From: Guillardia theta CCMP2712
Taxonomy: Eukaryota; Protista; Cryptophyta
NCBI RefSeq assembly: GCF_000315625.1
Contig: NW_005434606.1
Span: 24,057 to 88,056 of the forward strand
Length of the DNA stretch: 64,000 nt
Reading direction: 5' to 3'
The notes under the pieces are model-generated. The model was not told the origin of the DNA. It saw nothing but the letters and a program-made list of their open reading frames with translations, and did not search any database. How positions within the stretch are numbered: position 1 is the stretch's first letter; every line of letters begins with the position of its first letter. Shown in pieces: positions 1-64,000 of this stretch. The position numbers and the translations under genes are program-made.

Positions 1-13
1 CCACTGGCCTGAG

Positions 14-530
14 NNNNNNNNNNNNNNNNNNNNNNNNNNNNNNNNNNNNNNNNNNNNNNNNNNNNNNNNNNNNNNNNNNNNNNNNNNNNNNNNNNNNNNN
101 NNNNNNNNNNNNNNNNNNNNNNNNNNNNNNNNNNNNNNNNNNNNNNNNNNNNNNNNNNNNNNNNNNNNNNNNNNNNNNNNNNNNNNNNNNNNNNNNNNNN
201 NNNNNNNNNNNNNNNNNNNNNNNNNNNNNNNNNNNNNNNNNNNNNNNNNNNNNNNNNNNNNNNNNNNNNNNNNNNNNNNNNNNNNNNNNNNNNNNNNNNN
301 NNNNNNNNNNNNNNNNNNNNNNNNNNNNNNNNNNNNNNNNNNNNNNNNNNNNNNNNNNNNNNNNNNNNNNNNNNNNNNNNNNNNNNNNNNNNNNNNNNNN
401 NNNNNNNNNNNNNNNNNNNNNNNNNNNNNNNNNNNNNNNNNNNNNNNNNNNNNNNNNNNNNNNNNNNNNNNNNNNNNNNNNNNNNNNNNNNNNNNNNNNN
501 NNNNNNNNNNNNNNNNNNNNNNNNNNNNNN
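14..530. other. Assembly gap (N run)
   Basis: Run of N. Confidence 1.
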
Positions 531-661
531 AGGCACGAGGGGATGACCAGGCGGAAGGTACGAGGAGATGACAAGGAGGAAGGCACTAGCTATGGTGATG
601 ACACAGACTCGGGCCTGGGGAGGGTACGAGGGGAAAAGGGGGTGGTGGTGATGTGGGAAGA

Positions 662-812
662 NNNNNNNNNNNNNNNNNNNNNNNNNNNNNNNNNNNNNNN
701 NNNNNNNNNNNNNNNNNNNNNNNNNNNNNNNNNNNNNNNNNNNNNNNNNNNNNNNNNNNNNNNNNNNNNNNNNNNNNNNNNNNNNNNNNNNNNNNNNNNN
801 NNNNNNNNNNNN
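662..812. other. Assembly gap (N run)
   Basis: Run of N; ORFs spanning it (543..875, 586..912, 590..1021) are artefacts. Confidence 1.
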
Positions 813-1000
813 CCATCATGTGACACCGGGGTACTGGATAGTACCGGTATTTTTGATACCAAGTCCTGGTTATGAAGGGGGTAGCCGCTGTGGGCTTCGA
901 GGGGTGGGTCATGGGGAGGGGTCCGAACGGAGGGTTTAAAGGGGGGTGGAGGGGTGGGGTAAAGTTCCAAAATGGAGAGTTGAAAGTTTGAAAGTTGATT

Positions 1001-1185
1001 TTGATTGGAAAATGATTGCAAAAGTATACGGTTACGACCGTTTCTGATACGTGTAACGGTACGAAACGGGGAGTTTTGATTGGAAAATGATTATTGTTTC
1101 AAAAAGTTGATTGGAAAATGATTACTGCAAACTTTCGTTGATTGGAAAATGATTACTCCAAAAATTTGTTGATTGGAAATTGATG
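1001..1185 (-). repeat. Five copies of TTGATTGGAAA(A)TGAT (reverse CCAAT boxes); last four at an exact 31-bp period
   Basis: Copies start at 1001, 1076, 1107, 1138 and 1169; the sequences between them differ. Confidence 0.85.
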
Positions 1186-3069
1186 ATTGCCCCATAAGCA
1201 TAGAGAAAAGTGAAAACGTCGGAACTTGGGAACGGTCGTGGCGACCGTGCGGCGTCTAAAACTCGACTCGACTCTGCTGCTGTATTTGTATGAACTTGCC
1301 AGTTCTTGATTGAGAGTACCGCCACCGTATATTAATGCTTTTAGATTCTCTACTGATGTACCAGCCGCACTCAATAGATTTTATAGTTTATCTTTTTATT
1401 GAATATTTAGGATGGCTCCGACCAGCTGGTGCGGGGTGGGGTGGGTGATAGCTTATGGGTGGGGTGGGGGGGCCATACGTTCTTTTTTTCAGGGTATATA
1501 GGGGTACAAAAGAGAGGGAAATGGTGGGTGGGAAGCATGGACTCCAAAGCTGGATACTACTAGAGAAATCACACCACTACCCCTTAGCAAGCTCACCCCA
1601 CCTTCGTTCTCAATTGTATGCGACCCTCGAACCAGAAGTTGGAGATACCCCACCCATTCCTGCAGCTTCTGAGACACTACCCTCTTTCAGATGCCTCCTT
1701 TTTTCATGCACCCTTCCATTTCCCCACTTACAACCCACCTCTTTTAGGTGAAATGGACATCATGGCTCACAGGTACCCAGCAATTGAAGAGATGTATGCG
1801 AGACTACCCCTACATGGGGGCCAGACATTAGAGAAACTTTATCCGTGTGATCCACATTACTATAAAATACCACCCTACCAAGAGGCTTTTCTGTGAACAC
1901 CTACCCCTTTCATCAATCCACCCACCCTCTTCAAACGAAATAAGTGTACCCCTACCCACCAGTTGTATTTCACTTTCAGCCTATGACCGCTGATGCACAA
2001 GCCTTGACTTTTCTTCAGAAATCAAGGCCGATATTATGCTGTACCCTATGGGCTGTCCACCCCTCAACCACGGAGCCAACACGGAGCCAACATGCACCCC
2101 CATATATTCATCCTCATGCATGACCCGGTGGGTATCATCGCCACCCCCCCCAACATTTTCACGATGAGTAGAACACCACGGGTTCTCGATCTGCGAAAAA
2201 CATAGGGGGTGGGTAGGTCATTGATAGTGACCCGGTGGTGGCTCCTACCCCTCAATTTGGATGCTTCACATGAATCTATAGGGAAGGGGGTCACAATAGA
2301 GATTTTATTTATCCATACCATAGAGAGATCTTGTGCGAGTGCTAACCCTACCCCACTGTTTCAAACTGTACCCCACCCTATTCTCTGACATATCTCTTAC
2401 ACCTACCCCGACCTCTGTACCCTACTATCCCAGACTTGGTCCCCCCCTCTAAAACTGGCCTCTACTACTTCCCAAACATTCCCAGTCACCCATACTACCC
2501 TACCCTGCCTCGAAAACAATGACCACCCAAAGAGGAGGAGAAAATGTTAGCACCCATCCACAGACTCACCCCTACCACTTTCTTTCAAGACTTTTCGCGG
2601 GAAAATTATAGGGTCCAACAATAACCCCGCCATTGATTCTAATCACCCTACCCTGGTGTCGGAACAAAAGGTTCTCTTCTACCCCCATGTTTTATCATCC
2701 TGCACCCCCTCAGAAATGTTACTCCACCCGAGTTTTCGAGGCCTTCACCACCCGTCCCAAAAACCACCCTCACGACTCAAACACCATCCTTTCATCGCCC
2801 ACCCCACCACACAATTTCCCTGGTGTACCACCACTGCTACCCACCCTCTCCATCCTTCTCCACCCCCTAGTCCTCGTCCTGGTCTCCCTGCCCCCTGCCC
2901 GCTCCCCCCACTCCTCGGTCCTCCCCCTCCTCCCTTGTCTACTCCCCGCCCACTCTTCCTCCCTCCCTCCCTCCCTCTTGTTCTTGTCTCCATCTCACCT
3001 CCCGTGATCTCCTTCTATTCAGTTGGGGTGGTTCTCGATGGGATTCTCGATGTGTAATCAGACATAGGA

Positions 3070-6000
3070 TTGGTGAGAAAGTGGGCTGAAAATGTAATCA
3101 AACCGCGTTACTCTCTCCTGTTGGTATCGCTAGCGAGGCTGGACGGCTATCCTTCATGCCGGACAATGTTGTGCACTTGCGACTGCCTTCTTTTGCTGAT
3201 TTTCTCTTGGACCTGGCTGGAAGGATCCAATTGTAATTTGCACGCCACCCGACTCCCTTTGAACAACTTTTGTGATAATCTGACTAGAGCTAGAAAGGGT
3301 TTCGACAGTAGATAAGATCCCACGTATTTCACTTGTCTAGCCCTCTCAGGAACATTTGGCAGCCATAGACAAAGCTGCAATAGATTCATTATAGGATGTG
3401 TGTTTTTGTCTCGTGCCGCGAGGGAACACCACTGAAAGCAGGGTTCCATTGAACTGCAAACCTGACATTTCAACTTGCAGAAAATGGAGCCTTGATATGG
3501 CAGCACAATGAGTTATATCAGCTCTCACACCAAGTGAATCACCGCAGTGGATTAATTTTCACAAACACACTTGGGTTTGATTGTCGGGATGTCGACGATC
3601 CACAATACGAATCTTCGCACACCCAGTCCAAACCATGGACAACAGGTTTGTGACATCTCTTCATACCTGCTTCCTTGATTCTCCTGCAGATCGTACGCGG
3701 CCAAGAGCGCAAAGGCCCCAGTTCTTCACCAGTGGTGAGTGTGATGGGTGATGAATAATTCTTCTAACAGATCGTGTCAGGTCAATGCAAGAGCGTCTAC
3801 TGGGTCGCTGATCAAACCTCAAACGAGTCGTCTCACTCCCCGAGATTCCGATGGTTCTCAGGTATGGCTCTTAATCGTTCTGCAGAGCAGCGTTGGTGGT
3901 GAGTTGACCTACCTGGGCAGGGATTGGCTGCCTTCAAGCCAAGTTCCAACTTGAAGGTAATTGTTGATGCTAAAGACGAAGGAGATGTTGTTGTGAAGCG
4001 ATCATTCACAGTCGAACAACCGAAGCCCAGTCCCTCCATCTATGTCACACCTGAAGCGGTACTTTCAATGGAATGCATATGCTCGCACTGAATTTTATGA
4101 AGCTCTCCAAACAACTTTCAGTCTACCATGAGTGATAAGAATGTCACGATAAAGCCAAATCCAAAAAGAGCTGTTCTCGCACAGGTTTACCCTGCGAGCT
4201 TAATCACCTTCTGTAACCAGTTTTTATCTAGGGGTCTGTCACTTCCATTCGGCAAGTTGGGTTTGCATCAGGTAACTCTGATTTGAAATGAGCCTCTGTA
4301 GATTTCTGAAATCTGACTCGCAATATAAAGCTGGAATGAATGCTGCAACGGGAACACCAAGGTCACAGTTTCAATCCAGCGAAGTCTCCTGTACTCCACG
4401 AGGTTTTCCCTTGGTTGGGAAAGTATCTGTGCTTAATTCCCGAATGTGTAGGTCAAGGAGCGTTACACAATCCCAGCGTAGTGGTGAATCGGTACTTCGA
4501 TGGCTCTCAGAAGGTTTAGATTCCCATAATTCGCTGCACCTTTGATAAGCTGCCTTGCAGGTGGCGCTTGCCCCGGGGACTCTCATGAACAAATCCAACT
4601 CTGTCGCCGCCAACTCCATGGACGAACCGCATGACCAAGCCAGTGGAAGGTGCGAATGCTCGGTGAAGATAAACTCTCGGAGCCTAAGCCCTACGTCAGG
4701 CGAGTGTTAGGATTTGCACGAGACAATCAGAGGAAATCCGTTTCTGGATCACCGGTTTACGGCGTACAGGTTGACCATTGCTCTACTTCTTTGTTCCGGG
4801 TTATGATCAAAATCTCAGAACGCTGCTGCTTCTTCGCTGGATTCGGCAAGAAGCTTTAAAGGTAAATTTTGATTGAATGTCTTCCAGATTATTTCATTTC
4901 TTATTGAAATGCTGAAAAAAACACTTGCAGGGGTTCAATGGCTGCCTGTCCAGGATCAGAAAAGCAATATACAGGTTAGGACCTTTGTATGATATGGAAA
5001 ACGATCGTTTCTGACACCATTTCCCTTTTATTTTTGTTTCATTTTTAACAGAGCTCCATTCTGTTGTTGCAGCAGAGCCAGCTGTTTCAGAGTGATCCAG
5101 TACTCAGAGATCTTTTACGAATGATAGTCAGTCGTATCAATACAAGTCACCAACAGCAAAGACAGAAACAGCAAAATGAAAGGGTTATTGTTACGTCCGA
5201 CAGTGCTACACAGGTTATACACGTGCTTGTTAACGTTCTCCAAGCTCACAGTCTTTCAGGTACAGACGGTTGAGGCTTTCACGCAGACGGAGGCTGCAGA
5301 ATTCCAGGAACGAAGATTGAAGGCGAACAAGTTGAAGAATAGAAGATTGGATGGGCAGGGCTGTTCATTGAGTGATTCTGACGTTCCTTCGGATGCAAAC
5401 GATGATGCACGGTCAGCCAGTCATAGAAGGAGGAATTCTCTCGACGACATCTCGTTGTCAACCAACAGCCCCAGAGAGTCTTGCGATGGATACTCGAGGG
5501 ACCTATCTGATGCCTCGGGACCCATTTCTGTTTCAAGCATGGTCCAAATGAGTATTGCCAGCAGTACAGACGCGTCGCAGACAAATACGCTTGCTCATGA
5601 TCAAACCAGCATGACTTATTCTAAGGATTTCTATGACGAGCACGCCGATCACAGGGGGGCACACATGGACGAGTGTCTGCATGGTCATGACCATCATACA
5701 TTGGACTGCATCTCAATCGATGAGACGATCAATTCTTTTGAAGCTGTGGATCTGAACAAGACCAAGTCACCAGTGGGTACGGATCTGCTTGCTGATGCGG
5801 ATGGATGTGAATTCGAAATTGAAAACTCTGTTTACGGTTCGAATGAGTCGCCGACGGAGACTGCGGCGACAGAAAAGAGAGCCAACTCCCCTCCGCCTTC
5901 TATCGAGACTCTGATGGAGTTACAAAAGATTCTGGACGATCACTACAAGAAACTTTGGCAAAGTGGGTCTTACGCTGGCAACAGTCTCTACAGGCAAGGA

Positions 6001-6491
6001 ACTCCGATCCGATTTGACGGAATCAACAGCCCTGCAACAGCGGAGATGCTCCGACTCACCATGGAATCTCAAGGACAGTCGCTCGACGAGTTGCGTCAGA
6101 CTCCTGAGCGACCTCCTAACCCAGATCCAACGAAGTGGAGTCCCAATGCATGCTTCAATGCGGAAGTTCCTGGATCAATTCGAATGGGAAACAGTCCACC
6201 AAAGCACAATGTTCAGATGCCTTTGAGACAGCTTCGGCATGTCCCGGTGCCTTCTCTGAAGATCTCTGCTGCAATCTCACGCTCGGAGCAAGCTCCGGTA
6301 TTCTTACAACCTTCCCTGCGAATTACTTTATCTTTCGACTTTCGTTCCCTCATCCTTCATTTGTGTACTCCTCTCGATTTGACAATGATTATCAATAGGT
6401 TGAAAGCCCTCTCTCTACCCCTCGATCCGGGTCTGCCTTTCTTGCTCATGTGAACTCGGCTCGCTCCTCGACAAACTCGGCCTCCGAATGA
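3070..6491 (+). CDS. Intron-rich hypothetical protein with a long low-complexity Ser/Asp-rich exon; 5' end uncertain, could be two genes
   Basis: Many plus-strand GT..AG short introns across 3600-5050 (gtttgt..ctgcag, gtgagt..ctaacag, gtatgg..ctgcag, gtaact..ctgtag). Phase-0 intron 5214-5259 joins ORF 5064 to ORF 5176. Intron 6298-6398 leads to a last exon ending TGA 6489-6491. No family recognised. Confidence 0.5.
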
Positions 6492-7054
6492 CAACTGCGG
6501 CTCAAAATGCGTCACTATGTTTTTTGAACAGGGTCGTGAATGTTTCCCCGCCCGCCTGGTGTGTCAGCTTGAGCGTGTGTGGCATATTCGTTCAACAATT
6601 TGTTCTAATTATGTGTGTCGTGGAAACGATGATTAGCTCCCCAGTTTCTATGTGATTATGGTTAAACTTGAAGCATACAAGGATGGTCTGAGTCGGTGCA
6701 GTGCTGTTACTCAGTACTTTGGATTCGGAAGTTCCGGGCCGCCGCCCTGACTGGTTCGAAGCCGTTGGGTTACTCGGTGGCAGTGTTAGTGATCTTTCGG
6801 TTCGCCGCCGGTCCGGCGGGCCAAACCGCATTCGACCGGCGGCGTGAAGCCTCAGAACGGTTACATTGATTATCGGATTAAATAACGGTGCATCGATGTT
6901 TGACCTTTCAATCGCAGGAACGGACGCATCTGTCCGACTACCCCTAGCAAGCGGCATTCGGCCATGGGACCGTAGGTGGTTCCACAAGGGTACTCGCCGT
7001 CAGTGCCTCGGGAAGGGAGTCGAGGGCAGGAGTGGGGCTGAATGCAGTAGTTTT

Positions 7055-7122
7055 GGGTGGGGTGGGGTGGGGTAGGACAGATTGGGGTGGGTAGGGTAGG
7101 GTAGGGTAGGGTAGGGTGGGGC
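7055..7122 (+). repeat. (GGGGT)n/(GGGTA)n G-rich repeat, G-quadruplex-capable
   Basis: gggtggggtggggtggggtagg...gggtagggtagggtagggtagggtagggtggg seen directly. Confidence 0.85.
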
Positions 7123-8272
7123 GGACTGATGTGGTGTGGGGTCGGATTCTCCGAAAAAACAATTTTTGGGCCGCATGGAGAAAAGTTAACTTTCAACATA
7201 TAGATACCCTGAAAGTTAATCTAGTCCTTGAAAGTGAATACGTCTTGAAACTTTTGGTAAAACGATTTTAGAGAAGTGTGCCTAACGGTCGCAACGCTTT
7301 GTAACGACCAACGGTAACGCAAACTTACAAACCATCCCTACCCCCCTTTTAAGTACAAGAGAAAAGAACCGACCCCTCAACTTAGGACTACCCTTGATTA
7401 TCCTCTTTGTCTGACTGAAAGTGGCCTTTTACTACCCCTCCAATTCCACGACTTGGCTATAGAGGGATCGGGGGATCAGGTACCCACCCCAGAGATGTGC
7501 GTTGGTATTTTTCAAAGTTCACACATACCCCACCCATCCTATAGAAAAAGTAACCCCACCACCATTATCCGGTCAAAGCACCGGTTCATTTGTACGGTGT
7601 GGGATGACCCCCACCCCCAAACACCTTCTTAAAGCAAACTCCGTTCGTTTTCTCAAAGTGGGACGTTGGAAGCACGTAGATGGTCATGAGGGAGGGAAGG
7701 GAAACAAGGAGATGGAGAGTGTTGGAAGACAAGGATAGCAAGGATTGCGATAGCAGACAAGAAGACCGAAACAATTAACCACAGAAAGAGAAATAAACAC
7801 AGACAACGTCATCAGCAGAAAGTCTCTCCTGTAGTAGTCAGACGATCAGACCTAGGGACAACAATGCAAGAAGACATGTTGCAGAGAAGACAGTGTCCAA
7901 AGAAATCGAAAAAAATATCAGAGGAGGAAGAAGTTTGCGGTAATGGTCAAGTAATAGAATGTATCAAAACCAGCTCGTGGCAGAGGGAAGTCAAGAAGGG
8001 ATAAGCAGCGTGCACTGTCTTGGGCAAAGATGACTTAGAGGTGACAAAAAAAAGTACAAAGCAATCGACAATGATAGAGAGTTGTGCTACTGAGAGTGAT
8101 TAGCAGAGAAACTTGCTCATGTTTGAAAAAGATAAACAGTGTGAGCATTTTCTGATTGTTGTCCGCAGAGTCGCTTCGCGCATTAGCAACTTGGTGCAGG
8201 ATCTGAATGAGAATGCAATTCTAAGTGGACACAAAACCTCAAGAATCAAGAAAACTTGTTTCGTCATCGAAA

Positions 8273-9838
8273 ATGTACTCCGATGACATGTTTGCTCTTG
8301 CTCCCAAACCAGCAAGTTCTTCGAAACGAAACAGATCAGGAAACGAAGTCGCTACCACCTTGCAGGGAGGGTCGTCGAGCATTGACATATCATGCTCAAA
8401 TCACGAATCGAAGATGTTGAGTTCCTTCCATGTCATGCTCAAGGAGAATTTCCTGTGCGACATGAAGGTCACGATAGGAAGAGCCAAGGTCCCTGCGCAC
8501 TCCATCGTGCTTGCTAGCTGCAGCTGCTTCTTCAAGAACAAGATCGCCAAGGGGTCGCGAACCGTCAGCCTCGACCCCAACGACCTCAGCGTGCAGGACT
8601 TCAGAACCCTTCTTGACTGCATCTACAAGGGCAAGATGTCTCTCATGGAGGAAGCGATCCCCAAGTTCATCCAGATCACCGAGAAGCTCGAGCTCGAGAA
8701 CATCCGGGCCGCGTGCGTCATGAAGCTCGTATCCCGGATCAACGAGGGCAACATGGAGCGGATGCTTGTCACCGGCAACGACATCAAGTGTAAGGAGATC
8801 ATCGACGCTGCCAAAGCTGCCATGCTCAAGGCGAAGTCAGCTCAGGTCAGCGAGCAGGCCTCGAGCGTGTCCAAGAGCATCAAGTGCCCATGGACGAAGG
8901 AGGAGGATGACCGTGTGGCCGACCTTGTCGCTCGTTTCGGCGTCAAGTCATGGTCCGCACTCGCCACCTACATGCCTGGGAGGACGGGGAAGCAGATCAG
9001 AGAGCGATGGCACAACCACCTGGACCCCAACGTGAGGAAGGAGCGCTGGACACCTCAGGAGGACGCAGCGATCATAGAGGCACATGCGCATCTGGACAAC
9101 AAGTGGGCGGAGATTGCCAAGCTGTTGCCGGGAAGGACGGACAACGCAATCAAAAACAGGTGGAACTCAACGCTGAGGAGGGTGGTGGAGCATGGCGCTG
9201 TCATCAGCTACGACTCTGAGAGCCGGCAGAGCGACGAGCTGGACAACAGCTCAGACACTGCGAACAAGAAGCGGAAAGTTTTGACACACCAGGAGCAGTC
9301 GAAAGGCAACGAGGACAAGCCAGTTGGAGAAGGAGCGAGGACGCGGGAAGGGACGGATCGACGAGCTGAAGAGGAGCTGGGGCGTAGCTGCTTCGATGTC
9401 GACGAGATGTCGGAAGAGACGGAGGAGGATGTGAACTTCACTCATGATCTGCACGAAGAGGAGCTCGGGAGGAACGAGGCTGACGTACTGCAGTTCGAGG
9501 AGGAGGAGGAGTCCAAGAGAGCAGCTACCTCTAAGCTGTGGACGCGAAGACCGCCCATCAGCATCCAGACAGAACGAGAGGAGCTGGCGACCTGGCCATC
9601 CAACTTTTCTCCCTCCGTTGCCCTTGAAGAACTTTTCTGCCTCTCCTCCAACGTGACATGCGTCGGTGGAGGGACAACCTCGCCTGGACTGGGGGTTTGT
9701 GACGTTTTCTCCTCCCTCGGGGCTAGCAAGGGCGACAAACCCCTGGAGAGCCTCGAGGAGGATGGGGACAGACAGGGCAGGGAAGTCTCTGCTCCCTCCT
9801 CATCGGTAGCTTCGCCCCCCAAAACCCTCAAAGTTTGA
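8273..9838 (+). CDS. BTB/POZ domain + R2R3 (c-Myb-like) transcription factor, intronless
   Basis: BTB: [28 protein letters not shown]...[11 protein letters not shown]. Two Myb repeats: WTKEED...[18 protein letters not shown] and WTPQED...[30 protein letters not shown]-like motif and acidic tail. First in-frame ATG is at 8273 (the track starts at a GTG). Confidence 0.92.
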
Positions 9839-10227
9839 TTTTGACCTCATCTTTTAGCAACCTCCCTCTTCACTTCACTGACTTGATCTCTAGTCCAAGT
9901 TTTTGCCAAGTTCTCTTCGTGTAATCCTGTTAAGTTAACTTTAAAGTGTTCTACTAGTGAAAGTTGATCAACTCTTCCCGGATATCCACCGCCCTGTGAA
10001 CTTTCCGGGGCCGTACGGCCTCGGAGCCTCGGAGTACCGTACGGAAAGTTCTGAACTTTTCCCGGCCCGCCGCCGGAGGCCGCTCCCAGGTCTGAGTCTA
10101 CAACCCGGCGTACTGCGGCTAACCGTACGGTACCAGCCGCTGAGCGCCGGCCGCCGTGTCGCAGGCCGTGTCGGTGGCGAAAGGGTATGAGGGAGATGCC
10201 ATCACTTCGGGGAGACCTGAGGCGACT

Positions 10228-11639
10228 ATGGCGACGGGTGCACGAGTGATGCTGTTCATATGGGGAGTGGCGGAGACGTCGACCGCGTTCATGCCCTTGG
10301 CTCCTTGTCCCTTCCTGTCCGCATGCTCGACCGCAAGCAGCTCGTTGTCTGCGAGAGGATCAGACTGCAGGAGGGCCGCGAGAGCATTACTCATGGCCGA
10401 GGGAGCTGGACGAGACTGGCATATGAAGGGGGAACCAGATGACGCTGAGGCAAGGAGCGATCGAATGCTCAAGATGTCGCTGATGCTGGCGAGGATAGGT
10501 AAGGGGACAGCAAGAGTCGGCGGTGTGTGACGATGTAGCAGGGGGGGACCTTGAGGCGCTGGGAAGGGGAGGATGCGACATCGATATAGACAGGGTTGAG
10601 AGAGAGATAACGTCCTTGTATGCTATCACGAGCAGCAGGAAAGAGAAAGACGTCGCATCTCAAGTATCCAGGTTGAGCCCTTCGTTGAGGGATGAGCTCG
10701 GTCAAGGAGCTGCCAAGTTGCACCTTGGTTGTGGGAGGAACGTCATGCCGGGATGGATCAACGTCGATCTCTACGGGTGGCGCTTGCGTGATGCACTGCA
10801 AAAGACGACAGCTGAGAACACCAACTCTGACAGCGTGATCTCCCTGAACCTCGCTACCACTCCTCTCCCTCTTGACGATGGAACCTGTCAATGCATCTAC
10901 ACAAGTCACATGCTCGAACATCTTTCGCACCCGGTAGAAACGAGGTCATCCCAGCAGCATTACCATGTCTTGTCCTGACTTATCTCCGCAGCATCTTCAT
11001 GGAGGAGGTGTTCCGAGTGCTGGCTCCTGGAGGCGTCCTGCGAGTGGTCGTTCCCGATGCTCAAAAGTGGCTCAAGTCGTACACGAGTCGAGATGAGAAC
11101 TTCCTAGTCTCCGCACGGCAGCATTGGAACCACTGGGACTGGAGGACGTTTGAAGAGCAACAGAGCTGGCTGGACCTCCTCCTTCCCTACCTCGGTGCTT
11201 CCTCCCTCAAAGGAGCTTTGACCGGGTCCCATCAGTTTGGCTTTGATGAATCCTCTCTACGAGCGCTCCTTGTAGCTTCGGCATCTCGTAGTTTGCTCGC
11301 TCCTTGACGGTGGCTGGCAGGAGCGGTCAGGCTTTCCTCGGGACAGCATCGAGCGCTCTTCCTTCCAGAGGAGCCGGCACTCTCTGCTGAGGGTCGATGA
11401 CCGGAGCCACGCAGCTGGGGCCACCTTCGATGGGGAGGAGAGGTCTGTGCCAGAGAGCAAGTGTGAAGGAGAAGTGTTGACCTTTGATGCCTGTCCTCAG
11501 CGACGATACTTACTTCAGCCTGTTCATGGAAGCTCGCAAGCCCGAGGTATCCGCCGCGAGCCCAGCAGCTTTCCAGGTGTGTGGAGTGAAGGAAGAGGAA
11601 AGGTGCACCCTCACTGACTTGGGCTTGAATGGCTCTTAG
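10228..11639 (+). CDS. Class I SAM-dependent methyltransferase (Methyltransf_11-like) with predicted bipartite plastid-targeting leader; multi-exon
   Basis: Motif I LHLGCG..MPGWINVD, IYTSHMLEHL, EVFRVLAPGGVLRVVVPD and C-terminal SLFMEARKP. Intron 10499-10541 joins ORFs 10156 and 10523 in phase. 3' exon boundaries approximate. Confidence 0.8.
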
Positions 11640-13944
11640 CAAAGAGACAACGCGCTGCAGAAGTTTGTCAAGACGTTGCTGGGAACTCGTTGACCGTCGC
11701 TCTCGCCCTCAGTACCCGGTACGGTGCCGCCGCGTGGCAGTGTGCCGCACTACTACTGTACGCCGTGACGCCGTATCGGACGGTGATTTAACCCGGATAA
11801 TGATCCGATGATCATCCCCCGCTCGCCGAGCCTGATCGAGTCATCGGATCATCGCATGGACTCGGGACTCTCAGCTGAGCGGCCCGGCGGCCCGGCGCCG
11901 GGCGCGGCCCTCTGAGCCTGAATCACTGATCGGAATTCCGACCGAAGTTCTGCAAGTTGTAACCAGGAAACCGGTGGATCCAGAATCAAAGGATTTTAAA
12001 TTGACCCGTCTTGTATCCCAATACTACCCCTCTCTTCCCCGAAGGGGTGGGTACACCCAGAGCTCCGATTTCATTTCTATTTTCGGTACCCCTACCTACC
12101 TTACCTTGATAACACCCTACCAATCCACATTGGACCCCTGTCACATATTGGAAATTGCAGGCTACGACGGCTGTTCAATGGACCCCCTACCCACCCATTA
12201 ATTCATGTACCCCCTTTCTTCAGCCTTCCGATTCTCCATCATTCAGCTTGCTTCTCACCGCCCCTTCATCCCCATTGCATTCCATGTTTAGACCCCACCC
12301 CCCAATTTAGGACCCCAATGTAAAAGTACCCCTCAATTATTGTTTCACTACCCCTTTTCTTATGTATACGTGTACTTCAATGATCTGACCCACCCTTCAC
12401 ATCTACCCCCACCCCCACTGGATGAGGTCTACCCCTCTGCGGCGGGAGAGCCAAAGGACAGACGTCATGGTTTACCAGGTGATGGCAGCGAGCGGGAGGA
12501 GGAGAAAGGAGAGGATGGAGGAGCACGTGAATGATGGTTACATCGAAGAAGCATGCATGGATGGAAGTAGAAGAGTGGGGCAGCTGAGGAGGGAGAGAGA
12601 CGAGGACAGGCTACAGGGAACTGGCAAACACAATCGGGTGTAAAGTCTAGGGAAAGAGAGGGGAAAGAATAGCTGAATAGGACGAGAGAAGACAGGCAGT
12701 TGACCTGGAACAGGCGACTAAAGTTGTTGATCGAGAAGATGCTACTAAGAGACGGGGATAGAGCGTTGTGAGGTGAGGCAGCGTGCCGATTGGAAATGTA
12801 GCTGGTGGAGGGGGGCGCTGAACAGGAACAGAATGATAGGATAAGGCACGAGGAGGAGCGATGGAAACCTTGGATGAAGACAGAGAGATATGGCAGGGAT
12901 ATCAAGATGAGATCGTAGAAAGCTAAAAACTATCTTCACGAGCAGCACGAGATAGAGCACACGCTGTTTGTGGACTGTTTCTTTTTGTTCAACAAGTGTT
13001 AGAGAAGCTGTTTACAAGGACGACATGTGTGATGATGCGAGAGATATGATGATTCGCAAAGATAAGGGAGGCATGATTTAGTTCACCAGCCACTATGAGA
13101 GTTGTAGCGCAAGGTTTGAGATCATGTATGGGCAGAGGATGTGCAGGGATCAGAAGTCAAGGCGATGAAGTGACGGTTAATTCTTAATTTCTTAGTTTAT
13201 GCGTATCTTTCAGTCAGTTTCTACCTCCTCTTACCCTCACACTAACTCTCTCTGTTCAGCGTGATACTCGTCAGCCAACCACCAAGCTCTGGGCAGATGG
13301 CATGAGCGCGGCTCAAGCTCGCAAGGCTCTCTTCGGTCAGTACAGCTGTACAACACCACGATTATGAATGGGTGGAAACAAAGTGTTGACCTTGTCCAAA
13401 CATTGTCACTGTCAGCACGCAGCTGGATGTCTTTCTTGTCTTGCTTGCCCATGTGTTTCTGTTGCTCTGTCGTCTCCTCGAGTTCTCGTTTGCCTGTCTT
13501 GTTACCTTCTCTCGTAGTTGTTCTTGCCACTGACTGCCAACAGGAAACAACTCCATGATGAGCGGCAGCTCCAGAGACAGCCTCGGTGAGTTGCGCAGGG
13601 CATGATGCTAGATGTCTCTCTCCCTTCTATCTCCTCCTCCCTGCCTCCCTCGAGCTGCCCCCTCTTGTTTCTCTTCGTTCTCCACTTTTCGCGTTCCTAC
13701 ATCACAATAGTATCCTTTTCTTAGGATTGTCTTGTGTGGCTGGTTCACCTTTCTCCCCTCAATGTGTTCATCCTCCTCCCTCCCTCCAGTCAACCTCCTC
13801 CTCCATCTTCGCTGTCCTCACCTTCACCGTAGGCCTCGGAGGGAAGAGCGCTATCTCCAAGTACATGAAGTTGGCCAACCCCGGAATGTTCCACTAGGCA
13901 GCAGGATGCCAAGTCGATAAGAGAGTGCGGGGTAGATGAGTTTT

Positions 13945-14070
13945 CCTCTTATCACAGTGCGATTGAACGGGACATGTCATGTTGATCTCGTTCATTGCTT
14001 CGCTATACCTCTTATCACAGTGCGATTTGAACGGGACATGTCATGTTGATATCGTTCATTGCTTCGCTAT
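13945..14070. repeat. Two-copy ~63-bp tandem duplication just downstream of the ORC4 stop
   Basis: cctcttatcacagtgcgatt(t)gaacgggacatgtcatgttgat(c/a)tcgttcattgcttcgctata starts at 13945 and at 14008. Confidence 0.9.
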
Positions 14071-14131
14071 ATCACATCTTTCACCTCCCCGTGTGTTATC
14101 TGCATGTGGGTATGTCGTATCAGCATCTCCT

Positions 14132-15363
14132 TCATACCATCTCTGTCGCCCATCGCTTGAAGTGCGACGGCATGTCGAACTTGTTGAGTATCTCCGTCAC
14201 CTGCCCAGCTTTCTCAGCGCAAACTTCCCTCACAGTCTCAGCTCACCCGACGAGCTGACAGCGCCAGCTGAAACTCCCTGCATACAAAACGTGAGCTCCC
14301 AGCACGGGCTCTGCAGGCCTTGAGCTGGTCTACCTGTGCTCACGAGGTACCCCACCAGGATGGTTCGTCTTGTCACTCCACATGACAAGCTCGAGAGCCA
14401 GCAGGTTGTCAACCGCATGCAGGCACGACGTGTAAAGTGACCTGCCCGCCCTGTTAGCTCTCTGCTGTAACCCAGCTGACCTACTCGATGGTGGGGGCCT
14501 CGAGCTGGGCTAGGCTCCTTCCCTCCTCCATGATGAGCCCAGCAGACGAGGCCGCGTGCCGGTTGGCGCTGACGAACTCGGAGAGATGCGAGTAGACCGA
14601 CTGAGTGAAAGTCAGCTGGAGGGCAGCTGGGGGAGGTCGGCAGACGTAGGTAGAGAGTCGCGAGCCGATGGAAGAGAGTCTGCGGATGGCGGCGAGGACG
14701 GCAAGATCGACGAGAGAGAGCCCGGCGAGAAGTTCCGCCCTGCTGTGGAGTGAGCGAGGGAGGAAGGGAGGAGGAGGGAGGAGGAGGGAGGAGGGAGGGG
14801 AGGAGGGAGGAGGGAGGGGAGGAGGGATGAGGATCGGGAAGGAATCTGAACCATGAGTCGAAGGAGCAGGCTCCTGCTGCTACTTCAAAGTGTGCAGGAC
14901 GAGGGAGGCAGTCGTCGACAGTCAGCGCTGAAAGAGCTGAAATCTGCGAATAGAAAAATCAAAAATCCCCGTCTTGTTCTCCTGCTCTCCTGCTCTCCTG
15001 CTCTCCTGCTCTACCCAAATCTTCGATTTCATTTTCCATCTGCTCTCCTCTTTCTCCTCTTCCCCACTGTCTCTCCTCCTCCCTCTTCGTCCTCACCGCC
15101 CAGTTGAACAAGGCAAACTTGCTGGTGGTGGACAGAAACATGGTCTGCAAAGAAAGTTACCAGGATGAGGGAGGAGGAAGCGGAGGGGAGGGAGAGAAGG
15201 AGAGTGAAGACAGCAAGAGAGGGCTGGGCTGGGGAAGGAAAGGTTGAAAGCACAGGACGCACCTTGAAGGATTGATGAAAGAGAGCGTCTGTCCGCAACC
15301 GATTGACTAGAGCAACAGTCAAACACCCTTCTGACGGCCCTGCTGCTCCTGCTGCTCCTGCTG

Positions 15364-15403
<40 letters not shown>

Positions 15404-16000
15404 TGCTGCTCCTGCTCCTGCTGCTCCTGCTGCTCCTGCTGCCCCTGCTGCTCCTGCTGCTCCTGCTGCTGCTGCTCCTGCTCCTGCTGCTCCTGCTCCT
15501 GCTGCTCCTGCTGCTCCTGCTGCTCCTGCTGCTCCTGCTGCTCCTGCTGCTCCTGCTGCTCCTGCTGCTCCTGCTGCTCCTGCTGTTTTCAATTTCTACC
15601 TTCACTACCATCTTTTCCATCATCTTTCTCCTTCTCCTCTATTACAACTTCTTCCACTGCTACACCTTCAACTCGCGGCATACCTCTGTCGTTGAACGCA
15701 TGATGATACTTTCGGAACGACTCTGCTCTCAAGTCAGCCTGCCAGAACTTGCACGAGAAGGCACAGGAAGACGGCAAATCAAGAAGCAAGAAGGAAGAGG
15801 AATGAAGGAGGAGAAGGAGCAGGAGGAGATACCAGGAGATTTGCTGATAAAATGCTCCGGGAGGCTGACAGACGAGCAAAGAACCTCGAGGGTCATGTGA
15901 GGGTCAGGTGGCTGCATGAAGAAGATCTGCCGGCCTGAACAGAGAGTCAGAGAAAGAAAGAAGAGGCGCAGACAGAGAAGGAGGAGCAGGAGCAGGAGCG

Positions 16001-16044
<44 letters not shown>

Positions 16045-16805
16045 CTGAAAATCTTGATCTCACTCTCTTCTCCAGGAGGTCCATGCACTCCAGACAATTT
16101 GACAACCCCAAGACAACCTGCCGTCCTCATCAGTGCCTCATCAAAACTGGTCTTCCTCTTTCTCCTCCTCCTCCTCGTCCTCCTCCTCGTCCTCGTCCTC
16201 CTCCTCCTCCTCCTCCTCCTCCTCCTCCTCCTCCTCCTCCTGTTAGTGATGGCTTTATTCGCTCNNNNNNNNNNNNNNNNNNNNNNNNNNNNNNNNNNNN
16301 NNNNNNNNNNNNNNNNNNNNNNNNNNNNNNNNNNNNNNNNNNNNNNNNNNNNNNNNNNNNNNNNCGATGCTGACCAACGACGCCGGAGAGGTCACAAGCC
16401 ATATCAACGGCCTGCTGATGCGAACGACCAAGATGCTGGAGTGCGGGATTAAGCCTCTGTACGTGTTCGACGGGAAGCCGCCCGAGCTGAAGAAGGACAC
16501 GCTTGAGGAGAGGAAGGAGAGGAGGGAGGAGTCAGAGGCTGCCTTGGCCAAGGCAAAGGAGGAGGGAGATGAAGAGGTACCTTGAGTGATCCTACATCCT
16601 CTCCTCATCCTCCTCTCCTCCTCTCCTTGGCTGCTGCCTCAGCTGTCGTTGGTCGCAGCGGAGAAACTGACGAGTCATGGTCAGGCTGTGGAGAAGTTTG
16701 CTAAGAGGACTGTGAGGGTCTCAAAGGAGATGACGGAGGATGCCAAACAACTTCTACGGCTTATGGGCGTCCCAGTGAGTCTTGTCCTCCTCCTCCTTTT
16801 TCTTA

Positions 16806-16840
<35 letters not shown>

Positions 16841-19691
16841 CTCCTCCTCGTCCTCGTCCTCGTCCTCGTCCTCCTCCTCCTCCTCCTCCTCCTCCTCCTC
16901 CTCCTCCTCCTCCAGTTAGTCATGACTCTCTTCACACAGTCCTCTACGTCTTGTCTCATCCCACTCACCACTTGAGCCTTCGGCGACTGCGTCAGGTCCA
17001 GCAGGTTGTAGAGGAGACTCTGCCAGCCGAGTTAGTGCTGGAGGTCAGCTGGAAGAGGCAGGCAGACCTGGCGGGGATGGGCCGCAAACATGTGGAACTC
17101 ATCGAGGATGAAGAAGATCGGCTGAGATAGTTGCCGGCAGCTCTTCACCAGCTCAAAGAGGAAGTTCATCGAGTGCTCCGCGTTCTGAATCTAGAGCGAC
17201 AGTCAGGCCTGCTGCTGCCGCCGCCACCACCACCACCACCACCTCTCTTCCTCCTCTTCCTCCTCTTCCTCCTCCTTCTCTTGCTTCTCCTCCTGTCCCT
17301 ACTCCCCTTGCCCTCACTGCTTGCCCCCCCTCTCTTCTAACCTGCTTGAGCTCGAACTCGAACTCGTGCTCGGCATTGAGCTCGTCTAGCAGGTAGAGCT
17401 GCCTAGCCGTCTCCCTCATCGCCTCCACGTCTGTTCGCTGCACCAGCCCGTTGAGACGGACCAGGAGGAAACCTGGGAACGGATGCTCCCGCTGCAGCTG
17501 CTTCAGCACCTCCTCCACTACCGAAGTCTTGCCCGACCCACTAGCACCAAGTCAGTGACATCTTCAACAGCAATCCTCCCTCCCATTCCCTCCCCTTTCG
17601 CTCTCTCCCGCAACCGAATCTCTTCCTCTTCTCGCACCTCGGTCCCAGCAGAAGAGCAGATCCGTTTGCTTTGCGGAGGATGCAGCCTTCGAGAATGTTT
17701 CTGACCTCAGCTGCCTGCTCCGTCAACCCGCAGAGTTTCTTGGAGGAAGAGGAAGTGGAGCAGGAAGAGGAAGAAGAGGAGGAGAACGACAAGGGAGAGG
17801 AGGACATCTGTCGTCTCAGCTGGCAGACAACACTGTCCAGCGCCTCCTGATAGACTCCAGCTGGCTTCGAGCTGCCTGATAGCTTACCCAGCAGTGAGGA
17901 CATGCAGGTCCGTAGGTTAGCACCGGACTCGTCACGTTTACTGTACTCGCCGCTCCCTCCAGCTGTTCGCACCATCGCTTTTGCCGTTGCGAAGAAGGTC
18001 GACGTTTTGTCCTCGGACGAGGAGGCGGGGGAGGAGGAGGAGAAGGGCTGAGGGCGGACGAGGGAGGAGGAGAGCGCAAGCTTTCTCTGTACCGGCTTGC
18101 GCTGGGCGACTCGGCCTTGATCCTGATCGCCATCGAAAAGAGAGGTGCGCGACACGCGGTTCCCTCCCCTTCTTCCTCCACTCTCCCCCGCCGCCACCGT
18201 CTCTGGAGTCTCCCAAGCACTTTCCGTGTGCATTGGATCTTTCCTCGATGACGCAGCAGCTTCTGCTGCTTTAGATGCGGAAGAGGAAGAGGACGAGGAG
18301 GCTGCCTCTTTCCTCCGCTTGGACTTTCTCTCCTGCTCCTGCTGCTCCTGCTGCTTTTCCTGCTCCTTATGCTCTTCCCCTTGCTCCTTTCCTCCTGCAG
18401 GAGCTGAAGGTTCCTCCTCCTGCTGGTCCCTGGCTCCAGCTTTCTCCTTGTCTCTCCTCTCAGATTTCTCCTTCTTCCCCTCTCCTGCACTGGACGTGAA
18501 CGCACTGACTCCAGCACTGACTCCAGCACTGACTCCAGCACTGACTCCAGCAGGCACTTCCTCGATCTCCACATGCATGCGCTTTGCCTGTATGACCCGT
18601 TTCACCGAAAATTGGGAGAGAAGAGTGGGAGTAAAGTCAGAGGAGCAGGAGAAGGAAGATGAAGTCAGAAGAGGAGATGCGGAAGAGTCAAGTTGGAGGA
18701 GAAGTACAACAAGGAGGAGGAGGAGGAGGAGGAGGAGGAGGAGGAGGAGGAGGAGGAGGAGGTGGTGGTGGTGGTGGTGGTGGTGGTAATGGTGGTGGTT
18801 GAGACGGAGCACATCCCTGGGGAGAACAAGGGAGGAGGAGCGGATGAGGAGCGGAGGAGGAGCGGAGTCGCCCTACCTTGCTCTGCGTCACCTCCCCCTC
18901 CTCGGGAATGATCGTCTTCCACCTGATGAAGCAGTTTCACATCTTACAAGAAGAAGACCCGGCAGAATATCTTACATGCTGTCATGCCGGCACGCGGCCT
19001 TGCTCTTCATAACCTCCCGCTCGCATCTTTCGAACGCGGCCTCGTTGGAGCCATACGTCGCCTGCCACTCGTCGAGTTTCTCTTGTACCTGAGCAAGAAA
19101 CTCACTAACAGATCGTGTGAAGTCACCGACAACGTAAAAGAGAAGCTGTGAGATTGAAGAAATAGAAAAAAAACATAAAATTTAACAGCAGATGCACTAG
19201 CGACTTACCCGCTTGCATGTGTAGAACTTGTTTGACAGGCGATCACACAGCAGCGACACGTAGCTAGAGTCTTGGCCCGCAGGAGCTGAGCCGAGAAGAG
19301 CCGCACCGAAGGATTCTGCTCTGACAGCATCTAGGAGGGCTGTCATCCGTACCTTGGTCCAATCCTCTGCTGTTGTGAAAGCTCCGTCGCCCTTCATCGC
19401 AGACATGTCCTTGCAATGGACTTCTTGTTCTTTTCCTTTGGCCTTATCCCCTTCGTCCTCGTCTTTGTGCGATACAGCTTTCTTAGTCCCTACATTTCTT
19501 GCCTTGTTCGTTGTTTTCGGCTGCGCCGAGCCCCCGTCCATTTTGGCGTCAACCGAGCTCTTCTTGTTTTCCACTATCTTTCTTCTTGTCATTGCAACTT
19601 TCTTCATTTCGTTTTCTTCGTCTTTCTTCTCTCTCTTCTTCTCCTTCTCCACACCCTCGTCTTCCTTCAGCTCTCTTCCTCTCGTCCGCAT
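14132..19691 (-). CDS. ORC4: Origin recognition complex subunit 4 with long charged/low-complexity N-terminal extension; many exons
   Basis: Spliced Walker A SALLLGP(S)[35 protein letters not shown]|[43 protein letters not shown] and C-terminal [16 protein letters not shown] (stop 14132-14134) all match ORC4 signatures. Linkage of the 5' exons (from ATG 19691) is inferred from in-phase splice sites. Confidence 0.85.
15341..15585. repeat. (CTG/CTGCTC)n microsatellite in an ORC4 intron
   Basis: Seen directly; generates spurious AGAAG/SSR/APA ORFs. Confidence 0.95.
16265..16364. other. Assembly gap (100 N, probably of unknown size)
   Basis: Exactly 100 N. Confidence 1.
16365..16774 (+). CDS. 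FEN1: Flap endonuclease 1, internal fragment (two exons, 16365-16576 and 16685-16774)
   Basis: [42 protein letters not shown]...|[30 protein letters not shown] is the FEN1 N-region and helical arch. Start and C-terminal half were not found in the window. Confidence 0.85.
18713..18800. repeat. (GAG)n(GTG)n microsatellite in an ORC4 5' intron
   Basis: Seen directly. Confidence 0.9.
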
Positions 19692-19786
19692 GGCTCCTTT
19701 CCCTTTTTGGAAGGTATCACCCCCCACCCCTACTCTAGTCGCTCTAAACCCTAGCTAGAGAGCAAAAAAGGTAATACCGTATGTCA

Positions 19787-19815
19787 TTACTCAAAGTTAA
19801 GTTAAAAATCAGTAC
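19787..19815. promoter_or_regulatory. 29-bp element TTACTCAAAGTTAAG(T/G)TAAAAATCAGTAC, copy 1 (~100 bp upstream of the proposed ORC4 ATG)
   Basis: 28/29 identical to 23242-23270; regulatory role is inference. Confidence 0.45.
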
Positions 19816-19969
19816 GAGGACAATCAGGAGAGACGACTCCGAGGAGGCTTGACCCTGACACTAGTGAGCAAAGTAAGTCGCACAGGCCAAACGGCGTGAA
19901 GAGAAAAGACAGCGAGAACCAAACCCAATCCTGTTAAATCCTGCCAACTCCTGTCCCCCAAACGTAACT

Positions 19970-21440
19970 GATACGGCCGTACTCCGTACAGTGGGGTAGT
20001 ACCTCACCCTTCAAGCCTTTGCTTACGGTTCGGGCCCGCCCGACCGTTCTGGGGTCACTGTCAAACCGCGTTGGTCTTTATTAACGCAAAAGAGCCGCCT
20101 CGGTCGGACCGGGGCGGCCGGTCCCGGGTTCAACGGTTGACTGAGTCAGTGAGCCAAGTTAGTAGCCTCAGTACCGTACCGTACGCCGAACTTAATCCGT
20201 CGGGCCCGGCCCGGCCCCCGTACGCGGCCGCCCGGAGCGCGGCGACTACTCAGTAGTAGACTTTGATTAAAGAAGTAGCCTGTCACAGTGTAGCACTCCG
20301 TTCAGGTAGCTTACTGCAAGTCCGACTGAGTACGGTAGTGAATGATCGGCTGAGTGCCGTTGCCGGGTGATCGCCCGGCCGACTCCGGCGAGGCTTGGAC
20401 CGTACGGGTCACCGGCCCCGGCGGTGCCGCGGTGCCGCGGCCATTGGCGGCACACCGTACAATCATCGGATCACTAAGTCTTATCATGAGTCTCGGCGCC
20501 GTGACCGGCCGGCCGCCCGGTCGGAGACCGCGGGCCGGGCCCCGGGCCCGGGTCTATGGCACTCGGAGGCTGCAGCCCGGGCTACTATGCCCTGAGGGCC
20601 GCCGGCCGGCCCCGGCGGCCCGGGCCCGGGCCCGTGCCGCAGGGCGGCGGCGGGCGCGCCGCGCCGCCGCCGGCCCGGGGCAGTGAGCCGCGGCGACCGT
20701 CGGGTAGGACGACAGTTCCGGTGACGGACCCGGCGACCCATCACTGTAGTTTCAACTGAGGGCAACCGTGAACGAGAATGGTGCCATGATTGATATTAGC
20801 GGCTCCCGGCTCGCATCGCGCTTGACCTCACCGGGCCGTGACCCCGTGGCGGCCGGGCCGGTGCGGCCGGGCCGGGCGATCCGATCATGGTGACCGTACC
20901 GTCACGCCGTACTACGGTACTATAGTACAGCGATCGGACCGACGTGTTTTCCGGCACTGGGAAGCCTGGTTCGGTTGAATCGGATCGGATGGTCACCGCC
21001 GTCAGTCTTCGGAACTGAGGCTCAGAGTACCGTACGCCGCCGGGTCACCGGGTCCGGTCAGGCCAGTGACTCAGGCCCCGGCCCAGGACCCAGCCAGGAT
21101 CAGATCGGCCGGCCGTAAGATACTCATCAGATCGGATCGGACCGTCCGACGGTCAGATGAGTGGATCACGAGCGTCTCAGTGGTGCTGCACGGCACTGCA
21201 CACGCGCCGCCACCGCGCGGCGGCTCCGAGCAGCGGCTGAGTCACCGATTCAACGGGACTCCGGGACTCCGAGGCTCCGGAGGCTCCCGGACCCCGCCGC
21301 GCTGGAAGCCTAAACTTTGAAACTCAACTCCGTGACAGGCAGACTCCTCAAGTCCGTGACCGCCGATGATTGCGACGGTTCAACGAATTCCTCCGATCTC
21401 TTGATTCATATGCCCCATGCGGCGCCTGGCGGGTCAACCG
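19970..21440. other. GC-rich, palindrome-rich non-coding island (one of about eight in the window)
   Basis: Dense CCGG/GGCC/CCCGGG/GTACCGTAC/TGAGTCA words; only Arg/Pro/Gly/Ala-rich junk ORFs. Confidence 0.7.
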
Positions 21441-22564
21441 TGGGTGAGGACCCGAATCGTTGAGGTTTGAGTGAGTGTAGCTTCAAAATGGTCACGCCTG
21501 AGGGCGCAAGCAAGCGCAAGCGCCTGAGGGGGTGAGCATGCGCGTTCAAGTTTGAGGGAGTATATCCTCTTACATGCTTTTACAGAGGGTCCATAGGCTG
21601 TAACTTGCATTGCTCTCCTTGCTTTGCTTGCATTGCTGTTTGAGATTTCTCTGAGAGCCTTCAGACTCATGGCTCTGCCCTCAGTGTTGACACTTTTCAG
21701 CTCCTCGAACTTTTGGACGTCAACCAGCCAAGGCCTCCTCCCCTTGTCACTGGCTCGTTAGAGGTGTACTGTATGAGCGCTTGTGCTGCCAACAGCTGGA
21801 AAGGAGGATAAGGGTAGGAGGACACAGGCGATGGAAGAGTCCCACCTGTTCTTTGACCTTTGCTGTGAATGAGTCCATTACACATCTTTCAAAGAATGAG
21901 ATCATTTGTCGAAGAATGAGTTCATTGGGTTTGCTTTCATCAACAGTTCATCTAAGGCTCATGGAATACTATTTTTACTAGGGCGAACGATGACGAGCAT
22001 GCTGGGTTAAATGAATAAAGTGGTTGCCGTGTAGATGCTAGACACGCGTGACACACAGCAAAGACAACAACTCCAAGACAAGGAAAGAGCTAGCTAAAAC
22101 ATAGCAAGCTCGTCCCTCCTTTGCTCCAGACACTTATAATGAATTTTGGGCATTAGCACTTGGAATGATTGTATGGGCTAAAAGATGAAATATACGTCAG
22201 ATTAGACAAGGAGCAAATCGATGAGGCGGATTAAACCAACAAAATGGCAGCGTGGTCTTGAGTGTACCAACACCTGGCTGAACGTTGTATTAAGAGTAAA
22301 ATCCCCTAAATGTTGAAAACACATTCTAGCTCGCTTTAGCAAGAGACTTGCAAGCTCGTTTGATAATGCAGCTCAATCCGATGCTTCATACTGAAGCTGA
22401 TCCAACAACATCGATGCTGATCAGTAGCTTACAATGTTTGCCTTTCCCTCGCTCTTAGATCCCAAAAAAATAACGAATTTCAACGACGTGCTTATTGTAA
22501 CCCGACATGGCGTGTCGTCAAGTGACAGTTATCATACATTGCCATTCCGTGCCTCCCTCACATC

Positions 22565-22981
22565 TTATATCTTAACTTGTACTAGTCTATCTCCTCCATC
22601 TGAGCTTTCATCACAGCAACTCAGATACTTCCCGTCTACGCTCCCGCCCTCGTTGTCTTGTGCCTCTGAGATGCGCTTGACCGATCTGGCGATGCAGCCA
22701 AGCGCTTTTCGCTTCCAGTCTGACAGCTGATCGAATCGATCCTTGTCGATGCCAAGAGCCCCGACATGCTCGTCCCAGGAATATCGCTCAGACAAGTTGT
22801 TGAGGGACACTGATCGTTGCATAGCTGAGCGAACAGGTGCAGCTGGAACAGAGCTGGAAGGAGATTTCCCACAATCAGGAAAGAAGTGACTGGCAGAGGA
22901 TGGGGGGGGAGAGGAGGAGGAGGAGGAGGAGGAGGATAGGAAGGTGGAAGAGATGCAGATGTCGTCCTGGCTGACGGGCAT
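22565..22981 (-). CDS. Small Ser-rich hypothetical protein with a villin-headpiece-like motif; 3' end uncertain
   Basis: True ATG at 22981. ALGIDKDRFDQLSDWKRKAL resembles the headpiece pattern FGM...F..LP.WKQ..LK. Confidence 0.4.
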   Translation of the reverse strand: MPVSQDDICISSTFLSSSSSSSSSPPPSSASHFFPDCGKSPSSSVPAAPVRSAMQRSVSLNNLSERYSWDEHVGALGIDKDRFDQLSDWKRKALGCIARSVKRISEAQDNEGGSVDGKYLSCCDESSDGGDRLVQVKI

Positions 22982-23241
22982 GTCTGGCTTTTCTTGTTCG
23001 CTCTTGTTGAGACTTTTATGGAGAAAAGGGAAAAAAAGTTTACAAGAATACTTTTAGCCGGTTCAGGTGTCAAACTCGAAATGTATTGTTTTCGAATCTT
23101 CCTTAGTTTAAGAGCCGGTACTTTGCGCCGGTACGTACCTGGTACGAGCCTGAGGGGTCACATGAGTCCGCGTCCGAGAGCTTCGAGTTCGGAGTTCAGT
23201 CCGATTACTGTCAGCGTGTCACACTACTGGCACTCCAACAT

Positions 23242-23270
23242 TTACTCAAAGTTAAGGTAAAAATCAGTAC
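23242..23270. promoter_or_regulatory. 29-bp element, copy 2 (~260 bp upstream of the ATG at 22981)
   Basis: 28/29 identical to 19787-19815, same orientation relative to a minus-strand ORF. Confidence 0.45.
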
Positions 23271-24191
23271 CAGTCTGAGGGTGCTCGGATGGTACCGTGA
23301 CTCCGACACCCGTCGCGGCGCGGCGGGCGGCGCCACGCCGCGGGTTCAACCCCCGGCCGCGGCCCGGGTCACCGGGGGCCGGCGGCCCGGCCGCGGTTCA
23401 CCGTCACTGTGACCCCCGGGCGGCGAGGCCGGGGGCCCGGATCACCGGTTGAAGAGGCCACTGACGGACCGCGCCCGGCCTCTTTTGTCTCACGCCACTT
23501 AGCCTGGCATGCCCGCCCAGCCCCCGGCGCGCGGCTCACCGTGAGTACGGTCGGTCAGTCCGAGACGGTCGTCGCAGGCCGCGCTCCCGGAGCCTGGTCC
23601 CCGCCCCGGTCTGAGGCAAGTTGCCACCGCGCCCTGGCGGTCCCCCGGTCCGCCGATGATCAGCGCCTCTTGAAGGCCAGTGACTCGAATTCAGGCCGGA
23701 AGAGGGCGCGCGGTCCGTCGCGGCCCCGCGGCCCGGCCGGGCGGCCGGGATGGCATCGGATCAGTCAGTGACAACCGTGAACTTGAAACTGACGTGAACT
23801 TCAGGCTTGCCAACCGACAGCATCGGGGCGGAGCCTCCGCCGAGCCGCCGGCCTAAAAGACTCTCGAACGATAGGCTCGGTTGAACGGACTCGGGACGGT
23901 CATACTGGAGTCCGAAGGCCCGTGACCTGAGTGATCCGGCGGTCTACACTACGGTAGAGCCTAGCCTAGTAGCCTGGGCGACTCGAGCTACAACTAGGCT
24001 ATCGACAAGCAGCCTGCCACCGAAACTCCGAGGCTCAGTTTACTTTCAGCGATCTCCAAACGATCAGACATCAAGAGCCTGAGAGGGTTCACTGGCCAGA
24101 GGCTGACAGTGAGCATGAAGGAGGAGGGAGGAGGGAGGAGGGAGGAGGGAGGAGGGAGCCTGCGGAGGAACTTAAGGAGGCACCACCGTAG

Positions 24192-27100
24192 CTAGTTCTG
24201 TAGGTTCTGCAAGGCCTCCATGACGAGGGAGCGGAACTTGCCGTCCTTGACGTTCACCTTGCTCACGTCGTCCTTGCTGATAGTCTCCAGTGCTGCTCCC
24301 AGCAGCCTCATGGCGTTGTTGTAGTTCCTGTCAGTCACCCCCACGAACTCCATGTCGACGTCTCCTCCTCGGGTGAGGATCGCCATCTGCAGCTGCAGGT
24401 CGATCTCTCCGTCTGTGCACAGGATGCCGCCCGCAAGCCTGGGATGCAGCATGGAGCTGCTGCTCTCGGGGAGGATCCTCCACACCCCCAGCTCGGCGTC
24501 GTTGTTGCCGAAGAGCAGCTGCCTGTGCTTGCTCCACAAGTCCGTGATCTGCGACGCTGTCCCCTTCCCCTTGGCGACAGCCCAGAGGGCGGGGAGAGGT
24601 TCTTCCCAGAGGTCGTAGCAGTCCTCCGAGTAGAGAGCGACGTGCAGTAGCACGTCGTTGAACGACAGCCTCGGGTCCTCCTCGTCCGAGCAGCTGAGCA
24701 ACTGGGCAAACATTCCCCCCCAGAGCCGGGAGATCCGCTCGATGGGCTCATCCGCTAGGATCATCTTCCTGCTGAGAGACACGAGCGTCTGGATGAGAAA
24801 CACAGTCTTCTCCTCTGCGTTGTCGCTCATCTTGCACGAGATCATGTCCTGCATGTGCGTCGACGCCCAGATCAGACAGTCGACCAGCGTGCTCTCAGTC
24901 TCTGTCGGCCTGTCGCTGCTGCCGCCGTCGGGTTGACCCATCGCCCTCAACAGCGCTTGCGGAGAGTCGAGCGAGTTGTCGTAGAGTATCGTCATCCACA
25001 GAGCTGTGCGGTAGGGGCTCAGGTACTTGTCCTCCTCGGCGTTCTCCATGCCGATCTGATACTTGAGAATGTCCTTGGCAATGGCGAGGCTGTCGGAGGG
25101 AGAAGACTTCTTGAGCAGCGAGCACAGGTTGTCGTTCTTGAGTGCCGAAAGCACCTTGGCAGGGGAGGTGCAGACGGAGAGCAGCTCCACCAGCAGCGAG
25201 CTGTCTTGCACGGGCTCCGTGTTCCAGCACTTGTTCTGCACGTCGTTCCAGTCCACCGAGTGTCCGTGCTTGACGGCATCGATGATGTCTTCGAGCCTGG
25301 AGTAGTCGCCCCCCCAGGAGAAGGCGATGCCCTCGGCAAGCTCGTTGTTGCACTCCACCTCCAGCTGCAGCGGGAACCCGCACTGATCCACGAGCTTGTT
25401 CTCGAACATGACCTGCGGATCGTCCATCTTGCTGCATCGCTCGACCCCGCCTGATGCGGGGTCCTTCCTCGCCTGCGCACGCATGTGGCAGCACCAAGCC
25501 GCGATTCTCAGAGCAGGAGGAGCGTCGTAGGCGCGATCGAGGCCGAAGGAGACGAAGTCAGGGAAGTCCATCCCGAGGTTGTCGGCGTTCTCAGTGAGGA
25601 GAGCCGCTTGAAACATGGAGGCCACCATCCCCTTGAGGCTCCGAGTGATGGAGAGGATCGGGTCCTCCCCCCTCTTCGCTCCCTCCATGGCCGCCAGGAA
25701 CGCCTCGGCGAACTGCTGTGCGGTAATGGTGGACACTGTGGGAACCTTGTTCAGCAGGAACCCAGCAAGCTTCTCAGCTGAGATGGACGAGGTCTGCGAC
25801 AAGATGTCCTCGAGCTCGGCGATCCCTCGAAGGGACACGGCCTCGCCCCCAAAGATGCACCGGGCGCAGTGCATCCACTTGCGGATCCCTGAGCCGTTGC
25901 GGGTCTTCTTGGCGTCCATCACCTCGCTCAGCAGGGTGTTTCCGAGACGCGTCACGATGTCGACCACGCGCTCGGGCTCGATGCCGATCTTGGTTCCATC
26001 CTCCTTGAGCTGTTTCAGGTGCTCCAGGTCTCGGGAGTCCTTCCGGTTGGCAATCAGCAGCACGTGGAGCCTTCGCACGTTGAGCCGCAGCCACTGGAAG
26101 AGCTGAACCTTGTGGACGTCCTTGAGCATGTGGAACTCGTCGACTATGAGAAAGAGGTGAGCCGAGGAGTCCGCGATCTCGCACTCGAGGATCTCCGTCA
26201 GGGCCATGTCGACAAGCCGATCGTCACTACCATCTATGAAGGCCTTGGACATCTGATGCCTTCCCTTGAGCTCCTCTGCGATCTGGTTGGAGAAGAAACT
26301 CTTTCCTGCTCCAGGGGGAGAGCAGAGGAGGACGAGGCAGGGCTTGGCTTCCAGCATGATGTCTTTCAGCGACGTCCTGTAGTCGGCAAAGTCTTTCTCG
26401 CTCTTACTGCCCCCTTCCCCTCCGAAGAACTCCGACACAAACCTCTCGGTCTTCTCCCAGCTGCTGTAGAAAGGCTTGCCATTGACAGCCTCGAACTTGG
26501 CGATGGACTCTTTCATCCTCGGGTAGGGCTGAATGTGTGTGGGGCGCAGTCGGACAACGTGCTCTGACTGCAAGTCTGCCTCATTCCGGATGCTCCTCTC
26601 AATAGGAGCAGGAGCAAACTCATACACGCACCGATCTCTGTTCTCCGAGAAGTTCCAGCTTGTCTGCGTGTTCTCTAGGTACACGAACCGCCACGGGTGT
26701 ATCCGAGTGTACTCCGCCAACCATTTCAGCAGCGCGTCCTCGATGCTGTCAAGCCCGGTCACGTACACCAGCCAAGTGTAGGCCGAGAAGTGACCGATGA
26801 TGGTCAGGTACATGCTCGCGTTGTCCTTCGATCGAGTCAGCGCGTCATATCCCAGATCGCAAACTTCAACGATGGCCCCGTGCTTCTTCAGCTCTCCCAA
26901 CGTGCCCCCACGAACGATGTGCACGCCGTACAGGTCGTTCTTGCGCTTGCAGAACGGCAGGAAGTGAGGAGGAACATGGAAGGACCTCTGGAAGAGCGAG
27001 AGGCAGTGGTTGGGGGAGGGCAGCGAGATCGCCACACAGTGGGCGATGACGAGCAGGTTCAAGTCTCCTCCTATGCTGCCGGAAGAGCTGTCTTCGATGC

Positions 27101-30100
27101 ACAGCGACGGGACCCTCGCGGTCGTTGGGCCCTTTTCGAGCTGGTTAAGGAACCAAGACTTGGCGTCTTCTGGCAGGGGTGACCGGACAAGATTGCAGAG
27201 CCAGCTGAGCAGGTCACTGCGGTGAGAGAGCAGGTCGTAGATGTGCTCTGATATGTCCGTGTCTCCCGAGATGTTCGACTTCTTGGTCTTGACCTTGAGA
27301 TAATGTTCCAACGACTTGACTAGGAGGCTCTTGTGGAACACGTAGACTATCGGCAGCCCGTCGCGCTCGTTGTACTTGATTTTGAGCCTCTTGACGTCGA
27401 TCTGAACTTGATACAAGGGAACCTTCTCCCCTGAGAGAGACATGACGGCAAACTTGGAGCAAACTCTGTTCCCGTAGCCCCAGGTGGCTGGGAACAAGGA
27501 GTTCTGAGCTGTTCCGGAGTTGCTCTCAGGGTTATCTGTCGGCAGGTCATGCACATCGTCTATGTAAGTGACTTTCTCCTCTTGTCCTTGGCCGAGGTTT
27601 CTCTCCTTCTTCGCCGAGTCGATGAGACGCTTGGTGTTGTCATCGGTCTTCTTCGTGTAGACCTTCTCCTGCTGCTTCTCCTCCCCTTCCGAGTCAGAGT
27701 CTTCGAAGTGCTGAGTCCAGACCGACTGCGCGTTCAGCCGCTTCCGTCTGGTGATGGAGGTCAGAAACTCCACCGACTGCTCCATGAACTTCTGCTGGGT
27801 GATGTGCTCGTGCGCCGTGATCAGGTTGTTCAGCACCGCGTTGGCATTCCGCGTCCCATCGTTATCGAACCGAACAAGGTACGGCTCGTCGTTGTTGGCT
27901 TCGAAGCTGATTCTCAGCTCTCCATCCACCTCTTCGTTGATTTCCAACTCGTCTCCTCCATTCGCATCGTCCAACCTTGCCAGGAAGCTGCTCTGATTAT
28001 GCTCCGCCAACTTCAAGGTGAACACCATCTGTGACCTTGGCACCCAGTCTCTGATCCCGACGATGAGCGACAGGTTGTTGGACATGGCCTCTCCCAGGTG
28101 AGTCAGGCACTGGCTCTCGACATTCAGATCCTGCTCCAAACTCGGCAGATCCAGGTACTCCAGCACCGTGTTCAGCCCGTTGTCATCCTCCTTGATCTCA
28201 TCCATGATCCTCAGGATGGCTTCGCAGACGATGTTCTCGGACCGGATGTAATCGCAAAACAAGTTCTCTTCCTCCCCCTGCTCGTCGCTAATACGCCTGA
28301 GCTCATTCAGCACCTGATCGATCTCCTTCAATTCATCTGCATCCCAGCCACGAGCTTTCTGCGCAGCAAAGTACGACATCTGGACGATTGATTTGATCGT
28401 TTCAAGAACAGCAGCGTCGAAGTCGAGCACTGCTAGCTTGCAGACGTCTAGCAAGGTGTAGAGGAAGACAGGAGGGTTCTTTGCGCTATCCAGAGATGCT
28501 GCTCCCAACAAGACCATCCAGTCTCCTTCCAAGTTCTTGCGCAGGTAGAACCCCTTGGCTGTGATAGTCGACAACCTCGGGAGGTTGTTGAGATGCTCCC
28601 AGGCTCCCCCGTTGTGGGAGAAGATGGCTTCTATCTCAGCGAGCTGCCCCAGCTCTGCCTCGTCGAAGCTCTTCTGCTGTCGTCGCCGCAAGTTGGTCTG
28701 CTGCGACAGAGGAATCTTTCGTGAGTCTCCGGGGCTTCGCAAGACCGGGTTCAGTCCTGGCACGATATGGACGATGCCGTAGCCGTCCTTGATGTTGAGG
28801 CTCACCAGCTTGCGGGCTGAGATCGTTCGCTCCGCCTGATTCATGTCCCTTCGCAGCTTGCCGGTCACTCGCGAGCTCTTGGACTGCTGGGGACGGAGAC
28901 GATCGGAGGAGAAGGCGGTCTTGAAGAGCGTCAACGTCTTTCGCTCGACAAGAACTTGAGGGCTCTGCCTGTCATGATCGCGAACATGATCGAAGTTGGC
29001 GAACCTCTTGTTCTCCACGTTCTTTGCCCTCCTTCGCGCCATGCTGCCTCGATCTGCAGTCTCAACCGCAGGCGCAGAGGAGGTGTGGAACTCGAAGCCC
29101 TCCTTGAAGATAATATCCTCATAGATCTTCAACTCTCTGCCAGCATTTAAGATATCCTCTATCTTTTGCGGCAGCAAGGTTTGAGCCGGGCATCTCACGT
29201 AATGCTTGTGTTTGTGATTCCTTCTCTTCTTGCTGCCCACAAGATCCAACAGTCTTTGAGACAGCTGCTTGTAGTCATACTTCGCATACAGGTTCGTTGC
29301 GATGTACTCAATCTCGTTCAGAACTGACGAGCTGTAGACAATGTTTTGTCTTTGCCACTCACGAAGCATACACACAACCTCAAACCCCTCGTTCACTGGG
29401 GTGATCCCAATCAGCGTGTACAGCGTGTCTGCTACAGTGACCTGCAGCTTGTCGGAACATCTTTTCAGACCCGAGCACAAGCCTTGGACGCAACTTTGAA
29501 TGATTGCCTCGCCGTCACATGATCGCAGCTGTGAGAAGAAATCTGCGATGGTCACCATGTCTTCGACGACTCTGCTTTGCATCTGAGCCTCATTCGTAGT
29601 GAAGTCCCTCTGAGCAATCGCAGGATTCCTACTGGTCTCCTTGAGGTTGGTTGCCACGTCAGCAAACTTTGCTTCCAAGGCTGATCCATCAATCTGCCAT
29701 GTACTAGTCAAGTCACATTGAGCTGCGAGCACATACACACCGCTTCCAGGAAGGTCCCATGCCCACATTCCGCCAGCCTCTTGAGCTTGTCCACCTGCAA
29801 CGAGGTCCCGAAGGCAAGCGTGTTGACTTGAAGGCCGTACTGCGAGTATTTAGAGTAGAGAAGCTGCAAACCTTGTTAGAGGTCAACGCGTAGAGAACAC
29901 AAAATTTGACCTGCATCTCCCGCTCTCCGTTCTCATGCGAGTCGCCATCGGACATGAACAAAATGACTGGAGGAAGCTGAGAGTTGTCCGTCTGCGACAA
30001 AATGCGGTCGACCTCGCTCAGAGCAGGTCCGAATGAAGTGCCCCCTCCTTTGAGAACAAGGTAAGCGTCCAACTTCGCTAGCGCATCGTCTAGAGTGATA

Positions 30101-33100
30101 TTCTTGCACAGAGTCCTGGCAGATGAGTTGAAGGCAACCATAGAGATCATGTCTTTTGCGCTTGCAGTCTTACGAATATTGAAGAAAGTTCGAACTGCAG
30201 CTACGAGACTTGCCCAACCTGACCCTGCCATGGAGCCAGAGTCGTCCAGCACGAAGATGACGTGGAAGTTTGCGGGGTCGTCTTTGTACTCAGCGGAGAA
30301 ATCCACTTGTGAATACTTCTGCTCAAGCTTATGAGCTATGCTCTCCATGACCTCCTCCATCAACTTGAGCGGAAAGTTCTGGTCGTATGTCTCCCCGTCT
30401 CTGATCTTCTTCGTGTGCTGCAGGTATCGGGTGATGGGGCCCATGTCTCTCACATCGAACTGCAGCAGAAGGGTCAACAGCCACTGGATCGTCAAGCTCT
30501 CGCTGTCGGAGTTGCCTTGGAACAGCGGAATGTTGTCTTTGCCGCTCCGGAAGCGAACATCCATGTACACTGGAAGAGGACAGTAGACCATCTCGGTAGT
30601 GAACTTGGGCTGGCTCCATATCTTTCGCATCTTGAGGAGGTTGTTGTTGAGAGTTTGCTTCAGCCTACTCCCACTCATCTTCCCGAGGTCTTCAAGAGAC
30701 ATGCCTGCAGCATAGAACCAAGCCAAGCCCGTCAGGAAGATCTGCGCTCTCTGCTCCTGAATCTTGGTCTCGTCGATGGAGTTGAGGGTGTCGTCGATAT
30801 GCAAGAGGATGTTGAGGTTGTGCAGCACAAGCTCTGGGGTGACGCCCTTGTCTGTGATAGGAAACATACGCCTGAACTTCTCCTTCTCCTGGAATTGAAG
30901 TCCAGGGAACTGAGAGTTCTCCATAGACTTGATGAGGAAGTCTACACAGCTCCTCGGAAGGTGGCGGGAGTGACACCTAAAACTGTACACGGGCCATCCT
31001 GCTTTCTGAGCCTGACCGACCACGTAGTTCTCGTTCTCGATGAGGTTCTTCGTGCCAATCACGTTGCGCTTGATCGCGTTGAACATGCTGGCTGGCAGCG
31101 TGTGAGGAGCAAGAGTGAACCTGGCAAGATTGCTCAGCCCCTGCAGCGACGAGAAGGAAGGGTCAGCTGCTCGAGCGACTTTCTTGAAGAGCATCCAGCT
31201 TCCTGGCTGCGGGCTGTGACGCAGCTGCAGGGACCGGGCAGGACAGGCCCACCAGCAGAACCAAAGGAGGGCAAGGAAGGACTCGTTGCTCTCCTCTGGT
31301 GTAGCGTTCATGACGGTAAACATAGTGCTCCTGGAGAGCTCGTTGTGCAGCAGCTCGACGTGTTTCAGCAGGTCAGCCTCCTCGAACGTCTTGTTCTTGA
31401 AATGCATGATGTAAACCGTGCAGAGCTTCTTGGAGCTTTCAAACGGCAGGTCGAACTTGTGGGACAGTGCCATCTGCATCAGGTCCCTGGCACACTCGTT
31501 ATCGGCAAAGGTCTTGTAGATGAGGGACCAAGGCTCAGGAATCAGGTCAGAAGGGAAAAGCACTGGCGGTTCGAATCCATGTTCGGACAAAACTTCAATC
31601 ATCTCTACAGCAAGAGCTCGAGTCTGCTGCGTGCACAACCCGTTCAAGAACTCTGCATAGAAATCGAAGGCCTTCTCCTCTCCATGCGCTGCCTTGATGG
31701 CTTCGAGACTTGGCACGAGGATCCCATCCCTGAAGAGGGTGAGCTTGTACGGAGGATTAGCCGACTTGACAAGGTGAAGGAGAGCCTTGGGCCTCACCCG
31801 AGCTGCGATCGACGTGGAAGTATTGACCATGTCCACCATTGCAACTGAGTCTGCGTCCTTAGCCCATTCCAGCCACCCGCCAAGAATATTCTTCATCACC
31901 GACCCATATGTCTCTTGGAGTATCTTGGTCAAGTTTTCTTTGGACAGGCAAACGCTCATCAGAGCTCTACCGATCCTGAGGCTCGGGTCCGACAGCATCT
32001 TGCTGATCTCAACTTTGTTCTTCTCAGACATGATGAAGTCTCTGATCGCATGCTGCTCGCTCAATGTCTCCACCTTATCCAGCGCGATCATCGCCCTTGC
32101 GACCGAGAGGTACAATTGAAGCTTCTCACCGCTCGTTACTTGATCATCGGAGCCCTTGGTCTCAAAGAAGATGCCGTTCTTCAGCAGCAGAATCTGGTCC
32201 TCCTCGAAGTAGTCGTTGGTCAACACGGCAGTGGACCCAGAAACCAGTAGCAGCCACCAGATAGCTGCCGTTCGAGATCTCAGCACGTAGAACTTGTCAG
32301 TCGGCAAGCTGTGGAGCAGTCCCTGGCAAGCAGAGTAATCCCTCTCGATCTCCTGGATCCCATCCTTGCCCAGCGTCAGGTTCACGATCTGGGAAGGGCT
32401 CAAACTCAGCAGCAGCATGATTCGGCTGGGCGAGTGCGTGCAGATATGCTTGAAGACTTCGCTGGTGAGCTCAGGGCCTGTCTGCCACTTGACAAACATC
32501 TCCTCCCAGTTCAGCTCCGCTCCCACGATGGACTGATGCTCCATAATCTCCTGGTGTCGGATGATGGCGTCGCCCTTCCCGGGGTCGAGGTACATGGGGT
32601 ACTTGGAGCGGTTATCATGGAGGTGTGACTGATGGTAAGACAATTCAGCGCACAAGAGCCTGCCGGGGTTGTTGGCACAGTGAACATTGGCGTCCCCCAG
32701 GTTGGCCGTTTGAATCAGGGGGAGGCCGAAAGGGAGGTTCTTCTCCCTGTGAACTAGAGAGCTGCCTTCGTCTGTGTTCTGACAAAGAAAATGGATGTAC
32801 GCCTCAATGCGATGCAGCTGGCTCAAGAACCGAACGCAAGGTTGACGACAGAAGTCCGCAAAGCAGATCAATGGCATCTCATCAGTCCAACTTTCAGATG
32901 TGCATCGGATGTAATGGTTGACATGCCGTGCAAGGAGGCCAGCAAGAGTTTTGCATTCCTCTTCCAGCACTTTGCAAGGTACCATGATGGGCTGATCTGC
33001 CTTGGACAGATTGCTGAAGATCTCCTCCAGGACATGCTTGTTCTCAACTCTCAGCAAGTCGTCATTCTGGTCAAGAAAGTTCAGTAGATTGAGATTCTGC

Positions 33101-36100
33101 ATCCCTCCTCTCATGAACTCTTCAATAAATCCTTTCTGGGTATCAGTAATGATGTGATCTAAGGAGAACATCAACTTGAGACCTCTGCAGATCAACCCGT
33201 ACTTGTCAATATTCTTCTCCGGGTAGATATTATTCCTTTGAGTCAGTATGGGAGCATGAATCCATGTAGGTGGCGAACGACTGTCCTGATAGATTCTGAA
33301 TCTGCAGAGGCTGACAAGCGGGCATGTAACCAGCAGAACGATCTTGACGTTCGACTTGAAGCACCGAGATATCAAGACTTCGAGCTTTCTCTGTGGGAGG
33401 AACGAAGCTCTTGAAAGGATAATCGTTGGGCACTTGATCGAGCTGTTCACATTCTTCTGGCGATTCTTCTCCTCGGCCCGAGCGCCTGTGATACGAAGCT
33501 CTGAGTTCTCAGACAAGAACTCCTTCAGGTTGTCAAAGTTAGATCTGTCTCCGGCATCGATCAGTCGTATTTTGACAGCCTCATACGCCGATTCATAAAT
33601 AGTATTAGCAGTCCAGCTGTGATCCGAGCACACTAGAATGCGAATGAAACTTTCCATCTTGTCCGCCTGAGAGACAGGCTGGTCCATCCACTCCCTCACA
33701 GTCTGTAGCCACCTCCCGCACTCCATGGCGTACTTGAGAGGAGTCTCTTTGCACCAATACGAACGGCAGAGCTCTTGAGGAGTTTTACAGAGTCGATCGT
33801 AGGTTTCATTCAGTACGGAGCCGACAGCAGATTGCCTTGAGAATGAAATGGGCAGGAATTTCTGGTCAATAGATTCTCTGATGCTATCGGGACGATAGAT
33901 GAGGTCTTTAAATGACGGACTGAATTCCAACAGCTTGAGTATGCTGTTCGAGTGCCGGAAGATCATCTTGAAGGCAGGAGCTGGTAACGTAATGAGCTGA
34001 TTCATCTGGTCTGCCGTGATCTTCCCAGTGATGTTCACATACAGGAACGTGATGGAAGTTGGGTTCGCTTGCTTGAGCTTCAAGAAGAGAGACTCGAAAT
34101 TGCTTTCCTCCACAAAGACTTCTTCTTGTGCAAAGTGAGTTTCCTTAGAAATGATTGTGGGCAAGTAGGTCAGGTGATCTTCAGAGACGATTGCGATCCT
34201 CTTGTTGAGATTTGCCCTCATGCCAACGAAATGCACGGATCTGTCTGCATCGGAAGCCTCAGGGCTCACGACATTGAAGTTGTCATTTTCAAAGCTGTTG
34301 GAAGACCCCGCGGTGATCAGATTCAACACAATCCTTCTGCTCTCTTGCTCAGTCACACTCAGTCTGTTCAGATTCTCGAAGGCCCCCTTCATCTTCGATT
34401 CCCAAAACTTAGTAACCAAGTTTGCAAGATCCGGGTGGACAGCGTGTAGCAGCTGGACACTGGCATAGTACAAAACCAGCGCGTTGTTCTCAATCTCCTT
34501 CATGATCAAGTTTGAATAATCATCTTGAGTCATGTTTTGTCGATCGATGGCATTCAATCCAAGCACCTCTGAAGCACAACAGTCAGAAAATCGACATCAT
34601 TCACAAACAAACTTCAATCACAACATGAACATCAGGACGTTTTGATTCAACAACTTCGAGCTAGAATATCAATACCTGCGATTACTTCTGCACTCTCCAT
34701 GAACCCTTGACCTCGCGGTGCTGTCGCGGTCAATCGGCCAGTTCCAGTCTGGTACACGGCACTCGGGGGCATCAGCACAGCTAGACGGTAGAAGGGGAGG
34801 ACTTCGGTTGATTCACCAACCTGACAAACTGAGGCGATCGGCTCCACGGCCAAGGCACTGTACCCAACACCCTCAGTCTTGACGTTGCCAACCTCGCGCA
34901 GGTCTATCAGAAATCGGCTTCCTGCATCTGAGATGTCTTGAAAATGGGACCCGCCTTCCGATCTCTTGTCGTTGAGGACAAGCAGGATGTGAGTGAACTT
35001 TGGAGTCGACGGATTTGTCTGCGACAAGATCTCTTCGACCGTCTTGGCGTTGGGAGAGTGCTTGTCACGGTTGACGAACTGATAGAAACTGATTGAGTCC
35101 GATGTTTCTATCCCTAGACCGCAAGTCTTCAAGACATCCACCGTATCGTCATGTTCAACACTGAGGTCAAAGTTCAGATAGTTCCCAGACAGGCTCAAGC
35201 CTATCTCAAACAAACGAGAGTCCAGCTCTTGCCGAGAGTCATTAGAGTCTGTCTTCCTGTACAAAGAGACCATCCTGACAACTACCGACTTTTCTTCGGA
35301 CTCGGGGACTCCCTTTTTCTCATTGTGTGCCATCTTGTACCCAAACACAGCAATGCGCCTTCCTTCGCCGTGCATGGTCTTGGCATCCTGCACTTGTTTC
35401 TGGGACTCCAAGATTGCTTCCCGCACACACGCCAGACGTCCGGCTCTCCGAGCATTCTCCCGCAGGTTCACCTTTCGTTCCATGTAAACCTTGATGTAGC
35501 TCGTGAGATTCGTCATCATCGACGGTGCACTGAGGTCGTCAAGGAACTTGAAGATCTGTGGTTCAGGCACTCCTTCAAAGTCCAGCACCGACTTCCACTT
35601 ATCCCACACTCGCTTCTCCTCATTCACATATCCCTCGATCTGCTCTAGAGTAGCAGTCTCTTGTCCGCCAGGATGGTCATGGTAAAACCTGTCAAGCTCG
35701 GTGTTTTCAAAGTCATAGCGATCAACACTGTCCAGCTTACAAAACGGAATCACTCCGACGTCTGCGGCCCGTCGCATGGCACTCTCGAGAGATTGTTGAG
35801 CTCGGTAATAGTGTTCCATGCACCGGATGATGAACATCTGAACCTCGGTGTAAACGTTGTTCAGCTCATCATTCTGAAGGTCCTCCAGTTTCTCAGCACG
35901 TTTCAACCATTCCTCGGTCAAGTTTGCATCAAGATCTCCAGGCATCTTGTCACGAGTCGTTCCAACGAGACCTCGGAGTATGGCTGCCATTTCAACAGGA
36001 TGGTAACGCTTTGACCTCACGTGCACTATGGAGAAACCAAACTTCTCTTCTGTGTGCTTCTCAGTCGACGTGGAGACTCCAGTCAGCTTTTCCAGATGAT

Positions 36101-36632
36101 AGCTCAAAAAATCTCTGTCCCAACGATCTTCTGCACCGTAGAACCTCCTGTACCAATTGCTATCGGAATGAAGAGGCCTCATCGCCTCTAGAAGACTATC
36201 CATGTTGCTCTCTTCATTCTCAAGGATTCGAGGTCCCAGGCGTCGAAACGTCTCGTAGTAGATCGGCTGATTCAGACCAGTCAGCCGCGCTGCCACCAGG
36301 ACCTTCCGCGCAACGCTGATCTTCACCCTCTCATAGGGAGCGTTCTGGATCCTAGAGTGCCAGAACTTGAGAGCCTCCCTCCACAGGCACGCTTCCTTGC
36401 CTCGTTGCCTCACATTCATCAAGTAGATTGCCTGAGTGTTGGTAAACCATACTTCATTGAAGCCCGTCTCCGGAGGTCTGTTGCCTTGTGCATTCGAGCT
36501 CGGTGCCAGTGCTCTCGGAACAGCTGTGGCTTCATTGTGAAGAGCGTTTCGGCCCGATTGCGAGTTGATGTCTCCATCAATGTCCTCTGCGTCCGAAAAG
36601 GATGCGTCTGACATACCTGCTGTATTCGTCAT
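24192..36632 (-). CDS. Giant ~4,079-aa protein: unknown N-terminal region, degenerate AAA+/helical module, vWA (MIDAS intact), unknown region, AAA+/helical module. Exons 36632-34676, 34568-29911, 29863-29741, 29693-24192
   Basis: Three GT-AG introns (34569-34675 phase 1; 29864-29910 and 29694-29740 phase 0) join the three long ORFs in frame, giving 12,240 nt. Splicing completes the vWA fold (HVIFVLDDSGSM...GGGTSFGPAL...ILFMSDGD...VNTLAFG..DKLKRLAECGHGTFLEA|IDGSALEAKFADVA). NTPase motifs: LVLLCSPPGAGKS, LFLIVDEFH, LLIANR, AVSLR. Confidence 0.88.
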
Positions 36633-37006
36633 GTCAGGTCGGATAAGACAAATTTTTCAGAAATCGAAAATGCGCTGTACAGTCTTTGGTAGTCTTTTGC
36701 TTTCACTTTCTCAGGAAGCAGTGTGCGAGAGTATGGAAATGCATAGACGTTCGCAGAAGAGACAACACATTCTAGTTGTAAAGAGATGAAACAAGGGGTG
36801 CTTTTCAACAATCAGTCAGAACAGAATCAAACAGATCTATTGGGAAGGGATCAAAGGGTTTGGCCATCAAAGGCAGGAAAATGTGGAGGGGAGAAAGCAG
36901 AGCGTGACAGAAGAGGAGCAAAAGAGCAGAGCTAAAAGTCAGCAAAGAACGATGAAGAGAGGCAGATCCAGCACACATCAAGCAAGGACGGGGAGAAAAT
37001 CAGCAG

Positions 37007-37140
37007 AGGACAGGACAGGACGGGACGGGACGGGACACGACAGGACGGGACAGGACAGGATACGACACGACACGACACGATAGGTGGGGAGGAGAGGGGA
37101 TAAGAGAAGAGGAGAGGAGAGGAGAGGAGAGGAGAGGAGA
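37007..37140. repeat. Pentanucleotide microsatellites (GGACA/GGGAC/CACGA/GAGAG) in the divergent intergenic region
   Basis: Seen directly; followed by TATA-like atttatagg at ~37143. Confidence 0.85.
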
Positions 37141-37735
37141 AGATTTATAGGCGGGAGAGGACACGAAAGGGGGAGGGGGAGGGTGGCTCAGGAACGAGTG
37201 AAAGTGCAGAGGGTGGAGCGATATTTGTTGTACGACGAAAGGAGCAACAAGGGGTGTGTTTGAGGTAATTTGTACGGGTAGTCAGAAATGCAGCAAAGTG
37301 GGTTTGTGGGTGGGGGTAGAGTCCGCAAGCGTTGCATGTTGCTGGGAATCAAACTTGAACCGTTGCGAGTTGCTAGGAAGGTTTTGCTTAGGGGGTAGGG
37401 GTATCGTTTTTTTTACCTTGTCATATTTCTGGTTGAGCCTAGCAAGCAGGGGGTCAAAACCTGGTAAAGAGGAGGGGGTGGGTGGGGGTAATGTAGTTCC
37501 ACAGGGGTGGGGGTGGATGGATGCGAGCTAGGTGGGTGCGGGTGGATTTCGGGATGTCGTAGAGGGGGGGAGGAGAGGAGGGAGGAGTAGCGAGTGAGAA
37601 GAGAGGAGTGAAAGTGTGGATGCTTGCTTCTGATGATGATCTGTGAACAGATGCTGGAGAAGAAGCGCAGAGGACCCAAGGAAGCAATGCACGCACACTG
37701 ATAAGGCTAGTCCTTAACTCAGAGCAACTAGACCC

Positions 37736-40700
37736 ATGCCGTCGATTCTCTTCCTGTTTTCTCAAGTAAATTCCTCGGATGACGCAAAAATCACAGTGGA
37801 AGGGGACACGATCGACGTAAAGAATAAATCTTTCGTGCTTTATAGGCTGAAGGGCAAAGGACTCTTGCAAAGTTTGGCAGAAGTATTGATGAAATACTAC
37901 AATTGTTCTGTCAGTTTTCATGACGGTACTCAGAGTAGAGAATTCCAGCTTTCCCTGCCGAAAAAAGTTGATTTAAATATCTGTATTGTTCGGGGGGCAT
38001 CGGAGTTTGCTTCTTCCAATGGCTTGTCTCATGCATTTTGCTCTTGGTGTTCTCAAAATCTGATGAGCAATGATATCAAGCTAGTTCGCCAAAAACTGGA
38101 ATTGGTGTTTGACACAGACAGGAACTGTTCTGTAGTCGTGCTGGAGGGATCTAAAGGTAATGTGACTGGCCCAATACGTTTCTGTGACGTGCTCACGTCG
38201 GATGAATTTTCATCACAAGTCATCTGTGACATTTTCAATCGTCCGGAGATGTCTTTGTCCCGATCCATTGCACTTTTCTCGGCGAAACTGAGAAGTCTGA
38301 TAGCCTGGACACCACTTCACGCAGTTTTTCATCAGCACATAGTTCATGACTTTAGCTCTTGCATGAGCAAGGCTGAGCGCAAATCAATCATCGACTCTAT
38401 TTCACCTACTCAATTGGATACAGTGTTTGACACCCTCAGGCTCCCTCAATATGTGAGAATTTTCCTGGCCTTCACTTCGTCCTACTTCTCATCAGCATTT
38501 GATAGCGAACTTGAAAAACTTGTTTTGACAGACTGCCCTGATTCTTTCAATGGTGATCAAGACTTCGCCCTGCTGGCGGTGATGATAGATTCTTACATGC
38601 TGTTGGCTCAGAAAAGGACCTTCAGAGAAACAATTCGGCATGTCAAGGTCGCGGGATCATTTTCAGTCGCTGCACTCGCAACGGTACTGAATGTGAGAGA
38701 TCAACCTACTGGACGACTTGAGGTGATGCTGACTCCGAGAGTAGATTTTAACTCGGTACAACTCCAATCAGTCAATTCGTTTCTGACTTCTTTTTCTGGA
38801 ACACGTTCACATTCAAGAATTCTTTCAACGTTTGTCTCAATATTGAATAGATGTTGTGCGCAAATGATCCTAACGACTGGACCCTCAGACGCATGGAGCA
38901 TTTTCAATCCAATACTTTCCGTCAATCAAATCATTGAAAATACAATCAAAGCAAGAAACAAAACAAGACTGATAGATGTCATTGGTGAGCTGCAAACCTT
39001 GAGTACCAAAGACAAGAATTTCCTCAATAACAACATTAATGGCGTCTCAAATGCTATGGTAAGGATGAGCAAGTGCGAAATCGAACGTAGATACTTGAGG
39101 TCGTTTCTTAGGAACATGCAAGTTGCAAAGCTAGAAAGGAACTTCGAAGAGTTTAATTTTGTTCACTTCTGTGACCAAGAGCACTTCTGTCAATTGATCA
39201 AGCAAAATGACTGGCTTCTGAATGCAGATGAAGCATTTATTGATTGGCCCTTGCTGCTCTCACAACAGTCTGAAAATCAAAAATTGTTCGCTCTCCACTA
39301 CATCGAGAACTGGCTGGCAAACAAGCTGCCAGAAGTCACTCGATTCTTGCAATCACTGAGCAACTTGCGATATTCTCCATGGACTAAAACTGAAACGAAG
39401 ATTGATCAATTTGCGATAAGCCCTGAATTGTACCTGACATTTCAAGAACTTTATGATTATTGTGTTTGTAATGTCAAACTATCGGATGCCAGGGGAGCAT
39501 TGGGCGATTTGAATGTGATTTTTCTGCTCCGAAACCATCAGCTCTGGTCTTCAAAGTTGGTTTCAGCAATATTAAAGTCTCGTCCCCTAGAGCACCTGAG
39601 TACCGATCTCAGAAACGAGCGCATTTCTATACCGATAACTTTCATACGATTCTTGACCACAGAAACAGAGGCCGATGCGAAATCGAACAATACAAACTTT
39701 GGCGCATGGTATGGTGAAAAGCTGCGAATGAAACAGACGGCAAAGAGTTTTGAGATTTTTCTGCCGCCGAAGGATGTTGCCGAGCAGACGAAAGCGAGCA
39801 CCGCATTCCGGGATTGGTTGAAACGAACTGTCAGTCATGTGGAGACAGAAGCAACAAAAAACCATTTCAAACTTCTTCAAGACAGACTTAGATCTGCACA
39901 GCTGATGACCTTTCCTGAATGCTACATTTCTGCCGACAATAATGCAATAGAAGCCATTGATTTTCAGAAGGCTGTCAACATCTTTCGTGACAAAGTTTCA
40001 GATTCCGAGCTGTTCAATTCATGCGCAAGGAAACTGTTGAGTACCTGTGAGGCAAATGGAACTTTCCAAGCAATCTATAAAGCAAGAGAGCTAGCTGTGC
40101 AAATGCTTCTTGAGACGATCAGGGGAGAAAAACATCACAAAGATGTCAAATCAAGAACTTCCAGTCAGGTGAACAAAAGCAAAGAGATTGAAGCCCTTGA
40201 ATGCCTGCTGCCCCAAAATGCTTGTCGCGAGAGTGATCGAAAGGAACTCCTCTCGGTCTATTATGAGTTTGTTCACTCTGATCCAGCAGTCATCTTCAAC
40301 TACTCCAAGAACATGATTTTCTTCTTCAAAGATGTGCTCAAATCAAACATCCCTCCTCGACTTCAAAGCTTTGTCACCCAGTATGAAGGGATTGACTTAA
40401 AAAAGCTTACCATGCTTGGTGAAAAATTGAAATGGGACGATCATGACTTGATTTGCAACGCAATTCTCCATCCTCAGGTGGGAACCTTTCGTCACATGCT
40501 CGTACAATTTCGGGATGACATTCTTGATAAGACGGCAGAGCATTGCTGGCCACAGATAGATTCTTTGTCACAGCTTGCCCCAATCTTGTCATTCCTCGGA
40601 GAAGTTTGTCCGACAAGAGATTCGTTAGAAAGAAAGTTGAAAAACTTGAGAGTTATGATCATTGCCAACAGAAACTTAGCTCGACCCGTCGCTTTGCTTG

Positions 40701-43700
40701 ATTCTCTATCGCACACGGTATACGAGATGTGCAATGCGTCGCAGCCAGACGCAGCACTAGCGGCTGTGTGCAAGATATTGAAATCTCAGATCTTGATCAA
40801 TGTGGCAGAGGCAAACCTCTCGATGAATCAGCTGGTTCAGTTGTTTCAGTTGGTCGATTCTCCAGACTTGATTGCAAGGAAGAATTTCAGAATCCTACGA
40901 CAGAGCAAGTTTGTGATCGACATGGAAAGACTTGCGTCCTTTGCCAGTGAGCCTTTTGATGAGGGCCAAGCAGGCTTGGTTGTTTCTCTAGAGACTGGAG
41001 ATAGCGACAGCAAATTTCGCCTACTGGGAGGTCGCGTGTGGACTAGGATAGTCGGGCAAGACATGTTTGCTTTGTTCACTGAGGTGATAGTTCAGATCAA
41101 CTCGGAGAAAGAATTGAACCCATCGGTTGAGGACCCAGAACTGGACAAAATGATTGTCAGCATCGAAGAAATGCAAGCCCGTGCCCATGAGGTTTTGAAA
41201 CTTGCGAATGTATTCCTTGAATATTTCAAACTTGGCTGGAGCTACAAATCAAGTGGAAAGATAGATTTCAACTGCGTCCAACCCGAGCAGTATAGATTGG
41301 GTGCGCTAAAGATTATGCGAGAGAAGAGACCTGAGGACGAGATCTCGTCAAAGAACTTCATCTCGAGTGAGAGCAGAAACCTCAGAGACATCTACCTCCG
41401 AGCCCGCGACCGCTTCCCTTGGACGTCATTCTGTTTTCGTAGAGACGTGATGACCATGAAAGACACTCCTTGGGTCAAACTTGTCAACGGCATAGCATCG
41501 ACCTATCCGGACGAATCTTGCGATGCTCCTCCTGCACCCACTCAACTGGAAGGTGAATTGTTTCACTGGCTGACCTCAAAGAGCAAAGCTAGCCTTGGGT
41601 CCGTGGAGTCAAAAGCAAAGTTCGAGGGCTTTCCCTTGGATGCAATTCGCTCCGGGAGTCGTATCTGGTTGGCAACAAGCGTGAACGATGACATGATGAC
41701 TGTAACGCTGTCGATGCTCCAGCTGTTGGCAGTCAACTACCCCCTGGAAACCTCCCTCCTCCCATGCGACTGCTCGGTCACTCACGAAAGTTTTCAAGGC
41801 CTAATTTGGAGGATTGAAGCAGCGTCTGAGCTGGTAGATAGAGATGCAGAATACTTTGAAGTTGCTCGCGTTCTCCTATGCCAAGGCGGAGTTGTTATCC
41901 ACAGGCCTGAGACATTAAAGCACACCATCCAAGATCTGCTGGTTTCAGCGCTGCTCAGGTACATGACTTGTTGTTCACGATCGTCGAGGGTCTACCCGGT
42001 CATCGCCTTGATTCTTCCTGAGGGCAGCAGTCGCTTTCAAACGATTCTCAGGTCCATGGTGGAAGTGAGGATGGTGAACACGTCAGAGTTGATAGCCATG
42101 CAAGAGGAGTCGATGGTCACTTGCACCAACGTGAAGTCAGTGGTGGTGATGCCGACTGTCAACTCAGCCCTAGGACGACGACCAGACGATCATCTTGTCC
42201 CTAGCGACACGTTCAGAGTGCAGCTATCCCATGAGATGACCATCCAGGACCTCGTGCGAGTCATCAAGCAGAGATCTGACGACGACAAGCCGATCTCTCT
42301 TGACTTTGGAAGCAGCTTCGCATCCTTTGCGAATGGATCTTTATCTGGAGTCATCATCTCATACTTCTTGTGGGGGGTGGTAGGGCAGCTTCACTTGCAG
42401 CCGATAGTACTTCGACATGCCACCTCCTTGTACGCAGAGATAGTTTGCGATGACAGCAGCTCCCTCAAAAGGAGGTTCCCGATCCTCAAGCTTGTGCCTC
42501 CGCAACGGATTTCGGTCATTTCACCTTTCGTGATCAATTTGGATGATAGCGTTTCAAATTTGAGTCCAAGTTTTCATCAGCTTGTTCAGTCATGCACTCA
42601 CCGCCCAGTGTATGATCGAGATGTTATGAGAGCCATGCAGGCGTTGTTTGAAGTCAACTCAGATGCTGGCAGCCCCAACAAACAACCATTGCCCTTCGTC
42701 TACACTCCTCTTGCCCTGACCATCATCAGCAAAATAGCCTTGCAGGTCAAACAGGCCTTCCAGGCTGAAGCGACAGGAACCTTTCCTGTCTTGCTCAGCG
42801 GTGACACAGGAACCGGCAAGACATACCTCTTGTACAAGTTCCTGGAGCTTCTCATGGGGAGTGGTGTGCTGGAAAACCTGAGTGACACAGTTTCAATCTA
42901 CACCCTTTCAGCAAGATTCAAAACCCGAGAGATTGAAGAACTTGGGCTGGAAATTAAGAAGGAAGCGTTCAACAAGAGTGCAGGAAAGTCCAAGAGACGG
43001 GAAGTGCCGATGGTGATCCTAGACGAAGTCACGAGCAGCCCAGCCCAAGAAGCCATCAAGCGCCTCATGGCAAACCGAGAGATCAAGAACGGAGTGTCGA
43101 ACCTCACTCGGATCAAGCACAATGACCTCATCCTGCTGGGTACCTGCAACCCTGACCCGGTGCGAGACGACGTCTTCTCCCTCTCCCAGGAGATGGAAAC
43201 AGTCAAGATCGACGTACAGAACCTTGACGCAGGTGTCAGGAGAAAGTTCATCGAAGAGCGACTGCAAGACAGAGAGTACGGGCTAAAGTTGCCGAATGCT
43301 GAAACCTTTAGGAAGGCAGTGGTGCTGATAGAAACTTCCTTCATGGCAGATGAACAGAACGCCTCCTTCATAGGCTGCGTCTCTTTGCGCGATGCTGTCC
43401 GGTGCATCTCGCTGGCTAAGAAAGCTCTCTACCACTGGCCCGATTCCTGCGGCAAGTCAATCTTTGAAATGCTCTCGCTCAGCGACCTGACGGTAGATGA
43501 CGAGCTGAGGGCGCTGGGACTGTCTTGCTACATCTGCTTTGGAATTCGAACCATCCCCCGAGCCGCCTTCTTTGAGCGGGTGGAAGCCAAGACCGGCATC
43601 GAACTGGAGCATATCATCTGCACATTTCAAGACTCGATATTGAACGAGCTTGCTATCCCATCCAATGTAGTCAAGACGCAAGCGCTCAAGGAGAACCTGA

Positions 43701-46700
43701 CAGTATCTGTGATATGCCTGGCCCTTAGACACCCGCTCCTCTTGCTCGGCTGCGACGGCACATCCAAGACGCTCTCCTTGAACATGGCGATCTCTCAGAT
43801 GCAGGGCAAGTTCTCCAAGTCGACTTTCCTTCAGGGGATATCGAGGATGCAGAGTTTCAACATTCAGCTATCGGAGGCGACCAGCGCCTCTCACATAGCC
43901 AAGATCAAGAGCACGGTCCTCGACTGGGAGAAGAAGTCCAAGTTGTCAGTGCCCTGCATCTTCATGGAGGAGCTGAGCATGGCGAAGATGGGATCCAGCG
44001 GGCCCCTCCGGGCGCTGCACGACGTGCTTGACGCGCATCAAGACACGGCAGGAGCTCAGGCAAGACATGAGATAGGGTCTGGGTCGAACCCCTTTGCCTT
44101 CGTTGCCACGAGCAACTACAAACCTGGCACCAACCAGATCCCCATCGGTCGAGCTCTTGCGAACAGGATGATCGTCTTGGCTCACCCTGACCCATCACTA
44201 GAGGACCTGAAGTCCCTGGCTGTCCGGGTGGGGATGAACGAGTCCAGCTCCAGCTCCAGCTCCAGCTCCAGCTCTGGGGATCTCAACTCCAACGACGACG
44301 AGAGAGTGAAAGAGATCATCGAAAACGCCATCGACCGTCTCTCTGTGCTGGTTCCGCACTCTGTTTCTGTTCGCTCCCTCCTCAGCTTCGCGCGATGTTT
44401 GGGGATGCAGCTCTCCAGGGGCAACGACGAGCTCGAGTCCTGCTTGCTCGCGGCCACTTGCCACCTGCAGAAGATCAACCCAGAGGAGACGAGCAAGGTC
44501 CTGCGAGCGGTCATGGGGAATGAGCGATACGAGCTTCCTAGCCTTGCCTCCGTGTTGGAGAGTTTGGCAGGCCTCAACGGCACGAAACGGCCGATCATGT
44601 TCCTTTATCAGTCAGTGGGTGACATCTACACAATCATTCGGCACGTGAGGCAGGCGATACAGAAGCAGATGAAACGATCGCAAGAGGACAGGACCCAGAA
44701 GGTGGTTGGTATATGCCCATGTAGCTCAAACAAGAGCACTGAAGGGATGCCATCGTCGGAGAAAGACTCACTGCTGCCAGAGAGACTGTACGCTCTGCTC
44801 AATCTCAAGTCGAGCGTTGAAGCTGGTGGGACCACGTTCTTGCTGAACCCGGAGCCGATGCTGCAAGGCATGCACGCGCTGCTGAATGACTTTGAGCAGA
44901 GCCATTCGACCCTGCAGATCAACGAGTGCAACGAGAACGTGTCCATCAACCCGACCTCTCACATCATCCTCCTCGTCCACTGGGAGTCTTCGCTCAGTTT
45001 CCACAGCGCCCTCCTGTCTCGCACTGCGATCGTGAACCTCGAGATGTTCGGAAGGTCGGGGAGGCGCGTGTGGGACAGCCCCTACTCGAGGATCCTGGAC
45101 TTGTACGCAAAGCAACGAGGGCTCATGGATGCAGGACAAATGGACAAAGAAATCGAACTGCTGGAGGAGTTAGAGACGCCTTTGGATAGCTTCATTCGCT
45201 CCATCGTGACTGGTGAGGGTCAGTACTATCAGCAAACTAGAGCAAAGCTCACGTTTATCTTCGTTGACAACATCTTGCCTTGTTTCGTCTGTCGCAACAG
45301 TAACATCCTAGCTGTGGACGGGGCTCGACACGACACCCAGTCCTCACTGCTGGAGGCCATACAGAACGGCGTCAAGTCCTTGGCAAACGACCTAACAGAG
45401 CATGTGTGCCTGATGATTGATCTCTCGTCCTCGGACTCTAAGAACGCCATCGAAGTTCTTGCGCTCTTGGGTTTCTCAGGTTTCACATTTCGCGTGTCTG
45501 CCAAGCCCTCGCTCTCGCAGCAGTTCATGAAACTCAGCGCGAAAGAGAGCAAGAGAGTCGTCGTCATCCTCAACTCCTGCCTCGCGCGGTCCTTCTCTTG
45601 CGGAAGATGCTCAGCATGGAAGGAGCCCAACGCGCCGATGCTGGAGCACATCATGAAGCACTACTTCATTCGAAACATCTCCATCCCATACCCTGACTGG
45701 CCATCCATCTCCGACATTGCAAAAGATCCTTCTACCTTGTTTCTGAAGTTTGTCGCAACGGTGCATGACAGGATAACAGAGACGCATGCGATGCCCAAGA
45801 CTCCCAACAAGGCAGAGTTGCTCCTTGAACTGTGTAAGACCCTCGCAACGAGCTTGGTAGGGGAGGACGACCTGAAGAACCTCCTCTTTTGTCCTTACCA
45901 AGACCTCGTGAACCTCACTGAGCTTCGTCCTCTCCAAGAGATCCAAGAGAGTCGCCTTCAGACCTTCAGCAAGGTAGTGCAGGAAGTCAGGAGGACGAGA
46001 AGCGCTCTGTCGCTCAGGTCAAGTCTAGTCGAGCGATGCTTGCAGCTTAGCGAGGTCGTGGCAGCCAAGATAGTCTCCAAGGTGTCAAAGGCCTGCCTGT
46101 TCCCTGACAAACAGAGGTTGTCGTATATCCGCGCCGTCTTGTCTTCTCAAGTGTTCCCTTGGCAACGAGATCTGATCCGCGCCAGCATGGGAGGAAGAGC
46201 GATGCTGTCTGTCGCAAGCCCCTTCCTTGTGCCGACCTCTCCGTCCGTTCAGTTCCTCCCCTTCGTCGCCGACATGCTCGAAGTTGTGCTGAGAGGAGAA
46301 GTAGGATACATGGAAGGCCACCTGGACGTTGAGACGATCCGGGGGCGTATACAGCTGTCCTTCCCTTCGCTGCTGGGGTTGGAGCTGGGCGAGATCTTCC
46401 CTGACTTCATCCGAGAGGTTATCTTGTACGTGGCGAGGAAGCACAACCTCGGCAGCAAGGGATGGCGGGACTCCTTGTCTTGTCAGTGGCTGGAAGCTGC
46501 ATCCCAAGGGGATCTAGCTCGGGCCATGTGGGTTTTGATCAATTTCGAGTCATGGATAGCAGCAGGAACACTCTTCTGCTGCCCCCCCGACCCGCACAGC
46601 AACTCGGGCAGGCGGCAAGAGGACGGTAAGGAGGACCGTTACTTGCTCGTTGAAAGTCTTGTGCGGAAGATTGTTGAAATGATGAGACAGTCAAATCAGC

Positions 46701-49700
46701 AGCGAGATGGGAACATGATCAGGTTTCACGCCATCTTGCCTCGACTCATCAAGTTTGCGATCGAGAACTTGCTGAGCAGTAGCCGAAAGTGTCACAGTGA
46801 CGCAAACTTGTCCTCCTTGTATCAAGTGACTCTTCTCTGGCAATTAAAACAGATGAGCGACGGCTCTACTGTCAAAGCTGCGTTCCATCAATCGTGCGAG
46901 GTGATCTTTGACAAGAAACTTGACAACTACCTCAACGGCTTTGAGACCAACACACTGCAACTGCTGTCGAGCGTCTTTCTCAGGTGTCACGAGATTAAAG
47001 ATCTGCCGGATAAATCAATCGCTCGGGTTGTCAACAAGCTGGGAGTAGAGCACGGAGGCCCGTCGTTCCTGGCGTCATGTGCTAGGATCAAGAACTCCGA
47101 CATCCAGGTCTTTCTCAGCTACCTGGACTTGAGCTTTCAGAGGTCCAAGGTACATCAGGTCCATGAAGTTGCTCGCCGAGAGGAGACGAGGGTGGTTGCG
47201 AGAGGACTCCGCTACTTCTTCCAAGCGACAGGTTGGAGTGTCGACGCTCTGGTCTACTTCATAATTGAGAACCGACATGCTGCCGCTTCTCCCTGGGCTG
47301 CCATGTACCTTGCGCTGAGCTCCATCCTCATACCCAGTCTCGTCCAGGACGAGAGTTTCTTGTCGCAGATCAAGGGAGAGCAGGCGACCGCGGCCGTCCA
47401 ATGGAAGCAGCTGTTTGCCCCGAGCTACAGCCTCCCGGTCAAGAACTTTCTCATCCGCTGCCTCGTCTCAAGGTTTGACGAGCGTGGGATGTATCGGCTC
47501 AAGGACTTGCCGTCTGCCGTGGGCGAATGGGCCCGGCCGTACGTGAAGAAGTTCCTGTCTGAAAGCTTCCAGGAGCTCAGCGTGCTGCCCGACTTCATGG
47601 AGCATCTGGAGCACGCGGAGACAGACTCCCCCTGGCTCTATGCCCTGACTAGGAGCTGCTGCTCTCTTAGGAGGACCCCAGCAGAAAGCCTGACGGGAGA
47701 GCAGACCTCCATGCTCGACGCCATGAGGAGCTCTCTCGAGGCGGACATGGACTTCTGCTCCGCTGCTGCCGCGCTGTGGTGCGCGATCCTGGTGATCGTC
47801 CATGACGGCACAGTGCTGACGAGCGCAAGCTTCACGCAGGAGCAGAACCTGAGCAGCCTGTGCCTCCCTGCTGCTCCTGACGGCAACCTGGAGACCATCC
47901 AGAAGTACAAGGAGATGATAGGCGTCACCTCCATCAACCGCTGCCCCTGCGGTTACGTCTACGGCATCGGAAACTGCGGCAGGCCCGACCACCAGGGACG
48001 CTGCCCGGAGTGCGGGCAGGCGCTGGGAGGAAACAATCACCAGTGGGCGAACAACGTCAGCCACACGCTCACCGGCATCGCTGACGATACAGTGCGAGGG
48101 GTTGAGACGTCCTGGTGCTTCGCTGGCCCGAGCTACACTGAGCGGGGCCTCCATCCGATGGAGTACAGGCTGCTGTCTGTGTTGCTGCTGATCCCTCTTG
48201 CTGTGTGGAGTCCAAGGAGGGGGGAGAGGAGGGAGCAGCTGGCCAAGCACTGGGCAGAGCTCAGGGCTGCCTGCGGGCTGAGCAGCGACACGGAGACGCA
48301 ACTGTTTGTCATCGGGGTGATGAAACGAGCAACGATGATGAACCGCTCCGACTTCGCGTTCACCGGGCGGAGCTTCCACGACAAGAACGACCGCCAGGCG
48401 CACGAGAAAGCCTTTAGCGAAACATTCCAACGCGTGATGGGCGGGGAGACATGTCAGGTGGTGATAGCAGAGGCTTCAAGACTCATCCAGAGCAAAGTTG
48501 AGGAGCAGTCTCCCTTCATAGAGCTGCGCGACTCCCGCATCCTTGCCATGGACCAGGAGCAGGCCAGCCGATGCTTCGCTCCTCAGGTGCTGCAAGTCGT
48601 GACGACTCGGTGGGAGGAGGAAGGAGACGAGAGGCTGATGAGCATCCGGCTGGCGGTGACGCGAGAGCCAGACAGCTTCCCGGTGCTCGCGCGATGTCTC
48701 TTTGACCGCAACTCCAGCGACGTATCGGAGGAGCACGCTCAACGGCTCGACCTCGACCTCAACCGCAAACTCTCTTGCTTCCCCAGCCTCGCCAAAGGCC
48801 TCTGGAGGGTCGGGGCAGCCGCTGCAGGCATGCAGGACCCGCCTCTCGCCAAGAATGCTCTCGAGTTCATTGAGTCTTGGATAGGAGACGCGGATGAGCT
48901 CCAACAGTTCAAGCTCAGCTGGGAGGTCTGCCGGTTCGGGCATCGCATCGGATGTCAGATCGTGTCCGACGTGGGCGACCTCTCTGCCCTACAAGTGCGA
49001 GACCTGCTGTGGGTGGCGGATAGTCCAGCTGAGGTCGGGCTGTCGCGGACTGAGCTGCTGCTGCAAACTCTCACCGACGCGCACAACCAGCAAGTCGAGC
49101 TGCTGTCACGAGGCGACTCGAGTGAGCCCGGGGAGGGTCGAGGCTTCGACGTCTCCCTGTCGACCTGGGAGACGGTCGAGCGTCTCCCCACGTTCCTCAT
49201 CCCCTGGGACGAGGCAAGGTCCGTGATCGAGAAGTTCTGCAGAGAATGTCCCAACGCGCACGTGGATGCGTCATCCCTTGAGTCGATCGCCCACCAGTGG
49301 ATCTCGCAGCGAGTCTCCTTCCTCCGCCTCCTCCTCAATGGATGGCCCAGGTTGCAGGTGCTGGACGAGAGCAGCGGGCAAGTGGCGGTAAGCTCGCAGG
49401 TTCGGTTCCTACCTGGGGAGGTGCATCGGCACATCCAGGGGTGGATGAAGGAGTATGGCCTCAGGAGAGATGTCGTCGTCGCCAGCGTCCGCCTCCTTGA
49501 CCGCATGGCCCAGCTCTTCGGGAGCTCCTCCGTCTCGGGGGAGGCGCCGCTGGTCCGGGACAGCCTAAAGAGCATGAAGCTCGAGAGCGATGTCCCTGCG
49601 CTGCTTGGGAGCATCCTGGAGGCAGGAGCCGGGCTGAAGCTGAAGTTCAAGCACTTGAAGGCGCTGCAGGAGTGCCTACTGGATCAGCTGGACTACCGGC

Positions 49701-50020
49701 AGGAGGAAGCTCTTGCGGGGGAGTACAGGCACAAGTACGAGGGAGAGGAGCTGAGGGAGGTGGTGAAGGGGCTGGAGGCTGACGTCATCAAGTACGCGTT
49801 CGACAAGTCGGTTGCACTGTGTGAGATGGTGAGCCGGAACCTCTACAGCCACACGGACCCCATCCAACTCTACCTCCCTTACGCCCAGCTGCCCTATGAG
49901 GAGGACGACAGCGTCGAGCTGGAGACAGGTTTCTCCTTCATCTTCTCCCAGCCCGTTCAGCTCAGGCACCTGTACGGCCTCACCTGCGCCCTCCGCGAGG
50001 CTTACAATGAACTTCGTTGA
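37736..50020 (+). CDS. RNF213 (mysterin)-like giant AAA+ ATPase / RZ-finger E3 ligase, 4,094-aa uninterrupted ORF (true start may be in an upstream exon)
   Basis: AAA module: FPVLLSGDTGTGKT, MVILDEV, LLGTCNP, CVSLRDAVRC. Then ALKENL and a second module: PLLLLGCDGTSKTL..MQG, IFMEELSMAK..GPLRALHDVLD, FVATSN..ANRMIVL, all paralleling RNF213 motifs. RZ finger CPCGYVYGIGNCGRP....RCPECGQALGGNNH at 47942-48040, followed by RNF213-like E3-core helices (LHPMEYRLL, RQAHEKAF, LTDAHNQQV). Confidence 0.88.
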   Translation: MPSILFLFSQVNSSDDAKITVEGDTIDVKNKSFVLYRLKGKGLLQSLAEVLMKYYNCSVSFHDGTQSREFQLSLPKKVDLNICIVRGASEFASSNGLSHAFCSWCSQNLMSNDIKLVRQKLELVFDTDRNCSVVVLEGSKGNVTGPIRFCDVLTSDEFSSQVICDIFNRPEMSLSRSIALFSAKLRSLIAWTPLHAVFHQHIVHDFSSCMSKAERKSIIDSISPTQLDTVFDTLRLPQYVRIFLAFTSSYFSSAFDSELEKLVLTDCPDSFNGDQDFALLAVMIDSYMLLAQKRTFRETIRHVKVAGSFSVAALATVLNVRDQPTGRLEVMLTPRVDFNSVQLQSVNSFLTSFSGTRSHSRILSTFVSILNRCCAQMILTTGPSDAWSIFNPILSVNQIIENTIKARNKTRLIDVIGELQTLSTKDKNFLNNNINGVSNAMVRMSKCEIERRYLRSFLRNMQVAKLERNFEEFNFVHFCDQEHFCQLIKQNDWLLNADEAFIDWPLLLSQQSENQKLFALHYIENWLANKLPEVTRFLQSLSNLRYSPWTKTETKIDQFAISPELYLTFQELYDYCVCNVKLSDARGALGDLNVIFLLRNHQLWSSKLVSAILKSRPLEHLSTDLRNERISIPITFIRFLTTETEADAKSNNTNFGAWYGEKLRMKQTAKSFEIFLPPKDVAEQTKASTAFRDWLKRTVSHVETEATKNHFKLLQDRLRSAQLMTFPECYISADNNAIEAIDFQKAVNIFRDKVSDSELFNSCARKLLSTCEANGTFQAIYKARELAVQMLLETIRGEKHHKDVKSRTSSQVNKSKEIEALECLLPQNACRESDRKELLSVYYEFVHSDPAVIFNYSKNMIFFFKDVLKSNIPPRLQSFVTQYEGIDLKKLTMLGEKLKWDDHDLICNAILHPQVGTFRHMLVQFRDDILDKTAEHCWPQIDSLSQLAPILSFLGEVCPTRDSLERKLKNLRVMIIANRNLARPVALLDSLSHTVYEMCNASQPDAALAAVCKILKSQILINVAEANLSMNQLVQLFQLVDSPDLIARKNFRILRQSKFVIDMERLASFASEPFDEGQAGLVVSLETGDSDSKFRLLGGRVWTRIVGQDMFALFTEVIVQINSEKELNPSVEDPELDKMIVSIEEMQARAHEVLKLANVFLEYFKLGWSYKSSGKIDFNCVQPEQYRLGALKIMREKRPEDEISSKNFISSESRNLRDIYLRARDRFPWTSFCFRRDVMTMKDTPWVKLVNGIASTYPDESCDAPPAPTQLEGELFHWLTSKSKASLGSVESKAKFEGFPLDAIRSGSRIWLATSVNDDMMTVTLSMLQLLAVNYPLETSLLPCDCSVTHESFQGLIWRIEAASELVDRDAEYFEVARVLLCQGGVVIHRPETLKHTIQDLLVSALLRYMTCCSRSSRVYPVIALILPEGSSRFQTILRSMVEVRMVNTSELIAMQEESMVTCTNVKSVVVMPTVNSALGRRPDDHLVPSDTFRVQLSHEMTIQDLVRVIKQRSDDDKPISLDFGSSFASFANGSLSGVIISYFLWGVVGQLHLQPIVLRHATSLYAEIVCDDSSSLKRRFPILKLVPPQRISVISPFVINLDDSVSNLSPSFHQLVQSCTHRPVYDRDVMRAMQALFEVNSDAGSPNKQPLPFVYTPLALTIISKIALQVKQAFQAEATGTFPVLLSGDTGTGKTYLLYKFLELLMGSGVLENLSDTVSIYTLSARFKTREIEELGLEIKKEAFNKSAGKSKRREVPMVILDEVTSSPAQEAIKRLMANREIKNGVSNLTRIKHNDLILLGTCNPDPVRDDVFSLSQEMETVKIDVQNLDAGVRRKFIEERLQDREYGLKLPNAETFRKAVVLIETSFMADEQNASFIGCVSLRDAVRCISLAKKALYHWPDSCGKSIFEMLSLSDLTVDDELRALGLSCYICFGIRTIPRAAFFERVEAKTGIELEHIICTFQDSILNELAIPSNVVKTQALKENLTVSVICLALRHPLLLLGCDGTSKTLSLNMAISQMQGKFSKSTFLQGISRMQSFNIQLSEATSASHIAKIKSTVLDWEKKSKLSVPCIFMEELSMAKMGSSGPLRALHDVLDAHQDTAGAQARHEIGSGSNPFAFVATSNYKPGTNQIPIGRALANRMIVLAHPDPSLEDLKSLAVRVGMNESSSSSSSSSSSGDLNSNDDERVKEIIENAIDRLSVLVPHSVSVRSLLSFARCLGMQLSRGNDELESCLLAATCHLQKINPEETSKVLRAVMGNERYELPSLASVLESLAGLNGTKRPIMFLYQSVGDIYTIIRHVRQAIQKQMKRSQEDRTQKVVGICPCSSNKSTEGMPSSEKDSLLPERLYALLNLKSSVEAGGTTFLLNPEPMLQGMHALLNDFEQSHSTLQINECNENVSINPTSHIILLVHWESSLSFHSALLSRTAIVNLEMFGRSGRRVWDSPYSRILDLYAKQRGLMDAGQMDKEIELLEELETPLDSFIRSIVTGEGQYYQQTRAKLTFIFVDNILPCFVCRNSNILAVDGARHDTQSSLLEAIQNGVKSLANDLTEHVCLMIDLSSSDSKNAIEVLALLGFSGFTFRVSAKPSLSQQFMKLSAKESKRVVVILNSCLARSFSCGRCSAWKEPNAPMLEHIMKHYFIRNISIPYPDWPSISDIAKDPSTLFLKFVATVHDRITETHAMPKTPNKAELLLELCKTLATSLVGEDDLKNLLFCPYQDLVNLTELRPLQEIQESRLQTFSKVVQEVRRTRSALSLRSSLVERCLQLSEVVAAKIVSKVSKACLFPDKQRLSYIRAVLSSQVFPWQRDLIRASMGGRAMLSVASPFLVPTSPSVQFLPFVADMLEVVLRGEVGYMEGHLDVETIRGRIQLSFPSLLGLELGEIFPDFIREVILYVARKHNLGSKGWRDSLSCQWLEAASQGDLARAMWVLINFESWIAAGTLFCCPPDPHSNSGRRQEDGKEDRYLLVESLVRKIVEMMRQSNQQRDGNMIRFHAILPRLIKFAIENLLSSSRKCHSDANLSSLYQVTLLWQLKQMSDGSTVKAAFHQSCEVIFDKKLDNYLNGFETNTLQLLSSVFLRCHEIKDLPDKSIARVVNKLGVEHGGPSFLASCARIKNSDIQVFLSYLDLSFQRSKVHQVHEVARREETRVVARGLRYFFQATGWSVDALVYFIIENRHAAASPWAAMYLALSSILIPSLVQDESFLSQIKGEQATAAVQWKQLFAPSYSLPVKNFLIRCLVSRFDERGMYRLKDLPSAVGEWARPYVKKFLSESFQELSVLPDFMEHLEHAETDSPWLYALTRSCCSLRRTPAESLTGEQTSMLDAMRSSLEADMDFCSAAAALWCAILVIVHDGTVLTSASFTQEQNLSSLCLPAAPDGNLETIQKYKEMIGVTSINRCPCGYVYGIGNCGRPDHQGRCPECGQALGGNNHQWANNVSHTLTGIADDTVRGVETSWCFAGPSYTERGLHPMEYRLLSVLLLIPLAVWSPRRGERREQLAKHWAELRAACGLSSDTETQLFVIGVMKRATMMNRSDFAFTGRSFHDKNDRQAHEKAFSETFQRVMGGETCQVVIAEASRLIQSKVEEQSPFIELRDSRILAMDQEQASRCFAPQVLQVVTTRWEEEGDERLMSIRLAVTREPDSFPVLARCLFDRNSSDVSEEHAQRLDLDLNRKLSCFPSLAKGLWRVGAAAAGMQDPPLAKNALEFIESWIGDADELQQFKLSWEVCRFGHRIGCQIVSDVGDLSALQVRDLLWVADSPAEVGLSRTELLLQTLTDAHNQQVELLSRGDSSEPGEGRGFDVSLSTWETVERLPTFLIPWDEARSVIEKFCRECPNAHVDASSLESIAHQWISQRVSFLRLLLNGWPRLQVLDESSGQVAVSSQVRFLPGEVHRHIQGWMKEYGLRRDVVVASVRLLDRMAQLFGSSSVSGEAPLVRDSLKSMKLESDVPALLGSILEAGAGLKLKFKHLKALQECLLDQLDYRQEEALAGEYRHKYEGEELREVVKGLEADVIKYAFDKSVALCEMVSRNLYSHTDPIQLYLPYAQLPYEEDDSVELETGFSFIFSQPVQLRHLYGLTCALREAYNELR

Positions 50021-50501
50021 AGGGGGGAGAGAGGAAGAGGTTGGAGGAAGGAGTGAGGAGAAAGGAGGAGGCCGGCTAGAAAGTATGTTAGTTCAGTATC
50101 ATCCTTTCACTCCTGCCTTCAACGTTTGCCGAGAAGTAAACATGGTCGTTGGGCCCCACTCCCTGCTCTATCTTCCTTCAACCCGTTCCATCCACCTCCC
50201 CCCCCCCCCCCCCCTGTGCTCCCTTCCTGCCGACCTACAAGTCCCAGTCTCACTCTTCCCACCATGCAGCAGGTCCGCTCGGCTGGTTGGACGTGCAGGT
50301 TGTGTCTTTACTCGCGACATCTCATACATGGGGAAGAGCAACTTAAATTAACATTGAAAACTTCCAGGAGGCAGAAGATCTCAGGAGAGCAGAGGGGAAG
50401 AAAAAATATCAAACTCAACAACTAGACAACAACGAGGATGTCTTGACAGGCCATCTGACGTGCAACCGTCAAGAACCGCAAGCAAGCAACTTATCTCACC
50501 T

Positions 50502-52223
50502 TCACTTCTTGTTCTTGAGCAGCACCGAGTCCGAGTTGTTCTTGAGCAGCATCGAGTCCTGCTTCACCTCTCGGAACCTTAGCTTCGCCTCTGTGGCCTG
50601 ATCCACTGAGATCAGCGCCGTCATGCTCCCCTTGCTTCTGTCGCGCTTCAGCACAGCCTTGACGACATGCATCTTCCTCTTTTCCCTGAACTTGTTGAAC
50701 TGCTCGTCTGCATCGTCTTGATCCACAGGGCTCGGCTCGCTCGTTGGCTGCGTCGACGGCGTTGAAGGGTTGGAAGCCGTCGAGGCCTTGGTACTTGCCG
50801 GCTCGACGGCAGGTGAGGGAGGGACATTGTTGTTCACTCCTCTCCTGTTGATGAAAGGATGGCGGCGGAGAGTCCGCGCATACGGACGCTCCTTGGGATC
50901 CCTGATGAAGCACCTGGACACGAAGTCCCTGGCAGATTCTGAGAGCTCAGCGGGGATCGGAGGAGGCTCGCTAGATGCTGTGATGTGGAACAGAGCTGCG
51001 ATGTGGTTGCTGAACTCGCTGAACGGAGGGTTCCCCGTCGCCATCTGCAGGACGGTACAGCCAACGCTCCATATGTCTGACTTTTTGGAGTATCTCTGCT
51101 CCATGATCACCTCAGGGGACATGAAGACAGGAGTTCCCTTGAAGGAGAGGTTGGCGGCGGAGTCAGCGCTCTGCAGATACCTTGAGGCACCGAAGTCCGC
51201 TAGCTTGCAAACCCCGCGGTTGTCCACAAGGATGTTCTGCCCCTTGATGTCTCTATGGATGATCCCTTTGTCATGGAGGTACGTCAGCCCCTCCAGCACC
51301 TCTCTGGTGTACTTGCGGATGACTGATTCATCCAGCTTTCCGAAACGGCTGACAAGCTCGGCAACCGAGCCTCCTGGCATGTGCTCGAGGAAGATGGAGA
51401 GCTCGTTGGTGATGTTGTTTCTCTCAGTCCCCAGGTATTTCACAATGTTAGGGTGGTTGAGGGTACCCAGCAGGGCGATCTCAGCTTCTAGCTGGAGAAC
51501 GTCCTCGGCATCCTGCTTGTCTTTCTGCAGAAACATAACCTGCTTGACCACAAAGATTTCTCCCGAGTCCAGGTTCATCCCCAGGTACACCTTCCCGAAG
51601 GATCCGGATCCTATCAGGTTTCCTCTCTGCCATCTCTTGATGTCACCAAGAATACGGATGTCACTGTCGGTATTGTCCATCTTCATGATGTCCGCCAACG
51701 ACATCTCGTTCTCCTCCTGCTCAACATCTGGGTTCTCTTCCAGCACATCCGGCGCTTCGCTGGTCTCGAACACGATCTCATGAGATGCAGCTGATGCAAG
51801 GATGTTGGAAGTGAAGGCGGCAACTCCAGGCGACTCCGGAGTCTTTGGGGCAGGAGTAGCCGCGATGGGAGACGTCAAGTTCAAGCCCGACAGACTGACT
51901 TCGGGCTGAAGAGCCGGAGGTTTCGACTTCCTCGCCTTGTCTGTGGATCCACCATGATTGGATTCTGTGGATGGAACCCTCGAGACCTGTGGCGATCCAT
52001 CCTTGCGGTTAGGAGAGCTCGCATGGTTTGCACCTTGATGATTGTGATGGTGATGGTGGTTGCTGTGGGTCTGAGGGTTGTGACTTGTCCCTTGCTGCCG
52101 CTTGACCTGCTGCTGTGCCACGTCATGATGGCGGGAGTGGTTTTGACCTGCTCTCCCAGGCGCATCATAATGGCTGCCATCAACTGAGGTCTTGCGACCA
52201 CTGCGGCTAAGAATTCCTCCCAT
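50502..52223 (-). CDS. MAP kinase kinase kinase (STE11/NPK1/ANP-like), intronless, with N-myristoylation-type start
   Basis: WQRGNLIGSGSFGKVYLGMN, VKQV, HRDIKGQNIL, LADFGAS, KGTPVFMSPEV, DIWSVGCTVLQMATG, AALFHI; starts MGGILS. Confidence 0.93.
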   Translation of the reverse strand: MGGILSRSGRKTSVDGSHYDAPGRAGQNHSRHHDVAQQQVKRQQGTSHNPQTHSNHHHHHNHQGANHASSPNRKDGSPQVSRVPSTESNHGGSTDKARKSKPPALQPEVSLSGLNLTSPIAATPAPKTPESPGVAAFTSNILASAASHEIVFETSEAPDVLEENPDVEQEENEMSLADIMKMDNTDSDIRILGDIKRWQRGNLIGSGSFGKVYLGMNLDSGEIFVVKQVMFLQKDKQDAEDVLQLEAEIALLGTLNHPNIVKYLGTERNNITNELSIFLEHMPGGSVAELVSRFGKLDESVIRKYTREVLEGLTYLHDKGIIHRDIKGQNILVDNRGVCKLADFGASRYLQSADSAANLSFKGTPVFMSPEVIMEQRYSKKSDIWSVGCTVLQMATGNPPFSEFSNHIAALFHITASSEPPPIPAELSESARDFVSRCFIRDPKERPYARTLRRHPFINRRGVNNNVPPSPAVEPASTKASTASNPSTPSTQPTSEPSPVDQDDADEQFNKFREKRKMHVVKAVLKRDRSKGSMTALISVDQATEAKLRFREVKQDSMLLKNNSDSVLLKNKK

Positions 52224-53398
52224 GGTAGGGGATAAACGAGGCTACAGAGGGGGGGGAGAGTTTTCACTTGTGGCAGACGAGGAGGGTTCACAAGAGTTCC
52301 CCTCCATGAGGTCCGGCACGTGCGAGCATACTCTCATACCATCAGAGAAGTCTCGGGGTCTTCTCTCATCTCAAGCCCTCCCGCACTCCCACCAACACCC
52401 GTGGCAACATCCACCAGGCCTTCGCTAGAAATCCCACTAGTCTGCGATGCCACCTTCGCCTCGGGAACAATTCTGGTCGTGTTCTGCCGTACGAAATGTC
52501 ATGCTGTTTGAAAAATGCCTACCAAACTCTATATACAAGAACGGTGCTTGCCGCCTACCGTTCGGACCTCTCACCCTCTGAATAATGCAGTAGTCGCTCG
52601 CTCTTGCTGCCTCCACCTTGCCTCGTTCTGATCCTCGTGACTGGTATATTATTCTCACATTATCTCACACCACTTCCTCTTCCATCTTGAAGAAGGTTTG
52701 TTCAGCCTTCTAAAATCCACTACCCAGCTCTGTTCTACGCCGTGTTAAAATGAAAAACATCTTCAACTATTTTACTAGCTTAGCAGGTCCTTTGCTAATC
52801 TTCTCTCAGGCACATTCTGTTTCCTGACTCCAATCTTCATGCATCATCCTTCCCCTTCCTCTGCTACCTCTCGTTCTCTTCGCTTACTCCCTCCTTCCTC
52901 TCCTCTCTCCCATTCGATGCTTCTGACATCCCAGCATACCTTTCCAGCCCCCCCCACCCCCCGTTTCCAGTTATTAGAGACCTATATCCAACCCTACATT
53001 TCAAAGACTACCCCTTGTTAGTCGATTCTGTGCACACCCTACCCCCTACCTAATTTCGACATCCTGCTATCAAGCTCTCACGATCTTTCTATTCATGTAT
53101 TAGTCCTAAAGACTATACCTATTACCATGACTGTCTGGAGCCCAACATACCAACACCAGTTGTGCACCCACCCCTGGTCGAAAGACATGGGCCCTAGTTA
53201 AAGGAAGGTCCCCTCCCTAAAAGATAAACCGGAGGGCTCTCACCCCCACCCCCCCCCCCCCTCCCAGCCATGCAGACATCTGGGTGCCCCGTCGTGTACC
53301 CAGGAACAATAAGGGAAAACCACCCCTAATTTGTGCTCTGTTAGAGCAAAACTACCACCCCCTCCCACCTCTCAGCTCCGTGCGCAAAAAGTAAGGAA

Positions 53399-53433
53399 CC
53401 CTACCCCTACCCCTACCCCTACCCCTACCCCTA
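53399..53433. repeat. (CCCCTA)n hexamer repeat, telomere-like and G4-capable on the - strand
   Basis: About six tandem copies seen directly. Confidence 0.9.
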
Positions 53434-55067
53434 CACATACTTTCATGGTGGAATGAGAGTACGGGGGTGGGTCGAGTGGTTATCTCACAGTTAAGGGGGT
53501 TGTAGAGTCATCAAAAATCTTCGAAAAGTACTGGGAAAGTCACCGGTAGGGTCCTCTCTTTACCACCCCTACCTTACTCACGTCCCCGCCTTTCAAAAAA
53601 TCGTTTTACACACCCCACCTAAGATCACCACCCCAGATACCTCTGAATGACATAGGGGCCTAGCCAAGCGAGGGGGGTAGTCCCTTCCGTTGTCGGTTGA
53701 GGAATATCGATAACGGTCATAGTAACGTTCGCAACTCTCACTGCAATTGTGAAAGCCTCTTTACCCGTACTTTATACCTTGCAAATCACCGGTGCCAAGA
53801 AAAAAAAATCAGTACCCTAGATTTAAGGGCTTAAGACCCCCCCCTTTTCCATCGATCTTGGGGTCGCCCACACAGTCCAGTACCCCACCCTGTCCCGAGG
53901 TCAAATCCTACCAAAGTTTCTCCGGACCACCCCCTGGGTTGCAGACTATCATCACCCCCTCGAGAGCATAACGAACGAAGGGTACATTGCTTTTCATCCC
54001 TGAAGGGGCAGTCAGCCCCTTATCTTTCACATATTGTTTGAAATATTACTCTAATTTTTGAAGTTTGAGGAGTAATTTCTTCAAATAACATGTTGTAGTT
54101 GAGTAAAATGTTGTTGCGCAAATACCTCCAAATTGCAGCAACAAGTCGGAGGGTGGAGAAGGTGTCAAGGAGACACTCCAATAAAGGGTGGGTTATACCA
54201 AAATAATGATTTAGTTTCAATATTTGTGAGAAATAAAGGCACTCAAAGAACAAATTTTCAAATAATTTCATGAAATAGAGGATTCTCTCTTTTAGCAGAA
54301 AACCTCTGGGGGTAGGTAGTGATGGTTTGAGGTCTGGGGAGGGTACAGGCGGGGGAGAGGAGAGGCTTGCACAAAGTATGGCAAGGCTGAAGGCGGGAAG
54401 TAGGCTGAGAGGAGAGTTCCAGAATTCAAGTATGAAGATTAGTATGAAAATCCAAGGGAAATGGCCGATGCTTCATCCAGTAGGGTGGTTGCGTAGATCG
54501 AGGTTGAAGGAAACAGAGCTTTTTGACATTGCTCGGCTTGCTAGTTGGAGCTTGAGTGTGATTTTTGGACTACTGTGTCCAGAGCAAACAGGCATAAGAT
54601 GTCAGGATCAAATAACACATAATGGCAAAGGAAATTTGTTTATGGAGAACACTCCGCAAGAAATAGAAATAAGAATCGATGAAATGTCGGCGATGGATGA
54701 TCTGTTGTTATCGCTTCAGTCATTTGCGTTGCATAGTTCTAGAGCGCAGACTAGCCCCCCGTCCTCCCCCACTGGAGGGGGCACAATTCCCTCAGCAATA
54801 TACAGCGTGCAACTATCGCTTGTTCTGATGTCAGCAAAGTTGGTGAGGAGCAGTCCATGCAGTTCAGATCGTAGTGGAAGGAAGGACCAAGCATTTGAAT
54901 CATTGCGATAGTTCCTGTAGGGTCTGAATACGGATCTTTCAAGTAACATGTTTACCATCACTGTTTTTGATAGAGATGATGTTGAGAGAAGCAGATATCA
55001 TTTCATTTGAGCTTGAAAATCGAATATGCCGTGCTCTAGACGTCGTTTTGACGCTGTTTGATTGTAG

Positions 55068-55537
<470 letters not shown>

Positions 55538-55689
55538 GCAGGTCTTTCAAAACTGTCCACTCGAAGCAAACAAGCTTGAAATTGTAGTATGCATGGATTG
55601 TACCAATCAAAATTAAGAAAAGATAGGAAAAAACAGAGATATTAGGCAGAGGGAGATCTCTTCGAAGCAATGAATAAACGAGATAAGAC

Positions 55690-56689
55690 GTGATAGGACA
55701 TGGCGGTCTGCAAGGATTGCTGAAAACTTCAGACAGAACTGCTTCTGTCCGATTGAAGCTCTTCTTGAAAATGAGGCTTGAGAAGCTCCCAACGAGGCCT
55801 GCATGGTGGTAGTCAGCGTCAAAACTTCCAACAACCTGTCATACCCTGGTAACTTTGTCATGCCGAGGAAGTATGTTCCCTCTGGAATGCCCTTGAGTGG
55901 ATTGTGGTCTAGATCCAACACCTGCATGCTGCTCCGTTAGGGAAGCGCCTCTTGATAGAAGATTCCTCACGATGAGGTTGTCAAGTTTGCTGATCTCAGG
56001 TGGCACATAAGTTATCTTGTTGTGGTTCAGGTACCTGCTGCAGGGGTTAGCAAAGACGCTCGATCGCATAGCTCAAGGACAGTCTCTGGAGTGTTGGCAT
56101 TTTGGTGACGTCCTCCGGGAACTTGGTGATGTCATTGTCTCCCAGCCACAGGATCTGTAGCTGTTTGCAAAGCCCTTCCGACAAGTTCCTGGACGAGTTT
56201 TGATCCAGCAAACCATTCTCAATGTGAGTAGCTTACCTGCACAACAACGAGCATCCAGGATCTCCGATGCGATTTCGAAAAAGATTCAATTCCCTCATCT
56301 TCGGGAGGTTGGAGAGGGCCTTGGAGATGTGCTTTATCCCCTGATACCCGATCCCATTCTTCCAAAGGTACAGCTCTCGTAGTGTGTCTCTGCATTTACC
56401 CTTGGCCAAACCTTCGTTGAGCACGAGACATCCAGAATCTTGCAAGTTGAGCTGTATCATCCGTCATGACGCAATCATATATAGGAGCGTAATGAACAGA
56501 GACAGTGTAAGTAATACTCAGGCAGGTTCAACTGAAACTACTAAAATGTAGTGACAGCGACAGCAGCAGTGACATTTAGAGTGACAGAATGGGACACACA
56601 CATACATAGGAAGCATCGAAGACGGACAGACGGAGGTTCTGCAGTCCGTGTATGGCCTCCTCCAGCGTCTTTGGCCGTCTTTCCGCCAT
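55690..56689 (-). CDS. Small leucine-rich-repeat protein (RI-like repeats followed by typical LRRs); multi-exon, 3' end approximate
   Basis: ATG 56689 (MAERRPKTLEEA). LRELYLWKNGIGYQG, MRELNLFRNRIGDPG, LQILWLGDNDITKFP, YLNHNKITYVPPEISKL and VLDLDHNPL, separated by short introns. Confidence 0.75.
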
Positions 56690-58058
56690 GTTCTCGCGTC
56701 AACGGAACGGAAGCAAGGCACCCTTCAGCTGCCCTGGAAGTCTAGAAATCAAAGGGTAATTAGCTTTGTATAGGACCACCTAACTTACTAACTTCGGCTG
56801 AGGCTGACCCGGTAAGTTACGGAACAGTTCGGAACCGATCGGACCGACACTGCCGCGACCGTTCAACAGTGAACCGGGGCCAGCCTGGCACTGAGGGCCG
56901 GCGCCGGGCGCGGCCCGCCGGGCCCAGGACGCCCCGGGCCCGCGGCCGGCCAGTGGCAACTTGGCAAGCGAGTCACCGACTGACTCGGCCGGCATGTGCG
57001 CGCGGCGGCGCAGGCGCTGCTGGACTCCCATCAAGCCTTGAAGTTCGGTGGCGCCCCCGTGCCCGGGCCGCCGAACTTGCCATGATGGGAGTCCCGGAGT
57101 CCATGCTGGCCCGGCCCGGCGGGCCGGGGCGCCACCGTGACGGTGCCCGGGCCGCCAGACTCTGGCAAGTTAACTCAGTTAGCTGACAGTGCCAGTTTGT
57201 TGGACTCGTACTGAGTACTATGATAAGGCGGGCTGGACGGGAGTCCTGAGGCTCCGGGTGAGTGACTCGTGATGGATCGCCGCGGGCCACTTGAAACGGA
57301 CTCCCGAAGTTTGGCCGTAACTGGTGTCAGTTGCCGTTTACGGGCTGAAGACCGGCGAGTTTAATGCACAAACGGCCAACTTTCTGGATGCCGCAAGTTG
57401 GGTTTCACCTCCTAGCATACAGTCTATCTCTCATGTGCTCCTCAATTCTGGTTTCATGTGCCGCTGACTCAAAGGCTCGGTCGGTCTTGCGCCTTGAGCA
57501 AAACTTGACTGTCTTGTCACGTCACGTGCCGCTGTGCAATCAAGCGGTGGCATGCTCGATATGACGGTGATGTCTGCCATTACTTTGGCATGATCCAGCG
57601 CTGCCGTTTCCTTATTCGCCCGGTACTGCGGCCTGCTGCCCCGCCGCTCAGTGGCGCACACGGTGACGGCGGCGCCGGGCGGCGGCCCGGGGCCGGCTGA
57701 ACCCGGACGGTCGGCCCGGCCCGCGGCCCCGGTTTCCCGGGCCCGGCCCGCCGAAGGATGTCGAGGTGAAGATGCCGCAATGGGCGGAAAGAGGCATAGG
57801 GACGTCGCTTGCCGCGTAGCATGCTCTGATCTCTTCCTCCCCTCCCCTCCTCACTGTGCGTCTCCTCGGCATCTCTGAGCTCTTCCTCATTGCTTCTGCT
57901 CACATAGGGAGTCGAGGCGTCAAGCTTGACTGGACACCCATCATAACTTTTCTTCTCCTGCGCCGCCCCGCCCTCCAAACCCTTCTTCTCCCCCGATGTG
58001 AACTGTGAGCGAGTGATACAGATTAAGGATTCCAAGTCACTCACTGCTCCCTAACACG

Positions 58059-60847
58059 ATGTCGGATATGTCGATTCCTCCCCCCCCTCCTGGGATCCGC
58101 CCTACGACCCCTATTCCCGTCTCCCACCAGAAGCTTCTGCTCCGTGCTCGCACCACCAATTCGCGGTCATTCAATCTCGACAGCATGCCGGAATCGCCTC
58201 CAGAAGAGAGCAGGAGCTACAGCAACCACAGCTTCGCCTCCTTCATGACTTCACTGAGCAGCTTTGAAAGCGCCTGTACTTGGCAGAATGCAAAGCTCAA
58301 ACTCGCCGACGAGCCAGGCTTGGTTGCGGTCAGCCAGTCACCTGACGGCAAGAGGCTGGCGGCAGGAGGAGGCAACGTGCTGTCGATCCTGGATATGAGT
58401 GAGCTCACCCGCCGTGGAGGAAACATGAAGGTCATTCAGAACATCCTTGCCAAGAGCAGGATGGAGACTCAAAGGTCAGCTCGTCACAAGTCTGCTGGTA
58501 ACGTCCAGGACTTGCGCTGGCATCCTGCATCGCAACAGTTTATCGCGTCCGCTGCATCCAACGGCTCGATCCTCCTCTGGGACATAACCACCAATGGCAA
58601 CGTGGTGTGGGAAGGGAAAGACCACACCAGGACTGTGTGGAGGCTTGCGTGGTGCCAACCGAGCGGTAATGAGTACCTGCTATGCAGCGGCTCTCTCGAT
58701 GGGACGATCAGATTGTGGGACCGTCGGGGCAGCTGCCACAGCTGCATCTCCATCAGCAAGCACAACCAGCAGGAGGCCGTGAGGGACCTCAGAGTTTGCG
58801 GGGCCGACCCTTGGAAGCTAGCAGCTGGGCTGGAATGTGGAAACGAGGGAGCGATCGTCGTTTGGGACCTGCGTGCTCCCCAGCAGAAGCCTCTTTTCCG
58901 CGTGAAGGAAGAGACGGCAGTTCATGCGGTTGACTGGCACCCCGAGCACTCGTCGATCCTTGCGACTGGGCGAGCATCGAGAGCGCATGCTGCCGGTTGC
59001 CTGAAAGTCTGGGACATGAAGGAGGCAGGAGATGGGACGGAGGCGCTTCCTATTGCCAAGATCATCACCCCAGACGGCGTGTCCAACATCATGTGGAGGC
59101 CAACCTACCGCACTCACGTCGCCACCACCTACATGAGCAGGCTCGCTAACGTACACGTGTGGGACCTGCCGAGTTTCTGGACGCCTCTAGCGAGCCTGTG
59201 CGGTCATACGAAGCCCGTCACAGACATGGTGTGGCAAGATGCGCATGTGTTCTCGCAGCCAAACCAGCTGTCGGACGACTGCTGCTGGATATTCTCCTGC
59301 TCCAAGGACGGCACAGTACAGCGCCAGCACCTGCAGAACGGCTACCTTCCCTTCCGCCATATGCGCAACTCCACCTTCTCTGCCGACTGCTACGGCGATG
59401 TCTACAGCTCTTACTCCAAGGTCAATCGTGACACTTCTCAGCTCACCGAGAAGACGCCCAACGCCCGTCAGATGGCGAAGTCCGGCAGCTTCCTCCATGT
59501 CTTCCCCTCCCTGCCAAAGGGCAAGCCAGCAAGGAAAGCCGGAGGCCCCCTCAGTCGGGCCAGCAGCGGGGGCTCCATAGCAGGAGCGGGAGCAGGAGCA
59601 GGAGACAGCGAGGTGGTAGTGATGAGGAAACTAGCATCCCGGTACGCTGTCGGGGGAGGAACATGGAAAGAGCTGTGCCGCACGAACAACCGAGCATGCC
59701 TGGATCTCGGGCTGACACACACGGCAGCAAGCTGGAGCTTCTTGTCGAAACTGTCTGAAGGGTCGGAGGTCCAGGGAGAGAGACATGGAGGGGGGTCAAG
59801 CTCGAGGCCAGAGATCAACTGCCCGCCTTCTATCTCCTTCTCCTCCACCCCAGACCTTGTTGATCCCCTCTTGGGCGACATGATGCGGAATGCGTGCCTG
59901 TGCGGCGACGTTGTCACGTGCGCTACGATGGCTCTCGTGCTCGGCAGGTGAACATCCTGTGGGGTTGAAAGGAGTGGAGGGGCCAGGGGAGACACTTGAC
60001 GGGAGGAAGGAGGTAGAGAAGAGGTGATCGAGGAGACTTGAGCATGATAGGGGAGGGAGGAGCGTGTATGTGTCTTGTGCAAAGCATGGTATTGGCATAG
60101 AGCTGAGCAGAGACGAGTCAAAGAGGGCAGATGTGATTCCCTAGAAGGGGAGCCATAGGAGCGGGAGTTTGGGGTGGGTGGGGCAATGAAATGTTTCCGC
60201 AGGTCCAGTCTGGAGAGGATAGGAGTAACGAAGCTCGAGTTCGTCTCATGGCTGAACGGCTACCTCGACTTGCTCTTCAAGCTTCGACTCTACAGTATCG
60301 CCGCTGTGGTTATGAAGAGCTGCGGAGGAAGCGGCGAGGGACTTGACGAGTCGGACGCCATCGTGCAGATTGCACAGAGGAACATGCGCAACACCAGCGT
60401 GCGGGTCAAATTCGGCAGCTGGAGGACCAAGAAGGATGCCAAGAAGACTGCTGCCGCTCAGCTGAGGGATGATCAGGGAGTGAGCAGGGAAGGAGCGCTG
60501 GTTCCCCCGGGGTAAGGAAAAACTCACCCTCCTCCTCCTCACTTGCTGTAACGCTCGTGCACACTGCAGCAGCCCCAAGAGCCCTAGCAGGATGCTCCCT
60601 CCTCTCCCCTCCAACGACTCCTTCCGCCTAGCCGCTGCGAGGGGACGGCATACACCGCTCCCTCAGCGAGCTGCGACTCTCCGAGCAGGCAGCGGGAGTC
60701 GCGAGGGCGCCGATTTCTCAAGCTCGGGGGACAACCTTGCGGGAGAGGACAGACCCTGGTTCGCCTGCTCCGGCTGCGATGTACGATGAAAGACTCGTTG
60801 ACACTGTTCTTTCTCTGCACGCTTCCCCTCCTCGTCCCATTCCGAGG

Positions 60848-60909
<62 letters not shown>

Positions 60910-61676
60910 ACCTGCTCCTGCTCCTGCTCCTGCTCCATCTCCTGCTCCTGCTCCTGCTCCTGCCCCTTCTCTTGGTCCTGCTCCATCTCCTGCCCCTGCT
61001 TCTACCCCTAACCTACTACTCCACCTATCTCAACAGTCATCTTCAGCGTGTCCCTTTCATCTACCTTCCTATCTCATCGTTGCTGCTGTCTCACTGTCCT
61101 CAGGTCAAAGTCAAGGGCGACACTCCCAACTGCAGCAACTGCGGGCACTCCGCAATCCGATGTGCAATCTGCAGGGTGAGACGACGAACGAACGAGTTCC
61201 TGTCCTCTTCCACCCTCCTTCTCTCTCCACCTGCTAGCCTCTCCTCTTCCCTTCTTTCCTCAGCCCTCTCCTCCTCCGTTTCCCTTGTGTTCTCCTCCTT
61301 CTCTGTCCCCACTCCCTCCTTCCCCCGATCTACTGTGTTTCCTTCTGGATGCCTCTTGCCTCCTCCCTCTACCCTACCTACCCTCTCCATCTTCTCTCCT
61401 TCCTATCTCCCTGACCGCTGCTGTCTCGTCCAGTTGTCTGTTCATGGCGCCTTCATGTGGTGCCAGGGCTGCGGGCATGGCGGTCACATGCAACACATGT
61501 ACAAGGTGTGAGAGTACCCTGCTGCTGCTGCTGCTGCCCTTGCACCTTCTTGTCTAATGCCCCTGCTTCCCTTCCCTCCTCCTCTCTCACGCCTTCTGTT
61601 CCAGTGGTTTCAACGGCACCCGTACTGCCCTGCAGGATGCGGGCACAAGTGCCTCCCGTCATCGGAGAGCCGATGA
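58059..61676 (+). CDS. WDR24: GATOR2/SEACAT subunit WDR24 (SEA2)-like: N-terminal WD40 propeller, C-terminal Zn-finger/RING; multi-exon
   Basis: WD40 repeats (HTRTVWRLAW..SGSLDGTIRLWD; EAVRDL; WRPTYRTHV), GDVVTCATMALVLG, WLNGYLDLLFKLRLY, and CSNC...CAICR|LSVHGAFMWCQGCGHGGHMQHMYK|WF...CPAGCGHKC; stop 61674-61676. Confidence 0.88.
60848..60965. repeat. (CTCCTG)n microsatellite in a WDR24 intron
   Basis: Seen directly; source of the PA/EQ/poly-L pseudo-ORFs. Confidence 0.95.
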
Positions 61677-62244
61677 GTGTAAACTAGTGACAGCGGCAAA
61701 CAAAATAAGCAAACTCAATTCAACTTGCCTTCTCCTTCTCCTTCTCCTTCTCCTTCTCCTTCTCTTTCTCCTCCTCCTTCAAAGCTTCCTCCGCAGCCTC
61801 TACCGTACTACTAGTAACAGTGACTTCTTGCTGTCGCCGAAGTTCGATTCATTGATGCCATAGTAGTCTCAAGACATCCTGCCCCCGGTCACACAGAACG
61901 GCTGTCGGACCGTCCGTGGCAGTCGGCCGCTGCCGCCAAGTTCCGAAACCCGGCACTGCCGTATGACCCGATCAACCCGGTTGGACATCCCGAAGTTCAA
62001 CGGCCACTGATACAGGCGCCCCCCCGGGCCCGGCGGGCTCCCCCGGGCCCACGGCCCCGGGCCCCGGCGGACCGTACCGTCCGAGTGGCCGGGCCCGGGG
62101 CGAGTCCCCGACAAAGTGACCTAGGATGATGGGCGACCTGAAGTTTGGGAAGCGATCCTCAGAGCGATCCTGTTCTGCTGCAGGTTCTGCTGCAGGTTCT
62201 GCTGCCTGTTCTGATCCTGTTGCTGTCCTGTTGTCCTGCTAGCA

Positions 62245-62500
62245 GTAGGAGGAGGGAGAGCAAGAGGAGGAGAGGAGAGGAAGTGAAGAAGGAGAAGAGA
62301 GGAGGAGAGGAGAGGAGAGGAAGAGAAGAGGGAGAAGTGAGGAGGAGAGGGTAGGAAGAGAAGAGGGAGAAGAGAGGAGGAGAGGGTAGGAGAGGAAGAG
62401 AAGAGGGAGAAGAGAGGAGGAGTGAAGAGGAGATGAAGAGGGAGAAGAGAGGAGGAGAGGGTAGGAGACGGGAGGGAACGAAAGAGAGAGAGGAGGAGCA
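62245..62500. repeat. Polypurine (GA-rich) degenerate repeat upstream of the SEL1-like gene
   Basis: Almost pure A/G tract. Confidence 0.85.
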
Positions 62501-62690
62501 AGCTCGTGCAGCGGCAATGTAAGGAGGTGGGGCGGGGGCGATTAGAGCGTTGAAGTGATCAGAGCAAACATCGACAGTTTGCGGAGACCACAAAGGAGGA
62601 CGAGAAGGAGGAGGACGAGAAGGAGGACGAGGAGGACGAGGACGAGGACGAGGAGTGACATGGATACTTGAGGCGAGTCAATCATCGACC

Positions 62691-64000
62691 ATGGCAAGGC
62701 TCAGGGCCTCTTGCTCTCTCCTTCTCTGTCTCATGCTTGTGGCGCCTCCACTCGCCGCTACAGATGAGGTGGACACGGCAGGGGAGGAAGGGACGGGGTT
62801 CGATGAGTTCGAGTACATCGAGACCCCCGACCTCGTTGACAGCAAGAGCGTCGGTGCTGCTTTTCTGCATGAGGATCCTGAGCCGATTGATACCAGCAAC
62901 ATGAGCATCTCCTTCATACATCCCCCTCCTGGCTACACGTTCACAAAGGACCCGTACGTTGAGGTAGGAGGGAGCGGCATACCGCAGGGATACAGCGGCA
63001 TGCTCTACTTTGGCAGCGGAAATCCCTTTCCTCTCTCCCTGCAAGAGCTCCCCCTCAACGTAGTGATCAGCGACCTGGCCCCTGGGAACTATTCCCTCAC
63101 CGTCATCATCCTCAACCACGAGCGACAGCCCACGGAGGTGCGAGCAGAGACCAACTTTGAGTTCCTCCCCCCCAACGTGGACGTGAAGAAGACGAGGAGC
63201 TCGGGGAAGTTCGACGCCAAGGTCTTCGAGATGTCTCAGAGGTTTCACCTTGCCGAGGTTGTGTCCTCCGGTTCTGAGGACGACAACCCCTTCCTGGACG
63301 CGTTCAGGTCGTACGCTAAGGGCAACGTCGACTGTGTTAGGTGCGAGGAGGATGAGATTCATGTCTCGGACGAGATCTATGCTCAAGTAGCCGTTAAGCT
63401 CTTCTCGAGAAGCAGCAGGGACATCGAGCAGGCCGTGGACATAGCCTACCACTGCGCCGAGATGGACAACTACAACTGCCTCTTCCTCGCCCTCGTCTTC
63501 GATAACATGCACCAGCGACTCGGGCTCTTGGGGCACGACGACGATAAGTTCCCCGTGCTCGAAAAGTGTGCCAAGGCAAGGAACCCGCTGTGCCAGCTCG
63601 CCCTCGGGTACCGCTACAGGAAGGGGATCAGCGTCCCCGAGAGCTGCGACCTGGCAGCCATGTACTACCGGCTAGCAGGAGACGTGTCTGTCATGTTCAG
63701 CCAGGAAGATGCAGGAAACGCTCCTCTGCACAACGTTCGTCTGCTCGAGTACACTGCTGTGTCTGCAGAGCAGGAGAAGGCTCAGGTCGAGGAGCTGCGG
63801 GTGGTGCAGGCGGAGCAGGGGAATGCAGATGCTGCTGCAGCCGTTGCGATCGACCGTTACTTCGGGACGAGCTACACTGGGTCCGGGAACAATGAGGAGG
63901 ATAAGAAGTCAGCAGCTCAGTTGTTCCAGCAGGTGATGATGGAGAAGATGCTGCTGCTGCTGGTGGTGGTTGTGGTTGTGGTTGTGGCTATGAATGTGGT
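62691..64000 (+). CDS. SEL1L/Hrd3-like secretory SEL1-repeat protein, 5' part (runs off the window; absent from the ORF track)
   Basis: ATG 62691 with signal peptide MARLRASCSLLLCLMLVAPPLAA. A continuous frame leads to NPLCQLALGYRYRKGISVPESCDLAAMYYRLA and QAEQGNADA (SEL1L signature). Probable donor at ~63933. Confidence 0.75.
   Translation, partial: MARLRASCSLLLCLMLVAPPLAATDEVDTAGEEGTGFDEFEYIETPDLVDSKSVGAAFLHEDPEPIDTSNMSISFIHPPPGYTFTKDPYVEVGGSGIPQGYSGMLYFGSGNPFPLSLQELPLNVVISDLAPGNYSLTVIILNHERQPTEVRAETNFEFLPPNVDVKKTRSSGKFDAKVFEMSQRFHLAEVVSSGSEDDNPFLDAFRSYAKGNVDCVRCEEDEIHVSDEIYAQVAVKLFSRSSRDIEQAVDIAYHCAEMDNYNCLFLALVFDNMHQRLGLLGHDDDKFPVLEKCAKARNPLCQLALGYRYRKGISVPESCDLAAMYYRLAGDVSVMFSQEDAGNAPLHNVRLLEYTAVSAEQEKAQVEELRVVQAEQGNADAAAAVAIDRYFGTSYTGSGNNEEDKKSAAQLFQQVMMEKMLLLLVVVVVVVVAMNV

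Follow-up and report, generated by a model that had tools for sequence, protein, structure and literature searches.

The activation and target recognition of RNF213-class ubiquitin ligases are still poorly understood. In mammals, the RZ finger of RNF213 (mysterin) is needed for ubiquitylating bacterial lipopolysaccharide. Only AAA3 and AAA4 of RNF213 are competent, and its E3 activity is RING-independent, the RING being dispensable (PMC7311170). A lipid-droplet role of the mammalian protein is documented (PMC6400562). We found no description of a dedicated partner gene for RNF213 in the searchable literature, and queries on protist RNF213, on its combination with vWA or MoxR, and on the locus tags discussed below returned nothing relevant. 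Other described systems invite comparison, namely the MoxR-vWA pairs (RavA-ViaA, NorQ-NorD and CbbQ-CbbO), midasin, with its six N-terminal AAA units and C-terminal MIDAS, and the head-to-head sensor/helper NLR gene pairs of plants, such as RGA4/RGA5 and RRS1/RPS4.

The locus studied here lies on Guillardia theta scaffold JH993032.1, and coordinates refer to the window, i.e. the whole 64-kb stretch of DNA that was analyzed. Two giant genes, A and B, diverge from a single spacer:

24192..36632, minus strand: gene A, predicted giant ATPase, three exons, ~4,080-4,096 aa
36633..37735, no strand: A-B divergent spacer, 1,103 bp, genes head-to-head
37736..50020, plus strand: gene B, predicted RNF213-family giant AAA+/RZ-finger protein, single uninterrupted 4,094-codon ORF

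An earlier note on this DNA had described two head-to-head genes of near-equal length (~4,100 aa), both almost intron-free and separated by ~1.1 kb, and this description is accurate: the measured spacer is 1,103 bp, B is one ORF and A is interrupted by two short GT-AG introns. Its further statement that the neighborhood is intron-dense holds loosely, in that the annotated neighbors have spans exceeding their CDS and the 24 kb upstream of the pair contain no ORF longer than 537 aa. Ordinary cellular genes are present in the flanks. Around the pair there are no terminal repeats or transposon ends, only purine-rich low-complexity tracts, and the 64-kb window holds no additional A or B paralogue. 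The spacer, in which low-complexity (AGGAC)n spans 37007-37077 and (GAGGA)n spans 37089-37140, presumably holds a shared promoter region.

Gene B was assigned to the RNF213 family on the following features:

42770..43180, plus strand: first AAA module, AAA_5/AAA_7, aa 1679-1815
43736..44119, plus strand: second AAA module, AAA, aa 2001-2128, GCDGTSKT and Walker B FMEE
47936..48061, plus strand: RZ-type zinc finger, PF20173, aa 3401-3442, E 6e-12

The first module is Walker-competent as well (GDTGTGKT at aa 1689; Walker B ILDE), and the two modules align to the AAA3-AAA4 region of RNF213. The RZ finger scores 45.4 bits against a Pfam cutoff of 27 and retains its Cys/His pattern (CPCG...CG...CPEC...GG..H, aa 3403-3435). 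RNF213 is the sole match of B in the PDB by phmmer (E 1.7e-18) and the sole family matched there by the B family profile (E 7.5e-63), which covers RNF213 residues ~2375-2875 (chain 7oik_A, E 1.2e-62). The proposal of an RNF213-like AAA+/RZ protein is thereby upheld, with two Walker-competent AAA modules, an intact RZ finger and a single PDB family, and membership of B in the RNF213 family is clear at the level of sequence similarity, which is confined to the AAA pair and the RZ finger. B and RNF213 both combine a tandem Walker-competent AAA pair of dynein type with an RZ finger. In contrast to RNF213, B falls ~1,100 aa short of the human protein's length, has no RING detectable by Pfam families or a C3HC4 pattern, and adjoins what would be a dedicated giant partner gene. 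For most non-vertebrate RNF213-like matches, too, the Pfam lists include no RING. In the public annotation B is modeled as GUITHDRAFT_113541 (3,354 aa), which begins at ORF residue 724; since relatives align from approximately residue 593, the 4,094-aa ORF was preferred. An exact-sequence look-up of this ORF gave no match because the public model is shorter.

Gene A has a different construction:

34569..34675, minus strand: intron 1, 107 nt, GTATTG...TTCAG; predicted, most canonical boundary choice
29694..29736, minus strand: intron 2, 43 nt, GTATGT...GGCAG, at ~aa 2263
29749..30279, minus strand: vWA/MIDAS domain, aa ~2083-2259, Pfam VWA E 6.4e-11
26520..26927, minus strand: pre-AAA alpha/beta domain, conserved, without Walker A
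25695..26339, minus strand: predicted active AAA+ module, Pfam AAA, family-invariant columns
26298-26321, minus strand: Walker A SPPGAGKS, invariant in 29 family members
26130-26141, minus strand: Walker B DEFH; the module also has sensor-1 N-R

The minus-strand ORF pieces of A run from 36632 to 34647, 34566 to 29713 and 29768 to 24192. With introns at 34675-34569 and 29736-29694 the protein has 4,096 aa, while alternative boundaries of intron 2 yield the 4,079 aa of the public annotation; sequence does not fix the splice boundaries, as many GT-AG combinations keep the frame. Intron 2 falls at the C-terminal edge of the vWA insert, whose DxSxS motif is intact (DDSGS at aa 2094).

Overall, A opens with an N-terminal region of ~2,900 residues for which no relatives are detectable; a probably degenerate AAA-like domain and one apparently active AAA+ module come next, and the C-terminal region is helical and conserved. 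The pre-AAA domain is marked by LLKWxAEYT...PWRF...ENRDRC, in which D, K, E and the E-R-D-R residues do not vary (alignments A1, A3 and A7). Its AlphaFold2 model (pLDDT 84) retrieves weak AAA+ matches in Foldseek (E >= 0.0065), and it is probably a degenerate AAA-like module, to judge from the modeled fold. A nuclease or other effector fold was considered for the D/K/E...ERDR domain and found no support, the Foldseek matches looking AAA-like. The AAA+ module (pLDDT 80.8) matches RFC, p97, NSF and dynein in Foldseek, and matches PF00004 weakly and AAA_22 in sequence, with RFC/CTF18 and Rpt also matched weakly. There is no AAA_5 or AAA_3 match in A. The two good AlphaFold2 models returned only generic AAA+ folds with low TM-scores, and solved-structure relatives were limited to marginal AAA matches for sequence pieces 1-3 and profiles A1 and A6. 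The ATPase of A is a classical or clamp-loader-like AAA and does not belong to the MoxR/midasin clade.

The earlier note was correct that A carries a vWA domain (E 6e-11) and an AAA domain (PF00004, weak), and had regarded A as a novel giant. A is indeed uncharacterized, yet it is not unique to this alga. Our library contains 286 cluster representatives of its family, 71 of them with E <= 1e-30, from taxa including cryptophytes, Amoebophrya, choanoflagellates, Bodo and Kipferlia; many are giants of 3,400-4,860 aa. The family is recognized by a C-terminal region of ~1,000 aa bearing LLKWxAE(Y/H)T...PWRF...ENRDRC followed by an AAA with SPPGxGK(S/T), DE(Y/F)H and N-R, all of which G. theta A possesses. 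Walker A, Walker B and sensor-1 do not vary among 29 sequences, and A is collinear with P0018 along aa 84-4047. Lineage-specific copies occur in Bodo (at least five, together with two B-like genes) and Hanusia (at least two). By these sequence characters, A is a member of a large, widespread, unnamed and previously undescribed protist family, and a group of ~4,000-residue ATPases formerly without any annotation is hereby defined. A reading of A as a divergent RNF213 paralogue was considered and rejected: hhalign of the two family profiles matched the Walker A loop only (hhalign probability 4.7%), and BLASTP detected no homology between A and B.

The position of the vWA domain varies within the family, being internal, C-terminal or absent. 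The corresponding region, aa 2001-2300, has an alignment occupancy of only 0.15-0.35, and the domain is absent both from P0014, the closest relative of A, and from the A proteins of the other A-B pairs described below (P0018, P0038, P0073 and P0097). On the alignments, the vWA of A is a Guillardia/Hanusia lineage-specific insert, so MoxR/vWA- or midasin-style coupling is not the basis of the pairing, contrary to what the earlier note had envisaged. The resemblance to MoxR-vWA pairs is that in G. theta an AAA_5-type protein, B, also adjoins a vWA/MIDAS protein. The differences are that the other A partners have no vWA, that the AAA of A is not of the MoxR clade, and that a pattern scan of 185,579 prokaryotic species genomes found no relatives of A. 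Unlike midasin, A has one competent AAA, near its C-terminus, and an internal vWA.

Eukaryotes have few gene pairs that are functionally conserved. The A-B arrangement recurs elsewhere. In the labyrinthulomycete-like contig L004, a 4,011-aa A gene and an RZ-type gene of 4,095 aa diverge head-to-head from a spacer of 1.6 kb, and the RZ-type gene is matched by B at 31% identity (tblastn, E 1.5e-71). In the metagenomic L021-L023, a 3,645-aa A gene and an RZ-type gene of 3,437 aa are head-to-head with 61 bp between them. At both Bodo saltans loci (L008 and L020), an RNF213-like AAA gene is found directly upstream of A in tandem, with no RZ finger detectable in either Bodo B-like protein. By the earlier note's own test, then, homologues of both genes do recur as neighbors, divergently in L004 and L021-L023 and in tandem in Bodo. 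Including G. theta, the adjacency occurs at five loci in four lineages and at least three supergroups. The trees of A and B are congruent at a coarse level: the G. theta, L004 and L021 proteins all fall in clade I (99) of the A tree, their partners form one clade (99) in the B tree, and in either tree the two Bodo proteins are sisters. The flanking genes are not common between loci, which argues that the adjacency is not leftover synteny.

Eukaryotic gene order is mostly non-functional and some A-family genes have no B neighbor, Amoebophrya A having none within 10 kb, so that the adjacency might be coincidental and the genes functionally unrelated. Against this stand the five loci in their differing flanks, the matching trees, and a chance of adjacency of ~10^-4 to 10^-3 per locus, which is an estimate (~10^4 genes, few B) and not a computed value. 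We regard coincidence as highly improbable. The survey covered about nine independent contexts, several with short flanks. Scanning metagenomes with the AAA alignment of B recovered four close B homologues (L009-L012), on contigs that end before any partner position. What is new in this analysis is that the A family exists and how widely it is spread, together with the recurrence of its adjacency to B.

Recurrent adjacency together with coarse tree agreement gives good support to functional coupling, and that cryptophytes, stramenopiles and kinetoplastids all retain the pair is strong evidence, free of assumptions, for a common function. The two-gene module suggested by the earlier note thus gains from recurrence in at least three further distant lineages. 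From these sequence comparisons A and B probably work together, and we favor, as a reasonably likely reading, a conserved module of two cooperating giant AAA+ proteins in which B is the ligase and A its partner ATPase. A is accordingly named here as a candidate partner for RNF213-class ligases. The two genes would be co-expressed from the common spacer, and their products would then assemble, or act sequentially, as a cytosolic surveillance/ubiquitylation machine. A might supply ATP-gated target engagement or licensing, and B would attach ubiquitin to the target; in Guillardia and Hanusia, the internal MIDAS-type vWA gained by A may serve as an extra ligand-binding module. We infer physical or functional interaction, and the direction of action, from gene arrangement and domain content. 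The specific logic of the earlier note, in which A senses, B ubiquitylates and the module serves defense, is not supported beyond an analogy with animal RNF213.

The same coupled module could instead have a housekeeping role, such as organelle or lipid-droplet surface remodeling or protein quality control. Neither sequence has a pathogen-specific feature, PADLOC returned only P-loop-level noise for the pair, the flanking genes are ordinary, and the lipid-droplet role noted above for mammalian RNF213 would fit. The patchy distribution, the expansions in Bodo and Hanusia, the high divergence, with 20-35% identity between lineages, and the variable accretion of the vWA domain are more typical of accessory or conflict genes than of core machinery, and we consider the housekeeping role rather unlikely.

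The intron poverty of both genes in G. theta, their lack of introns in L004 and L021, the patchy phyletic distribution and the unconserved flanks could also be explained if the pair were mainly a laterally co-transferred cassette. Its recurrence in distant eukaryotes would then reflect transfer as a unit by some vector instead of ancient vertical inheritance, and the few introns a recent arrival. In IMG/VR viral contigs, pattern scans found no relatives of either gene; this result, the absence of A from the prokaryotic genomes, the lack of terminal repeats at the pair and the deep divergence between lineages make a cassette origin unlikely, slightly more so than the housekeeping role. Such a cassette concerns origin rather than function and is compatible with a functional module.

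Returning to the module of two cooperating giant ATPases, its likeness to plant NLR pairs, which the earlier note had drawn, is one of arrangement: two large NTPase genes diverge from a short spacer, a layout that is conserved between lineages. The likeness does not extend to content. Pfam identifies no NB-ARC/STAND NTPase, LRR, TIR, CC or integrated decoy in A or B, the two proteins come from unrelated families, and in Bodo the genes are in tandem.

A more far-reaching proposal, which we think unlikely, is that ancestral RNF213-type ligases worked in a machine of two giant ATPases and formed one of its halves. As their obligate partner for sensing or licensing, the A family would gate RZ-finger ubiquitylation of non-self or non-protein targets. 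The result would be an ancient eukaryotic innate-immune module, older than animals, that free-living protists keep as a pair or as a B-A-A' triple and whose A partner metazoans have lost or replaced. Thraustochytrids and Bodo offer tractable organisms for studying the pre-animal role of RNF213-type enzymes.

Adjacency of another composition also involves the A family. In the choanoflagellate-type pairs (Monosiga, L005 and L007), a member with a C-terminal vWA likewise adjoins a second giant AAA+ gene, but this neighbor itself comes from the A family, as a paralogue of clade IV ('A2'), and is not an RNF213-like gene as in G. theta. At L024, two A genes lie in tandem.

We have identified a putative ligase of the RNF213 type whose dedicated, conserved partner belongs to an undescribed family of giant ATPases, a combination that appears to be new. 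Our literature search found no paper on RNF213-like genes in the protists considered here, on an RNF213 partner gene or on the ATPase family. The head-to-head pair of giant genes described in the earlier note is real. In this Guillardia theta CCMP2712 nuclear DNA (GCA_000315625.1, scaffold JH993032.1), the open reading frames (ORFs) of a giant ATPase gene (gene A) and an RNF213-like gene (gene B) were found to diverge from a common spacer, with 1,103 bp separating their start codons.

Gene models of the pair (window coordinates)
37736..50020, plus strand: gene B, a single ORF of 4,094 aa
36632..34647, 34566..29713 and 29768..24192, minus strand: gene A, three ORF pieces joined by two short GT-AG introns
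34675-34569 and 29736-29694, minus strand: predicted gene A introns at the most canonical junctions, yielding 4,096 aa

The splice boundaries of gene A are predictions, with many in-frame GT-AG alternatives, and the canonical junctions give 4,096 aa versus 4,079 aa in the public annotation. The public model of gene B (GUITHDRAFT_113541; 3,354 aa) starts at ORF residue 724, omitting the first 723 codons (window 37736-39904). Since relatives of gene B align from about residue 593 of the 4,094-aa ORF and the 723 upstream codons are open, the long reading is the better one and the public model is N-terminally truncated. Microsatellites of (AGGAC)n and (GAGGA)n lie in the spacer. Each of the three intergenic regions that adjoin the two genes, namely the spacer and the stretch just beyond each stop codon, contains purine-rich (GGAGG)n/(AGGAC)n tracts (window 24107-24166, 37007-37140, 37148-37620 and 50020-50089). 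GC content follows a symmetric gradient over window 24000-50000, from a minimum next to the spacer (0.43 at 38-40 kb and 0.49 at 34-36 kb) to 0.61-0.62 at the 3' end of each gene.

On sequence evidence, gene B is assigned to the RNF213 family. Pfam detected three domains in its product:

aa 1679-1815: dynein-type AAA (AAA_5/AAA_7)
aa 2001-2128: second AAA
aa 3401-3442: RZ-type zinc finger (45.4 bits versus a cutoff of 27)

In a search of all PDB sequences RNF213 was the only match of gene B (E 1.7e-18), and a profile of gene B and five relatives again had RNF213 as its sole PDB match (E 7.5e-63), across the region bearing AAA3 and AAA4. Walker A/B motifs are kept in both AAA modules (GDTGTGKT/ILDE and GCDGTSKT/FMEE), in agreement with RNF213, where AAA3 and AAA4 are the only catalytically competent modules (PMC7311170). 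The Cys/His pattern of the RZ finger is complete. Neither Pfam nor a pattern search found a RING; because RNF213 ligase activity does not need the RING (PMC7311170), its absence weakens strict family membership only a little.

The product of gene A is less familiar, with Pfam detecting a von Willebrand A-type (vWA) domain, a weak classical AAA and nothing else. When its last 1,200 residues were searched with phmmer against 1.84 billion cluster representatives, 286 relatives were recovered, 71 of them with E <= 1e-30, and many are full-length (3,400-4,860 aa). This A family appears to be new as a family, yet is not confined to G. theta: named members, annotated as hypothetical throughout, come from Hanusia phi, Amoebophrya, Monosiga brevicollis, Barroeca monosierra, Salpingoeca infusionum, Kipferlia bialata and Bodo saltans, the last with several paralogues. 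Across an alignment of 29 sequences, the Walker A (SPPGxGK[ST]), Walker B (DE[YF]H) and sensor-1 (N-R) motifs do not vary, nor does a signature, LLKWxAE[YH]T...PWRF...ENRDRC, just upstream of the AAA. AlphaFold models were confident for the C-terminal 1,200 residues (pLDDT 80.8, pTM 0.73) and for the domain upstream of the AAA alone (pLDDT 84.4). Foldseek matched the models to generic AAA+ folds only (RFC, p97, NSF and dynein); for the upstream domain these included weak matches to Hda, Vps4 and DnaA. The models and these matches therefore predict one active AAA+ module preceded by a degenerate AAA-like domain; in profile searches the active module matched clamp-loader and classical AAA proteins best. 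For the N-terminal ~2,900 residues, no relatives were detected among solved structures, and profile-profile comparison of the A and B families revealed no relationship past the P-loop.

The vWA domain of gene A has a complete DxSxS MIDAS motif (DDSGS, aa 2094) and is a lineage-specific addition. When gene A was added to the full-length family alignment, residues ~2001-2300 fell in columns with 15-35% occupancy. Scored with a family-derived vWA HMM, an internal vWA occurs only in gene A and one relative (P0015, 74% identical), the Hanusia copies being partially covered; a C-terminal vWA marks a separate choanoflagellate-type clade (P0053, P0059, P0067, P0046 and P0047), and the HMM found none in P0014, P0018, P0038, P0073 and P0097. 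Intron 2 of gene A (window 29694-29736) lies at ~aa 2263, where the vWA insert (aa 2083-2259) ends on its C-terminal side, a position that would be consistent with gain of the domain as an exon-bounded block. The earlier rationale for the pairing, drawn from MoxR/vWA partnerships and midasin, is unsupported, as the family can dispense with the vWA and the gene A ATPase belongs to a different clade.

Genomic context was examined for nine A-family genes, and the linkage check suggested in the earlier note gave a positive answer: homologues of the two genes do recur as neighbours. On a 27-kb assembly contig (L004), a gene for a 4,011-aa A homologue and an RZ-type gene of 4,095 aa lie head-to-head, 1.6 kb apart, and the latter matches gene B at 31% identity over the AAA core (tblastn, E 1.5e-71). 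This contig is labyrinthulomycete-like, judging by an Arc1p-like neighbour that shares 57% identity with its counterpart in the thraustochytrid Hondaea. The labyrinthulomycete-like contig also encodes a zf-TRAF protein, 3 kb beyond the A homologue on its downstream side (L003 16320-18095). The tightest pair, with starts only 61 bp apart, comes from one organism sampled in three metagenomes (L021-L023), where the gene for an A homologue of 3,645 aa faces away from a gene of 3,437 aa, head-to-head, that encodes an RNF213-like AAA pair and a complete RZ finger. Compactly arranged on its contig (~41% GC) are further genes for LtrA-like, SSF transporter and radical-SAM/DUF3641 proteins, and the organism had no representative among the prokaryotic species genomes scanned. 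At two separate Bodo saltans loci (L008 and L020) the genes are co-directional, with an RNF213-like AAA gene immediately upstream of an A gene and a further A paralogue downstream; this three-gene cassette occurs in at least two copies. No RZ finger was detected in the Bodo RNF213-like proteins; their two AAA modules are followed by a Cys-rich CxxCPC...YCCxxC...PC...H motif.

Other A genes are arranged differently. That of Amoebophrya has no partner within 10 kb, and L024 holds a tandem A-A with no B in view. In Monosiga, L005 and L007, an A protein with a C-terminal vWA adjoins an A-family paralogue (clade A2), again with no B in view, head-to-head in Monosiga brevicollis (L019) and convergent in L005 and L007. 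In choanoflagellate-type genomes A and A2 form a different conserved pair.

In the phylogeny of the A family, a single clade (SH-aLRT 99) unites the proteins of G. theta, L004 and L021. The two Bodo genes linked to a B gene are sisters, as are their downstream paralogues, and A proteins of the choanoflagellate type, together with the genes beside them, make up another two clades. The B phylogeny likewise unites the partners from G. theta, L004 and L021 (99); the two Bodo partners are sisters (100), and animal and fungal RNF213-like proteins are placed apart. The trees are consistent with co-inheritance, at a coarse congruence whose resolution is restricted by long branches, and the cassette in Bodo evidently duplicated as a single block.

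Flanking genes are unrelated between lineages, so the adjacency is not residual synteny. Chance is a very unlikely explanation for an arrangement spanning cryptophytes, stramenopiles, kinetoplastids and the L021-L023 organism with differing flanks and matching phylogenies; this recurrence argues that gene A and gene B act together. Lateral spread of the cassette is compatible with its intron poverty and patchiness, although pattern scans of IMG/VR viral contigs (for both genes) and of 185,579 prokaryotic species genomes (for gene A) turned up no relatives, and no terminal repeats were found around the pair. Our best-supported guess at a joint activity is that the two would form a cytosolic machine for ATP-gated ubiquitylation, with the gene B product as the ligase and the gene A product engaging or licensing targets. 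A role in conflict or immunity would fit the patchy distribution, lineage-specific expansions, deep divergence and variable domain accretion, and is otherwise drawn by analogy with animal RNF213; the pair may instead do housekeeping. The likeness to paired plant NLR genes holds for the gene arrangement and is limited to it.

Downstream of gene B (window ~50502-60000; L001 20949-30116) lie genes for a Ser/Thr kinase, ATG8 (~window 55068-55537), a small LRR protein and a WD40+RING protein. ATG8 near an RNF213-like ligase is suggestive, yet not conserved at other loci. Upstream of the pair, window 8225-9838 holds a BTB/POZ and double Myb-domain ORF that is unrelated to the pairing.
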